DNA from: Chiloscyllium plagiosum
Taxonomy: Eukaryota
Reading direction: 5' to 3'
NCBI RefSeq assembly: GCF_004010195.1
Contig: NC_057747.1
Location: 12,483,673 to 12,547,672, forward strand
DNA: 64,000 nt
Shown here: in pieces, positions 1-64,000 of the stretch
How positions within the stretch are numbered: position 1 is the first letter of the stretch
Layout of the letters: every line of letters begins with the position of its first letter
Notes under the pieces: generated by a model
The model's input: only the letters and a program-made list of their open reading frames with translations
What the model was told of the DNA's origin: nothing
Database searches by the model: none
Program-made: the position numbers and the translations under genes

Positions 1-443
1 AATGAACTCCTCTCTATAACCACGGTAAAATCAAAAGCTAAGCCCTCTACCATTGGTCAGTAGCTGAAGCTGGCCCCAACCTCTAGGGTTTCAGCAAGTT
101 TGAGGCAATAAAGTGGGATCAGACCGGGGAAATGTAAAACTCACAGCATCCATAATAAATTTTTGTACGAATGACATTGATGAATCGTCTGCTTGAATGA
201 TCTGTGTCCCTAAACTGTTAACATCATCTTATGGTGCAAATCATTTATGTAATTGTTTCTGGAACAGACTTATATAGTTGCAAGAGGATAAGACATGTCC
301 CATTCACATTCCCGCCTCAGACGACTGACTGTGTGAAGTTTGCACATAAAACAAGAATATATTTTATCAATGGAACAACTTAATCTTCCTCACTTCTAAC
401 TAAAATGGATCATTTTAATGATAAAACACTGTGCAATAAGTCT

Positions 444-449
444 TTTATT
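444..449 (-). terminator. Candidate distal polyadenylation signal for SPRN
   Basis: - strand AATAAA followed about 15 nt later by CA and a GT/T-rich tract (gcacagtgttttat), at the end of AT-rich unique sequence. Other hexamers lie nearer the stop, so the site actually used is unknown. Confidence 0.3.
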
Positions 450-1333
450 GTAAGGAAATATTTTTTCATACAGTGAAGGGATCACCAAACGGAAACCATT
501 ACAACTTATTAACAATACAGAATATTGGGGCACATAATGTTGATGTAAGTTACACAGTTTTAGTCTATCCAAGAAAAGTTTCAAATATTTTGTCACATCA
601 TAAAATGTAACATTACAATTTACCAAGTATATAAATTCACCAAACAACGCATTCTCTGTAACAGTACACCACAAAGCAGCTTAGAGAGTAGTTATCATTT
701 TGAGCACTTCCTTTGGACTGCATATAAAATGGAAACCTGTTCTTCCCATAACATTACCTTATAAAATATTATTGGCAGTATTATTGTAACTAAATTACTT
801 GTTACTATATAAAATGTTTGAAACATCATTTCCACTTTTAAAATATCAAAGGAACTTCAAATAGGCTACAAAACTATTCATAGCACAAAAGCAAAACACT
901 GAATGTTGTAAAATTTTAGGTAACATAAAAATGCTGGAAAAATTCAGCAGATCTGGCTGCATCAGTGGTGAGAAACCATGGTAGTGTTTCAGACCAATGA
1001 CCTTTCATTAGAACTGAAGAAAAGTAGAAATGGAAGATCTATGATCTTCATCCCTCCAGCGTCCCCATCACCACTTAAAAGACTTACATTTAGGAAAAAT
1101 AGTAGGCCATTCAGCCCATCAAACCTGTTCCACTATTAAAAATTATCATTGCTTTTACCCACACTAACTCCAAAATCCACGCTATTGGTAATTAGAAATC
1201 TTATCGACCCTTACTTTAAGCATGCTGGAAGACTGAGCTTCTCCAGTCTTCTTGGGTAAAGAATTCCAAAGATTCATAACTCTGTGCAAAAGAAATTCTC
1301 CTCATCTCAGTCCTAAATGGCATACATTTTATT

Positions 1334-1414
1334 AGTGAGTTTTGAGAAGATTTGTAGCTCAAGTTGAGATTCTGGATGTAGGTTTGCTCAATGAACTTTC
1401 AACTCAGCAATAAA
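1334..1414. mobile_element. Short PLE-terminus fragment, family D
   Basis: Same sequence family as 48123-48337; flanked by a 12-bp direct repeat atacattttatt (1322-1333, 1415-1426). Confidence 0.6.
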
Positions 1415-1778
1415 ATACATTTTATTTTTAAATTGTGCTCCTTGCTTCTGTTTCTCCTTAGTTCTGATTAAACAGCATCAAACTAAAACATTAATCTCTC
1501 TCTCTCTCTGTCTCTTAAAGTTACTTTGACCTGCTGAGTTTTTCCGGCTTTAATATCTATCTACAAATTGGTTTGACAGTAAAGACCCGCAACTCTCCAT
1601 TATATGCAGAGGTTAAGTCACTGCTTTTCCCCATCAGGGTTTTATTATATCTAAACCTTGCACCTTCTATTGAGAGAAAGAAGGTTTAAAATTTAAAGGA
1701 AAAAGTAGTTTGGCAATCAAAATACTTTATGTAATTCTATTTGAAAATTTTCAAAATTGATTGACAGATTTCTGTTGG

Positions 1779-1994
1779 AGGAGAAAGTGAGGTCTGCAGA
1801 TGCTGGAGATCAAAGTTGAAACTTTATTGCTGGAACAGCACAGCAGGTCAGGCAGCATCCAGGGAACAGGAGATTCGACGTTTCGGGCACAGGCCCTTCT
1901 TCAGGCCCTTCCTGAAGAAGGGCCTGTGCCCGAAACGTCGAATCTCCTGTTCCCTGGATGCTGCCTGACCTGCTGTGCTGTTCCAGCAATAAAG
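1779..1994. mobile_element. Fold-back PLE-terminus element, family A
   Basis: Perfect 84-bp inverted arms 1822-1905 / 1911-1994; 13-bp direct repeat agatttctgttgg at 1766-1778 and 1993-2005. Confidence 0.85.
1909..1943 (+). ncRNA. Minimal hammerhead ribozyme motif (mirror copy on - strand at 1873-1905)
   Basis: TTC-CTGAAGA-A-GGGC(CTGT)GCCC-GAAACGTC-GAA: core boxes, 4-bp stem II, short stem I and a GUC cleavage triplet. Confidence 0.65.
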
Positions 1995-4672
1995 ATTTCT
2001 GTTGGGTAAGGGCTTATTGTTGAAGCAAATTTACATTTAGTCCATCCTGTAGAATAAATGTCCTATATTTTTATATAGATTGTCATGGGTATTTTTAAAA
2101 TACACTGTCAGGTTTTGGGTATTTCTGCTCAGGCCAGCATTTATTGCCTATCTTTCATCGTCCTTGAGAAGGTGGTTATGGGCTGCCATCTTGAATCACT
2201 TTAGTGTGATTGGGGCCGGAGGTCCAGGTTATTTTTCTCACAGTGACAGTGAAGGAACAGCGATATATCTTCAAGTCGGGCTGGTGAGTGGCTTGCAGGA
2301 GAACTTGCAGGTGGTGGTGTTCCCTTGTATCTGCTGCCCCTATCTTTCTAAAAGTAACAATAATGCAGTGATCCCACTGTCAAGGAAAGGCTGCCAGCAT
2401 TCTCAAAGATCCATCCCACCCTGGCAATGTTTTTCTACAACCTCTACCATCGGGGAGAAGGTACAGAAGCCTGAACACACGCATCAGCCGGTTTCGTAAC
2501 AGTTTTTACCCTACTGTTGTTAGAATACTGAATGGACTCACAAACTCTTAACATTCGCCTATACCTGTGTTTTTGTTTTTGCCACTGTTACATATATTTA
2601 CTATCTATGCTACTTTGTGATCTGTCTGTATTGCTCGCAAGACAAAGCTTTTCACTTGCCTCAGTACACGTGACAATAAATTCAATTCAATTCACCAACA
2701 CCAGCTACACTGACTTAGATGGTTTTCTTAAATGAAAAATACTGTGAGATATTGTTCTAAAATCGATCAGGATGCATTTATGTTTAATCAGTTAATGTCA
2801 GGGGTGAAAGCCCTGGTCACCCTAAGACTGCACACATAAAGGGAAAGGGTAGTATTTTGAAGAATGAAAATCTGTTGCTATCAACTGAATCAAGATAATG
2901 TTTAAGAATTTTGTAGATTTTCCTTTTGTGATACAGAGCAGAAGAAGTGTTCAAAATTGTCTGGAGTCTGAGGAAAAGGGGAAAAATTCTTTCAACCATC
3001 AGGATAGTCAATAATAAAAAGCCCCAGATTTAAGGTAGATGGCGAATACAGCAGAGGGGTTATGAGGAATGTTTTAACATAGTGAGTTATGATCTCCAGT
3101 GCACTTCCTGAGGGGGTCATAGAAACAGATTCAATGATAACTTTCAAAAGGAAACTGGATAAAGACATGGAAAGAAAGATTTGCAGTGTTTTGGAAAAAG
3201 AACAGGGGAGTGGTATTAATTGGGTAGTGCTTTCAAAGAACCAGTATAGCTCAGTGGGCCAAGTAGCCTCCTGTGTTATGGGATTCTATGCTATCATCCG
3301 AGTGCACTATTGCTTCAGCTCCTGATGCTTAAACAGATTTTCCTCATATGCACACACTTTCTCACTGAATCAACCTGATTTTGTTTGTTCCATAGCCCAG
3401 GGACACCTGTGGAGTCCATATATTGAAATATTAGCTTCAAACACAAATTTCACTGCTTTGACTGAATGTTCTTGTTGCCTGTTCAGGTTAAAGTCATGAG
3501 CTGTCAGAACATTTGTAATTTTCACCTATGATAACATCTGTTTGAAAACACTAAGTGTAATATTAAATCACTTAGTTGGACAACTCGTTACGTTGAACAC
3601 TACAGCACACAGATAGGTTGTTCTGTCCAAGCAATGTAGCCAATGCTCCACTTAAACCTACACTCGTTCGATTTACTTCACCTCAGGACATGCCAATACA
3701 TCCATCTATTCCTTTCTCTCTCTGGTCCTTAGCTAACTTCCTGTGAACTACAAGTCAAGCTTTATGCGGTACTGAGTTCTGCATTCTCACAACTCTTGAT
3801 AAAAAATAATTCTCCAGAAATCCCTTAATACTAAGTCTTATATTTATGGCCTTTAGTTTTGGACTCTCTCAGATATGGAAATATCTCTGTTGTATCTCAT
3901 AAATACTAGTTGGACTCCAGCTTCTACTAACACAATGACAGATCCAATTGGCATCAAATGTTCCAAGTACCAATAAGGCAGTTATACTCCACATTCTGCA
4001 TGAGGAGAGTTTTAATATTGCTCCAATGAAAGAAATACATTACCACAATTTCCCTTTATCAATATTTTTTAAAAATGGAGCAATTCAAATTCTGTAGCGA
4101 AGTACATCTGGAAGTGGTCAGTATGTACAGTCTTGGCTTCTTACCAGATACAATCTAACATCCATCAGAATCCTGCCAAATTTATAAAAATAACTTTTCA
4201 TATGGTCTGCTGAACTGTCTGTAACATCAAACTTTAAGAGAATTAGCCACATTTATGCAATGTTGCCTTGTGTTCACGATGGCATATTTGCAAAGGCTAG
4301 CAGATAGGAAACCCAGAAGGGACTGGTGGATCATTTAGCTTTCTCAGAGCATTGAAAACGTGGAGGTTGATGGAAACAGCACTTATTTTTAAAGATAACT
4401 TTGTAACAATTCCATATATTAATCAGTTCCTACCACAACATAGCCGTAATTTGCAAACTGACATTACCGCAGCAAAAAAAAAACCATAAATACACTGCAG
4501 TTTGATTCTTATCTGAAACTGTTATAACTCATAATCTACTATGCTGTCTAAATCTATTCAACGCCATAAATGAGTGATGTGTCTATGAACAATACTAAAG
4601 CACCGATGAACTTCCTAAAGAGACCGATGATTGTAGCTGTGGTAGAGCCACTGAGCACCGCTCTCTGGGGTC

Positions 4673-5128
4673 TTAAGGTTGGACATATTTGAAGGTCAGC
4701 ACGGAACAGATGGATGATAAGCTGTAGGAAGGCCAGAAAGATGAGGCTGAGGACGTCCAGGCTCTATAGCTGTAAACTCCTCCGTCGGATGTGCAGTTTT
4801 TGACTGGGACGCAGCTCATGTTAACGTAGCTCTGTGCATCCTCATCCCAAATCAGCCTCGACCCCCGCAATCTGCCTGCTGCGTATCCAACTGCAAGTCC
4901 AGCTGCAGCTCCAGCCGCTGCCCCTGCTACTGCCACTCGGGCTTTGGAGCTGTAGGACCCGTAGCGACTGGGGTGACTGACCCGTACCCGGGGTACACGG
5001 AGACGCCCACGGGATGAACCCCGGGCTGACCCCCGAGCCCCTCCTCTCCCTCCCTTGCAAGTGCCATTCTCACAGAAGGTGGCTACCAGCAGAATGACCA
5101 TCCAACATACGGCTGTGGTCCTATTCAT
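4673..5128 (-). CDS. SPRN: Shadoo (shadow of prion protein), 151 aa, entire ORF in one exon
   Basis: Signal peptide (MNRTTAVCWMVILLVATFCENGTC), then KGGRGGARGSARG basic repeats, hydrophobic AVAGAAAGAAAGLA tract, N-glycosylation sequon, the conserved GVYSYRAWTS motif and a C-terminal GPI-signal-like tail. Splice acceptor (- strand ctaatcttttcag|G) opens the exon at 5147, 19 nt upstream of the ATG. Confidence 0.97.
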   Translation of the reverse strand: MNRTTAVCWMVILLVATFCENGTCKGGRGGARGSARGSSRGRLRVPRVRVSHPSRYGSYSSKARVAVAGAAAGAAAGLAVGYAAGRLRGSRLIWDEDAQSYVNMSCVPVKNCTSDGGVYSYRAWTSSASSFWPSYSLSSICSVLTFKYVQP

Positions 5129-5231
5129 GATGAAGCATTCAAGAGACCTGAAAAGATTAGCATCATTTAGATATATTAAAATCTAAAGCAGCTTCTTTTA
5201 TTAAACAAATAGCATGAAATCCAGAGTATAA

Positions 5232-5560
5232 CATGGCACAGTGGCTCAGTGGTTAGCTATGCAGCCTCACAGCACCAGGGACCCAGGTTCAATTCCACCC
5301 TCGGGCGACTGTCTGTGTGGAGTTTGCACATTCTCCCCGTGTCTGTGTGGGTTCCCACTGGGTGCTCCGGTTTCCTCCCAAAGATGTGCAGGTGAGGTGG
5401 ATTGGCCATGCTAAATTGCCCACACTGTTCAGGGATTGATAGGTTAGGTGTATTCATCAGGGATAAATGTAGGGTACGGGTCTGGGTGGATTACTTTTCG
5501 GAGGGTTGGTGTGGACTTGTTGGGCACCAAGTAGCCTGTTTCTACATTGTAGGGAATCTA
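5232..5560 (+). mobile_element. tRNA-derived SINE (HE1/V-SINE-like)
   Basis: A-box TGGCTCAGTGG and B-box GGTTCAATTCC, conserved central gtgtggagtttgcacattctccccgtgtctg, CR1-like tail. Confidence 0.85.
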
Positions 5561-6254
5561 TAAACACAGCAAAATGCTTCTCAAAGTCAATGACTGGGAA
5601 TTATTTTTTGAGCCAAGTGTAAATTTTCTGTGAACTCATTCAGACTGATGTTTTTCAGATTAGATTAGGAAATAGCTCATTTTCAATCCCTAATCTCAAC
5701 AAGAGGAATAGCAATGGACTCAAGAAGTTCTAAAATAAAACAAATAACTGCGGATGCTGGAGACCTGGAACAAAAACAGAAATTGCTGGAGAAATGCAGC
5801 AGGTCCAGTGGCTCTGAAGAGTGATAGAATCTCTACAGCGTGGAAGCAGGCCATTCGGCCCATCAAGTCCACACTGACCCTCCGAAGAGCATCCCACCCA
5901 GGCCCAACCCCCCCCCCCCCCCACCCTCCATCCTTTCCCTGTAACCCAGAGGGGAGGCATGGAGCAGAACTGCTGAGGTGTGGAAAGGAGCAGGATGGAT
6001 GTTGGACTGGAGATCAGTACGGTTGGTCAGTGGCTTGCAAGCCTTGTCAGACCACGTGTGGAAGCCCCCTGTACTGACCTACTGCAATGTAATGTTTATC
6101 TAGTAATCTGTCTGTCTAGCTGACTGTAATGTTTATCCTTTTAACTTTTTTCTTATTTTCTAGCTTATAGTTAATGAATCCCTGTAAGGTAATGTGACAT
6201 TTTTTTCTTTGTTTTGTACCTACAAGGACTTGAGTACACATGACAATAAACCAT

Positions 6255-6515
6255 TTGTAATTTGAGCCCTGCATTCCCCATGGCTAAACTACCTAGCCCG
6301 CACCTCCTGGTCACTATGGGCAATTTTGTGTGAACAATCCACCTAACCTGCATATCTTTGGACTGTGGGAGGAAATCAGAGCAACTGGAGGAAATCCACA
6401 CAGACCCTGGGACAATGCGCAAACTCCACATAAACAGTCGCCTGAGGCTAGAATAAAACCCAGGTTCCTGGCGCTGCGAGGCAGCAGTGCTAATCACTGA
6501 GCCACCGTCTCACCC
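6255..6515 (-). mobile_element. HE1/V-SINE-like SINE
   Basis: Reverse complement of the same SINE family. Confidence 0.8.
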
Positions 6516-7108
6516 ATTTTATAGAATTACTGACTCACTGGATTCAAAACATTAACTCTAGCTTCTCCTCACAGATGCTGGTGAGTTTCACCATCAATTT
6601 CTGTTTCTGCTTCAGAATTTCCAATCCACGTTTGCAGCGTGAGTCAAAAATGAGAAAACCTACCTTTCAAAGTCACTTCTATAAATCCAGTAACAAACTT
6701 TCAGATGTTATTTTCTCCACATTTCTTGCTGTGTTGTTTCATCGTATTGTACTTTGTTTTGACTTCATTATCCCTCATACTTGCAACATTGACCTTGTAA
6801 TTCCACATTGAAATCAACCCAGTGGTTTAACTTAGTTCCTGCAATATTTGGTGTAGGAGGACATGGCAGAAAGTCAGTGAGCTAAAGCCAACAGATTGTG
6901 GACACAGGGATTGTGTCACTACCAACAACTGAGTGAACTTGCTTGGGGGTCAACTAAAGAAGTCAGAGACCAAAGGGCTTTTATTGCGCCTGGGAGAGAA
7001 ATTGCCGATATGTCCCTGATAGCAACTTTGGATAAAACAAGCCCACATTTTTTTACAGGGCTTTTATTAGCAATGGTTCCCTCTCCAATAAGCTGCTGTG
7101 TATTAAGT

Positions 7109-7325
7109 CATGAGGTGGTGGTGCTGGTGTTGGACAAGGGTAGACAAGGTCAGAAATCACACGACAGCAAGTTATAGTCCATCAGGTATATTTGAAATCA
7201 CAAGCTTTCACAAGCGCTGCTCCTTCATCAGTTGACTTCACCTGACGAAGGAGCAGTGCTCTGAAAAGTTGTGATTTCACATAAACCTGTTGGACTGTAA
7301 CCTGGTGTCCTGTAACTTCTGACTA
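7109..7325. mobile_element. Fold-back PLE-terminus element, family B (diverged)
   Basis: Inverted arms centred near 7233; 10-bp direct repeat tgtattaagt at 7099-7108 and 7326-7335. Confidence 0.75.
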
Positions 7326-10160
7326 TGTATTAAGTACCACAATATATACCTGGTCTGGTACACGTTCAGAAACAATAGCAATGAGATGCAGGCAAGAGAA
7401 GCAGTTAAATCATGAATTATTTTGGTTCAATTATTTTCTATACTTACTCATACCATCAAGTGTAGAGATTTTTTTAAAATTTGTTTTAATCACATTGACA
7501 TTCCTTTGTATAACCATTGTGCCATCACCTGGGCCTAATCTACACTCAATGGAAATTTCTCGCACCCTTCTCACTGTCCCTGCAACACAAAGTGAAAATG
7601 GTTAAAGACAGGCCAAAAATAAAATCGTACACTCATGACATTAACAGAATATTGCACTTTGAAACATTTGACATAACTAGAATTTATTGTATGAGGCAAA
7701 CGAATATAAAGGACGTACATGATGAAAACATTGTCGATTTCTTTCATATGCAGATGTATATTTCCACCATTGGACCTCCTGGCTAAAGAGTATTTCTAGG
7801 CACAACATTTGTGTTTCACAATGTCACAAAATATGATGGTTAGGTAATAGAGATGGAACTGAAGAACAATGAGTAACTCAGTGGACTACATAGACTGCAG
7901 ACTGAGCATTTAGATCGCTACTCAAATCTGTTATACGTGTTCCAAATACTGAATTAAATAGCTTCTCTCAAGTGAGAGTCCAGTTCGAAAAGGGGGAATT
8001 TTTGTTTCAGTTAAAGGTGAAATATTAGATTTAGTTTAAGTGCCCCTATTTTTGTAAGGGAGATAAAGATCTGTTATTGGAATGAGAGGTTACAAATGAT
8101 AAATTGTGGCTTTATTCACTAGAAAAGATTTTGAAGAGTGAATAGTGAAAGGTAGATTCTACAATAGGTACTTCCAAATCATGAGAACATGAACTCAGGA
8201 TTACCCACTAGAAGACGGGAAAGGAAATCTAGTGGGATTATTTCATAATGATTCAAAAATTAAATAGCTTTTGATAAACAACGAATGAAACAGAAACTGA
8301 AATGAATGAGACTCAATACTGAAAGCATATTTAGTTTTTATTATTCATTCAGGGGATGTGGATGTTGGGCAAAGTTTTTGAATGGTGGTGATCGGTCTCT
8401 TGAACTGTTGCAGTCCATATGCTGTAGGTGCACCCACAACGGTATGAGAGAGAGAGAGTTCCAGGATATTGACCCAGTGACAGTGAAGAAATGGTGATAT
8501 ATTTCCAATTCAAGGTGGTGAATGACTTGGAGGGGAACTTGCAAGTGGTGATGGTTTCATGCTTATGCTGACCTTAACCTTCTGCATGGAATTGGTCATG
8601 TGTTTGGAAGGTGCTGATTAAGGAACTTTGGTGAATTTCTGCGGTGCATCTTGACGATGGTAAAAACTGCTGTCACTGTGCGTCAGTGATGGGGGGGGGG
8701 TGAATGTTTACGGATTTGGTGTCAATCAAGCGGGCTGCTTTTTCCTGGATGATGTTGAGCTTTCTGAGTACTGCTGGAGCTGCACTCATCCACATGAGTG
8801 AGGAATATCACATCACACTAGTAACTTGTGCCTTGTAGGTGATACACGGGCTTTGGAGAGCCAGGAAGTGAATTACTAGCTACAGGATTCCTGGTCTCTG
8901 TCCTGCTCTTGGAGACACAACATTTATATAGTCAGTCCAGTTCAGTTAGTGGTAAGCCTCAGGATGTTGATATGTCTGACAGTCCTGGTCAAGGTATCTA
9001 TCTACAAGCCCAGACAGTAACACTCATCTTGAAACAATAAAAATACTACAGGGAATTTCAAATTGATGTAGTTAATATAGGAAGCAGAGGAAGAAAGGAG
9101 AAGAATTTAGGTCAGAAATTATCCACAAAGCATGTAAGTAACTATAGTGGCAAATGGTGGATTTATCACCAGATCGACACAATGAGATGCAATTGGGTCA
9201 TGAATGTTTTTACTTGAAGAATGATCACATACTTAGAAGTACAGTTTTCATTGGCCATAACATACCACTGTGACTAGTTGGTTCATGGTTTGGAGATTTT
9301 ACAGTTTCAGAAATAACAATTTATAATTTCAGTTGATCAACTCAGTTGTGCAAATGATTCACATCAGAATCAGTCCTTATGCGTTACACTATGGACAGTT
9401 TTAATCGACCCATTCAGAGGTGTTATGCTATCTCTCTGGAGCAGGTGGGATTCAAACCTGGGTCTTGTGATCCAGAGATGGAGACACCGACACTATGCTA
9501 CAAGAGGCCTCCTCACAACATTATTGTCCATTTAGACTGATCAACATTTAATAATATAGCATTGTTGTGCCACCCCTAATCGGTACAGTTCTCCTTTACG
9601 CCCTGCTTATTAATTCCATAAATCATTAAATCGTGTTATTTAATTTCTTGAGAATTTAACGGAACCATGCCTCAGGTTTCTATACCTGGGTCATCTGTTA
9701 CTGCAGTTGAGTACATCCACAAAGTTACAAAAAGACAGATAAAACAATCACTGTTCCTGTAGAACTCCCAAACACAATGAACATACTAATCATTTCAATA
9801 CATTCAATATGTCACATAAGGCACATTATGTTTGCATTTCCTGTGCAATGTTACCATTTTTAATGGAAATTACCTATCTGATCTCATCACACTGTAATTA
9901 CATATTTGCATGAGTAGATTGGTAGTATAGCCCCATTGGCAGGTACTATTATCACAATTACCTGGTCCAATTAGCCTCACTCGCTAATCACCAGCAGCCT
10001 TGCCTCATCCTGAGCAGCACATGCACACCATTCAGGAAGCAGATAAGAAGTTTGATATGTTCCTCACAAAGTTACTTTACAGCATTATAGTCTGATCCTG
10101 TGACATGTCTCAATGCATTCGTTCAATTAACTGTAAAAATTGACAAGTGTTGATCTATCT

Positions 10161-10361
10161 CATGATTTGGAGGTGCCGGTGTTGGACTGGGGTGTACAAA
10201 GTTAAAAATCACACAACACCAGGTTATAGTCCAACAGGTTTATTTGGAAGCACTAGCTTTCGGAGCACTGCTCCTTCATAAGGTGATTGTGAAGCTCCAA
10301 AAGCTTGTGCTTCCAAATAAATCTGTTGGACTATAACCTGGTGTTGTGATTTTTAACTTTG
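10161..10361. mobile_element. Fold-back PLE-terminus element, family B
   Basis: gatttggaggtgccggtgttggactggggtgtacaaagttaaaaatcacacaacaccaggttatagtcc... followed by its inverted copy. Confidence 0.8.
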
Positions 10362-11169
10362 ATCTCAGTTTCTTGACAGCACCTGCTGATGGTATTCTGC
10401 CTTAAATCAGGTTGTAGGCTAATTCGCACAGAATTAGCTTAAAGCCAATTGCTAAGGAAGAATTGCTGAGCTGGTTTCCCACTGCCTTATTATCTTGGGA
10501 GACAAGTGAGCTGTAACCGTTGCTGAGGCGCGACAGCGACCATTTACAATGTGAGGCTTCCAACCCATTAACCCCACCGGGCCGAGATCTAAAAGGCCCC
10601 TCACTGTGGTTCTCTATAGTGGGTGCGAACACACAAACCCTGTGGGCTCAGACCTTTATCAACGCAGTTATCACTAAGTCACTGCCATAGCTACGGAAAT
10701 CCTCTGTAAAAATATATTATTGATCGGTATTGTAAAACACCGATCTTTCTTCCACTTCTATTGTGTAAATAGAATTATTTATAAAGTGTAACAATGCAAT
10801 GCTAACGCCCATATGGTTGATCCCGATTTCCTAAGGAGTGGGCTCAAATTTAAATTACCAACCTGTCATTTAGTCTAGCAAAGAATGCTGAATCCAAATT
10901 CATTATTTCATGCACCCATTGATGATGGCAGTTTTGATCTGAATCTAAAACACAGCGGTGCAGTCAATTCATCGCCCATTCTTTTCTCTTTGTGTAAATG
11001 CTTAGGGATTTTTTTTACTCGGGTTCATTATTATTGAATAAATCAAGCGTGGCATTTTTCTTTTGTCAATCGTGTCTCTTTTTGTTTTTAGAAATGCCAC
11101 TACCCCCTGTCTTTGTTGGACAATTCTCATATCTCCATTCTTAAATCAAGAGCCCAGTATATCACTCAC

Positions 11170-11327
11170 CTCTGGCAAGGTTTGTAGTCAGTGTGGCTGA
11201 TCAGCTAGACTGCAGTTAATGGCGCAGGGTAGGCACTTATCCACTCGCTGCTCTCTTTCTCAAAGCCTCTCCCCTTCTCCACACCGTCAAATCCTAATCG
11301 GATTATGATTTAAACCCAGGGACAGAC
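11170..11327 (-). other. SPRN: Putative non-coding 5'UTR exon of SPRN
   Basis: On - strand: acceptor ggttttatttcag| opening at 11327 and consensus donor AG|GTGAGT closing at 11170, in unique sequence upstream of the coding exon. Splice-site inference only. Confidence 0.45.
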
Positions 11328-11411
11328 CTGAAATAAAACCAGCGCCTGCAATGTCACTGAATTTGTAGGCGAGAGTTCAGAGCAGAGTGTAAATGCAATG
11401 AACTGACTTAC

Positions 11412-11520
11412 CACCAAAACAAAACAGGCGTGAAACAGAGAGAGAGAAAAAATCAAATCCCAAGTAGGTGGGGCTCTGTGACATGTTACATATCCCCCTG
11501 GTTACAGCTACGAGATTAAA
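11412..11520 (-). other. SPRN: Putative first non-coding exon of SPRN (5' end undefined)
   Basis: - strand donor TG|GTAAGT at 11412/11411 followed by an 84-nt candidate intron ending at the 11328 acceptor. Confidence 0.3.
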
Positions 11521-12214
11521 AAATCTCCGTCCTGATAACAAAATCTCTTCACATTTTAATCGCCACTATTGAAAGGATTGTCTGAAATACATGTGCAGGA
11601 TCTCTTGAAACGGTTTTATTCTATTTTACATTGTGAAATTCATTGATACCGTTATTTTAGCCAGTTGTTTACTCTCCTTTTTGTACATGTGAAGTAATAT
11701 TGTTCTGTTTCCAAATCCGATGTTTCTGTATTAAATATCAGTTTCCTGTGTAGGCACGGCATTTTTTTTTAAACAAAGCTTTCATGGGATGTGGGTATTG
11801 CTGGCAAGGGCAGCACGTGGTGTTGTGCAAACCTAACTGCCATTGAAGTGATGTGCTCTGTACAGTTAGTTCAGAGGGCAGTTCAGAGTGAGCCATATTG
11901 CTGTGGGTCTGGACTCTGACCAGGTCAGCATTTCCTTCCTGAAAGAACATTAGTGAACCTGATGGGGTTTTACAGCAAGCAAGAGAAAGATCACCATTTC
12001 AATTCCAAATATTTTTTCATGGGATTTGGATCCATTTCCCCAGATTAGTCTGAATGTCTGGATTACCAGGCTGATGAAATTACCATGACATCACCACCTT
12101 CCCTAGCCTTACATGATCTAATTCCTGACAAAGTTTTTGGGTGATCCTAGTTTTGAGTCCAATTCTCACCCTTGATTTGATTCTGATGGCTTCATAGAAT
12201 CATATTTCATGGAA

Positions 12215-12548
12215 TCCCTACAGTATGGAAACAGGCCATTTGGCCCAACAAGTCTACACCAACCCTCCGAAGAGTAACCCACCCAGATCCATTCCCCCTA
12301 CCCTATTACCCTACATTTACCTCTGACTAATGCACCTAACCTACACATCCTTGAACACTATGGGCAATTTAGCATGGCCAATTCACCTAACCTGCACATT
12401 TCTGGGCTGAGAGAAACTGGAGCACCCGGAGGGAACCTACACAGACAGCAGGAGAAAGTATAAACTCCACACAGTCACCCGAGGCTGGAATCAAACCCAG
12501 GTCCCTGGCGCTGTGAGGCAGCAGGGCTAACCACTGAGTCACCGTGCC
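12215..12548 (-). mobile_element. HE1/V-SINE-like SINE, near full length
   Basis: Same family as 5232-5560, reverse orientation. Confidence 0.85.
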
Positions 12549-13349
12549 AATTTGATGAAGCTGAGACAGTTATTATTCCAGGTGCAGAGTGAAGTGTCTT
12601 CCCTCCGACCCAGATGACCAGACCTGGCCAGGTCAACAAAGAGACCTTTCCTGTTCTCAATCACACGACAGCATAATATACTGTTTAGAAAACCCAGCGT
12701 GAGAACAGGAGCTGTATGTTGTGAAAGGACATTGACGGAAGTCATTGCATTTGGTTTCCCTGTCCACCAACATCCACCCATCCAGCAAGAATGAGAAAGA
12801 TGCTACAAACTTAGATTATTTGCCCTCGTGCAACTTTCTGGTGTCTATATGTGACTTTGTGGCAGAATGTTCATGCTTATTTGTTCTTATTACAGCTTTT
12901 ATCTATTGGTGAGGTCAGATATTATAGAATGACAAAGGGTCTTTTGGCTCATTATGCCCCATTTATTTCCAAGACTTCAGCATAGATTTTTCTGGGCTGA
13001 GACCCACATTTGGAGGGGCAACTAAAAAGAAAATTAGTTGCTCTTGCATTATGGCAACCCCCAAAACCTTTACCAAATTGTTCTCGTTTTCAAATATAGC
13101 TCCTGCTATTTTGACATCTCTGTGAAGTTCAGACATCACCAGTTGGGAGTTGGCCTTAATTTTTCCCAGCATATAGTCAGGTATCTCTTGAACTCATCCA
13201 ACATACTGTACACTAGGAATGTTACTGTTTGCGACATAAAGTAAATCACATTGGTTACGTATCCAGGCAGAATTACGTAAATGTTAATAAAGCAAAGTGG
13301 GACTGTTTTTGGCATATTTTAAAAGAGACCTGACTCAAGGAAGTGATTA

Positions 13350-13599
13350 GATTAAAGTAGTGCTGGAAAAGTACAGCAGGTCAGGCAGCATCCGAGGAGC
13401 AGGAAAATCAACGTTTCGGGCAAAAGCCCTGCATCAGGAATGAGGCTGGGAGCCTCGGGGGGGTGGACAGTCTCCCAGCCTCATTCCTGCCCAAAACATC
13501 GATGTTCCTGCTCCTTAGATGCTGCCTGACTGGCTGTGCTTTTCCAGCACTACTCTAAACTTGACTCTAATCTCCAGCATCTGCACTACCCACTTTCCC
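13350..13599. mobile_element. Fold-back PLE-terminus element, family A
   Basis: Inverted arms; 16-bp direct repeat ctcaaggaagtgatta at 13334-13349 and 13600-13615. Confidence 0.8.
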
Positions 13600-13756
13600 C
13601 TCAAGGAAGTGATTATTTCTTCTTCATTCTGTTATTGTCCCACAAATAAAACAAAGAACTGCAGATGCTAGAAATCTGAAACAAAGCCAGAAATTATTGG
13701 AGAAACATAGCAGGTCTGGCAGCATTCGTGGAAAGAAAGCACAGTTAACATTCTAA

Positions 13757-14260
13757 GTCATGGCTGATCATGCAATCTCAGTATCCCACTCCTGCTTTCT
13801 CTCCATAACCCCTTGATCCTTTCAGCTGCAGGGGCCATGTCCAGTTCCCTCTTGAATATATCTAATTAACTCATCCCAACAGCTTCCTGTGGGAGAGAAT
13901 TCCAAAGGTTCACAACTCCCTGAGTGAAGAAATTCTTCCTTATTTCAGTCCTGGATGGCCCTTAATCTCAGACTATGACCCCTAGTTCAGGCCTTCCCCA
14001 ACATCAGGAATATTCTTCCCTCATCCAGCCTGTCCAGTCCCATCAGGATTTTGTATGTTTCTATGTGATCCCCTCTCATAGAGTTAAAGAGATATACAGC
14101 ACAGAAACAGACCTTTCCGTCCAACTTGTCCATTCTGATCAGATATCCTATATAAATCTAGTCCCATTTGCCAGCACTTGGCCCGTGTCCCTCTAAACCT
14201 TTTCTCTTCATATACCCATCCAGATGCATTTCAAGTGTTGTAAACGTACCAGCCTCCGTC
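13757..14260 (-). mobile_element. Two adjacent CR1-type LINE 3' fragments
   Basis: Reverse complement of the CR1 ORF2 C-terminus and 3'UTR seen at 51443-51810 and 35020-35520. Confidence 0.7.
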
Positions 14261-14859
14261 TCAGTTCAGAACCCCAAGGCCAGATCTTGTTGAGAAAGGA
14301 GACCTGAACATGTAGCTGAGTGGCATTCGTAATAGGGGGGGAAATACATAGCTGGCACAGTCAAAAGACACCCATTACATCCCAAAGCATAACCCCCTCT
14401 AACTCCCTAACAGTCGTCCCAGACAAACAGTCTCACAGTAAGTATTCTCCCCTAATCCCATGTGTGTTTAACAGCAGCATCCACTCCGAAGACTCAGACT
14501 CCACCACTGCAGAAGCCACCTTCCCTCCCCCCATCCCTGGCATACAGAAAACTCAAGCACCATCATGTCATTTGAGCTGTTGATCTGAAAATGCCTCAAC
14601 TATTGGGGAGGGGAATCACTAGCTATGTGTTTGTGGTACTTGGATACATTTAAAATCAACAATATCAAAAGGAAATTCGATGAGTTCTTGGGGGAAATAG
14701 ACTATGGAGCGGGCGGGGGTGGAATAAGACCAATTGGATTGTTCAATAGAATGCCGGTATGGATTTTATGGGCTGAAGGGCCTCTTCATTGTTGTTGTGA
14801 GTCTAAGAGTAGTGTTCACATTAGATTGCTCCTAGTCAATTTGAAAGCATCAAAATTAT

Positions 14860-15015
14860 AGTGGTGCTGGAAAAGCACAGCAGGTCAGTCAGCATCCGTG
14901 GAGCAGGAAAATCGACGTTTCGGGCAGGAGCCCTTCATCAGCCCATTATTCCTGATGAAGGGCTCCTGCCCGAAATATCTAATCTCCAGCATCTGTAGTC
15001 CTCACTTTCGCCTAG
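14860..15015. mobile_element. Fold-back PLE-terminus element, family A (right arm internally deleted)
   Basis: Intact - strand core CTGATGAAGGGCTCCTGCCCGAAACGTC at 14914-14941; + strand core at 14952. Confidence 0.75.
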
Positions 15016-15377
15016 ACCAGTCGAAAGCATGTCATCCCAGAAATGCCACAATGATGCCACAGGGGAAAGATTGAGGCAGCATTTTTTCACACAGTTAGAA
15101 AAATATGGGGACATGTGAAAGCAGACAACATGGTTTAGGCGAAAATCCGAACGTGAAGGAAATAGCCACACTCCAGTGAAATAAGAAAACAGTCCAAAAA
15201 TAAAACTGGAATCAGGCGGGTTGGCGTCAATAAAACAAAACGACAGGTTGTGACTCTTTAATGCAGGTACTCTCTGATCAACCTCTTCCACAGATTTTTT
15301 TTTTGTTACACATCTGGACCAGGTGAGATTTAAAATACGGGTCTTCTGTCTCAGAGATAGAGACTCTATCGCAGTCA

Positions 15378-15660
15378 GTCATGATTTGGAGGTGAGTGCT
15401 CTAACTCCCGATGAAGGGCTTTTGCCCGAAACGTTGATTCTCCTGCTCCTCGGATGCTGCCTGACCTGCTGTGCTTTTCCAGCACCTCTCTAATCTTGAC
15501 TCTGATCTCCAGCATCTGCAGTCCTCACTTTCGGGCCTAGATGATTTGGAGGTGCCGGTGCTGGACTGGGGTGGACCAAGTTAAAAATCACACAGTACCA
15601 GGTTATAGTCCAACAGGTTTATTTGCATGCACTAGCTTTCGGAGCGCTGCTCCTTCAACA
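15378..15660. mobile_element. Family A PLE terminus (15395-15540) nested in a family B terminus
   Basis: 14-bp duplication atgatttggaggtg at 15381-15394 and 15541-15554 brackets the inner element. Confidence 0.8.
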
Positions 15661-15769
15661 CTTTGACAACAGTGTTGGCAAAGTATTTGCATTTCGGTGA
15701 GATTTCTAATTCAGCGACCAAATGTACCATTTGCTGGATAAATTCTCTTCTCGCTGTTAAAATGTGAAT

Positions 15770-16200
15770 TGGAAGTGGCGCTGACTCAAATGGATGGGAT
15801 GGGTTGGGTTGGCTGATGTTGCAGCCCAGATCGGGTGATTGACAGCTCTCGGGGAGGGTGGCGCATTGGCCTATCGCGATAGCTGGGGGCAGAGGCACAG
15901 GCACAGGCGGATCCCACTCAGAGCACGGCAACAATGTCCTTTCTGTGCGGGGCGGCTGCGTTTTCTCTCCGTGCCTCCAGGTTTATTGCAGTCAGAGCGT
16001 ACAGCGCAGGTAAGCTCTGCACCTCTCCCGGTGCTGCAGGGGGTGAGGAACCCTGTGCAAACCCAACATCGGGGCCTTCTGCCTGGCTCAGGGGGGAGGA
16101 CGGTGAATGCAAACTGCGAGTGACCTTTGAAAACTTGAGGACTGTGCATGACGATGCACATGCACCGCCGACCCTCTCTGCAGCCGAATCCCTGTTTAAT
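15770..16200 (+). promoter_or_regulatory. GC/CpG-rich promoter and first-exon region of ECHS1
   Basis: Local GC and CpG enrichment. GGAAGT (ETS-like) 15771-15776, TGACTCA (AP-1) 15782-15788, inverted CCAAT (ATTGG) 15865-15869, palindromic TATCGCGATA (TMTCGCGANR motif) 15872-15881. Confidence 0.6.
15934..16009 (+). CDS. ECHS1: ECHS1 coding exon 1 (mitochondrial targeting peptide MSFLCGAAAFSLRASRFIAVRAYSA)
   Basis: Arg/Ala/Ser-rich presequence with no acidic residues; phase-1 donor CAG|GTAAGC matches the phase of exon 2. Confidence 0.88.
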
Positions 16201-16584
16201 AGAAATTAGTAAACTAGCTTTTAGTAAAATTGCATTGCACCCGTTTACAACGAGCTCCCTGGTTTGCTGATGTCTTTGTTATTGATGTGTTTTGTTTTAA
16301 ATCAAATTGAAAATAAATGTGCACCAGTTGCTTTAACACACCACCTCCCCTCTCTCCCCCCCCCCCAACAAAAAGAAATTATCATTTTTAATGTTGTCCC
16401 TGTTCCTGCAACTAGGCCTGGCTTTTATTAAGGTTCAGTGTCTGAATGAGGCTTTAACTCATTCAAACCCGACCACTTGTAGAAAGTTGAATGAGGGGTA
16501 TACTGGGGCAGACAGAACCACCCTTTGCTATCATTCGCTGTTGAGACCAGTTTATTTTTGTTGAGGGAGTAGCCCACAGCTGCT

Positions 16585-17445
16585 ACAAGAGGTGTAAAAC
16601 CTGCACCCACACCTCCCCCCTTCCCTCTGTCCAAGGCCCCACAGCACCTTCCACATCCAGCTGAGATTTTCCTGCACATCCAAACACCTCATCTACTGTG
16701 TCCGTTGCTCTCGATGTGATCTCCTCTACATCGGGGAGACAGGATGTGAACTGGCGGAATGTTTCAGGGAACGCCTCTGAGACACAGGCACCAAACCACC
16801 CCACCACCTTGTGGCCAACCACTTCAACTCCTCCAAGGACATGCAAGTCTTGGGCCACCTCCGCTGCCAAATCCTAGCCATCTGATGCCTGGAGGAAGAA
16901 CACCTCATCTTCTGCTTTGGGACCCACCGACTACATGGCATCAACATCGATTTCAACAGTTTCTTCATCTCCGCTCCCCTTTCCTTATCCCAGATCTAAC
17001 CTTCCAACTCAGCACCGCCCTCATGACCTGTCCCACCTGTCCATCTTCCTTCCTGCCTATCCACTTCACCTTGGAAATGTGTTGCTGGAAAAGCGCAGCA
17101 GGTCAGGCAGCATCTAGGGAACAGGAGAATCGACGTTTCGGGCATTAGCCCTTCTTCAGGGCGTTTCCTGAAGAAGGGCTAATGCCCGAAACGTCGATTC
17201 TCCTGTTCCCTAGATGCTGCCTGACCTGCTGCGCTTTTCCAGCAACACATTTCCATCTCTGATCTCCAGCATCTGCAGACCTCACTTTCTCCTCAAAGAT
17301 ATCCACTTCACCTTCCCCTCTGACCTATCCCTACCATCCCTCACCTTCATCTACATGAAGGTAGATGCCCAGCTTCATCTACATCTTCATGCCTTACCCC
17401 CCAGCCCCACCCCCACCCTCCTATTTATCTCTCAGCACTCAGGTT
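16585..17445 (+). mobile_element. Degenerate Penelope-like element, GIY-YIG endonuclease region and 3' tail
   Basis: LIYCVRCSRCDLLYIGETG at 16688-16744 (GIY-YIG motif with the CxxC insert typical of PLEs), followed by ..VANHFNS..; stops and frameshifts present. Confidence 0.85.
17073..17299. mobile_element. Fold-back PLE-terminus element, family A, inserted in the older PLE (ECHS1 intron 1)
   Basis: Perfect 89-bp arms 17072-17160 / 17167-17255; 15-bp direct repeat tatccacttcacctt at 17058-17072 and 17300-17314; hammerhead-like core at 17168-17195. Confidence 0.88.
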
Positions 17446-17449
17446 CCAA

Positions 17450-17979
17450 TTAGACTGGTTTGGTACAGAGATGAAAGAGTTTCTTGAGAGGCCTTCTGCT
17501 TAAATGTAAACAGATGAGACTTCAGACCAAAATGGTCATGTTTTAGAAGTGACCTGTATAATGAAAGAGGAACAGCCAGTCCTGGAAACTGAAGTTAAGC
17601 CGAGCAGTTCACTCCAGTACTAGTTTGGGAGTTCAGCTGTGGGCTGTGTGGAAACAAGTTGCTAGACTCTGTCTCCTTCTGCCCTTCCAACTTTGTCCTG
17701 TAAACCTTTGTTTCATTTTTACTGTGTTTAAGGGGTTTGCTTATTGGGACTGTGGCGCATATTCGGAACAGCATAATTAAGCCTAGCTTGGACAGACTGA
17801 GTCTGTAGGGGTTTTTTATTCTGTTCTTTTTGATTCATTGTGTAACTCTGTGAATAAATTTTTGTTTGTTTTAAAACCTGGTAGTCAACCTTGCTAACTT
17901 ACTCTGGGTAATTTTAACTCTACACTTACTGAAACAAATTGCAAAGAATATTTTGAGTGGTGTGGCCTAGTCCATAACA
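17450..17979 (+). mobile_element. Probable solo LTR (partial)
   Basis: Internal AATAAA, ends ...ggcctagtccataaca; 3' end resembles that of 40053-40587. Confidence 0.45.
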
Positions 17980-18405
17980 ATTCTGAACACCATTAAGGTA
18001 GCAAGTAAAAAGTTTGGTATGTTCCCCAGAAAATCATCTGCCCCCATTATGGGCTAATCCTGTGAAATGCATTCATCGATTAACTGTATGAATTAATGTG
18101 TTACATTGATATATCTCCATTTTTTTCACAGCCCCTGCTGATTGAGTTCTGGAACACTATGTAAAAAAAAAAGGGAATGCCATTTAGATTCAAGATGATG
18201 AGCAACTTATTTTGACTCAGTGTTGTGAACTTTTGGAAGTGGGAACACAATCTTTGAATATGTTTAACGCAGAGGATGATAGGTTTCTAATTATCCGTGA
18301 CATGCAGAGGAATAGGAATGGGATGGGTAAAAAGCATTGAAGTGTTCAATCAGTCATGATGGGATTGAATGGATTAAATAGCCTACTGCTATTCCCATAC
18401 TTATA

Positions 18406-18620
18406 CAGGGCGACCCCGTATCTGTGGGTCTGATTTCCGTGATTTCAGTTACCCACGGTTTACCACAGACCAAACATATTATAGGGAACCTTCCAGAACC
18501 AGGGGTCTGCCGGGAAGGTAAATTTCCCATTTAAATGAATGAGTGTGCTACCATCTGTGGTTTCGGGTTCCTGCGGTAGGTCTTGGAACATATCCCTCAT
18601 AGGTACAGGGGGGGCTACTG
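18406..18620. mobile_element. Tigger/pogo-type MITE (MER44/Tigger7-like)
   Basis: TA on both flanks; imperfect TIRs cagggcgaccccgtatc / gtacagggggggctactg; internal tttccgtgatttcagttacccacggt and gtcttggaacatatcc recall MER44 (from memory). Confidence 0.7.
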
Positions 18621-18863
18621 TATTCTGGTAATGAAAGAGTGAATGAATGCGAATCCATCAACTATCATACGCTGGTCAGCATTCTTGGAAATTAACCAAT
18701 GATCGAAGTAGAATAGTTAGAGAAAAATAAAAAGTTCCTTTGTAGGTGATTTCTGTTTGTTTTGGAGTATAAATCCATAGCTGTTCTGCTTAACCTCGGA
18801 TGTTTTACTGTCTGTTCAGAAGTTATTCATTAACATGCTCCGCCTTGTCATTCTCACTTGAAG

Positions 18864-19061
18864 GTGGCCAGTACCAACATCTACTTGTGGAGAAAAAGGG
18901 TGAGCAGCAGAACGTGGGCTTTATCCAGCTGAATCGGCCAAAGGCCTTGAATGCGTTGTGTGATGTACTGATGAAGGAACTCAATCAGGCACTGGACCTG
19001 TTTGAAGATGACCCTACAGTTGGAGCCATTGTCCTGACAGGAAGTGAAAAGGCATTTGCAG
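18864..19061 (+). CDS. ECHS1: ECHS1 coding exon 2 (198 nt)
   Basis: [65 protein letters not shown], the crotonase N-terminal region. Acceptor ttgaag|; the 3' end assumes a GC donor (CAG|GCAGGT). Confidence 0.93.
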
Positions 19062-19772
19062 GCAGGTATCTAGGTGCATGTTCACTGGTGAGATCTGAAA
19101 CAGGCTGTTGTCTGTTTTCCAACATGGTGCAACGTTTTTGGAAAAGCAGGAATTTATGGATAAGGGAAAAATAACTCTGATCCATATCGTTCCCCTTTTC
19201 TTATCGTGGTACTTACATGACACCAAGATCATGGAGTTGTTGACGGAGTATAGACATGGAGCTCCTTTATTTAATAAGAAACCCAAACGTAATGGGTCGA
19301 AAACCTCAAAGTTGGAATGATTTGGAAATCCTAGGTTTGAAGCTACCAGCTCCTCCGCAGTTTCAGATTCCTCATGTACTGTATCCTTAGGCTTAAGAAG
19401 AGAAAAACAATTATAAATTAGATTCACCCCATTCCCTCTTATCCACGACAACTTTACATATTAACTTGAATAGATCCAAACTTTCAGTGTCTATTCTGAC
19501 TTGGACTGTCCCCTCCATCCACCATGTCTTTGCTGATTTACAATGGCTCTCAGTCCACCAGGGCCTAGATTTGAAAGTCTTCGTCCTTGATCCTTCCATG
19601 GCCTCATCTCTTTCTATTTCTGAATTTTTTTCAGCTACAACCCTTTGAAATATTTTATATCTTCATCCAAAAAAGATGGCCATGACAAGTTTTAAGTAAT
19701 CCCCTCCCTTAATCTATTTGCCTCCATCTCGTGCACACTCACACTCTCTCAAGCTCACTCACACTCTCTCTC

Positions 19773-19814
<42 letters not shown>

Positions 19815-19820
19815 TCTTTG

Positions 19821-21368
19821 TTCTGTCTCACTGCGGCGCGCTCTGTCTCACTGCGGCGCGCTCTGTCTCACTGCGGCGCGCTCTGTCTCACTGCGGCGCG
19901 CTCTGTCTCACTGCGGCGCGCTCTGTCTCACTGCGGCGCGCTCTGTCTCACTGCGGCGCGCTCTGTCTCACTGCGGCGCGCTCTGTCTCACTGCGGCGCG
20001 CTCTGTCTCACTGCGGCGCGCTCTGTCTCACTGCGGCGCGCTCTGTCTCACTGCGGCGCGCTCTGTCTCACTGCGGCGCGCTCTGTCTCACTGCGGCGCG
20101 CTCTGTCTCACTGCGGCGCGCTCTGTCTCACTGCGGCGCGCTCTGTCTCACTGCGGCGCGCTCTGTCTCACTGCGGCGCGCTCTGTCTCACTGCGGCGCG
20201 CTCTGTCTCACTGCGGCGCGCTCTGTCTCACTGCGGCGCGCTCTGTCTCACTGCGGCGCGCTCTGTCTCACTGCGGCGCGCTCTGTCTCACTGCGGCGCG
20301 CTCTGTCTCACTGCGGCGCGCTCTGTCTCACTGCGGCGCGCTCTGTCTCACTGCGGCGCGCTCTGTCTCACTGCGGCGCGCTCTGTCTCACTGCGGCGCT
20401 CTCTCTCACCGCGGCGCGCGCTCTCTCTCACTGCGGCGCGCTCTCTCTCACTGCGGCGCGCTCTCTCTCACTGCGGCGCGCTCTCTCTCGCTGCGGGGCG
20501 CTGTCTCACTACAGAGTTCACTCACTGCGGCGCGCGCTCTGTCTCACTGCGGCGCGCGCTCTGTCTCACTGCGGCGCGCGCTCTCTCTCACAGCGGCACT
20601 CTCACCACGGCACGTGCTCTCTCTCACTGCGGCGCACTCGGTCTCACTGCGGCGCGCTCTCTCTCTCACTGCGGCGCGCTCTGTCGCACTGCGGCGCGCT
20701 CTGTCGCACTGCGGCGCGCTCTGTCGCACTGCGGCGCGCTCTGTCTCACTGCGGCGCGCTCTGTCTCACTGCGGCGCGCTCTGTCTCACTGCGCTCTGTC
20801 TCACTGCGGCGCGCTCTGTCTCACTGCGGCGCTCTCTGTCTCACTGCGGCGCGCTCGGTCTCACTGCGGCGCGCTCGGTCTCACTGCGGCACGCGCTCTC
20901 TCACTGCGGCACGCGCTCTCTCACTGCGGCACGCGCTCTCTCACTGCGGCGCAATCTCTGTCACTGCGGCGCGCGCTCTCACCGCGGCGCGCGCCCTCTC
21001 ACCGCGGCGCGCCCTCTCTCACCGCGGCCGCCCTCTCTCTCACCGCGGCGCGCCCTCTCTCACCGCGGCGCGCCCTCTCTCTCACCGCGGCCCGACCTCT
21101 CTCTCACCGCGGCCCCTCACCGCGGCCCGACCTCTCTCTCACCGCGGCCCGACCTCTCTCTCACCGCGGCCCGCCCTCTGTCTCACCGCGGCGCGCCCTC
21201 TGTCTCACCGCGGCGCGCGCTCTGTCTCACTGCGGCGCGCGCTCTGTCTCACTGCGGCGCGCGCTCTGTCTCACTGCGGCACGTGCTCTCTCTCACTGCG
21301 GCGCACTCGGTCTCACTGCGGCGCGCTCTCTCTCTCACTGCGGCGCGCTCTGTCGCACTGCGGCGCGC
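19821..21368. repeat. CpG-rich 20-bp minisatellite (ctctgtctcactgcggcgcg)n in ECHS1 intron 2
   Basis: 27 perfect units at 19841-20380, then variant units running into a gap; preceded by a (CT)n tract at about 19763-19817. Confidence 0.98.
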
Positions 21369-21868
21369 NNNNNNNNNNNNNNNNNNNNNNNNNNNNNNNN
21401 NNNNNNNNNNNNNNNNNNNNNNNNNNNNNNNNNNNNNNNNNNNNNNNNNNNNNNNNNNNNNNNNNNNNNNNNNNNNNNNNNNNNNNNNNNNNNNNNNNNN
21501 NNNNNNNNNNNNNNNNNNNNNNNNNNNNNNNNNNNNNNNNNNNNNNNNNNNNNNNNNNNNNNNNNNNNNNNNNNNNNNNNNNNNNNNNNNNNNNNNNNNN
21601 NNNNNNNNNNNNNNNNNNNNNNNNNNNNNNNNNNNNNNNNNNNNNNNNNNNNNNNNNNNNNNNNNNNNNNNNNNNNNNNNNNNNNNNNNNNNNNNNNNNN
21701 NNNNNNNNNNNNNNNNNNNNNNNNNNNNNNNNNNNNNNNNNNNNNNNNNNNNNNNNNNNNNNNNNNNNNNNNNNNNNNNNNNNNNNNNNNNNNNNNNNNN
21801 NNNNNNNNNNNNNNNNNNNNNNNNNNNNNNNNNNNNNNNNNNNNNNNNNNNNNNNNNNNNNNNNNNNN
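21369..21868. other. Assembly gap (500 N; round number suggests unknown true size)
   Basis: Run of N. Other gaps: 22268-22469, 38070-38217, 46015-46662. Confidence 1.
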
Positions 21869-22152
21869 CTGTTTGAGCACATCGAAATGTGACTGTGAGG
21901 CCAGCTTATCTCATTCCCTACCCAGACTCAAATCTCGATCCACATCGTAACAGATATTAAAGATTAAAGGGGAGAGTTTCTTCAGACTATCCTCTGCGGG
22001 GATAGTTTACCCTGGTCACATTTGTCATTTTTAGTTGGATGAGGTGACTAGACGGTTGTGGGAAACAAACCATCTCAGATGAGGAAAGCTTGTATCTGTA
22101 TTTCTTTGCACCAGTTACAGGATTATTTCCTGGATTGCTACTTGGTTGATTT

Positions 22153-22627
22153 CACCCCTCGCCCCTCGCCTCTCTCCCCTCACCCCGCACCCCTCACCTC
22201 TCGCCCTGCACCCCTCACCTCCCGCCCCTCACCTCCCGCCCCTCACCTCCCGCCCCTCACCTCCCGCNNNNNNNNNNNNNNNNNNNNNNNNNNNNNNNNN
22301 NNNNNNNNNNNNNNNNNNNNNNNNNNNNNNNNNNNNNNNNNNNNNNNNNNNNNNNNNNNNNNNNNNNNNNNNNNNNNNNNNNNNNNNNNNNNNNNNNNNN
22401 NNNNNNNNNNNNNNNNNNNNNNNNNNNNNNNNNNNNNNNNNNNNNNNNNNNNNNNNNNNNNNNNNNNNNTCCCGCCCCGCAACTCACGCCCCTCACCTCT
22501 TGCCTCCCGCCCCTCGCCCCTCGCCTCTCACCTCTCGCCTCTCGCCTCTCACCTCATGCTGCTCACCTCCCGGCCCGTCACCCCACCCCCTCACCTCACG
22601 TCTCACCTCCCTCACGCCTCACCTCCT
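22153..22627. repeat. C-rich 7/14-bp tandem repeat (cccctcacctcccg)n spanning a gap
   Basis: Repeating cccctca/cctcccg/cctctcg heptamers on both sides of 22268-22469. Confidence 0.9.
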
Positions 22628-24046
22628 GTGCTGTTCCTCTGGGAGTTACGCTAGAGGGCTGAGATGTTGCAGGGTTTTATCCCTGATCTCTTAGCGGCTT
22701 CCATCAAATCAAAAACATCCACATCACGTTTTGAAGCGCCAATCCTTCCAATCAGGTACCAGAACTGCTTCCCTTCTCCTTGATTGGTCTGAGCAGTAGC
22801 CATTGTATACGTGACTGTAGAATGTTCAGTCAATTAGTTTTAGCAACTCTGTCTTTCTGTAGGAGCTTCAACCCTTTGCTGCCCTGCCCACTGACATGTA
22901 CAGTTGTAAGCATCCATGATAAGTATTGCATCAACACTCCACTATGGAGTCTGACCTGTGACCAAGGTATTAGACAAGTGGAAGTGGTCAGTCTTAGTTG
23001 TCAGGGGAATAACATATTTGCCCTCAGTGCTACTTCACTGCTTCATTTGTAGATCTGTGCTCTCTGTTATAACTCAGTCCATCAGCTCCGAAATTCACCT
23101 TTGGGATTTCATCTGACTAATGTTTGATGTATTCATTTGAATCTCCTCTCCCTGTTTTCTCACTGGTTGAATGAATCTGCTATCATAGCAGAAGGTGGAA
23201 TTTCAGATCAAGTTTAGTTCACTGATGTCACATGGGTCCATTCCATGGTTTTTTCCAACTTAATGAATTTCTCTATTATAGTATAAAATAATTTTGATGC
23301 TCATCCTACAATTTGGCAGCATTCATAATCACAACATAATTTTTTAACCACAGATTGAAGAATAAAGTAATAATTTTTAATTTTGTGTGTTTCCCCAAAC
23401 ACAGACAGTGTCGTAACTGTACCAGCCATATCCCCGAGAGTGATCCATTACCTGCAAAAATCTATAACTTGTTCAGCTTTCTTTTAGTTTTCAACTGTTC
23501 CAGTATAAAAAAAGCAAAGCTGCAATCTTAAACAAGATAAAGTTAATTGAGTGTAAAACTTGTGGTGACAGAAGTAAAAGTGATCAGGTTTTCAGCTTTA
23601 AAAAAGGCATATGCAATGATAAATAGTTGAGATGGATAAGAGGTCCTTATAAAAGTAAGTGCAGTCTGTCAGAATGTTGCAGGTCTATTTCTCGCCCAAA
23701 GGTTCTCTTTCCAAAGTTAATTGGTTGAAGACTTGAAAACCAAATTCAGAGGCTGCCCTAGTTTCCGTAGTTGAACAATCTGTCTAAACCCATCAGGACC
23801 ATGGGAGAGTGAGGGAGGGCCTTTTGTTCCTCACTAGTTCTGTGGTTACAACACTTACAGATTGCTGGATTGTTCGGAAGAGCAGCCCTGCATTCTGTAC
23901 GCTTTCCTTGTGCTACAAATGACTGAGAACTTTCTGACTGATGTCTCTTTCCATTCTTCCCAAGAGAAATTGTACAAGATGGTTACTCACAGCCGATTTA
24001 TTCTGCAAAAGATTAAAATATTAAAACAAACCAAGCTTTCTAAATA

Positions 24047-24210
24047 CAGAGGAACCTCGATTATCCAAACATCAGTTATCCGAATTTCAGATTATCTCTG
24101 AACAAGATCACAAGATACTGATTCTTGGCAAACATTGTGTTATTCGAACATTCAATTATTTGAATAAAATACTCCCTGCCTATGTTGTTTGGATAATCGA
24201 GGTTCCTCTG
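24047..24210. mobile_element. Tigger/pogo-type MITE, 164 bp
   Basis: Perfect 25-bp TIRs cagaggaacctcgattatccaaaca (24047-24071 / 24186-24210); TA on the left flank, CA on the right. Confidence 0.85.
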
Positions 24211-24457
24211 CAGAGAGCATAGTTTGAAAGGTCTTAAAACACACAGCAAAGGGAAGGTTCATCTATTATCCAACACCAACGCTTTACCGTGTTTCAGATC
24301 TGAAATAACCACCTTTCTGTATCAAATCTTTAAGTCTGACTTAACTTCCTCCCTGTGAATGAGTATTCACAAAACTGAAATCTTAGACTTTCTCAATCTT
24401 TTAACAATCTTCCAATGTTTAGGTTAACGCTCCTGTTGTAGAAGTTTCACCAGGTAT

Positions 24458-25240
24458 TTGCCCTCACAGCACCAGGGACTCAGGTTCGAGTCCAGCCTTG
24501 TCTGGCGTTTCCATATTCTCCCTGTGTCTCTGTGCTGCGTTCTTGCTGGGTGCACCGGTTTCCTCACACAATCCTTTGGAGTATCGTGCACAGTTTTGGG
24601 CCCAATATCTCAGGAAGGATGTACTGACCCTGGAGTGGGTTCAGAGGAGGTTCACGAGAATGGTCTCAGAAACAAAAAGCTTAACATATAAGAAATGTTT
24701 GAGGACTCTGGGTCTGTATCCAGAGTTTAGAAGGATGGGGAGGGGGGGGCGGTCTAATTGAAACTTACAAAATATGGAATGGCCTGGACAGAGTGGATGT
24801 TGGGAAGATGTTTCCTTTGGTGGGAGAGACTCGGACCCAAGGGCACAGCCTTAGGGTAAAGGGAAGACCTTGTAGAACGGAGATAAAGAATGTCTTCAGC
24901 CAGAGAGTGGGGAGTCTATGGAAGGTGGTGGAGGCCAGGTCATTGAGTATATGTAAGACGGAGATAGATAGGTTCTTGATTGTCAAGGGGTCAAGGGAGA
25001 AAGTGGGAAATTGGGGTTGAGCCATGATTGAAAGGCGGAGCAGACTTGATGGGCTGAATGGCCTAACTTCTGCATCTATGTCTTATGGTCTTATGATCCA
25101 CGGATGTGCAGGCTAGATGGATTAGTCATTATAACCGTGGTCTTTCAGGAATAGGATAGAGGACAGGTTCTTGATGGGATGCTCTTTAGAGGGTCGGTGC
25201 AGACTCAATAGCCTCTTACCCCACTGGTGGGATTCTGTGA
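24458..25240 (+). mobile_element. HE1-like SINE split by a CR1 LINE 3' fragment (about 24575-25095)
   Basis: SINE head at 24458-24572, CR1 RT C-terminus (LEYRAQFWAQYLRKDVLTLEWVQRRFTRM), SINE tail resumes at about 25096. Confidence 0.75.
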
Positions 25241-25526
25241 TAAGTGTTCACACAAACGTAACTGAGCATCCACTGAACTGTTCTATACTTTGTTCTTGGA
25301 GAGAAAATGTGTATTTAATTCTGACCCCAGTTGGGTGTTCACCCAAACTGCCCTAAAAGCTTTCAGTCTCTGGATTTTCTAAGCTAACATCAATTTTTGC
25401 TTATTCTAAACAAAAAGCAAACTAACAGTTTTCAATGTTTATTCTCCCTGTTGTAAACCCCACATTATGAACAATCTTCCATTAACATTCCAGGGGTTTG
25501 CTTATTCTCTGACATGAAGTAGATTA

Positions 25527-25825
25527 TGATGAGAAGGTGCCGGTGATGGACTGCAGTGGACAAAGTTAAAAATCATGCAACACTAGGTTATTCAGTCCAA
25601 CAGGTTTATTTGGAAGCACTAGCTTTCGGAGCACTGCTCCTTCATCAGGTGGTTGTGGAGCAGGATCATAAGACACAGAATTTAAAGCAAAAGATCACAA
25701 TGTCATGCAACTGAAATGGTATATTGAACAAACCTAAACTGCTGTTTTAAGTCTTTCATCCCTTAGAATGGGTTGCAGGTTTCGGTTCATTAATATGTAA
25801 ATCCCAGAACTTCTTTTAAGTTCTG
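25527..25825 (-). mobile_element. PLE 3' terminal fragment, family B
   Basis: Family B terminus with - strand core CTGATGAAGGAGCAGTGCTCCGAAAGCTA (about 25620-25648) plus adjoining body sequence related to 39375-40046. Confidence 0.75.
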
Positions 25826-26133
25826 GTTAAGATCATGGTTCTGCAAGGACTCGTTGATTTTGTATGTTTTTTTTGTGTGTTTTACACCCTTCTCCAAAGT
25901 CACCAACACCCAGATGCCTCTAGTTTGAAACCCTGAAAATGATACTGATTTACAGAGTTAAATCGTGCAATTTCATCACTTTTGTAACTAAACTTCGATT
26001 TTGGATAATGCTTCAGGTTTTGTCCAGTTGAACTAATAGATGGTTCCGAAAATAAATGGCATCAAATTAAAATGTGCACTTAAAATGCTGGAGAAAGATT
26101 GAGAATGTAACGTTTGAACCTTTTGTTGTGTAG

Positions 26134-26256
<123 letters not shown>

Positions 26257-27361
26257 TAGTAGGTAAATGGTAAAGTTTTATTGTCAGTTGGCAATTCTGA
26301 AATTGTACTGTAGTTTGACATTGTCTGCTTGTTGCTGCCTGTCAGCTTGAAGGTTTGTCCGTTCAGTGTTATAGGCAGGGTTTTGTTAAGATCATTTCAC
26401 AATAAGCCTGGGCAGCAGTCACACGCTATGTATCGGGGACATGGATTGTTAACCACTGGGTACTACAAATCAGTGGAATTTTGGATCGACATTTGTGCAA
26501 ATAACCTTCTGTCGGAGGGTTTTTCAGCCCGAAATGTTCCCACTGATTTCTCTCCACACTGCCAGACCTGCTGAGCTTTTCCAGTTATTTCTGTTTTTTG
26601 TTTCTGATTTCCAGCGTCCGCAGTTCGTTCTTTGTAATTAAATTAGTTGACTTAAACAATTACCAAGCATTTGCGGTAAAGCTTATGGAAGTGATTGGTT
26701 TGCATGTTTATATTACTTTAGCAAATGACCATTTTACTGTTGCAGCCAGATATTTTCTGTTGCTATCTGCTGTGGGTGGATGTAATCATGTTCTGAAATC
26801 TGAGTAACTAGATGTGAAATAAGTACTGAGAGTGTTATCTTCTTTGCTATGTCATTCACAACTAATATTCCAAATCTAAACTAGTTAGTCCCACATGCCT
26901 GCCCTTTCCCTACAGTCCGACTACAGTTGTATAAATGTTTCCATGTCAGGTATTTATCAACTTCTCTTTTGAAAGTTCCAATTGAATCGCTTTCGGAGAG
27001 TGCACTTCTGCAGGTTTTCGGACACAGATTAGCGGAAAATATAACTTTCTTAATTGTGTGATGTGAAATCCATCCTTAGCTCCTATCACTTTCCTATTGT
27101 GTCATCTGTTCCACATTTGACATTCTCCATCCCCCAAAGATGTTTTCCAAAACATTTTAGAAAGCAAATATTATGGCTGAGAAAAGAGGCACACTTTATC
27201 ATCTCGAATGTCTCAGGACGAAGTCGCAAGAATATCAAATGTCCAAAGGAGCAGCAGTTTATGCTGCATGAGAAGAGGGATGCTGGTTGTCTGGCAAATG
27301 CACTCTGGTGGAGACATTGCCATTGAGAGTTCACCAGGGAACAGATCAATCAGTCATCGGG

Positions 27362-27875
27362 TCACAGAGTCATAGAGATCTACAGCATGGAAACAGACCC
27401 TTCGGTCCAACCCGTCCATGCCGACCAGACATCCCAACCCAATCTAGTCCCACCTGCCAGCACTCGGCCCGTATCCCTCCAAACCCTTCCTATTTATATA
27501 CCCATCCAAATGCCTCTTAAATGTTGCAATTGTACCAGCCTCCACCACTTCCTCTGGCAGCTCATTCCTAACACGTGCCACCCTCTGCGTGGAAAAAGTT
27601 GCCCTTCAGGTCCCTTTTATATCTTTCCCCTCTCACCCTCAACCTATGCCCTCTACTTCTGGATTCCCCCACCCCAGGGAAAATACTTTTTCTATTTACC
27701 CTATCCGTACCCCTCATAATTTTGTAAACCTCTATAAGGTCACCTCTCAGCCTCCGACGCTCCAGGGAAGACAGCCCCAGCCTGTTTAGCCTCTCCCTGT
27801 AGCTCAAACCTTCCAACCCTGGCAACCTCCTTGTAAATCTTTTCTGAACCCTTTCAAGTTTCACAACATCTTTGC
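27362..27875 (-). mobile_element. CR1-type LINE 3' fragment
   Basis: KDVVKLERVQKRFTRRLPGLEGLSYRERLNRLGLSSLERRRLRGDLIEVYKIMRG, the typical CR1 ORF2 C-terminus; (ctctatga) tail. Confidence 0.9.
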
Positions 27876-29044
27876 CTGGTTTGAATTTAAACAAAAGCTT
27901 GGGGGATAACAGTCCTCTAATGAGTGTAAAACAAAACATTTTGATGACATGTCTCTCTTTAGCAGCAATATTTAACTTCTGTATTACCAAGGAACAAAAA
28001 GGTCATATTTCTTGCAGTGGAGTGATATAATACACGAGATATAATGTTGCAATTTCAGCTCCTTAGGGAAAAGTCCATCTCAAAAGGATTGCGCTGGGAA
28101 GATGGAGCAGCAGTTTCCAATCCAAGCTTCCGTTAAGCAAAACTCCAACTAAGACTTCAGGACTGCTTAATTTATCACTCTTACAATGGTTTTGAACTGA
28201 TCAAAATAAGTATCACTAAATCAATTAATTAAATGCCTCGTTCACCATCTCCTACTGTCTCAAAATTATTCCCAAGTTTTCCTTGGCTGTTCTCCATAGG
28301 ACTATAGAAATGATACAGAAGGGAGCCATCTTACCCATGTCGATCCAAAGACATCCAGATGCTCTTTCTCATCTCGTCTTCCTGTATCTGGCTCATGGTG
28401 CTGCAAGTTTCAGCACTTAAGGTTAAGTTACAGGTTCTGTTAAGAGTTTCGGGTCTGTGACTCCACCACCAACACAGGCAGTGAATTCCAGACACTCCCC
28501 ATCTAATCCTTCTGCCTCTCAGCTTGAATCTATGACCCTTGGTTTTTGAACTGTCTGCCAAGGGAAGGCAGGTTCCTCCTGTCTCCTCTATGTCTACCCC
28601 TCGCAATTTTGTACCCCACAATCCTGTCACCCCTCAACCTTCAGTGTTCCAAGGAAAACTTTCATCTTTGCAATTTTATACAGAGCATAAGGTGAAATTA
28701 CACCCACTTCAGCAGAATGAGATCAGCTGCTGTCATCTTGGCTATAACCTGGTATTTTAATACCACCGTGAGGTTTAACTCAAATATCATTTGGAGTTTG
28801 GAAGCAATATTATTGTAAATGGCCCAATTTCAAAGTGTATTGTTGAATGGGGACGGGTGATCAGAAAAAGGCCACGCAGTTGCATTGCTTATTCTAGTAG
28901 CTGGCCTGAATTTGGCTTCCACTGAGGGCAGGTCTCACTTTTAAGATGCTCATTTGTTTTAAATCCTGCCATCACCTCATCCTTTCTTACCTCTGTTATC
29001 TTTCCGAGCCCCACAACTATCTGAGATGTTGGCATTCTTGGAAT

Positions 29045-29171
29045 TCTAGGTGAAAGTGAGGACTGCAGGTGCTGGAGATCAGAGTCTAGGTTAGAGTGGT
29101 GCTGGAAAAGCACAGCAGGTCTGGCAGCATCTGAGGAGCAGGAAAATCCACGTTTCAAGCGTCGATTTTCT
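29045..29171 (-). mobile_element. PLE terminus fragment, family A
   Basis: 11-bp direct repeat attcttggaat at 29034-29044 and 29172-29182. Confidence 0.7.
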
Positions 29172-29460
29172 ATTCTTGGAATCTTAGCCTTTTGCAAATC
29201 CTTCCTCTTTATTGCTGCTTCAGTTGCCAGGGTCCCGATGGAAAGTCCCCCCCACCCTCGGTTCTCCATCTCCTTCCTCCTTACCTTGAAACCCAGCTGT
29301 TTGGTCATGTGACCCACTATCCCCTCACGTCGCGCAGTGTTGAGCTTTGATTTACAAGGGTCGTGAGCTTCCCTGGGATCTTTCGCTTTGCTAAAAATGC
29401 TGTGTTACAGTGTAACTGGGCAGATGTTGGGAAAACTGCAGTGTCTTTTCTCTCTGGCAG

Positions 29461-29565
29461 GTGCTGGTGGAACACAGCGGTTAACTAAAGCAGTTGGGAA
29501 GTCACTCGCGATGGAAATGGTCCTCACTGGAGACAGGATTTCTGCCCAGGAAGCAAAAGCAGCAG
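29461..29565 (+). CDS. ECHS1: ECHS1 coding exon 5 (105 nt)
   Basis: [35 protein letters not shown]; ggcag| acceptor and |gttgtt donor. Confidence 0.97.
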
Positions 29566-29765
29566 GTTGTTGGATTATTGAAATGTTGTTCTCCTCTCCG
29601 TCAACATCAGGGCATTTGGGGAAGCAATTAAACGTCAACTCCTCATTCATTAGTGTGTCCCACTCTGACTCACATCCACGATCCAAGTCATCACCTTCAG
29701 TACTGAGGGAAATTTTATAAAGTGAGGCCTTGTCTGTGTATTTGGGTGATGTAAACCATCTCAGT

Positions 29766-30150
29766 GTCATCGAGTCATAGAGATGTACAGCATGGAAACC
29801 GACCCTGTGGTCCAACTCGTCCCTGCCGACCAAACATCATAAACTAAACTAATCCCATTTGCCAGTACTAGACGCACATCTCTCTACACCCTTCCTATTC
29901 ATATACCCATCCAGATGCCTTTTAAATGTTATAATGTTATAATTGTACCAGCCTCTATCACTTCCTCTGGCAGCTCATTCCAGACACGTACCACCCTCTG
30001 TATGAAAAGGTTGCCCCTTAGGTCCCTCTTTCTCCTCTCACTTTAAACCCTTGGACTCGCCTACCCTGGGGACTATTCATCATATCCATGATTTTGTAAA
30101 CCTCTGTAAGGTCACCCTTCAGCCTCTGACGCTGCAGGGAGAGTAGCTCT
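29766..30150 (-). mobile_element. CR1-type LINE 3' fragment
   Basis: SLQRQRLKGDLTEVYKIM and the same 3' tail as 27362. Confidence 0.8.
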
Positions 30151-30925
30151 AGCCCACGTTCATTCCCAGCTGACACTAGTGGAATCCGATTATCCCCTGT
30201 TCCCGTTAGTGACTGTGGGACTTGCTGTGTGCAGGTTTGTCTGTCCAAGGGATTGCACTTTGGAAGAGTCACCATAGCTTGTGAAAGCTTTAGGATGTTG
30301 AGGGAACGGGAAAAGACCTCAGTGCATGTTCTTTCTTACACAGAAGTGAGCATCCAGAAATGGAGAGCTATCACCCACTAAGAAGAATCAAGTTAATCGT
30401 GTCCAAATTCAGGAATATTTTTGATTAAAGATATGACTGCAGTTCTGCTTTACAGTAAAGATTTTGAACATACAGAAAAAATGAGACCTTGCAGTATCCC
30501 TATTTTCTTTCAAGCTGTCGGAATGTTTTCTTCATAAACATTGAAATCGATTTGATTGATTTTTCACTGTATTTGTAATAAGCACATGTGACGTGTGGCT
30601 TAGCACTATCGTGACAATCATTCGAATCAGATTGATTTCAATATTTATGCTGAAAACACATTGGAGCTTAGCAGTGGTATTCTCAAATGCAGTGAAGTTT
30701 GGGATTTTGCAACAAATAGTCCACACTGCAAGGAGTGAAATTAATGCAAGTTACAAGTACTTGTGATTTGCCCAGAAGAAATAATGGATGCAGTTGGTTC
30801 TGTCATTTTGTGACACACAATGTGCAGCTTTTGAGTTGATAGATATATTCTTCAGTTCCCAAAGCTAAATTCCAACAGATTTACCTGGATACTAACATGG
30901 GACTGATGGTTTCTGTTTCCAAAAG

Positions 30926-31045
30926 GACTCGTTAGTAAAGTATATCCAGTCGCTGAAGTGGTGGAAGAAGCCATCAAATGTGGAGAGAAAATAGCGAGCA
31001 ACTCGAAGCTTATTACAGCAATGGCGAAGGAAGCAGTCAATGGTG
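30926..31045 (+). CDS. ECHS1: ECHS1 coding exon 6 (120 nt)
   Basis: [40 protein letters not shown]; aaaag| acceptor and |gtaaac donor, phases consistent. Confidence 0.96.
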
Positions 31046-31634
31046 GTAAACAGATTCATTCTTTATCCTCAGTCTTGTTCCAAGCAGCTATCTGTTTAAT
31101 AATGAGGTTTGAGACTTCTTTTACCAGACGTCAGTCAATTCATAATATAGATTCATTACTTCCTGCTTAATGAATTAATGTTTCTGTATAATTTGCAGAG
31201 TTTGTATAGTATTGAGATTTATTGCCTGTGTTTTAGAAAGGCGCAGTGCAATCTATTTATTTATTTATTTCAGGGAATGATTGATAGTCTGGTTCCAGAT
31301 TTGAGAAGCGTTACACTGCGTCTTTTGTGGGTAGTCTTTGGCTTTCCTTTCAGATTATTTCAAAATCCTAATTTTTGACTCTATGCTTACTTTCAAAAGA
31401 ACGAAATGATCTTTAGTTCAACTTATTCCCTTTGTTTCAAAATAATGTTGACTTTTTGGAAGCATTTCTCTGCCCCTTCAGCGTACTGCACATCAAAACC
31501 TCACTTACTGTTGAACTGGTGAGCATTTTCAGCTTAGTGGGTGAATTGGATTGCCTGTGAGGTAAGGTTGGAGATAGACTTGCTTCACTCACTCTCTTCC
31601 CTGGTACTTGGAGACCTGTAGTTTGCCCAGTGCA

Positions 31635-32215
31635 TAGAACATAGAAACAAAAGTTCCATTCAGCTGTCGATGTGCTTTGCCATTCTAGATCATGGCCAAT
31701 CGTCTATCTCAACATGACATTCCTGCGCCTTCCTCATGTCCCTTGGTGTCATTAGGAACTAAAAATCTCTCGAACTCTATCCTGAACTTACTCAATGACT
31801 GAGCTTCTGTGTTGGAGAAGATTTGCCAACCTCTGAGTGAAGAGCAACCTCCTCATCTAGGTCCTAAATGGCATGTCTTTTATTCTGAGACAGCGTCCCA
31901 TGTTTCCAGACTCTACAGCCAGAGGAGCATCCTTTCCCCATCTGCTGTCTGTCTCTTTAAGGATTTTTTTTATGTTTAAGTGAGATTGCCTCTCGTACTT
32001 CTAAACTCCAAAGAAAACAGGCCCAGCCATCTCCATCTCTCCACATAGGACTGCTCACCATCTCAGGAATCAATCTGGTGGACCTCAGCTGAATTTCCTC
32101 TCTGGCAAATATATACTCTCTGAGGCAAGGGGACCAGAGCTGTACAGAATACTCCAGGTGTGGTCTCATCAGCACTCTGTACAATTGAAGCAAGATTTCT
32201 TTGCTCCTGTAATAA
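31635..32215 (-). mobile_element. Older CR1-type LINE 3' fragment
   Basis: LQLYRVLMRPHLEYSVQLWSPCLR (CR1 RT C-terminal motif). Confidence 0.8.
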
Positions 32216-32516
32216 AAGACAACACACTATTTTGATGTGGAGCTTTAGCTCTGGACTTGTTATTTCATTCAGTCTGTAGTCACAACCAATTCATCTTGCG
32301 TTGAATGTTCTGAGGGAAAACTATGATTAAAATAGAGACTGTGAATAAAACCACCCCATAATAAACCCTACAGAAGATGATGGCGTTTAATGAGTTTAAT
32401 GTAAAATTGAGTTTGTTGTTGTATTGGGTTTATTAACATTCCAGTGCTTTCCTTAACAACCTTCTCTGTGTATAATTTTTCAGGGATTTTTTTTTGTAGA
32501 TGTTTAAAAAAATATT

Positions 32517-32815
32517 AGATTACATTACAGTGTGGAAACAGGCCCTTCGGCCCAACAAGTCCACACCGACCCGCCGAAGCGTAACCCACCCATTCCCCTA
32601 CATTTACCCCATGCTAAATTGCCTATCACTATGGGCAATTTAGCATGGCCAATTCACCTGACCTGCACACCTTTGGACTGTGGGAGGAAACCGGAGCACC
32701 CGGAGGGAACCCAGCAGACACGGGGAGAACAGTCAGTCGCCTGAGGCGGGAATTGAACCCGGGTCTCCGGCGCTGTGAGGCAGCAGTGCTAACCACTGTG
32801 CCACCGTGCCGCCCA
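32517..32815 (-). mobile_element. HE1/V-SINE-like SINE
   Basis: Well-preserved tRNA-like head (ggcggcacggtggcacagtggttagcactgctgcc on the - strand). Confidence 0.85.
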
Positions 32816-33106
32816 TATGTTGCCATCATCAGCAATCACTCATTAAGAATCCACCTAGAAAGTTCCGTGTCACTGGTCATGGATTCTGTGGGTCTTCACA
32901 TTGCAGATGAGTCCAATCCTAGAGTTGTATTTACAACTTTTCCATAAATACGGAGCTTGGAGACCGAATCTGTTTAGTTACTTTGTTGTTAGCAAATTAA
33001 AACTGCCACTTGCAAGAATAACAGCTCTTAAAATAACCCAGTGTTTCATGAAAACAAAAAGTGCTGGAGATCACAGCGGGTCAGGCAGCATCCAAGGAGA
33101 GAGAGC

Positions 33107-33147
33107 AAGCTAACGTTTCGAGTCTGGATGACTCTTCATCAGAGCTT
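33107..33147 (-). ncRNA. Minimal hammerhead motif in a family C fold-back element (about 33050-33250), ECHS1 intron 6
   Basis: - strand AAGCT-CTGATGA-A-GAGTC(ATCCA)GACTC-GAAACGTT-AGCTT: 5-bp stem I, 5-bp stem II, palindromic ACGT, GUU triplet. Confidence 0.7.
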
Positions 33148-33310
33148 CAACAGGTTCGCTTGCTCTCCATGGATGGTGGCTGACTCGCTACGATTTCCAG
33201 TATTATTGATTTTCAGTTCAGATTCCAGCATCTGCAGTAATTTGCTCCTACCCAATGTTTAGTGACCTTGATGCACTGTAGCTGCTTAACAGTTCGGTAC
33301 TTTATTTCAG

Positions 33311-33378
33311 CTTTTGAATTGACATTGGCAGAAGGAAACCGATTGGAGAAACGCTTGTTCCACTCGACATTTTGCACA
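33311..33378 (+). CDS. ECHS1: ECHS1 coding exon 7 (68 nt)
   Basis: AFELTLAEGNRLEKRLFHSTFCT; tttcag| acceptor and |gtaagt donor. Confidence 0.96.
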
Positions 33379-33463
33379 GTAAGTATCCTACATTCAATTA
33401 AAATAAATTGCACCCTCATTTACCAAGACTTCTCACTTACGCCATGTCAACTCTTTGTTTCAG

Positions 33464-33529
33464 AATGATCGGAAAGAAGGCATGAGCGCATTTGTTGAAA
33501 AGCGGAAGGCTAATTTCACTGACCAGTGA
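33464..33529 (+). CDS. ECHS1: ECHS1 coding exon 8 (terminal)
   Basis: NDRKEGMSAFVEKRKANFTDQ* after an 85-nt intron; matches the vertebrate ECHS1 C-terminus (DRKEGM.AFVEKRKANF.DQ). Confidence 0.97.
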   Translation, partial: NDRKEGMSAFVEKRKANFTDQ

Positions 33530-33678
33530 TTGTGTTAAGTTCTGAATTGCAATGCGAACCAAAATACTAACATCACTTAGAAAGGTGGAAGTTAATATTC
33601 GAAAGCTGGAAGATGATAGAGCAAGATTTGAAGTTTTCAAAATGACGCACAATATTACAATAACAGGTTCTGATTCCA

Positions 33679-33684
33679 AATAAA
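33679..33684 (+). terminator. ECHS1 polyadenylation signal (alternative AATAAA at 34093-34098)
   Basis: AATAAA 150 nt after the stop, followed by a T-rich tract. Confidence 0.6.
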
Positions 33685-35019
33685 TATTTTATTTTAATGC
33701 CTCAGCATTTTCCTTTATTTTTGTCAGGGTAACTGAGAGAGAAATATGAACAATGTTTTTAATCATTAGTGATATCTTTAAATCAACAGCCATTCTGTTA
33801 TGACTTCCACTTTCCACAAATCATTTCAGCTGTTTTTTTCTTTTGTCAAGTAATTTTACTTTAGCTCATTTTAAATGTTTTGTCACTGAAAAAGTAGATG
33901 TATCAATGTGTTGTAGGGTTTGTGGAAATACATTTGTTACAGCAGCAGACTGCAGCTAACAGCCTCAGGTCAACTCTGGATCAACTTGCATTGCATTGAA
34001 GTGCACCTGCGTGATTATACAAGGGGTGAGCAGTTACTTAATGAGTGGATTCTTTGTAAAAGGATGCGTTTTTAAGTACTTGAGTAACAAGTAATAAAAT
34101 ATTAAAATAAAGGCAATTTGCCCTTTGAGACTCTCCGAAAGCTTCAATGTGACAATTTATGTTTTTAAAGGAGCTGACTAGAGATGGATCAAAAATTAGG
34201 TTTTGAGAAGGCATTAGAATCTGGGAAGAGATATCGCTGGTGGAGAGAGTTTCAGAATGTAGGGTCATGAAAAAATTGTGAACTTGAGAGAGAACTCTTG
34301 GAGTTTGCCTCAACATTACCATTCTTATTCCCATGGTTGGTAATTCTAATAGTTGTTGAGAATGTGCACAATGTTTTGCATGTGTTTGCTATCACGAACA
34401 TTTTATGAATTTGTTTTCCCCCACACTTAGCCAGAATTTTCCATTTTTCTTTGTTTAAAGAGAAGCAAAGTGAAAATGTATCCTTATTTAAGGTTACTGT
34501 GTTTAAGCGTGTATTTTTCAGTCCAGCTATTTGCAGGTTAAAAGACGAAGAAACATTCTTATCCATGTCAAAAACGTGCTTAATACAGATACACAATGGT
34601 GCTCATGAAGGAATGATGGTCGCTCACTTAGTTTAATGTTAACTCCGTATGGGGTTCTGCTCCAACCTGTCTTCTCAGTGCCTGTGAAAATGACCACTTG
34701 GTCAAGTCTGCTGACAGTGTTGAAGGTCCTGTGAAACATTTGTTCAGGATCAGTAAGCACAATTGGCAAGGAGAAAAACCTTTGGAGGGATTGTGAAAAA
34801 ATATGACAATTCTTGGAAGATGTACTGGGATTTATTTTGTGTTGGTGGAGGAGATGGACTATGAACGGGATGAATCACAGCAGTTCAGACACTAGTCAGC
34901 AATCCATCAGCCGTGTCTTAAACACCTGCCACATTGTTTAGGTAATTATGTTATTATAGACGGGTATACATAATGACTTCATTGAGGTTGTCAAGCAGTG
35001 ACACTTTCAGGAAGGACAT

Positions 35020-35520
35020 TTTGGCACTGGAGCGTGTCCAGTGGAGATTCCATATGGATGATCCCTGGAACGGTAGGCCTAACGTACAATGAACGGCTGC
35101 GGATCCTGGGATTATATTCACTAGAGTTTAGAAGGTTGAAGGGAGATCTAATAGAAACTTACAAGATAACGCATGGCTTAGGGTGGATCTGGGAATTTGT
35201 TTCCATTAGGCGGGAGACTAGGACTTGTGGGCAGAGCCTTAGAATTAGAGGGGATCAATTTAGAATGGAAATGAGGAGACATTTCTTCAGCCAGAGAGTG
35301 GTGGGCCTGTGGAATTCATTGCCACGGAGCGCAGTGGAGGCCGGGACTTTAAATGTCTTCAAGGCAAAGATTGACAAATTCTTGATCTCTCGGGGAATTA
35401 AGGGCTACAGGGAGAGTGCGGGTAAGTGGAGTTAAAATGCCCATCAGCCATGTTTGAATAGTGGAGTGGACTTGATAGGCCAAATAGCCTTACTTCCACT
35501 CCTATGTCTTAAGGTCTTAT
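35020..35520 (+). mobile_element. CR1-type LINE 3' fragment
   Basis: LTYNERLRILGLYSLEFRRLKGDLIETYKI...RRHFFSQRVVGLWNSLP. Confidence 0.9.
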
Positions 35521-36576
35521 TGTCATACCCCATTGAGTTGGAGTCCTCCATTTTGGCTTTGCGGGAGAAGGGGCATCCAGTATTGAATGAACCTAGGCAA
35601 GAAAATCTGTTGTTAGATAAACAAATGGTAATAAAACTCAGTTGGCATTTAGCCATATGTAGCACCACCTGAACCCTATCTCCTCCTTCATCTTAATCCA
35701 CTGCTGAAGCCCTTTAGTGGTGCAGTAGGTAGTGTCCCTACCCCAGTTTAAGTTCCACCTGCTATAACATCTTTGTCCAGGTTGATTAGAAAAATGGGTT
35801 AAAAAGAATATAAGCCGCTGCTTGTTCGCTCACATTTTCCACTAATCGTGTGCTTTCTTTACCAACCTGCCATTCTCTATCTTTTATAAACCCCAACTTG
35901 GCCAAAACCTTTTCATACTTAACCTTGCCCTGTTTGATAATCCTGCTGCCTCATCACCTGACTCCTCGTTAATCTAAACTGTCTCTCCATCTCCCATTGT
36001 GTCCATTTAATAAGTGCTATTCTCGTCTTCAAATCCTTCTCACAGCCCCTTCCTGCAATTTTCTTCAGCTTTGTATTTCTCTCTGCTGGTGGATTTTAAA
36101 TTAAATCAGCAATTCAGGAATTTAAAACTCATCTGAAGCCATCATTAATTGTCATTAAAAACAGTTCAGGGTTCCCTGGTGCTCTTCAGGGAGGGAGGTC
36201 TGTTATCCTTACTTGGCCTCCATGTGACTCCAGTCCCACAGCAATATAGTGACTCTTAGAGACTCTCTGAACAGGCTTAATGCACCACTCATTCTGAGGG
36301 CTGAGCACAAAGGCCTTGCTAATGATATCCACGTCCCGTAAAAGGATAAATGTTTAAACGGTTGCCATCAATGATCGCATTATGTCACAATTTCATTTTT
36401 AAAATTCAGGCACAGGATATGGGCATTGGTGCCGAGGACAGTATTTCTTACCCAACCCTAATCACCCTTGAGAAGGTGATGCCTTTTCCAATACAACTGA
36501 ATGACCTGTTGGTCCACTCTGAGGGGAAGGTTTCAATCATCACCCATCTGAGATAAGGATAGAAGAGTGCTTTCCT

Positions 36577-36747
36577 AAGGTAGGACTGCAGATGCTGGAG
36601 ATGAGAGTCGGAAAGTAGGTCGGGCAGCATCTGAGGAGCAGGAGAGTCACATATCCCTGATGAAGGATTTATGCTGGAAACGTCAACTCTCCTGCTCCTC
36701 GGATGCTGCCTGATCTCCTGTGCTTTTCCAGCGCCACACTTCTCGAC
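36577..36747. mobile_element. Fold-back PLE-terminus element, family A
   Basis: Inverted arms; 9-bp direct repeat tgctttcct at 36568-36576 and 36748-36756. Confidence 0.7.
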
Positions 36748-38497
36748 TGCTTTCCTGAAGGACATAAGCAAACTATCGTTTACTTGCATTGACAATGAAG
36801 GCTTGTGGCAAAAAAATTGAAAATAATCAACAAAGGACTATAATAAAAAAAAGGAAACAATTCTGAAGAAATGTCTTGAAGCGTTAGCTCTGACTCTCCC
36901 TGGATGCTGCCAGACCTCCTGTGTTTTGCCAGCAATAGCCGTTTTTGTTTGTGAAAGGGCTATATTGGGTCATTTGGGGTGGTGAGGAGGGGCTTCGCAC
37001 ACTCCAATTCTCACAGATACAGCTCCATTACTGGGAGCAGCAGCTGCCTTTGTAAGGCCCGATGTTACATTAGGCCCACCTCTCTGATATGGGTGCAGCA
37101 ATACAAGACAAAACTGTTTCAAATGTGAGAGTAGTGTGCACCAACCTGTGAAGGTCATCTACTGACCTTGGACAGACAGCTCGTTTGAGAAATGCAAGTG
37201 TCTGTTTAGCAAAGGGATTGCTTTCAGTGCAAGGCATGATGGGACAATGCTTTAGAACAATTTGATGTCTGGACTGAATGGACATTCCTCATTGTAATAA
37301 ACATGACAAAAAAGGCACCTTTAAAAGTGGAAGACCATTTCCATGAAAACTTTAGGCAAACATCGCAAGGAGCTATTGGCTAGTGATTGCTACTTCCTGT
37401 GTCCAAAGCACAATTGTCCTGCTCTTTAAGTCAAGTGAGGTGAAGCAGATCAGGGTTGGAGGGAGCTTTTTGGAGGCAACCAATAGAATACCTGATTTGC
37501 TTTTATTATCTTTAATTTTAATGCCCTTTCATTATAGATGAGTTGGTTGAATGATGGCACTGGGGTTGATGGAAAATGGAGCCTTTGATCGAAAGCACAA
37601 ACCTGGTTGCTTTAGTGGCTCTTGGATTTAGTTTCTAACCTGACCCATCTCTCGGTGATACTGTGTCGTCTTCTTCAATTACCTATTGTTGCCGAGACTA
37701 TAGTAAATTACATTTCAAGATTAAGTCCACTCATCGCTGCTCACCAGTTTCCAAAGTGTGTCTTGTAAAGTGCTCTGTAATTCCATTTGCAAAAAGGTTG
37801 ACCCAATCCCCTCTTTTGTTGACTTTCAGTTATCACTGATGTGTTAAACTCCTGAGGGAAATACGCTTCCTTTTTTGGCAATTCCTATTTTACTTCTGGT
37901 TTCCCCCCCACTTTTTCTTGTTTTAAATAGCATTTTACAACTCCTGTTCCCACTCTTAAAACAGTGCTTTTGTCCTTCCACCATTACTATGCCATCAGGC
38001 TATTGTTACATCGCAAGGCAAGGTTCCCAGTTTGATGCAGTTCCAGACAGAATACTTCAAATCATTAACNNNNNNNNNNNNNNNNNNNNNNNNNNNNNNN
38101 NNNNNNNNNNNNNNNNNNNNNNNNNNNNNNNNNNNNNNNNNNNNNNNNNNNNNNNNNNNNNNNNNNNNNNNNNNNNNNNNNNNNNNNNNNNNNNNNNNNN
38201 NNNNNNNNNNNNNNNNNTTCACTTCCCGTTCCTTAATCTCCTCGGTTGGTTGCAACAAGGTAATTTTAAAAATACATCTCTATCCTAGTGGATACCTTTG
38301 GCCCAGACCCAAATAAACTTTTGGTTGAAAAGGAGCCACTTTAACCCAACTTTATAGAGTGAACTGATTGTGAATTGTGAGAAGAACTTGTAATAAATGT
38401 AGACACGTTAGAAATAAGAGGTAATTCAGAAAGATGAAACTGTTTTAAAAAGTCTAGATTTACGAATCAGTCTTTTATCTCATTGCTTATGAAGAGC

Positions 38498-38760
38498 AAT
38501 GGGGTGGCTCAGTGGTTAGCACTGCTGCCTCACAGCACCAGGGTCCCAGGTTCGATTCCAGCCTTGGACAACTGTGTATGAAGTTTGTACATTCTCCCCG
38601 TCTCTGCGTGGGTTTCCTCCGGGTGCTCCGGTTTCCTCCCACAGTCATTAGTCAGAGGGAAATGGGTCTGGGTGGGTTACTTTTTGGAGGGTCGGTGTGG
38701 ACTTGTTGGGGCAAAGGGCCTGTTTCCACACCGTAGGGAATCGAATCGACTCTAATCTAA
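38498..38760 (+). mobile_element. HE1/V-SINE-like SINE
   Basis: A/B boxes and family body with an internal deletion. Confidence 0.8.
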
Positions 38761-39374
38761 GAATAGTTAAACATTAACAATGTTGCTGTGAAGGTTACTG
38801 GTACCAAGGGTCAGTTTCAAGACCTGATTTCACAAGTTGGGTAAAGATTCCGTTGCTCTGGTACCTTTTCAGTGATGAATTCCAGCATTTACTTTGAAAG
38901 ACACCTTTTGTTGTTCAGTTTCCTTCGGTCTGGTTTTCCAGTTGGTTTCCAGTAGGCAGAGTAAGTGAGTTGAAACTTTATTGCTGGAACAGCACAGCAG
39001 GTCAGGCAGCATCCAGGGAACAGGAGATTCGAAGTTTCGGGCACAGGCCCTTCTTCAGGAACTCCCTTTACCTGCAACATCCCAACCACATGCTTTGGGA
39101 CTGGCATGGTTCCTTCCCAATAAACATGCAATGCAAGAGATTAAACTAACGAGTGAAGATTTTGAACCCTGAAACATTCGACAGACTCCATTTGTTTCAA
39201 GTAGAGGACTCAGATAATCTTTAGAAAAACTCTTCTTTCAAACTAATGTATATCAGTTTAACAGTGACATAGCTTGTGCTCAATCTGGGCATGTATCCCA
39301 TAGTTACATTTTGTTGGGTCTAAAAATGGCACTGACGCTACATTTGGCTCATTGTGACAATGCAGCTCCTCTAT

Positions 39375-40046
39375 CTCCCACACACACCCTTACAGTCACA
39401 GACTTAAGACACTCTGCACTCACTACACACACACATACACTTTCTCACACTCACAACCCCCAACCCAGACAGACACACACGCACACAGACAGACAAAGAC
39501 CCACATGCACACATATAGTTTGTGGGGTGAATTTGTACTTGCAGGGTTACATTGTACTTTGCTCAAAAACTGCATGCATTCATGTAGAACTCTGAGCTCA
39601 AAAACTGCATGAATTTATGTAAAACTCCGTTATCTCACTTTTTAGATTAGAATCAATCTAAACATCATGGCATAGACAGAGAACACAGGGGGCCAACACC
39701 TTCAACATATTGTCTAGCTATCACCATTGTTAACCGCTAACCCGAGAATGCAACTTTTTAAAAAAAATTTTTGTGATTTACACATGAAAGAAGTGAAACT
39801 ATCACTGTATTCTAACAGATGAAAGGCTTAACAGACAATCAATTTTTCAATGTGTAATTTCGGTTACATCACACTGTAAATTTTTGCTATAAATTCTGTG
39901 TGTTAGGATTGAGCCCTCCACTATTACCTGATGAAGGAGCGTCGCTCCGAAAGCTAGTGTGCTTCCAATTAAACCTGTTGGACTATAACCTGGTGTTGTG
40001 TGATTTTTACACCCTAGTCCAACACCGGCATCTCCAAATCATGACT
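39375..40046 (+). mobile_element. Long 3' portion of a family B PLE ending in a hammerhead-bearing terminus
   Basis: CA-rich tract and body, then CTGATGAAGGAGCGTCGCTCCGAAAGCTA at 39928-39956 and the family B end (...ggcatctccaaatcatg). Confidence 0.7.
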
Positions 40047-40052
40047 TCTATC

Positions 40053-40587
40053 AATGTTGTGTTGTCTTTGGTCTTTTTCACAACAAGGCTGAGTTGCTGA
40101 GATGTCTAGGTTTATCTACTTGAAAAAGCTTTTAAGTTTAAAAAAAAACCACTTGTACAATGAAAGGGGAGTGGCAAGTTCTCCCAGCTCAGCTTTTCTC
40201 TGGTTTGCATTTTTAGCAGTCTGGCTGTTCAGCTGCTGGTCAAAGAAACAGCTCCAGGCTGATCCTCTCTCTTTGACATCTTTCCTGTAAGACCCTGTGT
40301 TTGATTTTACCTTTTTGCCAAAGTGAGTGTTTATGGGGATGTTGAAAGAATTGGAACAGCAGCATTAAGTTGAGATAGAGTTGATTGGATTTTTAAATAG
40401 TTATGTTACTCCAAATTCAGTTTTCATTTGTTTGTGTGTAAATAAATAGTTTTGTTTAAAAGTAAGTGGTTGACCAGCTGCATCTCTTCTGGAATATCCA
40501 CTTTACACCTGCTTAAAACAACTAGCAAAGTTAGGGTCTGGGCTACTTTCTTGAAATGTTTTGAGGGGTCTGGACTGGTCTGTAACG
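40053..40587 (+). mobile_element. Probable solo LTR (may start at 39353, interrupted by the PLE)
   Basis: AATAAA near 40441; 3' end similar to 17950-17979. Confidence 0.4.
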
Positions 40588-41358
40588 ATATTGAGAGAGC
40601 CAAACAGTTGTTGAAAGACATATTTTAGACATTGTATTTTTAAAACCACTTCAGTTTAGCTGGTGGGGGCCAGACCAATATATTAATTTCGATAAAATTT
40701 TGTATAACTTTTTAAAATTCACTAGACATACTGAGCATTCATTGCTCATCTCCAATCACCTTGGAGAGGATGACGGAAGGTCACATCTGACTAACTTGCC
40801 AGATCGTTTCAGAGGGATGTTAAGAGTTACCCATATTTTTATGAGTTTGGACTTTTCGACAGTCAAGCCCAGGTAAAAATATCAGATTTATTTTCGGTGA
40901 ACTGGTGAATATTTAAATGTTTCATGGTTACCATCACTGATTGTGGCTTCTTATTCCAGATTGATTTGATTGCATTTAAATTCCTCAACTGTTGTAGCAA
41001 GATTTGCAGTATTATCCCTCTGTAGGTCTAGTAAACTGCTCGAAATATTTGATGAAGTAAATATAACTTCCCTTCAGAAGTGAGTGTCGAAAGTATTCTT
41101 CCCCTTGTGGGAGAGATTACAACAAAAATCAGGGTCTTCTGCTTGAGATGGAGAATGATTTTCTCTCAGAAGTTTCCGAGCCTGTGGAAGTTTCTTCCCC
41201 AGGGAGTGGTGGAGACAGATTGTTAAATAATTTTGGGGTAGAGATAGATAGATATTGGGCAAGAAAGTGGAATTGAGGCCAGATTCTGAATGGCTAAGAT
41301 CTTATCCAATAGCAGAACAGGTCTGAGAGGCTGAATGACCTGCATCTCCGAATTCATA

Positions 41359-42155
41359 TGTTGGCTGGTAAATGTCCCTGATCAGTCCCAACCTTAGAGT
41401 GTTTCCTAAAGTTATTCTGGGAAAAGATCTGCCGCCCTGCCTACCCATAACAGGCCCACACAAAACACAGGAAAGCAAACTTGACCAAACTATACCCAGA
41501 ATGCCTCAGTAAGGACCATCCAGGCTGGCAAGTGAAACCAGACAGCATTTGCAGACAATGGAATCCACGTCCCAAAACACACGGACAATACCAGGTCAAC
41601 ACAGCTGTCCCAGAGCCTCCAGGGCAGTCTCATAACACAGTAATACCAAAGGGGCGGCAGGGTGGCTCAGCTGCCTCACAGCGCCAGGGATCCAGTTTCG
41701 ATTCCCGCTCAGGCCACTGTCTGTGTGGAGTTTGCACATTCTCCCCAAGGACATTGCTCCCAGGACAAGACAATGGAAGCACCTTACTGTTTGAAAAGAG
41801 ATATTCTCACCTACCTGTAAAGAGAGCTGGAATCTCCTGATCCCATTGATACTGTCAGGATGTTGCATTGTGTCAAGAATGAGGACATTCTTCCCATAAC
41901 TTTCTCAATTATCATCATTGTAACTGGATTACTCCATTTCCAAATACGTTGTATCTTTCCCCATTTTAATTAACATTATTGTACAAGATTCCTATAAAAC
42001 CTGGCTTCATCCTCAGTTCAAGGAAGAGAATTCTGGCGACCTGGACAGACTGTGTTGTTTCAGCTTCATCAATTTCCGTACTATTAAACTGTCTGTCAAT
42101 TTCATTTCGAATTGTGCTTTGTGATCTCTAATTTATTGGGCTAATTTCTCCGACA
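41359..42155 (+). mobile_element. Possible solo LTR containing a SINE fragment (41655-41748)
   Basis: TGTTGG...CCGACA termini, CCTATAAAA at 41991 and ATTAAA at about 42083 in LTR-like order; no clear TSD. Confidence 0.4.
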
Positions 42156-43719
42156 GTTTCTCAGTCATAGGCATCTTCTAATCCAAATCTAAGTGGTCTA
42201 GGCATGAGGGAGAAAGGAATACAAGGGTAGGTGATATCTGTTAATGTTGGACGGAGTGTCTCTGAAGCACAAACGATGGCAAACAGCCTCCAGCCCAAAA
42301 GAAGGGTGGATGCTGTGAATCAGAAACAAATTGCTGGAAAAGCTCACCAGGTCTGGCAGCATCTGTGGAGAGCAATCAGAGTTAACATGTCAGGCCGAGT
42401 GACCCTTGCTCTGAAAGGTTAAAGGTTAATTTGTCAATGACAAGTAACTGTTGGCTTATTTCTGTGCAGCTTCATGATTCTTTTGTTTTGAACAAAGATA
42501 GATCCAATTTTAATTCTGTAAGAAAGTAATGGCGTTCCAAATGACTTAAAACCTCAACCAATGGAATTCATCTTTTTTGGGGGGATAATTTACACATTTA
42601 TAAAGTTTTTGTTTCCAACTAATTATTTTTCCCTCTGTTATTTCATCACTAATCATAGTGTGTTGGAGTTGGGACATAAGTCTTTAGAGATGTGCTGACC
42701 TTTTAAATACACTTTCTTTCTTTAATTGTTATCTCTATTAGTTCTTCATTCACATCTTCCTCTGTACTTCTGCAATCTTGACTTTGTGTGCCTTCATGAA
42801 TCTGCCTTTCGCAAAATATTTGTTACGTATCCCTGCCACTACCTAATCTTACTAAAAGATTAGCTTAGATTTGTCTCTTGTTTTGATACACTATTACACC
42901 ACATTTTGACAAGAAAACATTTTTCCCCTTCCTTACCTATCAGCCACAGTAATCTCCCTTTGATTGTTCTGCTTTTTATACTCCTCTGTTCTCTCTTATG
43001 TGCTGGGTCTCATTCTAGTCCACGTCCCAGTTAAACTTTCTTTCTGAGCTGATCAACTTTGTCAGCCAAATGATTCGAGTTTTCCTCTGGATTTATCTAT
43101 TTTGCTTTGAAATATTTCCCGCTGTTGACATGCTGTTTTACTTGCAAATAGTTCTATTGACTTAATCAAGGTTCTGTTCCCTATCATATCATCTAGATTT
43201 GCGCTGTTTGAAAATTAATTCTGATGGTCATTTTAATTTATGGCGGCGAACAGTTGATTCTCCAACTGAGGAGTTTTATGGTGCAGTGGTATCTCTGGAC
43301 CAGGAGACAATGATCCAAGTCACACTTGCTCCAGAGGTGTGTAGCAACATGAAACTAAAGCAAATAACTGTGGATGTTGGAAATCTGAATTAAAACGGAA
43401 GTTTTGAAGAAAGATCACTGGTGGCCAGAGGTTAACTCTCAACAGGTGCTGTCAGACCTGCTAAGTTTCTCCAGTAATTTCTGTTTCGTGTGTACTAGCA
43501 TCGCTGATTAGGAAATTATATGTTCTTTATTTGTTTGTAAGGTATTAGGATGGGGCAAAATGTTATATAAAGGACAAAATCTATGGGGGCAGGGTCAAAG
43601 ATTGCCCCAGTCAAGGATTGAGTGTCCCTTGTTGACAAATCCCACTATTAAGGACCACACTAAATAGATTTTAAAGCATTCACAGTGCACTCATTCCCTG
43701 CTCCCTAATATATTTATTT

Positions 43720-43925
43720 AAGATTTGGAGATGCCAGTGTTGGACTGGGGTGTACAAAGTTAAAAATCACACCAGGTTATAGTCCAACCGGTTTAATTGG
43801 AAGTACGCTAGCTTTTGGAGCACTAATCCTTCATCACAACCACCTGATAAAGGAGCAACACTAGTGCTTCCAAATAAACCTGTTGGACTATAACCTGGTG
43901 TTGTGTGATTTTTAACTTTGTTCAC
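43720..43925. mobile_element. Fold-back PLE-terminus element, family B
   Basis: Family B terminus plus inverted copy. Confidence 0.75.
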
Positions 43926-43966
43926 TCCATATTGTCTGTATCTGAAAACCAGAAACGAGGATGGAT

Positions 43967-44000
43967 CTGCACTGCTTGGTATTGCCACGAGGTGGCGGCA
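43967..44000 (+). promoter_or_regulatory. Candidate CTCF binding site
   Basis: TGCCACGAGGTGGCGGCA core with an upstream CTGCACTGC resembling the CTCF upstream motif. Confidence 0.55.
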
Positions 44001-44224
44001 TTGAACCGAGCAGCATTTCAAACAAGTGAGACCATAGCAATTACCAAGACTGTGCCATAAACCTGGACAATGTGACTATAGAATGCTGCAGGGCAGTTTA
44101 AATGGTCTCTAATATGTCCCCAGGGTTGTTAAATTAATGTCATTGTTGTGATATATTAAGCCATATTTTAATCAACCTGATTTAGCTTCATTTTGACATA
44201 GTTCTGAAGCATCTATGCAGTTGG

Positions 44225-44505
44225 TGATGTGGTGGTTCAGTGGTTAGTATCGCTGCCTTACAGCACTAGGGACCTGGGTTCAATTCCAGCCTTGGGTGAC
44301 TGTCTGTGTGGAGTTTGTATATTGTCTGTGTGGGTTTCCCCCACAATCCAATGATGTGCAGGCCAGGTGAATTGACCATAATGTGTAGGTTAGGTGCATT
44401 ATTCAGGGGTAAATATAGAGTATGGGTCTGGGTGGATTATCCTTTGGAGGGCCAGTGTGGATTTTTGATTCAAAAAGCTTGTTTCCACACTGTAGGGATT
44501 CTTTG
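44225..44505 (+). mobile_element. HE1/V-SINE-like SINE (diverged)
   Basis: A/B boxes and family body. Confidence 0.75.
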
Positions 44506-44621
44506 ATCTTTGAACCCAGATCTGCTCAGAGGTAAGGACATTGCCAGTGCACCACAAGAGGCCGTTGGCACACTGTTATATCAATCTTGCCTAACCAGAA
44601 TCAGATCCATCATTTCCTCTT

Positions 44622-45158
44622 TGGTGGAAGTGAGCTCTGCAGATGCTGGAGATCAGAGTCAAGAGTGTGTTGCTGGAAAAGCACAGCAGGTCAGGCAGCA
44701 TCCGAGGAGCAGGAGAATTGACGTTCTGGGCATAAGCTCTTCATCAGGAATGAGGCTGGGAGCCTCAGGGGTGGAGAGATAAATGGGAGAGGCTGGGGCT
44801 GGGGAGAAGGTTGCGGAGAGTGCAGTAGGTGGATGGAGGTGGGGATAAAGGTAATAGGTCGGGGGGGTGGAGCAGATAGCCGGGAAGGAAGATTGATGGG
44901 TGGGACAGGTGAAGCCCACATTGATGCCCTGGGGTTGGAGGGTCCCAAGGCGGAAGATGAAAACATTTCAACTCCCTCTCCCACTCTGCTGAGGACATGC
45001 AGGTTCTGGGCTTCCTCCAGGTGTTGGGTGGTGAGGGGGCGGCGGTGGTGAAGGCCCAGGACATTCATATCCTCGGCAGAGTGGGAGGGGGAGTTGAAAT
45101 GTTCAGCCATGGGGCGGTGGGGTTGATTGGTGCGGGTGTCCCAGAGATGTTCTCTGAA
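44622..45158 (-). mobile_element. 5'-truncated Penelope-like element: GIY-YIG C-terminal region joined to the family A terminus
   Basis: FREHLWDTRTNQPHRPMAEHFNSPSHSAEDMNVLGL, homologous to the region downstream of the GIY-YIG motif at 16.75-16.85 kb; short internal inversion at about 44965-45010; 11-bp direct repeat catttcctctt at 44611-44621 and 45159-45169. Confidence 0.85.
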
Positions 45159-47261
45159 CATTTCCTCTTGTCAAGTCTTGCCTATCACTGACAGCAGCTT
45201 GTCATAATCTGGATTGGCAAATGAGCAACAATTGAGAGATTGCAATGACAAGTCAGTGGCGGCTACTTGCTACAGTGAATTTGAGGCAAATCCAGGGCTT
45301 AGGGTAATGTTGGGAAGCAGTGAGTGAACGTGAGGAGTGGGGGAAGAGCTGGGAAATTGCCCAGAACATAACAAACACAGTTAAAACTCACACAACACCA
45401 ACTTGTAGCCCAACAGGTTTAACTTTGTCCACCCCAGTGCAACACGGGCACCTGGTAATAACACAGAAAACGCAGAAGCACACACAAGGCTTTCAAACAA
45501 TGAAAGGTAGTTTCATTGAAACATGCAAAATTCCTGACACGGCCTGGAAAAATGTTTCCTCCCAGCTGGCGAGACTGCAGCTGCTTCAGAATGAAGGTTT
45601 GGTGAGAATTTACAGCTGGAACATCAGCTAAGACCATATTAACTGTTGGAACAGACTCAGAATGGCCTATTCCTGCACCTATTCCTCATTCTGGTGGTCA
45701 GTCAGTGCAGCACTAAAGTGTTCACTCCTAGATATCTGCTAGGTTTTCCCCGTACCTCCTGGTTTTATTTCAAATTTCCACGACCCTTTCCTTCAGGAAA
45801 ATCTCTAACTTCCCAGAAACTGTGAGTGGAGTGAACTGGGTCAGGAATCTGTTGCGACAGGGTAAAAATAAACTCAACTGGGAGTGAGTCAGACAGTATT
45901 ACCCCTCAGGTCCTGAGTACACGCAGATCCTGCCTGAACAGGGCAAAGATTCCACTGGCGACTAAACTATACCAGACCCAACAGCGCCCTAACACACACA
46001 CATACACACACACTNNNNNNNNNNNNNNNNNNNNNNNNNNNNNNNNNNNNNNNNNNNNNNNNNNNNNNNNNNNNNNNNNNNNNNNNNNNNNNNNNNNNNN
46101 NNNNNNNNNNNNNNNNNNNNNNNNNNNNNNNNNNNNNNNNNNNNNNNNNNNNNNNNNNNNNNNNNNNNNNNNNNNNNNNNNNNNNNNNNNNNNNNNNNNN
46201 NNNNNNNNNNNNNNNNNNNNNNNNNNNNNNNNNNNNNNNNNNNNNNNNNNNNNNNNNNNNNNNNNNNNNNNNNNNNNNNNNNNNNNNNNNNNNNNNNNNN
46301 NNNNNNNNNNNNNNNNNNNNNNNNNNNNNNNNNNNNNNNNNNNNNNNNNNNNNNNNNNNNNNNNNNNNNNNNNNNNNNNNNNNNNNNNNNNNNNNNNNNN
46401 NNNNNNNNNNNNNNNNNNNNNNNNNNNNNNNNNNNNNNNNNNNNNNNNNNNNNNNNNNNNNNNNNNNNNNNNNNNNNNNNNNNNNNNNNNNNNNNNNNNN
46501 NNNNNNNNNNNNNNNNNNNNNNNNNNNNNNNNNNNNNNNNNNNNNNNNNNNNNNNNNNNNNNNNNNNNNNNNNNNNNNNNNNNNNNNNNNNNNNNNNNNN
46601 NNNNNNNNNNNNNNNNNNNNNNNNNNNNNNNNNNNNNNNNNNNNNNNNNNNNNNNNNNNNNNCCTCCCCCTCCCCAAACCCCCCTCCCCATTCTCCCACT
46701 CCCCTTCCCCTCCCCACTCCTCCCTCTCCAAAAATGTGAGAGGAATTGTGTTGAAATTCCTAACACAACGATCTCTGCAGGTTGTGGAAACGTACATGTG
46801 CATGGGACCTTCCTGCTTTTCGCTGTCTCAAGCTACAGGATGTGCATTTAAAACAAAATCACTTGTTTATTTCTAGACGCAAGCCTGGGGCAGATGGGAT
46901 TTAGATCCAAAGAGGATCTAATCTTGAGGTGGTTGATATGGAGCCCACATCTCAGGAGCTCCACAGTTTCTGGGGATGAAATTCAGCACCATAGACCATG
47001 CGACCTAATTCTTAATCAACACTCCTTCTGGACTGTGTCTCCCCAAGTGCTCCATTACCTATTTCACTGAATACGTTTTTCTTCATTAGGGACAATTGGA
47101 TCTAACAGTGGGGCAGAGACTCTTGCGGTAAAGTGATAGTACTCCCACCTCTGAGCTCGGATACCCAGGTTCAGGTCCTAGCTACTTAAGAGGTGGGTAG
47201 TAACATCTCTGAACTGCTTGATTAGGAAATGTCGAACAATCAGATAGAGTTACGTCAAATT

Positions 47262-47628
47262 GCAGAAAACAAACGCTGGAGATCACAGCAGGTCAGGCAG
47301 CATCCATGGTGTGAGAGAGAGAGAGAGAGAGAGCAAGCCAACATTTCAGTTCTAGATGACTCTTCTGATGAAGAGGAGAAAGTGAGGACTGCAGATGCTG
47401 GAATTCCGGATGAAGGGCTTATAACTGAAATGTTGACTGTCCTGCTCCTCGGATGCGGCCTGATCTGCTGTGCGTTTCCAGCGCCACACTTTTTGACTCT
47501 TCTGATGAAGAGTCTAGATTCAAAACATTAGCTCGCTTTATGTCCATGGATGCTGCTTGACCCGTTGTGATCTCCAGCCTGTTTTGTTTTCTGTTCAGAT
47601 GCTAGCAGCTGCAGTAATTTGCTCCTGC
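47262..47628. mobile_element. Family C fold-back element with a family A element (47376-47493) inserted at its centre
   Basis: 19-bp duplication tgactcttctgatgaagag at 47357-47375 and 47494-47512. Confidence 0.75.
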
Positions 47629-47919
47629 ATCATTATTTTAACGTTTATTTTCCCAACATGACCCAGAGAACTGGGTCATCCCAGTGCCCACATTCCCAAC
47701 CATTACAATATGCAGCAATAAACTTCAGTTTGTCCCAGTAGCATTCAGTACAACTGCAATTGTCTTAATATTTACAAAATCACTTTGGACGTATTTTTAA
47801 CTTAAGCAGACAGTAATCAACAGGGCTTCTTACACGACATCTTCCAGATTCATGACCATTTCCATCTGGAATATCTGAAATATTGGTAAAGGGTGAAGGT
47901 TAGAGATTTACCATAAGAA

Positions 47920-48035
47920 TGGGGGGAAACTGCCCCTTTCTTCTTCAATAAAGTGGAGCGGTTTTACATTCACTTGAGAGGCAGATGGAGTCTCACGTAT
48001 GATTTATCCACCTCTGACAGTGCAGCATTCCCGCA
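47920..48035 (-). mobile_element. DeuSINE (SacSINE1/AmnSINE-like) central-domain fragment
   Basis: ttttacattcacttgagaggcagatggagtctc...cacctctgacagtgcagcattccc resembles the Deu domain (recognised from memory). Confidence 0.5.
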
Positions 48036-48122
48036 TTGCAGGAGGCTCAGTGCCTGGTGGTACAGTGGTAATGGGTTCGTATCCGGGGACCCAAGCTGTG
48101 AGTTTGAATCCTACCAGTGTGG

Positions 48123-48337
48123 ATGTAGGTTTGCTCGCTGAGCTGGAAGGTTCACTTTCAGACGTTTCGTCACTATACTAGGTAACATCAGTGAGTCTCC
48201 GAAAGAAGCTTTGTCCGGAGGCTCACTGAGGATGTTACCTAGTGTGGTGACAAAATGTCTGAAAATGAACCTTCCAGCTCAGTGAGCAAACCTACACCCA
48301 GAACCTCAACCTGAGCTACAAATCTTCTCAAACCTCA
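48123..48337. mobile_element. Fold-back PLE-terminus element, family D
   Basis: Inverted arms around about 48208; 13-bp direct repeat cctaccagtgtgg at 48110-48122 and 48338-48350; degenerate core CTGAGGA-T-GTTACC..GGTGAC-AAAATGTC. Confidence 0.75.
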
Positions 48338-48818
48338 CCTACCAGTGTGGCAGCTGGTGGAATTTAAATTTAAGTTAAAAATCTGGAATATAAAGACAGT
48401 CTCTACAACTATTGTCACAACTATTGTCAATTGTTGTAAAGACAAATGCCCTGAAAGGAAATCTATCATCCTTACCTCAGTATGGCTAACAGCATCTGGG
48501 ATAATTGTCTTTATTAGCCAAGACATTGAATGCAGCAGCAAAGAGGTTATGATGGAGCTGTATATAACATTAATCAGGACATAGCTGGAATTTTAAAAAT
48601 ATATTCAATCTGGGATGTGGCCATCGCTGCCTGGGCCAACATTTATTGCCCGTCCCTAGTTTCTCCTTGAGAAGGTGGGGGTGAGCTGCCTTCTTGAACT
48701 GCTGAAGTCCACCTGTTGTAGGTTGGCTCATGACGCTACTAGCAGAGAATTCCGGAATTTTGATCCAATGACGGTGAAGGAATGGCGATATATTTCCAAG
48801 TCAAGATGGTGAGTGGCT

Positions 48819-49726
48819 GGGGGTGATGTTCCCATGTGTCTGCTGCCCTTGTCCTTCTACATGGAAGTGGTCATGCGTTTGGAAGATGCTGTGTGCAGGT
48901 ATGGTCACCGTACAGTAGAAAGAATGTGATGGCACTGGAAAAGGTGCAGAGGAGATTCACCAGGATGTTGCCGGGCTGGGGTGATTCTGCTGTAAAGACA
49001 GTCTACAAAGGCTGAGGTCTTAGATCAGATTCCCCACAGTATGGAAACAGGCCCTTTGGCCCAACAAGTCCACACCAACCCTCCGAAGAGTAACCGTCAG
49101 ACCCACTGCCCAACCCTATACTTACCCCTGACTAACACATCTAATACTATGGGCAAAATAGTATGGCCAATTCACCTGACCTGCACATCTTTGGACTGTG
49201 GGAGGAAACCGGAGCACCCGGAGGAAACCCATGCAGACACAGGGAGAATGTGCAAACTCCACACAGATAGTTGCCTGAGGTGGGACTCAGGTCCCTGGTG
49301 CTGTGAGGAAGCAGTGCTAACCACTGAGCCACTGTGCCACCCAATACTTATCCTAATAGCAAAAGGAGGTGAAAGTAAAGGGTAGAGGTGTTTGAGTGTG
49401 GTGTACCAAGTTCTGAGGGACATAAACAGAATATATAGGGAGAAATGTTTCCCTTTAGTAGAATAACAGGGGGCACAGTTGTAAGGCAAGGAGCAAGAGG
49501 GGTCAGAGGGAATTTGAGGTGTATGTATCTGAAATCCTCTACCGAAAAGGGTGATGGGAAGGGAACTTTCAAACTCACATCCTGGTGAATCTCCTCTGCA
49601 CCTTTTCCAGTGCCATCACATTCTTTCTACTATACGGTGACCATACCTGCACACAGCATCTTCCAAACGCATGACCACTTCCATGTAGAAGGACAAGGGC
49701 AGCAGACACATGGGAACATCACCCCC
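48819..49726. repeat. 150-bp inverted duplication (48819-48968 vs 49577-49726)
   Basis: The two segments are reverse complements with a single mismatch seen by eye. Confidence 0.9.
49022..49342 (-). mobile_element. HE1/V-SINE-like SINE
   Basis: Near full-length reverse copy. Confidence 0.85.
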
Positions 49727-51442
49727 TGCAAGTTCCCCTTTGTAGGTGTTCAATTATAGAATGTAGGGCAGGTGTTGGGAAACAGAAAGGATGGATGTGG
49801 GATTACTGGCTAGGGCACCAGGAGATACGTGGCCTGGTTCTGCACCAGGACTCATCATGTGATTCCAGAGACTCTGCAATGCGGCAAACTTTTCCCTGCT
49901 CTGGGAAAGGGCCGAGCAACTCACTCAGTGCAAGAGCAAGGAGGGACAGGCCTTGTCAGGAAACACCTACACCCACAACAAAGAGCAGCTGAGATATTTT
50001 ACCTTCCAACCCACTGTCACATCAGAGAGAGAGAGAGAGTGGCAGCTGAGGTGCAGACTCATAAACATTGATACAGAGGTGTTCACATTTACACGTGCTC
50101 ATATCAAATCCGTTGAGATGTTTTGATAGCAAGACTTGGCAGGCGCCTGCTTCTGATTATACATAGATTATTTGCCAATACGTGGAGCAGAAACTGGAGG
50201 GCGGTCTATTGGAGCTAAACTGCAATCAAGCCATGAAATAGTGCCAAGAACATCACTCTCTGCTACCGAAGTGATCTCCTGTAAAACTTAGAACAAAGTG
50301 ACCTGCCAGATAAATCACCTTTAACATGTAACATACGATGGGCAAGAATTGACCCTTACGCTAAACCCACGCTGCTCCAAGTTCGAGGGACAATTTCTCT
50401 GCATTCTGAGAGATATTATGACAAGCGAGGCAACATACCAGAGCGCGTTCCTCATGCAACCTTCACACAGGGAACAAGCGCCGTGCCTAACATGGGAATT
50501 TTCCGAAATCCGCTTCTGGCGCTCGGATGAACATTGGACTTTTATCCATAGTTATTGTCCGGAGAAATGGTCAGATTGTAATTGACCCAAACAGACTGCC
50601 GGCAGGTTAGCCAAACTAGAGAGACTAGATAGGCTGGGGCAAAACCCCGAAATTGCTGGAGAAACTCAGCAGGGGTCTGGCATCATCAGTGGAGAGAGAA
50701 AACAGAGTGAAAGTTTCCAGACCAGTGACATTCCTTCAGAGCTCAACTAGGGCTGGAGGCTGTTTCCCTGAGCAGAGGAGGCTAAGCAGTTGGAGATTGG
50801 TGTTGACTGAGGTGTACAAAATTCTGATGAGCCCAGGGAGATAGGGAGACTTTCCCCCACACCCCGCACCCTTTAGTTGAAGGGTCACTAATCAAGAGGT
50901 ATACGCTGATTAAGGCAAAGAGTAGGAGCTGTCATAGAGTCATAGAGATATACAGCACGGAAACAGACCCTTCGGTCCAATCCGTGATTATAAACCTCTA
51001 TAAAGTCACCTCTCAGCCTCCGATGCTCCGGGGAAAACAGCCCCAGCCTATCCCTCAAATCCTCCAATCCTGGCAACCTCATTGTAAATCTTTCCTAGTT
51101 CTGGACTCCCCCAATCCAGGGAAAATACCTTGTCTATTTATCCTATCGGTGCCCCTCATGATTTCATAAACCTCTATTTAGTCTAGTCCTATTTCCAGTA
51201 CTTGGCCCTATACTTTGTAATTTTAAAAAAAATTCAACCTTTTCAGAAATGCTGTTATACACCTCTGCAGTGAATGGGTCTTAAACCGAGATAGGAACAC
51301 TACCACTGCATCACAAGGCTTTTAAGTGCTCATCTGATTTTTTTTTCTAATTGGCTACAGGGTTCACACCTGTAATGGCCTTTTGGCAGTGAATTCCAGA
51401 TACCCACATTCCTCTGAATCAAAAATAATCCTTAAATCCCCA

Positions 51443-51810
51443 CGGGAGGTTTACAAAGTCATGAGGGGCATGGATAGGATAAATAGACAAAGTCTTTTCT
51501 CTGGGGTGGGGGAGTCCAGAACTAGAGGGTATAGGTTTAGGGTGAGAGGGGAAAGATATAAAAGAGACCTAAGGGGCAACTTTTCCACACAGAGGGTGGT
51601 ACAGGTATGGAATGAGCTGCCAGAGGACGTGGTGGAGGCTGGTACAATTACAACATTTAAAAGACATCTGGATGGGTATATGAATAGGAAGGGTTTAGAG
51701 GGATATGGGCCAGGTGCTGGCGGGTGGGACTAGATTGGGTTGGGATATCTGGTCGGCATGGACGGGTAGGACCAAAAGGTTTGTTTCCATGCGGTACATC
51801 TCTCTGACTC
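51443..51810 (+). mobile_element. CR1-type LINE 3' fragment
   Basis: EVYKVMRGMDRIN...RDLRGNFSTQRVVQVWNELP. Confidence 0.9.
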
Positions 51811-54644
51811 GAAATGGATATTTGATGACCTGGAAAGGACACGATGGGCCGAAGTACCTCTTTCCGTGCTGCGAGAGCTCTCTGACTCTAGTGGAAGCAG
51901 GGGAAACAGCATAACCGCGTATAGGACCGGGGAAGGTGGTGGGTATGAAGATGCTGTTTTATACTGCAGTACACTCCATGAAAATGCAGCAAATCTGAAG
52001 TAGTGGGAACTATCCTGTTTAACATAGGCGACTCTGAATAGCTTTGTCAACGTCGCGGGGTTTGACCATTTTTATTTGACAAGCCCATTCTCTCTTGGGC
52101 TGGAATCCAAGTTTGCTTTCTGGATGACCAGATGCAGATGTTTTGCTGTTTGCCTCTTGTCGGCCCTTGTAGGTAGATTGATTTGGCCGAAGAAGGTCTC
52201 CTTTAGTAAATGCTCGCACTGACCAACCTGTGGGATCCCACTCAGGTGGCAGGACAGGTGTTAAGGAGTATGGGGTGAATTGACCCCCTCCCCTAGCATC
52301 GGTTTGAAACCAAGTGATCAAAGCGAGGAAAATAGACCTGGATAATACATTTCTAAACGGAAGATGCATTTTGTTTGCAAATCTGAGACAGTTTGCAATT
52401 CATTTAAAGATTGGTTTTATTTTAATGATCTTTTAAAGTTGAAAATTCGTTCGATCGAAGTCATTCATTTCAAACCGATCTGTTCATTTTTTTAAAATCT
52501 CCATCCGGATAAAATTGACAACCTCAGAGTCTGTCACCTCCTACCCAGTAGGTACCCAGTACTTCTGATCGCCTTGACCAATCTCACTGGAGAGAAAATA
52601 AACTTTATTTCCAACTCTCTTTCCCTCTCTTCACCCTTCTCTCCCATTTCTCGACATTATCCTCCTGCCCTACTCGCCCGTTCTCCCTTCCCCTTAAATC
52701 CTGGGGTAATTGATTTGAAAATAAATAACTAAATAATCGATTTCCATCTTCCAGCTGACGCTTTCAGTCTCGGAAGATGCTGGAAGGAGACGGGGGAGTG
52801 GGTCATTCTTAAAAGCGTCATGGTTTGCTCCCGGCTCAGTCAACACCACAAAGCATTCAGGGAAAAAAATGGAGTCGTCCCCACTTTGATGTTTATCCCA
52901 TGTTAGTTAAAGGTCAAAATAATAAATGTATACCCAAATTGAAGCGTTTAGGAAGGACAATGAAGGCAAAATGTTACATTCTGACTGCGTCTGCCTCTCA
53001 GAGCGTGATAAACGCGTTTGAAAAGTGGGACCAAAAGCTGAACAGCGTGAGTCCCTGGCCGAAGAATAGGGCTTTGATGACAATTTAGACAATGCTGGCA
53101 CCTTCAAGCCGCATTCATCTTTCTGTATCTGTCTCTGCATCTCTCCACACCGCCAGCTGCAGCCTTCATTTGCAGTTCCATTCACACACACATAGAAATT
53201 CCCTTAAATTACAACCCCAGCCAAGGTTGGGGGGGAAGAGAGAGAGAAAAAAAACCCTCCTTTGCATTAGCAACAGCTGCACGTTTTGGGAATTATTTCA
53301 TGCCCCCCACCCCGACTGGAATTATTGGAAATGTTAAAAAAAAAGTATTTTTTTCTAACGGACTCACTGTCATGCACATCAAGTATATTGGGGAGGGAGC
53401 TTCCCATGATTTAATCAGGGGCTTTGGAAATGCATTGATTTTGGACAAAATTAGTCAAATGGTCGATAACACTCCCAAGATTTATTTTAAAAATTCCAGC
53501 AAATGACTGAGCAAAAGGCACAAGGGTAATTTAAAGTGAGTGCACATTTAAATTTTAAATCTGTTAAGTTCGTATACAGGGCTTGGAATTGGGTGAGATG
53601 TATGAGGTTGTGTTGGTGCGTTATAAAGAAGCACTTACCCCGTTATTTTTGGGTCTACGAACTGACAAGTCAGTACAGATACTCGTTCGGAATCTGCATG
53701 GATTATTTATTGTCGATGTCCTAAAAGAGAGATTCCGCCTCCCGACCCTGTTTCAACCTGCTCTTTCGAATCAATGCTACCGAAAGCTCTTCAGAAAACC
53801 TCTCCCCTCCCCGTCATCAGCCGGACCAGATTAATTGCTGTCCTTTCCATCGGCCCTGTCACAGGCAGAACGGGACCTGAAACCAGGTTACACCGGCTTT
53901 GTCTGCACAATAATTGGAAGAAATTCAAAACAAAAATAAGTGCATGTCGCACAGGATAATGGAGAAGGAATTAAATGTAGGAAGCGAGAGGCAAAGAGAG
54001 AAAGCAAGTTGAAAACAATTGGCAGGATTTCATTTTGAATTCCTACAACTTTTCGTTTGTCACTTGATGGGTGAGGCAGCGATGCACAGAGTAGGAATTT
54101 AATGAATGTATGATTTTTTTTTAAAAGAAAAGCTAAGCATTTTTTTTATTCCAGTCTCTCTATTGACTGAGGGAGTTGACGCGTGTGATTGGAGGCTATA
54201 TTGTCATTCGTTGGTCAGTAAGAATGTAAGAACTGCGAGCCCGTTTGAAGAAGTCTAATTGATTGAGAACCGCGAATATGGCTTACTGATAAATGGTTGA
54301 CATCAAAGACATAATAGAGAGGGGCTCCAGAGAGTCACCTCAGCCCCCAGTGGGCACACCATTGGCAAAACAACAGAGCCATCGGGGGCGAAATGAATGG
54401 ATACTTTTTAACAACAAATTAGCCGAATAATCATCGAAATTTTCTCAAACGGCGATATTAAAACGCCAGCCTTTTAAAAGCTGCCGCCCGGATGAATTTT
54501 TTTTTTAAAAATGGCATTCGCTCGGTCAATTGGCAACGCGTTCGCTACTTTTTAAAAAAATATTTCCTCCAATGTTATGTCTCACCCACTTGTTCTGCAG
54601 TTTCCCGTTTGTTGGTTTGTAATTAAGCGGCCATTTCTCAGGCT

Positions 54645-54847
54645 TAAAAATCACACAACACCAGGTTATAGTCCAACAGGTTTAATTGGAAGCACTCTAG
54701 CTTTGGGAGCGAAGTGTGGACAATCACCTGATGAAGGAGCATCGCTCCGAAAGCTAGTGTGCCTCCAAATAAACCTGTTGGACTATAACCTGGTGTTGTG
54801 TGATTTTTAACTTTGTACACCCCAGTCCAACACCGGCTCCTCCAAAT
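54645..54847. mobile_element. Fold-back PLE-terminus element, family B
   Basis: 13-bp direct repeat catttctcaggct at 54632-54644 and 54848-54860; core CAC-CTGATGA-A-GGAGC..GCTCC-GAAAGCTA-GTG at 54725-54759. Confidence 0.85.
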
Positions 54848-55794
54848 CATTTCTCAGGCTGAACATTTGTAGTTTAGTTTCATAATTGGTTTACCAGCTC
54901 ACTCAAATTTCTAGACCCCCGGGATTCATTCTCTTTAAATGTATTTTTTTTTCTCCCAGGACGATGTGTAGAGTACAGAGTACATTTTAGCTTTATCCTT
55001 AAGTCTATTTTGCCAATAAGCACATGGCTGTTTAACAACTATATTTATGAGCAGGTGTTACAGCAGACCTCAGCTGTACACCACCTCAGAATGCAACTTA
55101 AAGTATTCAAATAAATCAAAAGGTGTGAATGCAGAAATAGACTTGTTAGAGAAACTCAACATGTCTGGCAGCATCACCTGTTGAGTTTCTCCAGCAATCT
55201 CTTTGCATTCCGCCTCTCACAATAACCAGCGACAACTTCCACAGAAGTTGCAGATAATTTAATTCAACGTTATGGCACATCAGCAGAAGTTCTGTTTGAA
55301 ATAGGCTCAGGTTTCCTTTCTGTTTTGCACCAAAACCGTCGACATTTCTTTTGGTGATGGTCAAATTGAACTCACCGCCTCAGCTGTCGCTAGGACCTCC
55401 TCACCCTCAGTGAGACTACCCCGTCCTCCCTTCAGATGTGCAAATGTAAAAAAATATTGACAGCACAGTTAGAATAAAAGAGGAGGGAGAGAGAGAGAGA
55501 GAGAGACCGTTCTCGTGGTGAGGTTTGAGGGGGGTGGTTTTGTGGGAAATGAAGTCTCCCTCAGGAACTGGCGGCAGATTCGCTTCATGGCATTCCTGAG
55601 AAATGCTTTCAGGTCACTCGGGGAAGAGCCATTTAGAGAATGTAATGCCCAGTATAGGAGATATTTCTGTCTGACTCCTGTACCACAACAAAGTGACACT
55701 TGCCCGACCCTCTTCTCCCCGGTGATTTAATCCACTTTAACTGTCTGTCAACAATAATACTGTTTAAAAACTATCAGTCCTGCCGACTCCCTGT

Positions 55795-55982
55795 CACGTC
55801 AGGCAGCATCCGAAGAGCCGGAAAATAGACCTTTCGGGCAAAAGCCCTTCATCAGGAATCCTCATTCCTGATTCCTGATGAAGGGCTTTTGCCTGAAAGG
55901 TCAATTTTCCTGCTCCTCGGATGCTGCCTGACCTGCTGTGCTTTTCCAGCACCACTCTAATCTGCAGCACCCACTTCTGCCT
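55795..55982. mobile_element. Fold-back PLE-terminus element, family A
   Basis: Inverted arms, both carrying the variant GAAAGGTC. Confidence 0.75.
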
Positions 55983-56282
55983 AGTCCCTGTTAGTCCTGC
56001 TTGATGCCCCACGAATGAGGAGCTGCAAACTAAGTTGGACTTGCTTTTTTCTGAACCTTCTTTGCAGCTGTAACTTTGTATTCCTCCCTCTGTTCAATCA
56101 GCTTTGTATGTCAGGACACTGCAGGCAAAACAAAACTTCTCCCTGTCCCTAGGTACATGTGACAATAATAAATTAAATTGCTATCCAATTAACTCTCAGC
56201 ATTGGAGCCAGGCAGTCAGAAAGCAGTGAAACCGTCAGGTGCTTTTACATTTTTTTAATATATTGCCCCTTATTTTGAGAAT

Positions 56283-56663
56283 AGAGGTTTATAAAATCAT
56301 GAGGGGCATGGATAGGATAGGATAAATAGAAAAAGTGTTTTCCCTGGGGTGGGGGCATTCAGAACTAGAGGACATAGGTTTAGGGTGAGAGGGGGAAGAT
56401 ATAAAAGAGACCTCAGGGGTAACTTTTTCATGCAGAGGGTGGTACGTGTATGGAATGAGCTGCCAGAGGAAGTGGTGGAGGCTGGTACAATTGCAACATT
56501 TAAGAGGCATTTGGATGGGTATATGAATAGGAAGGGTTTGGAGGGATATGGGCCAGGTGCTGGCAGGTGGGACTAGATTGGGTTGGGATATCTGGTCGAC
56601 ATGGGCGAGTTGGACTGAAGGGTCTGTTTCCGTGCTGTACATCTCTATGGCTCTATGACTCTA
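56283..56663 (+). mobile_element. CR1-type LINE 3' fragment
   Basis: Near-identical to 51443-51810. Confidence 0.9.
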
Positions 56664-58489
56664 AATCATATAAAGCAAACCCTGGATTCATGCCTGATTC
56701 TTTTGCTAATGTGTTCTTGGTTATTGAATGCATTTTTTTTAAAGGAAGCTAAGATGTGCTTTCCCTGAGTTTGTAACTGCGGATACCAACAGGTTTTTGG
56801 AATCACTTTTCCGAGACCAAGTTGTTTTGTGATGCCGTGACAAACTCTCTGAAAGTTCACTCTCTGAATCTGTCAACCTCAGTGCAGCCCATTTCATTCC
56901 ATGTTCTTTGTCTTTAAAGGAGACATAGATTTAACCCTCATTTCTCTGCTCATCACTGATTTGGGAGAGAGCTCCCAGCTTTCCCTAACCATTGCCAAAC
57001 AGGTAAAGGACTGCAATAACCAGTTGCCTTACTGCACGGTGTGTACATGGTTAAATATGTTCTCATTGTTCTCTTCAGAAATTGGCACTGGCAGTGCGTA
57101 ACACTGATGGCTGGATCCTTTCATTATTAAATCATTATCTGGCATTTAATAATTATTTTGGCATTTGTGGTCTGCACAGTGGAGTGGTAATTTAACACTG
57201 AATTATCCTACATGCTCCAACAGATTCATTCAGGAAACATGCTCTTATGAAGTACACAAGACTTCCCAAGTTGTCTCCCAATCTAGATGATAAAACTATG
57301 ATAACATTTCATTTGCCTCTGCAGTAAAGCTGGGTACACTACGAATTATCCATCATCTCCTAGATAAACCAACTTTCCATCCCAATAGGCTGCCTGAGAT
57401 TAATTTCCAATTTATAATAAAACTCTGGATTTTTGCACAATGTCTTCTAAATGCTTTCCTCACTTGGAACTGGATTGATATTATTGCAGGGAGGGGAAGA
57501 GAGAGAAACAATCATTTGGGACAGTGGACTAGAGCTGAACTGAGCTCCTAGACTTGAAAGGATGATACTTTAAGTCACTGAGGCACTCAGACCGCTTCCA
57601 TTCAGTCTCAGAGAGTCTGCAGCACAGAAAGAGGCCCTTCAGCCCATTGTGGCCGGGCCAGCCATTGAATATCCATCTGTTCTAAGCCCTGAGTGTGTGT
57701 TATGGCATTTCAAATGTTCATCTAAGGAGTTCTTAAATGTCTTCAGAGTTCCTGCCTTTACCATCTTTTTCGGCTGTGAGTTCTAGAAACCCTCTGGTTA
57801 AAAAAAACATCAAATCCCCTCTAACCCCTCTGCTGCTCACCTTAAAACTTTGTCACCTGGTTATTGTCCACTCAACTCAGGGCAAACATTTCTCGCTATC
57901 TACCCAGTCTATGCCCCTCAGACCTTGGTACACCTGAATCAGATCCTCTTCAGCTTTCTCTGACTATTTTCTTGTTCCTGCTAAATGGCATTCCTCTGTA
58001 TTTCTCATGTTGACAGTGGTCTCAGTTCTGAATGTGCACTGGTAGACGAAGGGAATTTAAGGTGATAGATGTGAATGCATGACACCGTAAGACCAAACAC
58101 ATTCCTGATGTCGGGAATGAAAAGTTACAGCAAGACAATGTAGAACTCACTAACATCACAAAACACAGTTTGTACAGAAGCATACATTGCATCTGATTTT
58201 TCAAAAATTATTTATTGGGTGGTATCACTAGCAAAACCATAATTTCTTATCCAGTTTTAGTTGTCCCAGAGACATTTAAAAAAAACCCGATATGACACCT
58301 TGCATAAGCTCACAATTTCCCAAATCACATCACAGCAAATTACATGACTATTGAATTGCTGGCTCAGGCATATTCACAGGATGGAATTTAAAAACATTCC
58401 GAAGGACATTCTGTACTGGGAAGCATCAGAGCTAAAGGACCAGTAGGACACTCAAAGCTCCATTCTAAGGAACACCAAGCTATCACAGA

Positions 58490-59080
58490 TGTAGAGTCAT
58501 ACAGCAGGAAACAGACCTTTCAGTCCAACTCATCCATGCCAACCAGATATCCCAAACTGAACTAGTTACATTTGCCTGTGTTTGGCCCATATCCCTTTAA
58601 ACCTTTCCTATTCATGTACCTGTCAAAATGTCTTTTAAATGTCATAACTATACCTGCCTCTACTACTTTCTCTGGCAGCTCATTCCATATAAGTACTGCC
58701 CTCTGTGTGAAAAAGTTGTCCCATTTGATGTTTTAAATCTTTCCTCTCCCACCTTAAACCTATGCTCTCTAGTTTTGGATTCCCCTACCCTGGGAAAAAG
58801 CTCACCTGATCTTGCCTCTTATGATTTTATAAACCTCTATAAGGTCACCCCTGAGAAAACACGCTCCAGAGAAAACAAAAAGTCCCTGCTTATCCAGCCT
58901 CTCCTTATAACTCAAGCCCTCCAGTCCTGGTAACATCCTTATAAATCTTTTCGGCAACCTTTCCAATTTAATAATGTCCTTCCTCTAGCAGGGCGACAAG
59001 AACTGCTCGCAGTACTCAAAAAATGGCCTCACCAGTGTCCTACACAGCCACAGCACAATGTCCCAACCCTGATACTCATA
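58490..59080 (-). mobile_element. CR1-type LINE 3' fragment
   Basis: Reverse-strand CR1 ORF2 end and tail. Confidence 0.8.
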
Positions 59081-61309
59081 TTCTTGCATGCATGGCTTAC
59101 ACATGGGGGGGACACTAACCCAAATCAGAGGGAAATGGCAACATTACCGACAGACTAGTCTATGCAGCCATGATGATCAGTGGCTGGAATGGCTTGACAG
59201 CAGATGCCAACACTGTAGACAACAATCCACAATGACATCTGTGAACAACCTCACCGCTGGAAGAAATGGCCTCACATGTATTGGTTTCTTTGGCCAAATG
59301 TACACTGTTTGAAGCCACTCTTTCATCGTATGTCTATCATATAACGTGGGAGAATGAATGTCCCACTGCCACCAAATAACATAGGCACATACACAAAAAA
59401 AAATTGTGCACAGGAGCAGGTGAATCTGGGGGCTCAGATGATATTGATAAAACATTTAAATCTCACGGTATTGATTCAGAGACTTCCTACTGAAGATTGA
59501 GATAATGAGGAGCTTTTCTTTTCTTGGAAGGCTGTGAGTCTTGGAAATCTTTTCCACTCAAAATGTTGGAGATAGGGGGCAATGTAATATGTTTTAAGGC
59601 AGAGCCCGATAGATTGTTGATTAAAGAGGGAGCCAGTGGTTACAGGGCGAGCTAGGAATATGATGCTGAGACCACAATCCGGTCAGTTGAATGACAGTGC
59701 AAGTTAGGGGAGGAAAATTGCTTATTTCTGCTCCTAAATGCATGTTCATATTTTGATGTTTGCACAGTTCATGCTGTGATCTGAGTCCGTTAACTATTTC
59801 AGTTATTTAATCATCTAACATTTGCAAAGGAAGCTGTGCTTTCAATTGCTCTGGACTTTGGAATTCCCAATCTCCAACTTGATCTCATTTTCCTTCTGTA
59901 AGACATTCCATAAAACCGACCTTTGTGACTACTTTTGGTCAACTGATCAAATATCTCCTATGTGGCTCATGTCAAATTTGTTTTGTAATGCTCCCGCAAA
60001 GTACTGCCGAAGGGCCCGTTCCTGTGCGGTACAGTTCTATGTTCTACTTTGGGTGTGGTATTGCCTAAATATTAGGTGTTGTTAAATAAGTAGCAATGCA
60101 GACAAAAAGCAATTAAAAGATCCCACAGTTGTTAAACAAATAACAATGTTTAGCTTCATTGAGTGGGAGCTTGAATGTCTTTCATTAAGTTTCAGTTTAA
60201 TGTTCACTCGCAGGTATTTATTGCTTCGGATATAACATGTTGGAAATACAGATGTAGTCACAAAATGTTTGAGCATTTACGATTGATGTGTAGACTGTTA
60301 TGAAATGTAAGACAATAAAGTGATGCTTTGGTGTACCTGATTGATCTTTGATGTAGAAGGGTGTAATTTGACAGGAGATTATTTTTTCACAATCATCAGG
60401 CAAACATATCTTAGAGACATTTCTGTAACTGCTGTAATGAATATTCAGTCAAAAGTTTAATCACTTGTTTCACAGAATAAACTCATGTGTCCATTCATGA
60501 TTTATTTTACTGCTTCAGTTTGCTGGCGGAAGTGTTTAAGTTGAAATTATAATGCCACAGTATTTATAATTCTGTCAGAAGTGGTTGGAACAAGCAGGCT
60601 CTACATCATTGACACTGAACAGTATGTGAAATTCCACAATCTAGACATCAGGGAAGCATTGCTATAATCTGGAATGTACAACCTTTTTTTTCATGGAATT
60701 CTTTATTCTTTCATAGGATACAGGAGTCATTGGCCAGGTCAGCATTTGTTGTCAGTTCCTAGTGGCTTGCTAGGCCACTGTAGAAAACAGTTAAGAGTCA
60801 ACCACATCTGGAGTCACATGTCAACCGATCCAGAAAAGGAGGCCAGATTCCCTTTGCAATTAGTGAACTGCTTGGGTTTTTACAGTAATCACTGACAGTT
60901 GTCATGGTCACCAGTACTGAAACATGCTTTATATTCCAGACTTATTAATTGCATATTCAAGATTAGCTTTCCAAAGGAATGGGATAAATACTTGAAGGGG
61001 AGAAAATTGCAGGGCTGTGGTGAAGAGCAGGGGAGTGCAAGATTAAAAAGGTGGTCCACACATGATAGATCAAAAGGCTTCCCCCTGGTATGCTGCAAGA
61101 TTCTAATATGGTGTTTGCAAGATTCAACAATAAAACTGCCACTTGTCTGTCATTTGGTTCTGAATTTTACAAATATGTTGACATCTGTTGACACCAGCTA
61201 CAACTGGATATAAGTATGATGCAAGTCTGAGTATATGATATAGTCGTTCTGTAAATTGTTCTTCCATCTATCTGTGAACAGGTTTCATTCCACAGGTAAG
61301 CTTATTCCT

Positions 61310-61504
61310 GATTTGGACCGGGGTGTACAAAGCTAAAAATCACACACCACCAGATTATAGTCCAACAGGTTTAATTGGAAGCACTAGCTTTAGAGTGCTG
61401 CTCCTTCATCAGGTGGTTGTCACCTGATGAAGGAGCAGTGCTCCGAAAGCTAGTGCTTCCAATTAAACCTGTTGGACTATAATCTGGTGGTGTGTGATTT
61501 ACGT
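61310..61504. mobile_element. Fold-back PLE-terminus element, family B
   Basis: Inverted arms around about 61418; core at 61424-61452; 8-bp direct repeat ttattcct at 61302-61309 and 61505-61512. Confidence 0.85.
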
Positions 61505-64000
61505 TTATTCCTAGCTCACATTTGCTAACATAAAGGCTAAAATTCTAAGGGGACAATATATTTCACCATGATAAGGTTTCAGCACTTCAATTTTAATGAT
61601 TTTTATGAACTAGTCACTAGAAGATTAGCACATAATACTGTTTCATGAGGTGGCACACATAACAAGAAACCATGAAATTGTTTCCACAAATGGCAATTGA
61701 CAATTACAAGATTAAAGAATAAATCTGTACTGACTGAAGTTCCTACAAGTGAACAACCAGTCCCTTGGCAAAGTTCCCCAAGTTATTATAGTTTCATCAT
61801 GGGATACTTCAAATTGTCAGCTTCCTGTGTAGGGAAGGATGAACTTGCTCCCTATCTTTATTCATCCATTTCCTCGGTTAGTATTATTTTAAAGAGAATC
61901 CTTTCCCCTGTCAATACCTTTCTCCCAGCCCAAATTAATGTATGTTTTAAAAAGAGCCAATTTAACCATTGGTTCTGGAGTAAACAAAATAGTGGGTCTA
62001 TGAGTTATGAAATGCAAAAATAAATAATAATGAAATGCATGTACACATATATTAGAAATGAGAAGGGAGTCCAAAAAGGATAAATGTTTAGAAAGACCCT
62101 GAGTCCCATGAAGAGTAGAAAGTGGCATGTTGTGGGGTGATGGCAGTAGTGTTGATGTTGTTCAGTGGTTGTGTTTGAGGTACTTAGAATTGCATCTTAG
62201 CTGGAATTCTTTTGTCTGTTTCCTTTTAATGCTGGCTCTAGCCCAGATCGATCTCTTTTTTCCCCCAGCATGTTCATAATCTGAGATAGCTCCAAGGAAA
62301 TTACAGCTCAGTTTGAAGTGCATTTCACCCTTTGAAGTCCTTTGAAGCGTCTTTGACATCCGTCAGGTGCAACATTCCACAAATCTGTTGAGGCTGGGGA
62401 TGACCCTCTGAGGCAGTCACTGAATTACATTACTTAGAATTTACATTCTCAGTAATTTTTTTGGCTGTATAGTCTCTTCCTGAAAAAAAAACATTATTAT
62501 TAGAAGTTCAATATATCTGTTTATGATCTAGAGTTGTAGTCCATCTTTATGATATGCTTTGAAATAAGATAGCACCAGGATAATTTGTATCTGCTGTCAA
62601 CATCAGTGACACTGTTGTTAACTTCACAACATGTTTAATGAAACGAATGTGAATGAAAGGTGAAGGAAGTTGGTAGAAGAAACAGGGCAGGAGTGTGATA
62701 GAGGGTGGAAATTGTTTTATGGAGTGTATTGTTTTGACCCTGAATGCTCTGCCTGGAATGGTTACATCAGGAGGAGTGAAAGAGAAGTGGCTAAATACTA
62801 CAAAAGATAAATTTTTCATGAGTACTTTTTATGTGAGACTAAATGAATTGTGGTTTCAAAGAGTCACAATGTGTTGAATGGTCTCCTCTGCTGCAAGATT
62901 ATATGCTTCTATCAAGTGAGGTAGCACTAAGCTACAGAATTAGAGTGAACTTTTAACTTTATTTGTACAGTTATAGTGAATCCGGCAGGATAATACACAA
63001 AGCCATAACTGATTGACCCATGCATAATTATATTAAATTATCATATCTCATGGTTAGCCATGAGATATTCTCTTTGTAACACACATTGTAAGTTTTCCAT
63101 AAAGTAAAGCAGCTAATTAAGTAAATAATATATGTATCAGTATTTTGGTAGCTGAAGATTAAAACAAATTTACGACATTTTATCATTCTCATTAATGGAT
63201 GCAGGTTTGCATGCTGAGGGAGCAACAGCTCAGTGAGCAAACCTACATCCAGAACCTCAACCTGAGCTACAAATCTACTTAATTCTCGCTATTCCCCTTA
63301 ATTCCGTTCAATGTATGGTTATATTTTCTATTTTTTAAAAATTAGGATCACTGTTTGATTGGTTAAGAGCCCAAAAGCTCAAGACAACATCACAATTGAA
63401 TCAGAAGGCAAGTTAAATCAAAAGTGCTGATCTGGCATTACCAAGTCTAGGTGGCAACAAGTTATAAATAATGTGTAGAAGATTGAATAGGTTCATTTTT
63501 GTCCAGAGTTAATTCACAAAAAAAAAACCTTACATTCGTTCTAAGCCATAACTTGCCAGCAAAATGCTTCAGAGCAATTCACGTATTGAATTGTGTGTGG
63601 GATGTAGTAACCAACAGTTTGTAAGTAAGAGGGTAATGAAAGAAAGAAGGCAATTTATTATAACAGTGATTACGTAAAATAATGTTTTCGAAGCACAATG
63701 ACTCATGCAGGTGTTTAACTATCAAGACAAAAGGCGCATTCTCTTAATTATTCTCTTTTAAGCATCTCCACTCTACTTTTATTAGAATTCAAATTGTGTG
63801 GAAAATCTTTTACCTTAAAGAAGTCAAAAAAGAATTGGCTTACAGAAGTCTCATTTATTCTGGAGGGACTTGTCAGAATCATTCCTTTTTCCAATGTCAT
63901 ATGTCAAAATTCCATCTTGAATTCTGTAGTCTGTGAAAAATACTGCGAAATTCTGGGTGTGCCCAAAAAATCTCCCATTGAATACAACAGCACAATAACA

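Follow-up and report, generated by a model that had tools for sequence, protein, structure and literature searches.

Short palindromic insertions in a shark genome window are probable ends of endonuclease-bearing Penelope-like retrotransposons with hammerhead motifs

Endonuclease-bearing Penelope-like elements (EN+ PLEs), such as Neptune and Penelope/Poseidon, have been described as giving 5'-truncated insertions, an inverted pLTR and a one-sided tail of 30-40 bp (PMC8557442, PMC3846280, PMC2377424). Metazoan PLEs carry minimal type I hammerheads, with several families per genome and thousands of copies in coelacanth and Xenopus (PMC4209133, Cervera and de la Pena 2014), and in Schistosoma dual hammerhead motifs lie 100-700 bp apart on opposite strands (PMC4209133). 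In vitro work on the PLE protein of the anole (Anolis Poseidon, PAc; Frangieh et al. 2024, PMC11167929) showed nicking and extension of both target strands from uncleaved RNA, with two internal starts that bracket the tail and a start site that is alike on both strands. A further group, the non-LTR retrozymes, comprises small, non-coding, PLE-derived units with a type I hammerhead (PMC7229834; bioRxiv 10.64898/2026.07.22.740005).

The insertions described here share with EN+ PLEs, in the published portions consulted, the inverted 5'-truncated copy, the one-sided tail, the hammerhead in the terminus and, in family A, the C-terminal GIY-YIG domain. Their target duplications are variable, as in rotifer PLEs (8-10 bp there, 8-19 bp here). 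In contrast to the EN+ PLE insertions in those accounts, the dominant product is the terminus alone, and the inner ends of most arms cluster within a 21-nt stretch at the 5' boundary of the hammerhead. The cores resemble the metazoan PLE hammerheads of PMC4209133, as far as that source was available, in their short helix I, the extra base between positions 9 and 10.1, the G10.1-C11.1 pair and the palindromic 15.2-16.2. However, helix II has 4-6 bp (7-8 bp in Schistosoma), and opposite-strand cores are usually less than 25 bp apart; no shark was found among the hosts named in the available part of that paper. Like the shark copies, retrozymes are small, non-coding and PLE-derived and have a type I hammerhead, but, as those sources present them, they consist of head-to-tail tandem repeats with same-strand ribozymes and circular RNA, whereas the shark copies are head-to-head, opposite-strand and dispersed. 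As no head-to-tail array occurs among the 21 matches listed, assignment to the non-LTR retrozymes was rejected.

Two-armed insertions in a 64-kb window

The analysed sequence is a single 64,000-nt window of Chiloscyllium plagiosum contig NC_057747.1 (positions 12,483,673-12,547,672). The limits of arms and junctions were assigned manually, and positions such as -15 or +76 give the distance from hammerhead C3. A first-pass annotation had reported more than a dozen short insertions made of a terminus and its inverted copy, at roughly one per 4 kb, and both figures held: there are 17 two-armed insertions (eight of family A, six of B, two of C and one of D), 76-364 bp long, one for roughly every 3.7 kb of non-N sequence. 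Such copies account for 10.6% of the window's non-N bases, and no full-length PLE copy was found in the 64 kb. Each two-armed copy has the same layout: target duplication, inverted no-tail arm, junction, sense tail arm, target duplication. The annotation's four families, A to D, were recovered, D with one fold-back only, but a fifth and older family, E, had been missed; it has nine loci in the window, and both C and E have a downstream motif in common with A.

A young subfamily of A includes the fold-back at 1766..2005 (-), whose tail arm (1779-1905 (-)) and no-tail arm (1909-1992 (+)) are 100% identical over 84 nt and are separated by a 3-nt filler, with cores at 1904 (-) and 1912 (+). Also young are the fold-back at 17058..17314 (+), its arms likewise 100% identical and bearing 12 common departures from the family A majority, and a one-armed copy at 38955..39066 (-), with a possible extended helix I to -8, which is 98.8% identical to the no-tail arm at 1766. 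The fold-back at 13334..13615 (+) has arms extending to -15 and -31, both with an upstream 6-7 bp hairpin; that at 14843..15030 (+) has an 8-bp target duplication and lacks about 60 nt within its tail arm. At 36568..36756 (-) the tail arm runs from the predicted cleavage site (+27/+28) and the no-tail arm begins at about -4, and at 55788..55993 (+), between 7-bp exact flanking repeats, the stem III palindrome carries an identical change on both arms. The one-armed copy at 15381..15554 (+), comprising core and tail, starts near -4 within a 14-bp target duplication and sits in the tail of a one-armed family B copy (15541..15657 (-), start +4). A tail arm at 29034..29182 (-), starting in stem II, is accompanied by a 12-nt inverted piece and an 11-bp target duplication. 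The insertion at 47357..47512 (-), with a 19-bp target duplication, has non-overlapping arms: the tail arm is tail only (+97..+126), and the no-tail arm spans -4..+92.

Family B fold-backs lie at 7099..7335 (-), with a 7-nt filler and arms 81% identical; at 10150..10365 (-), with the tail arm to -13, the no-tail arm from +16, 2-nt junction microhomology and a 7-bp flanking repeat; at 43720..43929 (-), with 2-nt junction microhomology and no clear target duplication; and, with intact cores at 54728 and 61424, at 54632..54860 (+) and 61302..61512 (-). A short inversion without a hammerhead, 45374..45466 (+), has 5-nt junction microhomology, a tail arm from +76 and a no-tail arm of +41..+86. Two further B copies retain intact cores: 25526..25817 (-), with its core at 25648 preceded by 169 nt or more of upstream sequence, where a search found no target duplication, and 39400..40044 (+), with its core at 39928 and a long CA-rich upstream region of uncertain 5' limit, in which no ORF remnant was found.

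In family C, the fold-back at 33036..33260 (+) has its intact core on the no-tail arm (33142 (-)), a tail arm beginning 1 nt past the predicted cleavage site and an 11-bp duplication with one mismatch; the other, 47263..47626 (+), has its centre split by a family A insertion. Family D comprises the fold-back at 48110..48350 (+), whose hammerhead has decayed on both arms, and tail-bearing fragments at 1336..1397 (-), from +50, and 63226..63287 (+), from +49. The old family E, related to A and C, has a terminus at 928..1018 (-) and loci at 5733-5827 (-), 13644-13767 (-), 26516-26633 (+), 36864-36956 (+), 42308-42414 (-), 43438-43486 (+) and 50650-50746 (-), as well as an additional two-armed insertion, old, tailless and outside the 17, at 55127-55210.

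Hammerhead core and Penelope-like origin

The pattern CTGANGA-extra base-stem II-GAAA occurs at 15 sites in the window, against a mean of 0.86 (maximum 3) in 100 dinucleotide shuffles; once the palindrome is added to the pattern, 10 sites remain and none of the 100 shuffles has any. The features of a minimal type I hammerhead are present, namely CUGANGA and GAAA boxes, the extra base, G10.1-C11.1, a palindromic stem III and an NUH triplet. The proposed hammerhead architecture at the fold-back centres is real, but a strict core survives on at least one arm in only 6 of the 17. It is intact within single arms for A, B and C; for D it was pieced together only by combining two decayed arms, neither of which passes the pattern scan. 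The stem II sequences listed earlier for A to D are correct, and the accompanying claim of covariation between families is consistent with helices I, II and III, which all change and yet stay paired in a comparison of only four to five families. Within family A no covariation was detected (460 of 500 shuffles reach the score). A model trained solely on family A recovers C (E 1e-5) and, weakly, five B copies (E 0.05-0.8), but not D. None of nine Rfam hits at E<=1 was a hammerhead (eight sub-threshold miRNA hairpins, one snoRNA).

The core is more strongly conserved than its surroundings: it diverges at 6 of 242 positions against 83 of 1226 downstream (p=0.008 when pooled, p=0.11 in A by itself), in a test on non-independent arms from which four A arms and one B arm, deleted or too short, were left out. 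Non-CpG divergence is 3.0% (A) and 1.8% (B) in the core and 6.9% and 6.7% downstream, while loop II (27% in A, 22% in B) and N7 vary freely. The two cores of one fold-back lie on opposite strands, antisense to each other, so that a fold-back transcript would form a long hairpin (predicted -74 to -198 kcal/mol) and not a cis ribozyme dimer. The fold-back therefore does not supply the dimer through which such hammerheads cleave. For dimers, a double-hammerhead fold can be drawn, with a predicted energy 6-14 kcal/mol higher than that of the dimer minimum in nine of nine copies.

The origin of the family A palindromes is recorded in a 537-bp 5'-truncated PLE at 44611..45169 (-), which within an 11-bp target duplication contains, in order, a GIY-YIG C-terminal remnant, the 3' UTR, the family A hammerhead (C3 at 44746) and the tail. 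The GIY-YIG remnant (44830-45194 (-)), continuous with the family A terminus, contains an internal inverted duplication at 44962-45019. A second, old remnant, 16578..17443 (+), consists of a CX3CxxC linker (16581-16604), a GIY-YIG C-terminus interrupted by stop codons and a frameshift, and the 3' UTR; it has no terminus of its own, hosts the 17058 fold-back and is 60% identical to the long family A copy over 442 columns. Among the 150 matches listed for it, 10 of 10 scanned homologues have RVT_1 and/or a C-terminal GIY-YIG. Its linker agrees with the CX2-5CxxC form that, in the part of PMC8557442 consulted, marks the Neptune clade, and by its sequence this one remnant with a readable linker is Neptune-type. 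The remnants themselves have no Pfam match, no RT remnant was found in the window, and no ORF remnant lies there beside B, C, D or E; families B and D fit PLEs by their anatomy. The short palindromes of family A, as the annotation held, are ends of endonuclease-bearing Penelope-like retrotransposons with a PLE-type hammerhead, and those of the other families probably are.

Ends, junctions and the stop zone

The eight direct-repeat pairs cited by the annotation are all exact: 1766/1993 (13 bp), 7099/7326 (10), 13334/13600 (16), 17058/17300 (15), 36568/36748 (9), 48110/48338 (13), 54632/54848 (13) and 61302/61505 (8). Exact flanking repeats of at least 8 bp occur at 13 of 24 hand-bounded elements, 11 of the 17 two-armed insertions among them, against 2.1% of 576 random position pairs scored with the identical +/-8 tolerance. 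Across the 24 elements the duplications vary from 8 to 19 bp, with no common motif seen. All 17 of the two-armed insertions of families A-D have a tail of 35-45 nt at one end and none at the other; if each end were chosen independently, the chance of this would not exceed 0.5 per insertion. No two junctions are the same: ten hold 3-13 nt of filler, five share 1-5 nt and two are blunt.

Some variants are common to both arms of an insertion (12 at 1766, 12 at 17058, 7 at 7099), and mean arm identity is modestly higher within than between insertions (88 vs 79% in A, 88 vs 85% in B). Since this excess is modest and three of six B pairs have no common variant, templating by two RNAs is possible for some copies. 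For 6 of 16 insertions, at least 10 nt of the no-tail arm are missing from the tail arm, which speaks against simple copying of the one from the cDNA of the other. Several arms (14850, 55795, 61302, 38967) have internal deletions, some at short repeats.

Inner arm ends fall within -15..+5 in 27 of 41 arms, or 0.075 per nt against 0.0036 elsewhere (about 20-fold). For tail arms alone the count is 15 of 25, which none of 20000 constant-hazard simulations reaches, and the one-armed copies at 15397, 38967 and 15546 stop in the same zone. In family A a hairpin of 7 bp ends at -4/-5, upstream of the core, and family B has none there, in a comparison of B with the A copies outside the young subfamily. 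The annotation had suggested that the short form may be under-described. It is less so than that suggests: published accounts cover 5'-truncated copies in inverted orientation, tails and pairs of hammerheads on opposite strands, but the stop zone was not found in the portions of the literature consulted.

How the fold-backs may have arisen

In LINE-1 twin-priming, an inverted 5' piece arises with microhomology at the second priming site and an end-joined junction; there is no overlap between the pieces, and the position of second priming is free. The shark copies show the same three features, but in them second priming has a fixed position close to the tail, and overlap between the arms is usual. 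We propose that they are abortive insertions of EN+ PLEs, each its own event, in which both nicked strands prime on one RNA. The RT/GIY-YIG protein would make staggered nicks 8-19 bp apart. One nick would prime cDNA at an outer internal start site at the tail end (about +111 to +131), and the other at an inner site (about +74 to +95) on the same RNA, usually with 1-3 nt of microhomology; such microhomology is present at the inner start in 9 of 13 cases as computed (p=0.002). The outer polymerase would stop at the inner primer, as at 47373, the clearest case of single-RNA twin priming, or displace and follow the inner cDNA. Both cDNAs would stop at a common point, the 5' edge of helix I, and host end-joining would unite the two ends head to head, with microhomology or filler. 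Unequal arm reach could also come from a central deletion after insertion. We put the probability of this whole explanation at about 0.72, including its corollary, suggested by the conservation pattern, that the hammerhead of the donor element would be a real, selected ribozyme and in fold-back copies cargo.

This scheme resembles that of PAc, where two internal starts bracket the tail and the start region, 111-118 nt into an ORF beginning at stem II, lies at a similar distance from the core. PAc belongs to another clade, shows no strand bias in vitro and has an ATT target preference that is not visible at the shark insertions; inverted products are not treated in its main text as consulted (PMC11167929). 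As the two strands are alike in start site in vitro, a strict asymmetry of outer and inner sites is what we infer from the present copies.

Unlikely, though the best of the alternatives, is a self-primed fold-back, in which a cDNA begun at the tail end would turn back on itself, or change template to its own strand, close to the hammerhead and so be copied into a second arm, which the endonuclease would trim at the inner site. It accounts for identical arms, common variants and one-sided tails; self-priming has been put forward to explain palindromes where PLE copies join in inverted orientation (PMC3846280, in the part consulted), and what look like template switches occur at 44962-45019, as an inverted duplication, and at 29045, as the 12-nt piece. 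Nonetheless, the extra sequence of the six no-tail arms and the lack of overlap at 47373 would need additional deletions in each such case.

Slightly less probable still are discrete non-autonomous units, one of two options in the annotation: short masters of about 130-230 nt, either palindromic or with a single arm, whose transcripts the PLE protein would mobilise again in trans. Stereotyped length and high density would suit them, PLE termini suffice for mobilisation in trans (PMC3846280), and non-autonomous PLE derivatives are reported (PMC8557442; bioRxiv 10.64898/2026.07.22.740005; bioRxiv 10.1101/596502), in the passages available. Against them, no pair among the 17 junctions matches, a single subfamily yielded both a fold-back and a one-armed copy, longer copies run on into 3' UTR and ORF, and a palindromic transcript would fold into the hairpin described above. 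Because all junctions differ and that one subfamily gave both forms, the option lacks support, while the annotation's other option, stereotyped truncation products, fits; a short one-armed sense master is possible. Repeated junctions, the mark of a self-copying palindrome, were absent among the 17, a comparison of limited power because same-source siblings are rare in 64 kb.

Very improbable is the shortening of longer palindromic insertions by central deletion (cruciform resolution) that left arms ending near the hammerhead. Long perfect palindromes are unstable, and several arms do have internal deletions. However, one-armed copies end at the same spot, the two youngest copies, with identical arms, are already short, and a preference for one position in all four families would not be expected from deletion. 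Least probable of all is that these short, palindromic, numerous and duplication-flanked copies are MITEs of a DNA transposon with a chance hammerhead-like motif; the annotation too had set them apart from MITEs. Against this reading stand duplications of variable length, ends asymmetric in 17 of 17 and the conservation of the core beside a freely varying loop II. The copies have neither symmetric TIRs nor fixed-length duplications, and an element of MITE type in the window (24047-24210) looks different, with symmetric 28-bp ends and TA on the left. For family A, whose terminus runs into a PLE ORF, a DNA transposon was rejected. MER6, named in the annotation for comparison, is listed as Mariner (PMC5753468).

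Abortive insertion by priming of both strands on one RNA thus remains our preferred reading, and a frequent stop of copying just before the hammerhead could help to test the mechanism of PLE insertion.

Anatomy of the two-armed copies and their origin

In the window, which is shark DNA, an inverted-repeat scan, self-BLAST and a seeded census together yielded 17 two-armed insertions of Penelope-like elements (PLEs), eight of family A, six of family B, two of family C and one of family D. They also yielded a single old inversion that lacks a tail, as well as copies that are one-armed or longer. PLE ends and remnants fill 34 intervals and 6655 bp, or 10.6% of the non-N bases. Each two-armed copy consists of a target duplication, an inverted arm without a tail, a junction, a sense arm with a tail and a second target duplication, and the tail, 35-45 nt long, lies at exactly one end in 17/17 insertions. 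The eight direct-repeat pairs cited by the first-pass annotation were all exact, and exact end repeats of 8-19 bp were found in 13 of 24 hand-bounded elements, compared with 2.1% of 576 random pairs.

Arm positions are counted relative to hammerhead C3 (the C of CTGA being 0). Outer ends lie between about +111 and +131; most inner start sites are located from +74 to +95, and one is at +57. At the inner start site, 1-3 nt of microhomology with the target was computed for 9/13 insertions, or 10/13 if a family A insertion at 47357-47512, offset by a one-base indel relative to its reference, is counted. At least 10 nt of the no-tail arm are missing from the tail arm in 6/16 insertions, and the opposite case was seen in 2/16. 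Both arms of one insertion often carry common variants (12, 12 and 7 in the fold-backs starting at 1766, 17058 and 7099, respectively), although three of the six family B pairs have none. The fold-back at 1766 is 98.8% identical to a one-armed copy of the young A subfamily (38955-39066).

According to the accessible text of PMC11167929, the protein of an anole PLE nicks and extends both target strands, two internal start sites bracket the tail, and the RNA is uncleaved. Given these data and the anatomy found here, twin priming on one RNA appears to be the simplest account. While the anatomy and the counts are observed directly, we infer the order of events, the use of a single RNA, the displacement and what brings about the stop. 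Reverse transcription would be primed at the tail end by a first nick and at the inner site by a second. On meeting the inner cDNA, the outer polymerase would either stop or displace it; both cDNAs would end at the 5' edge of the hammerhead, and host repair would unite the two ends. A body-tail stem of 7-9 bp, pairing +44 to +50 with +85 to +102, encloses the inner start site in unrelated A, B and D arms (for example, the tail arms at 17168-17299, 54728-54847 and 48226-48337, respectively). This stem recalls a stem-loop reported for the anole element; since its shuffle P was below 0.05 in only 5/18 arms, it is only a lead.

Other origins fare less well. If a single cDNA folded back and primed itself, non-overlapping arms would be hard to accommodate, and the arms of the 47357-47512 insertion do not overlap; self-priming therefore struggles. 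A palindromic unit that copies itself predicts recurrent junctions, as does the earlier proposal of discrete non-autonomous units. All 17 junctions compared were distinct (filler in 10, 1-5 nt common to both sides in five, blunt in two), and neither idea found the repeats it calls for, within the limited power of 64 kb. Later central deletion of longer palindromes leaves the one-armed copies unaccounted for. A MITE origin is excluded by the asymmetric ends, the variable duplications and the link to an open reading frame (ORF); neither fixed-length duplications nor symmetric ends were observed, in keeping with the first reading of these insertions as something other than DNA transposons. An assembly artefact is ruled out by the target duplications and by arms that have diverged to 81-93%.

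The stop site at the hammerhead edge

Arm ends are concentrated in the zone from -15 to +5, where 27/41 lie, at 0.075 per base; the rate is 0.0036 downstream of the zone and 0.0037 upstream of it. When each insertion is represented by a single arm, 15/25 fall in the zone, and 0/20000 constant-rate simulations matched this in any 21-nt window. The count omits a 12-nt inverted piece within 29034-29182 and nine family E loci; ends were set by hand, and those of C, D and young A were judged without known upstream sequence. One-armed copies also end in the zone, and the one at 38955-39066 may extend to -8. The 7-bp hairpin of family A ends at -4/-5, the position at which the majority of its arms terminate; family B has no such hairpin. 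In Drosophila, helix I begins, on its 5' side, where an intron has its 3' end, according to the part of PMC4209133 available to us; transcription starts 46 bp ahead of that 75-bp intron.

An alternative reading of the zone is that the template RNA truly begins there, at its 5' end. Reverse transcription would then have an internal start some 80-130 nt away from this end, and the polymerase would leave the template just past the hammerhead, giving a cDNA resembling a "strong-stop" product. Full-length copies would require a jump to the far end of the RNA or a tandem read-through RNA, and fold-backs would represent unsuccessful transfers that left two strong-stop cDNAs linked together. The tail arms of two fold-backs, one starting at 36568 and the other at 33036-33260 (family C), begin at most one base from the predicted cleavage site, which may be chance. 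We regard the run-off reading, with its strong-stop, transfer and cleaved-RNA corollaries, as rather unlikely. If true, the two tail arms would be copies of self-cleaved RNA, and hence a genomic trace of ribozyme activity in vivo.

For the most part, the fold-back elements and the ribozymes they carry belong to a known kind. The portions consulted of PMC8557442, PMC3846280 and PMC2377424 present inverted truncation and a tail on one side only as standard PLE features, and opposite-strand hammerhead pairs were previously noted in that of PMC4209133. The short form is to this extent less under-described than had been suggested. The literature searched, which lay outside subscription papers, Repbase and one key supplementary figure, yielded no report of a stop-site hotspot or of twin priming in PLEs.

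Hammerhead motif and parent elements

Hammerhead-type cores numbered 15, as opposed to 0.86 in shuffled sequence, and 10 versus 0 when the palindrome was required. Families A, B, C and D follow one layout with helices that differ by family, and the motif matches the signature of minimal PLE hammerheads published in the accessible part of PMC4209133. Stem II agrees with the first-pass annotation, namely GGGC/GCCC (A), GGAGC/GCTCC (B), GAGTC/GACTC (C) and GTTACC/GGTGAC (D). Stem I pairs ATTC with GA(A/T)T in A, CAC with GTG in B, AAGCT with AGCTT in C and TCA with TGA in D, and stem III has either ACGT or AGCT as its palindrome. The core is also better conserved than the sequence downstream of it, with non-CpG divergence of 6/242 versus 83/1226 (p=0.008; p=0.11 for A alone; four arms of family A and one of family B omitted); loop II and N7 vary freely (25/98). 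Against this, no covariation was found within family A, and a model built from A recovered C readily and B weakly but missed D. An Rfam scan of the window gave no hammerhead family match, and 8/9 of its hits were miRNA hairpins.

Also against the motif, the strict core is kept in only 6/17 fold-backs, and the family D hammerhead is intact on neither arm. When whole inserts were folded, 9/12 cores were paired (mean unpaired probability at most 0.15; 0.43-0.59 in the remaining three), because the second arm is antisense; a fold-back therefore makes no cis dimer. An intermolecular double hammerhead can be drawn, yet it was not the lowest-energy dimer in 9/9 copies. In the available text of PMC11167929, the anole PLE ribozyme requires protein. 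One change that disrupts the palindrome of stem III is common to both arms of the insertion at 55795-55955: either a defective source RNA was still inserted, or the arms were later homogenised.

The PLE link proposed earlier proved real, as did the observation behind it: on the minus strand at 44622-45158, a GIY-YIG endonuclease remnant continues across a 3' UTR as far as a family A core and tail, within an 11-bp duplication. Inside this remnant, 44962-45019 holds an inverted duplication of about 50 nt with short microhomology at one junction, suggestive of template switching in the course of insertion. In a second, old remnant (16578-17443), a CX3CxxC linker occurs together with a GIY-YIG domain; judged by the criterion in the part of PMC8557442 consulted, this linker indicates the Neptune type. 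Translated with X in place of two stops, the remnant matched 594 proteins in a full HMMER search. Among the 150 matches listed, GIY-YIG and/or RVT_1 occurred in 10/10 scanned, and one homologue of 737 aa had both in PLE order, identity being judged by Pfam domains alone. This remnant has neither a hammerhead nor a tail of its own, shows no target duplication by eye, and matches up to -13, within the family A upstream hairpin loop. A Pfam scan of the two endonuclease remnants themselves gave no hit, a word-indexed homologue search found no relatives of greater length for the remnant, and a PDB sequence search produced no meaningful match.

Families C and E share a downstream motif with A. No link to an ORF was seen in the window for families B and D, which are assigned to PLEs on their anatomy. 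Family A tails (e.g. 15520-15540) end like a 3' splice site, with CTCAC, pyrimidines and TAG, and a further candidate AG lies at -10/-9; family B tails (e.g. 10160-10170) finish at ATG. Either tail end may mark the ORF start of a parent element. The fifth and older family, E, is related to A and C and has a decayed hammerhead (928-1018 and eight other loci); several of its copies also start near C3.

Genomic setting and implications

Three of 24 elements, all three family A insertions, lie in other PLE sequence (47357-47512, 15381-15554 and 17058-17314, one exactly central in a family C fold-back), which is not above chance (p=0.48). No target-site motif was found across 16 insertions, the one exception, before correction for multiple tests, being the base A at -5 of one nick (12/16). 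Host genes are represented by the Shadoo (SPRN) coding exon on the minus strand at 4673-5182 (ORF 4676-5128; 88% identical to the zebra shark protein and 81% to that of a catshark), and by an ECHS1-like enoyl-CoA hydratase exon on the plus strand at about 18900-19060. Some fold-backs may be intronic and give rise to double-stranded RNA within the transcripts of host genes. Shortly downstream of the hydratase exon, a CpG-rich 20-bp minisatellite of about 77 copies (19822-21368) runs into an assembly gap.

In contrast to the fold-backs, a MITE-like element at 24047-24210 has symmetric 28-bp inverted ends, with TA to its left and CA to its right, and is probably of the Tc1/mariner type. An AT-rich inverted repeat at 30524-30658 (34-nt arms, 67-nt spacer) is unrelated to the PLE families. 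Other large repeat groups (27361-28002, 34986-35520, 51338-51812, 56280-56662 and related loci) resemble LINE 3' ends and SINEs; Pfam gave no informative match for three ORFs.

Short palindromes of this kind resemble MITEs and pre-miRNAs and are at risk of misannotation. The literature consulted leaves open the completion of PLE integration, the reason for the inverted ends and the role of the hammerhead, and the sharp, unexplained stop at the ribozyme edge is part of what the present data add. At such density, a shark genome would offer very many two-armed products, each of them dated, in which one could count junctions and the sites of starting and stopping, so that both the single-RNA twin-priming model and the question of the stop site would become directly testable.
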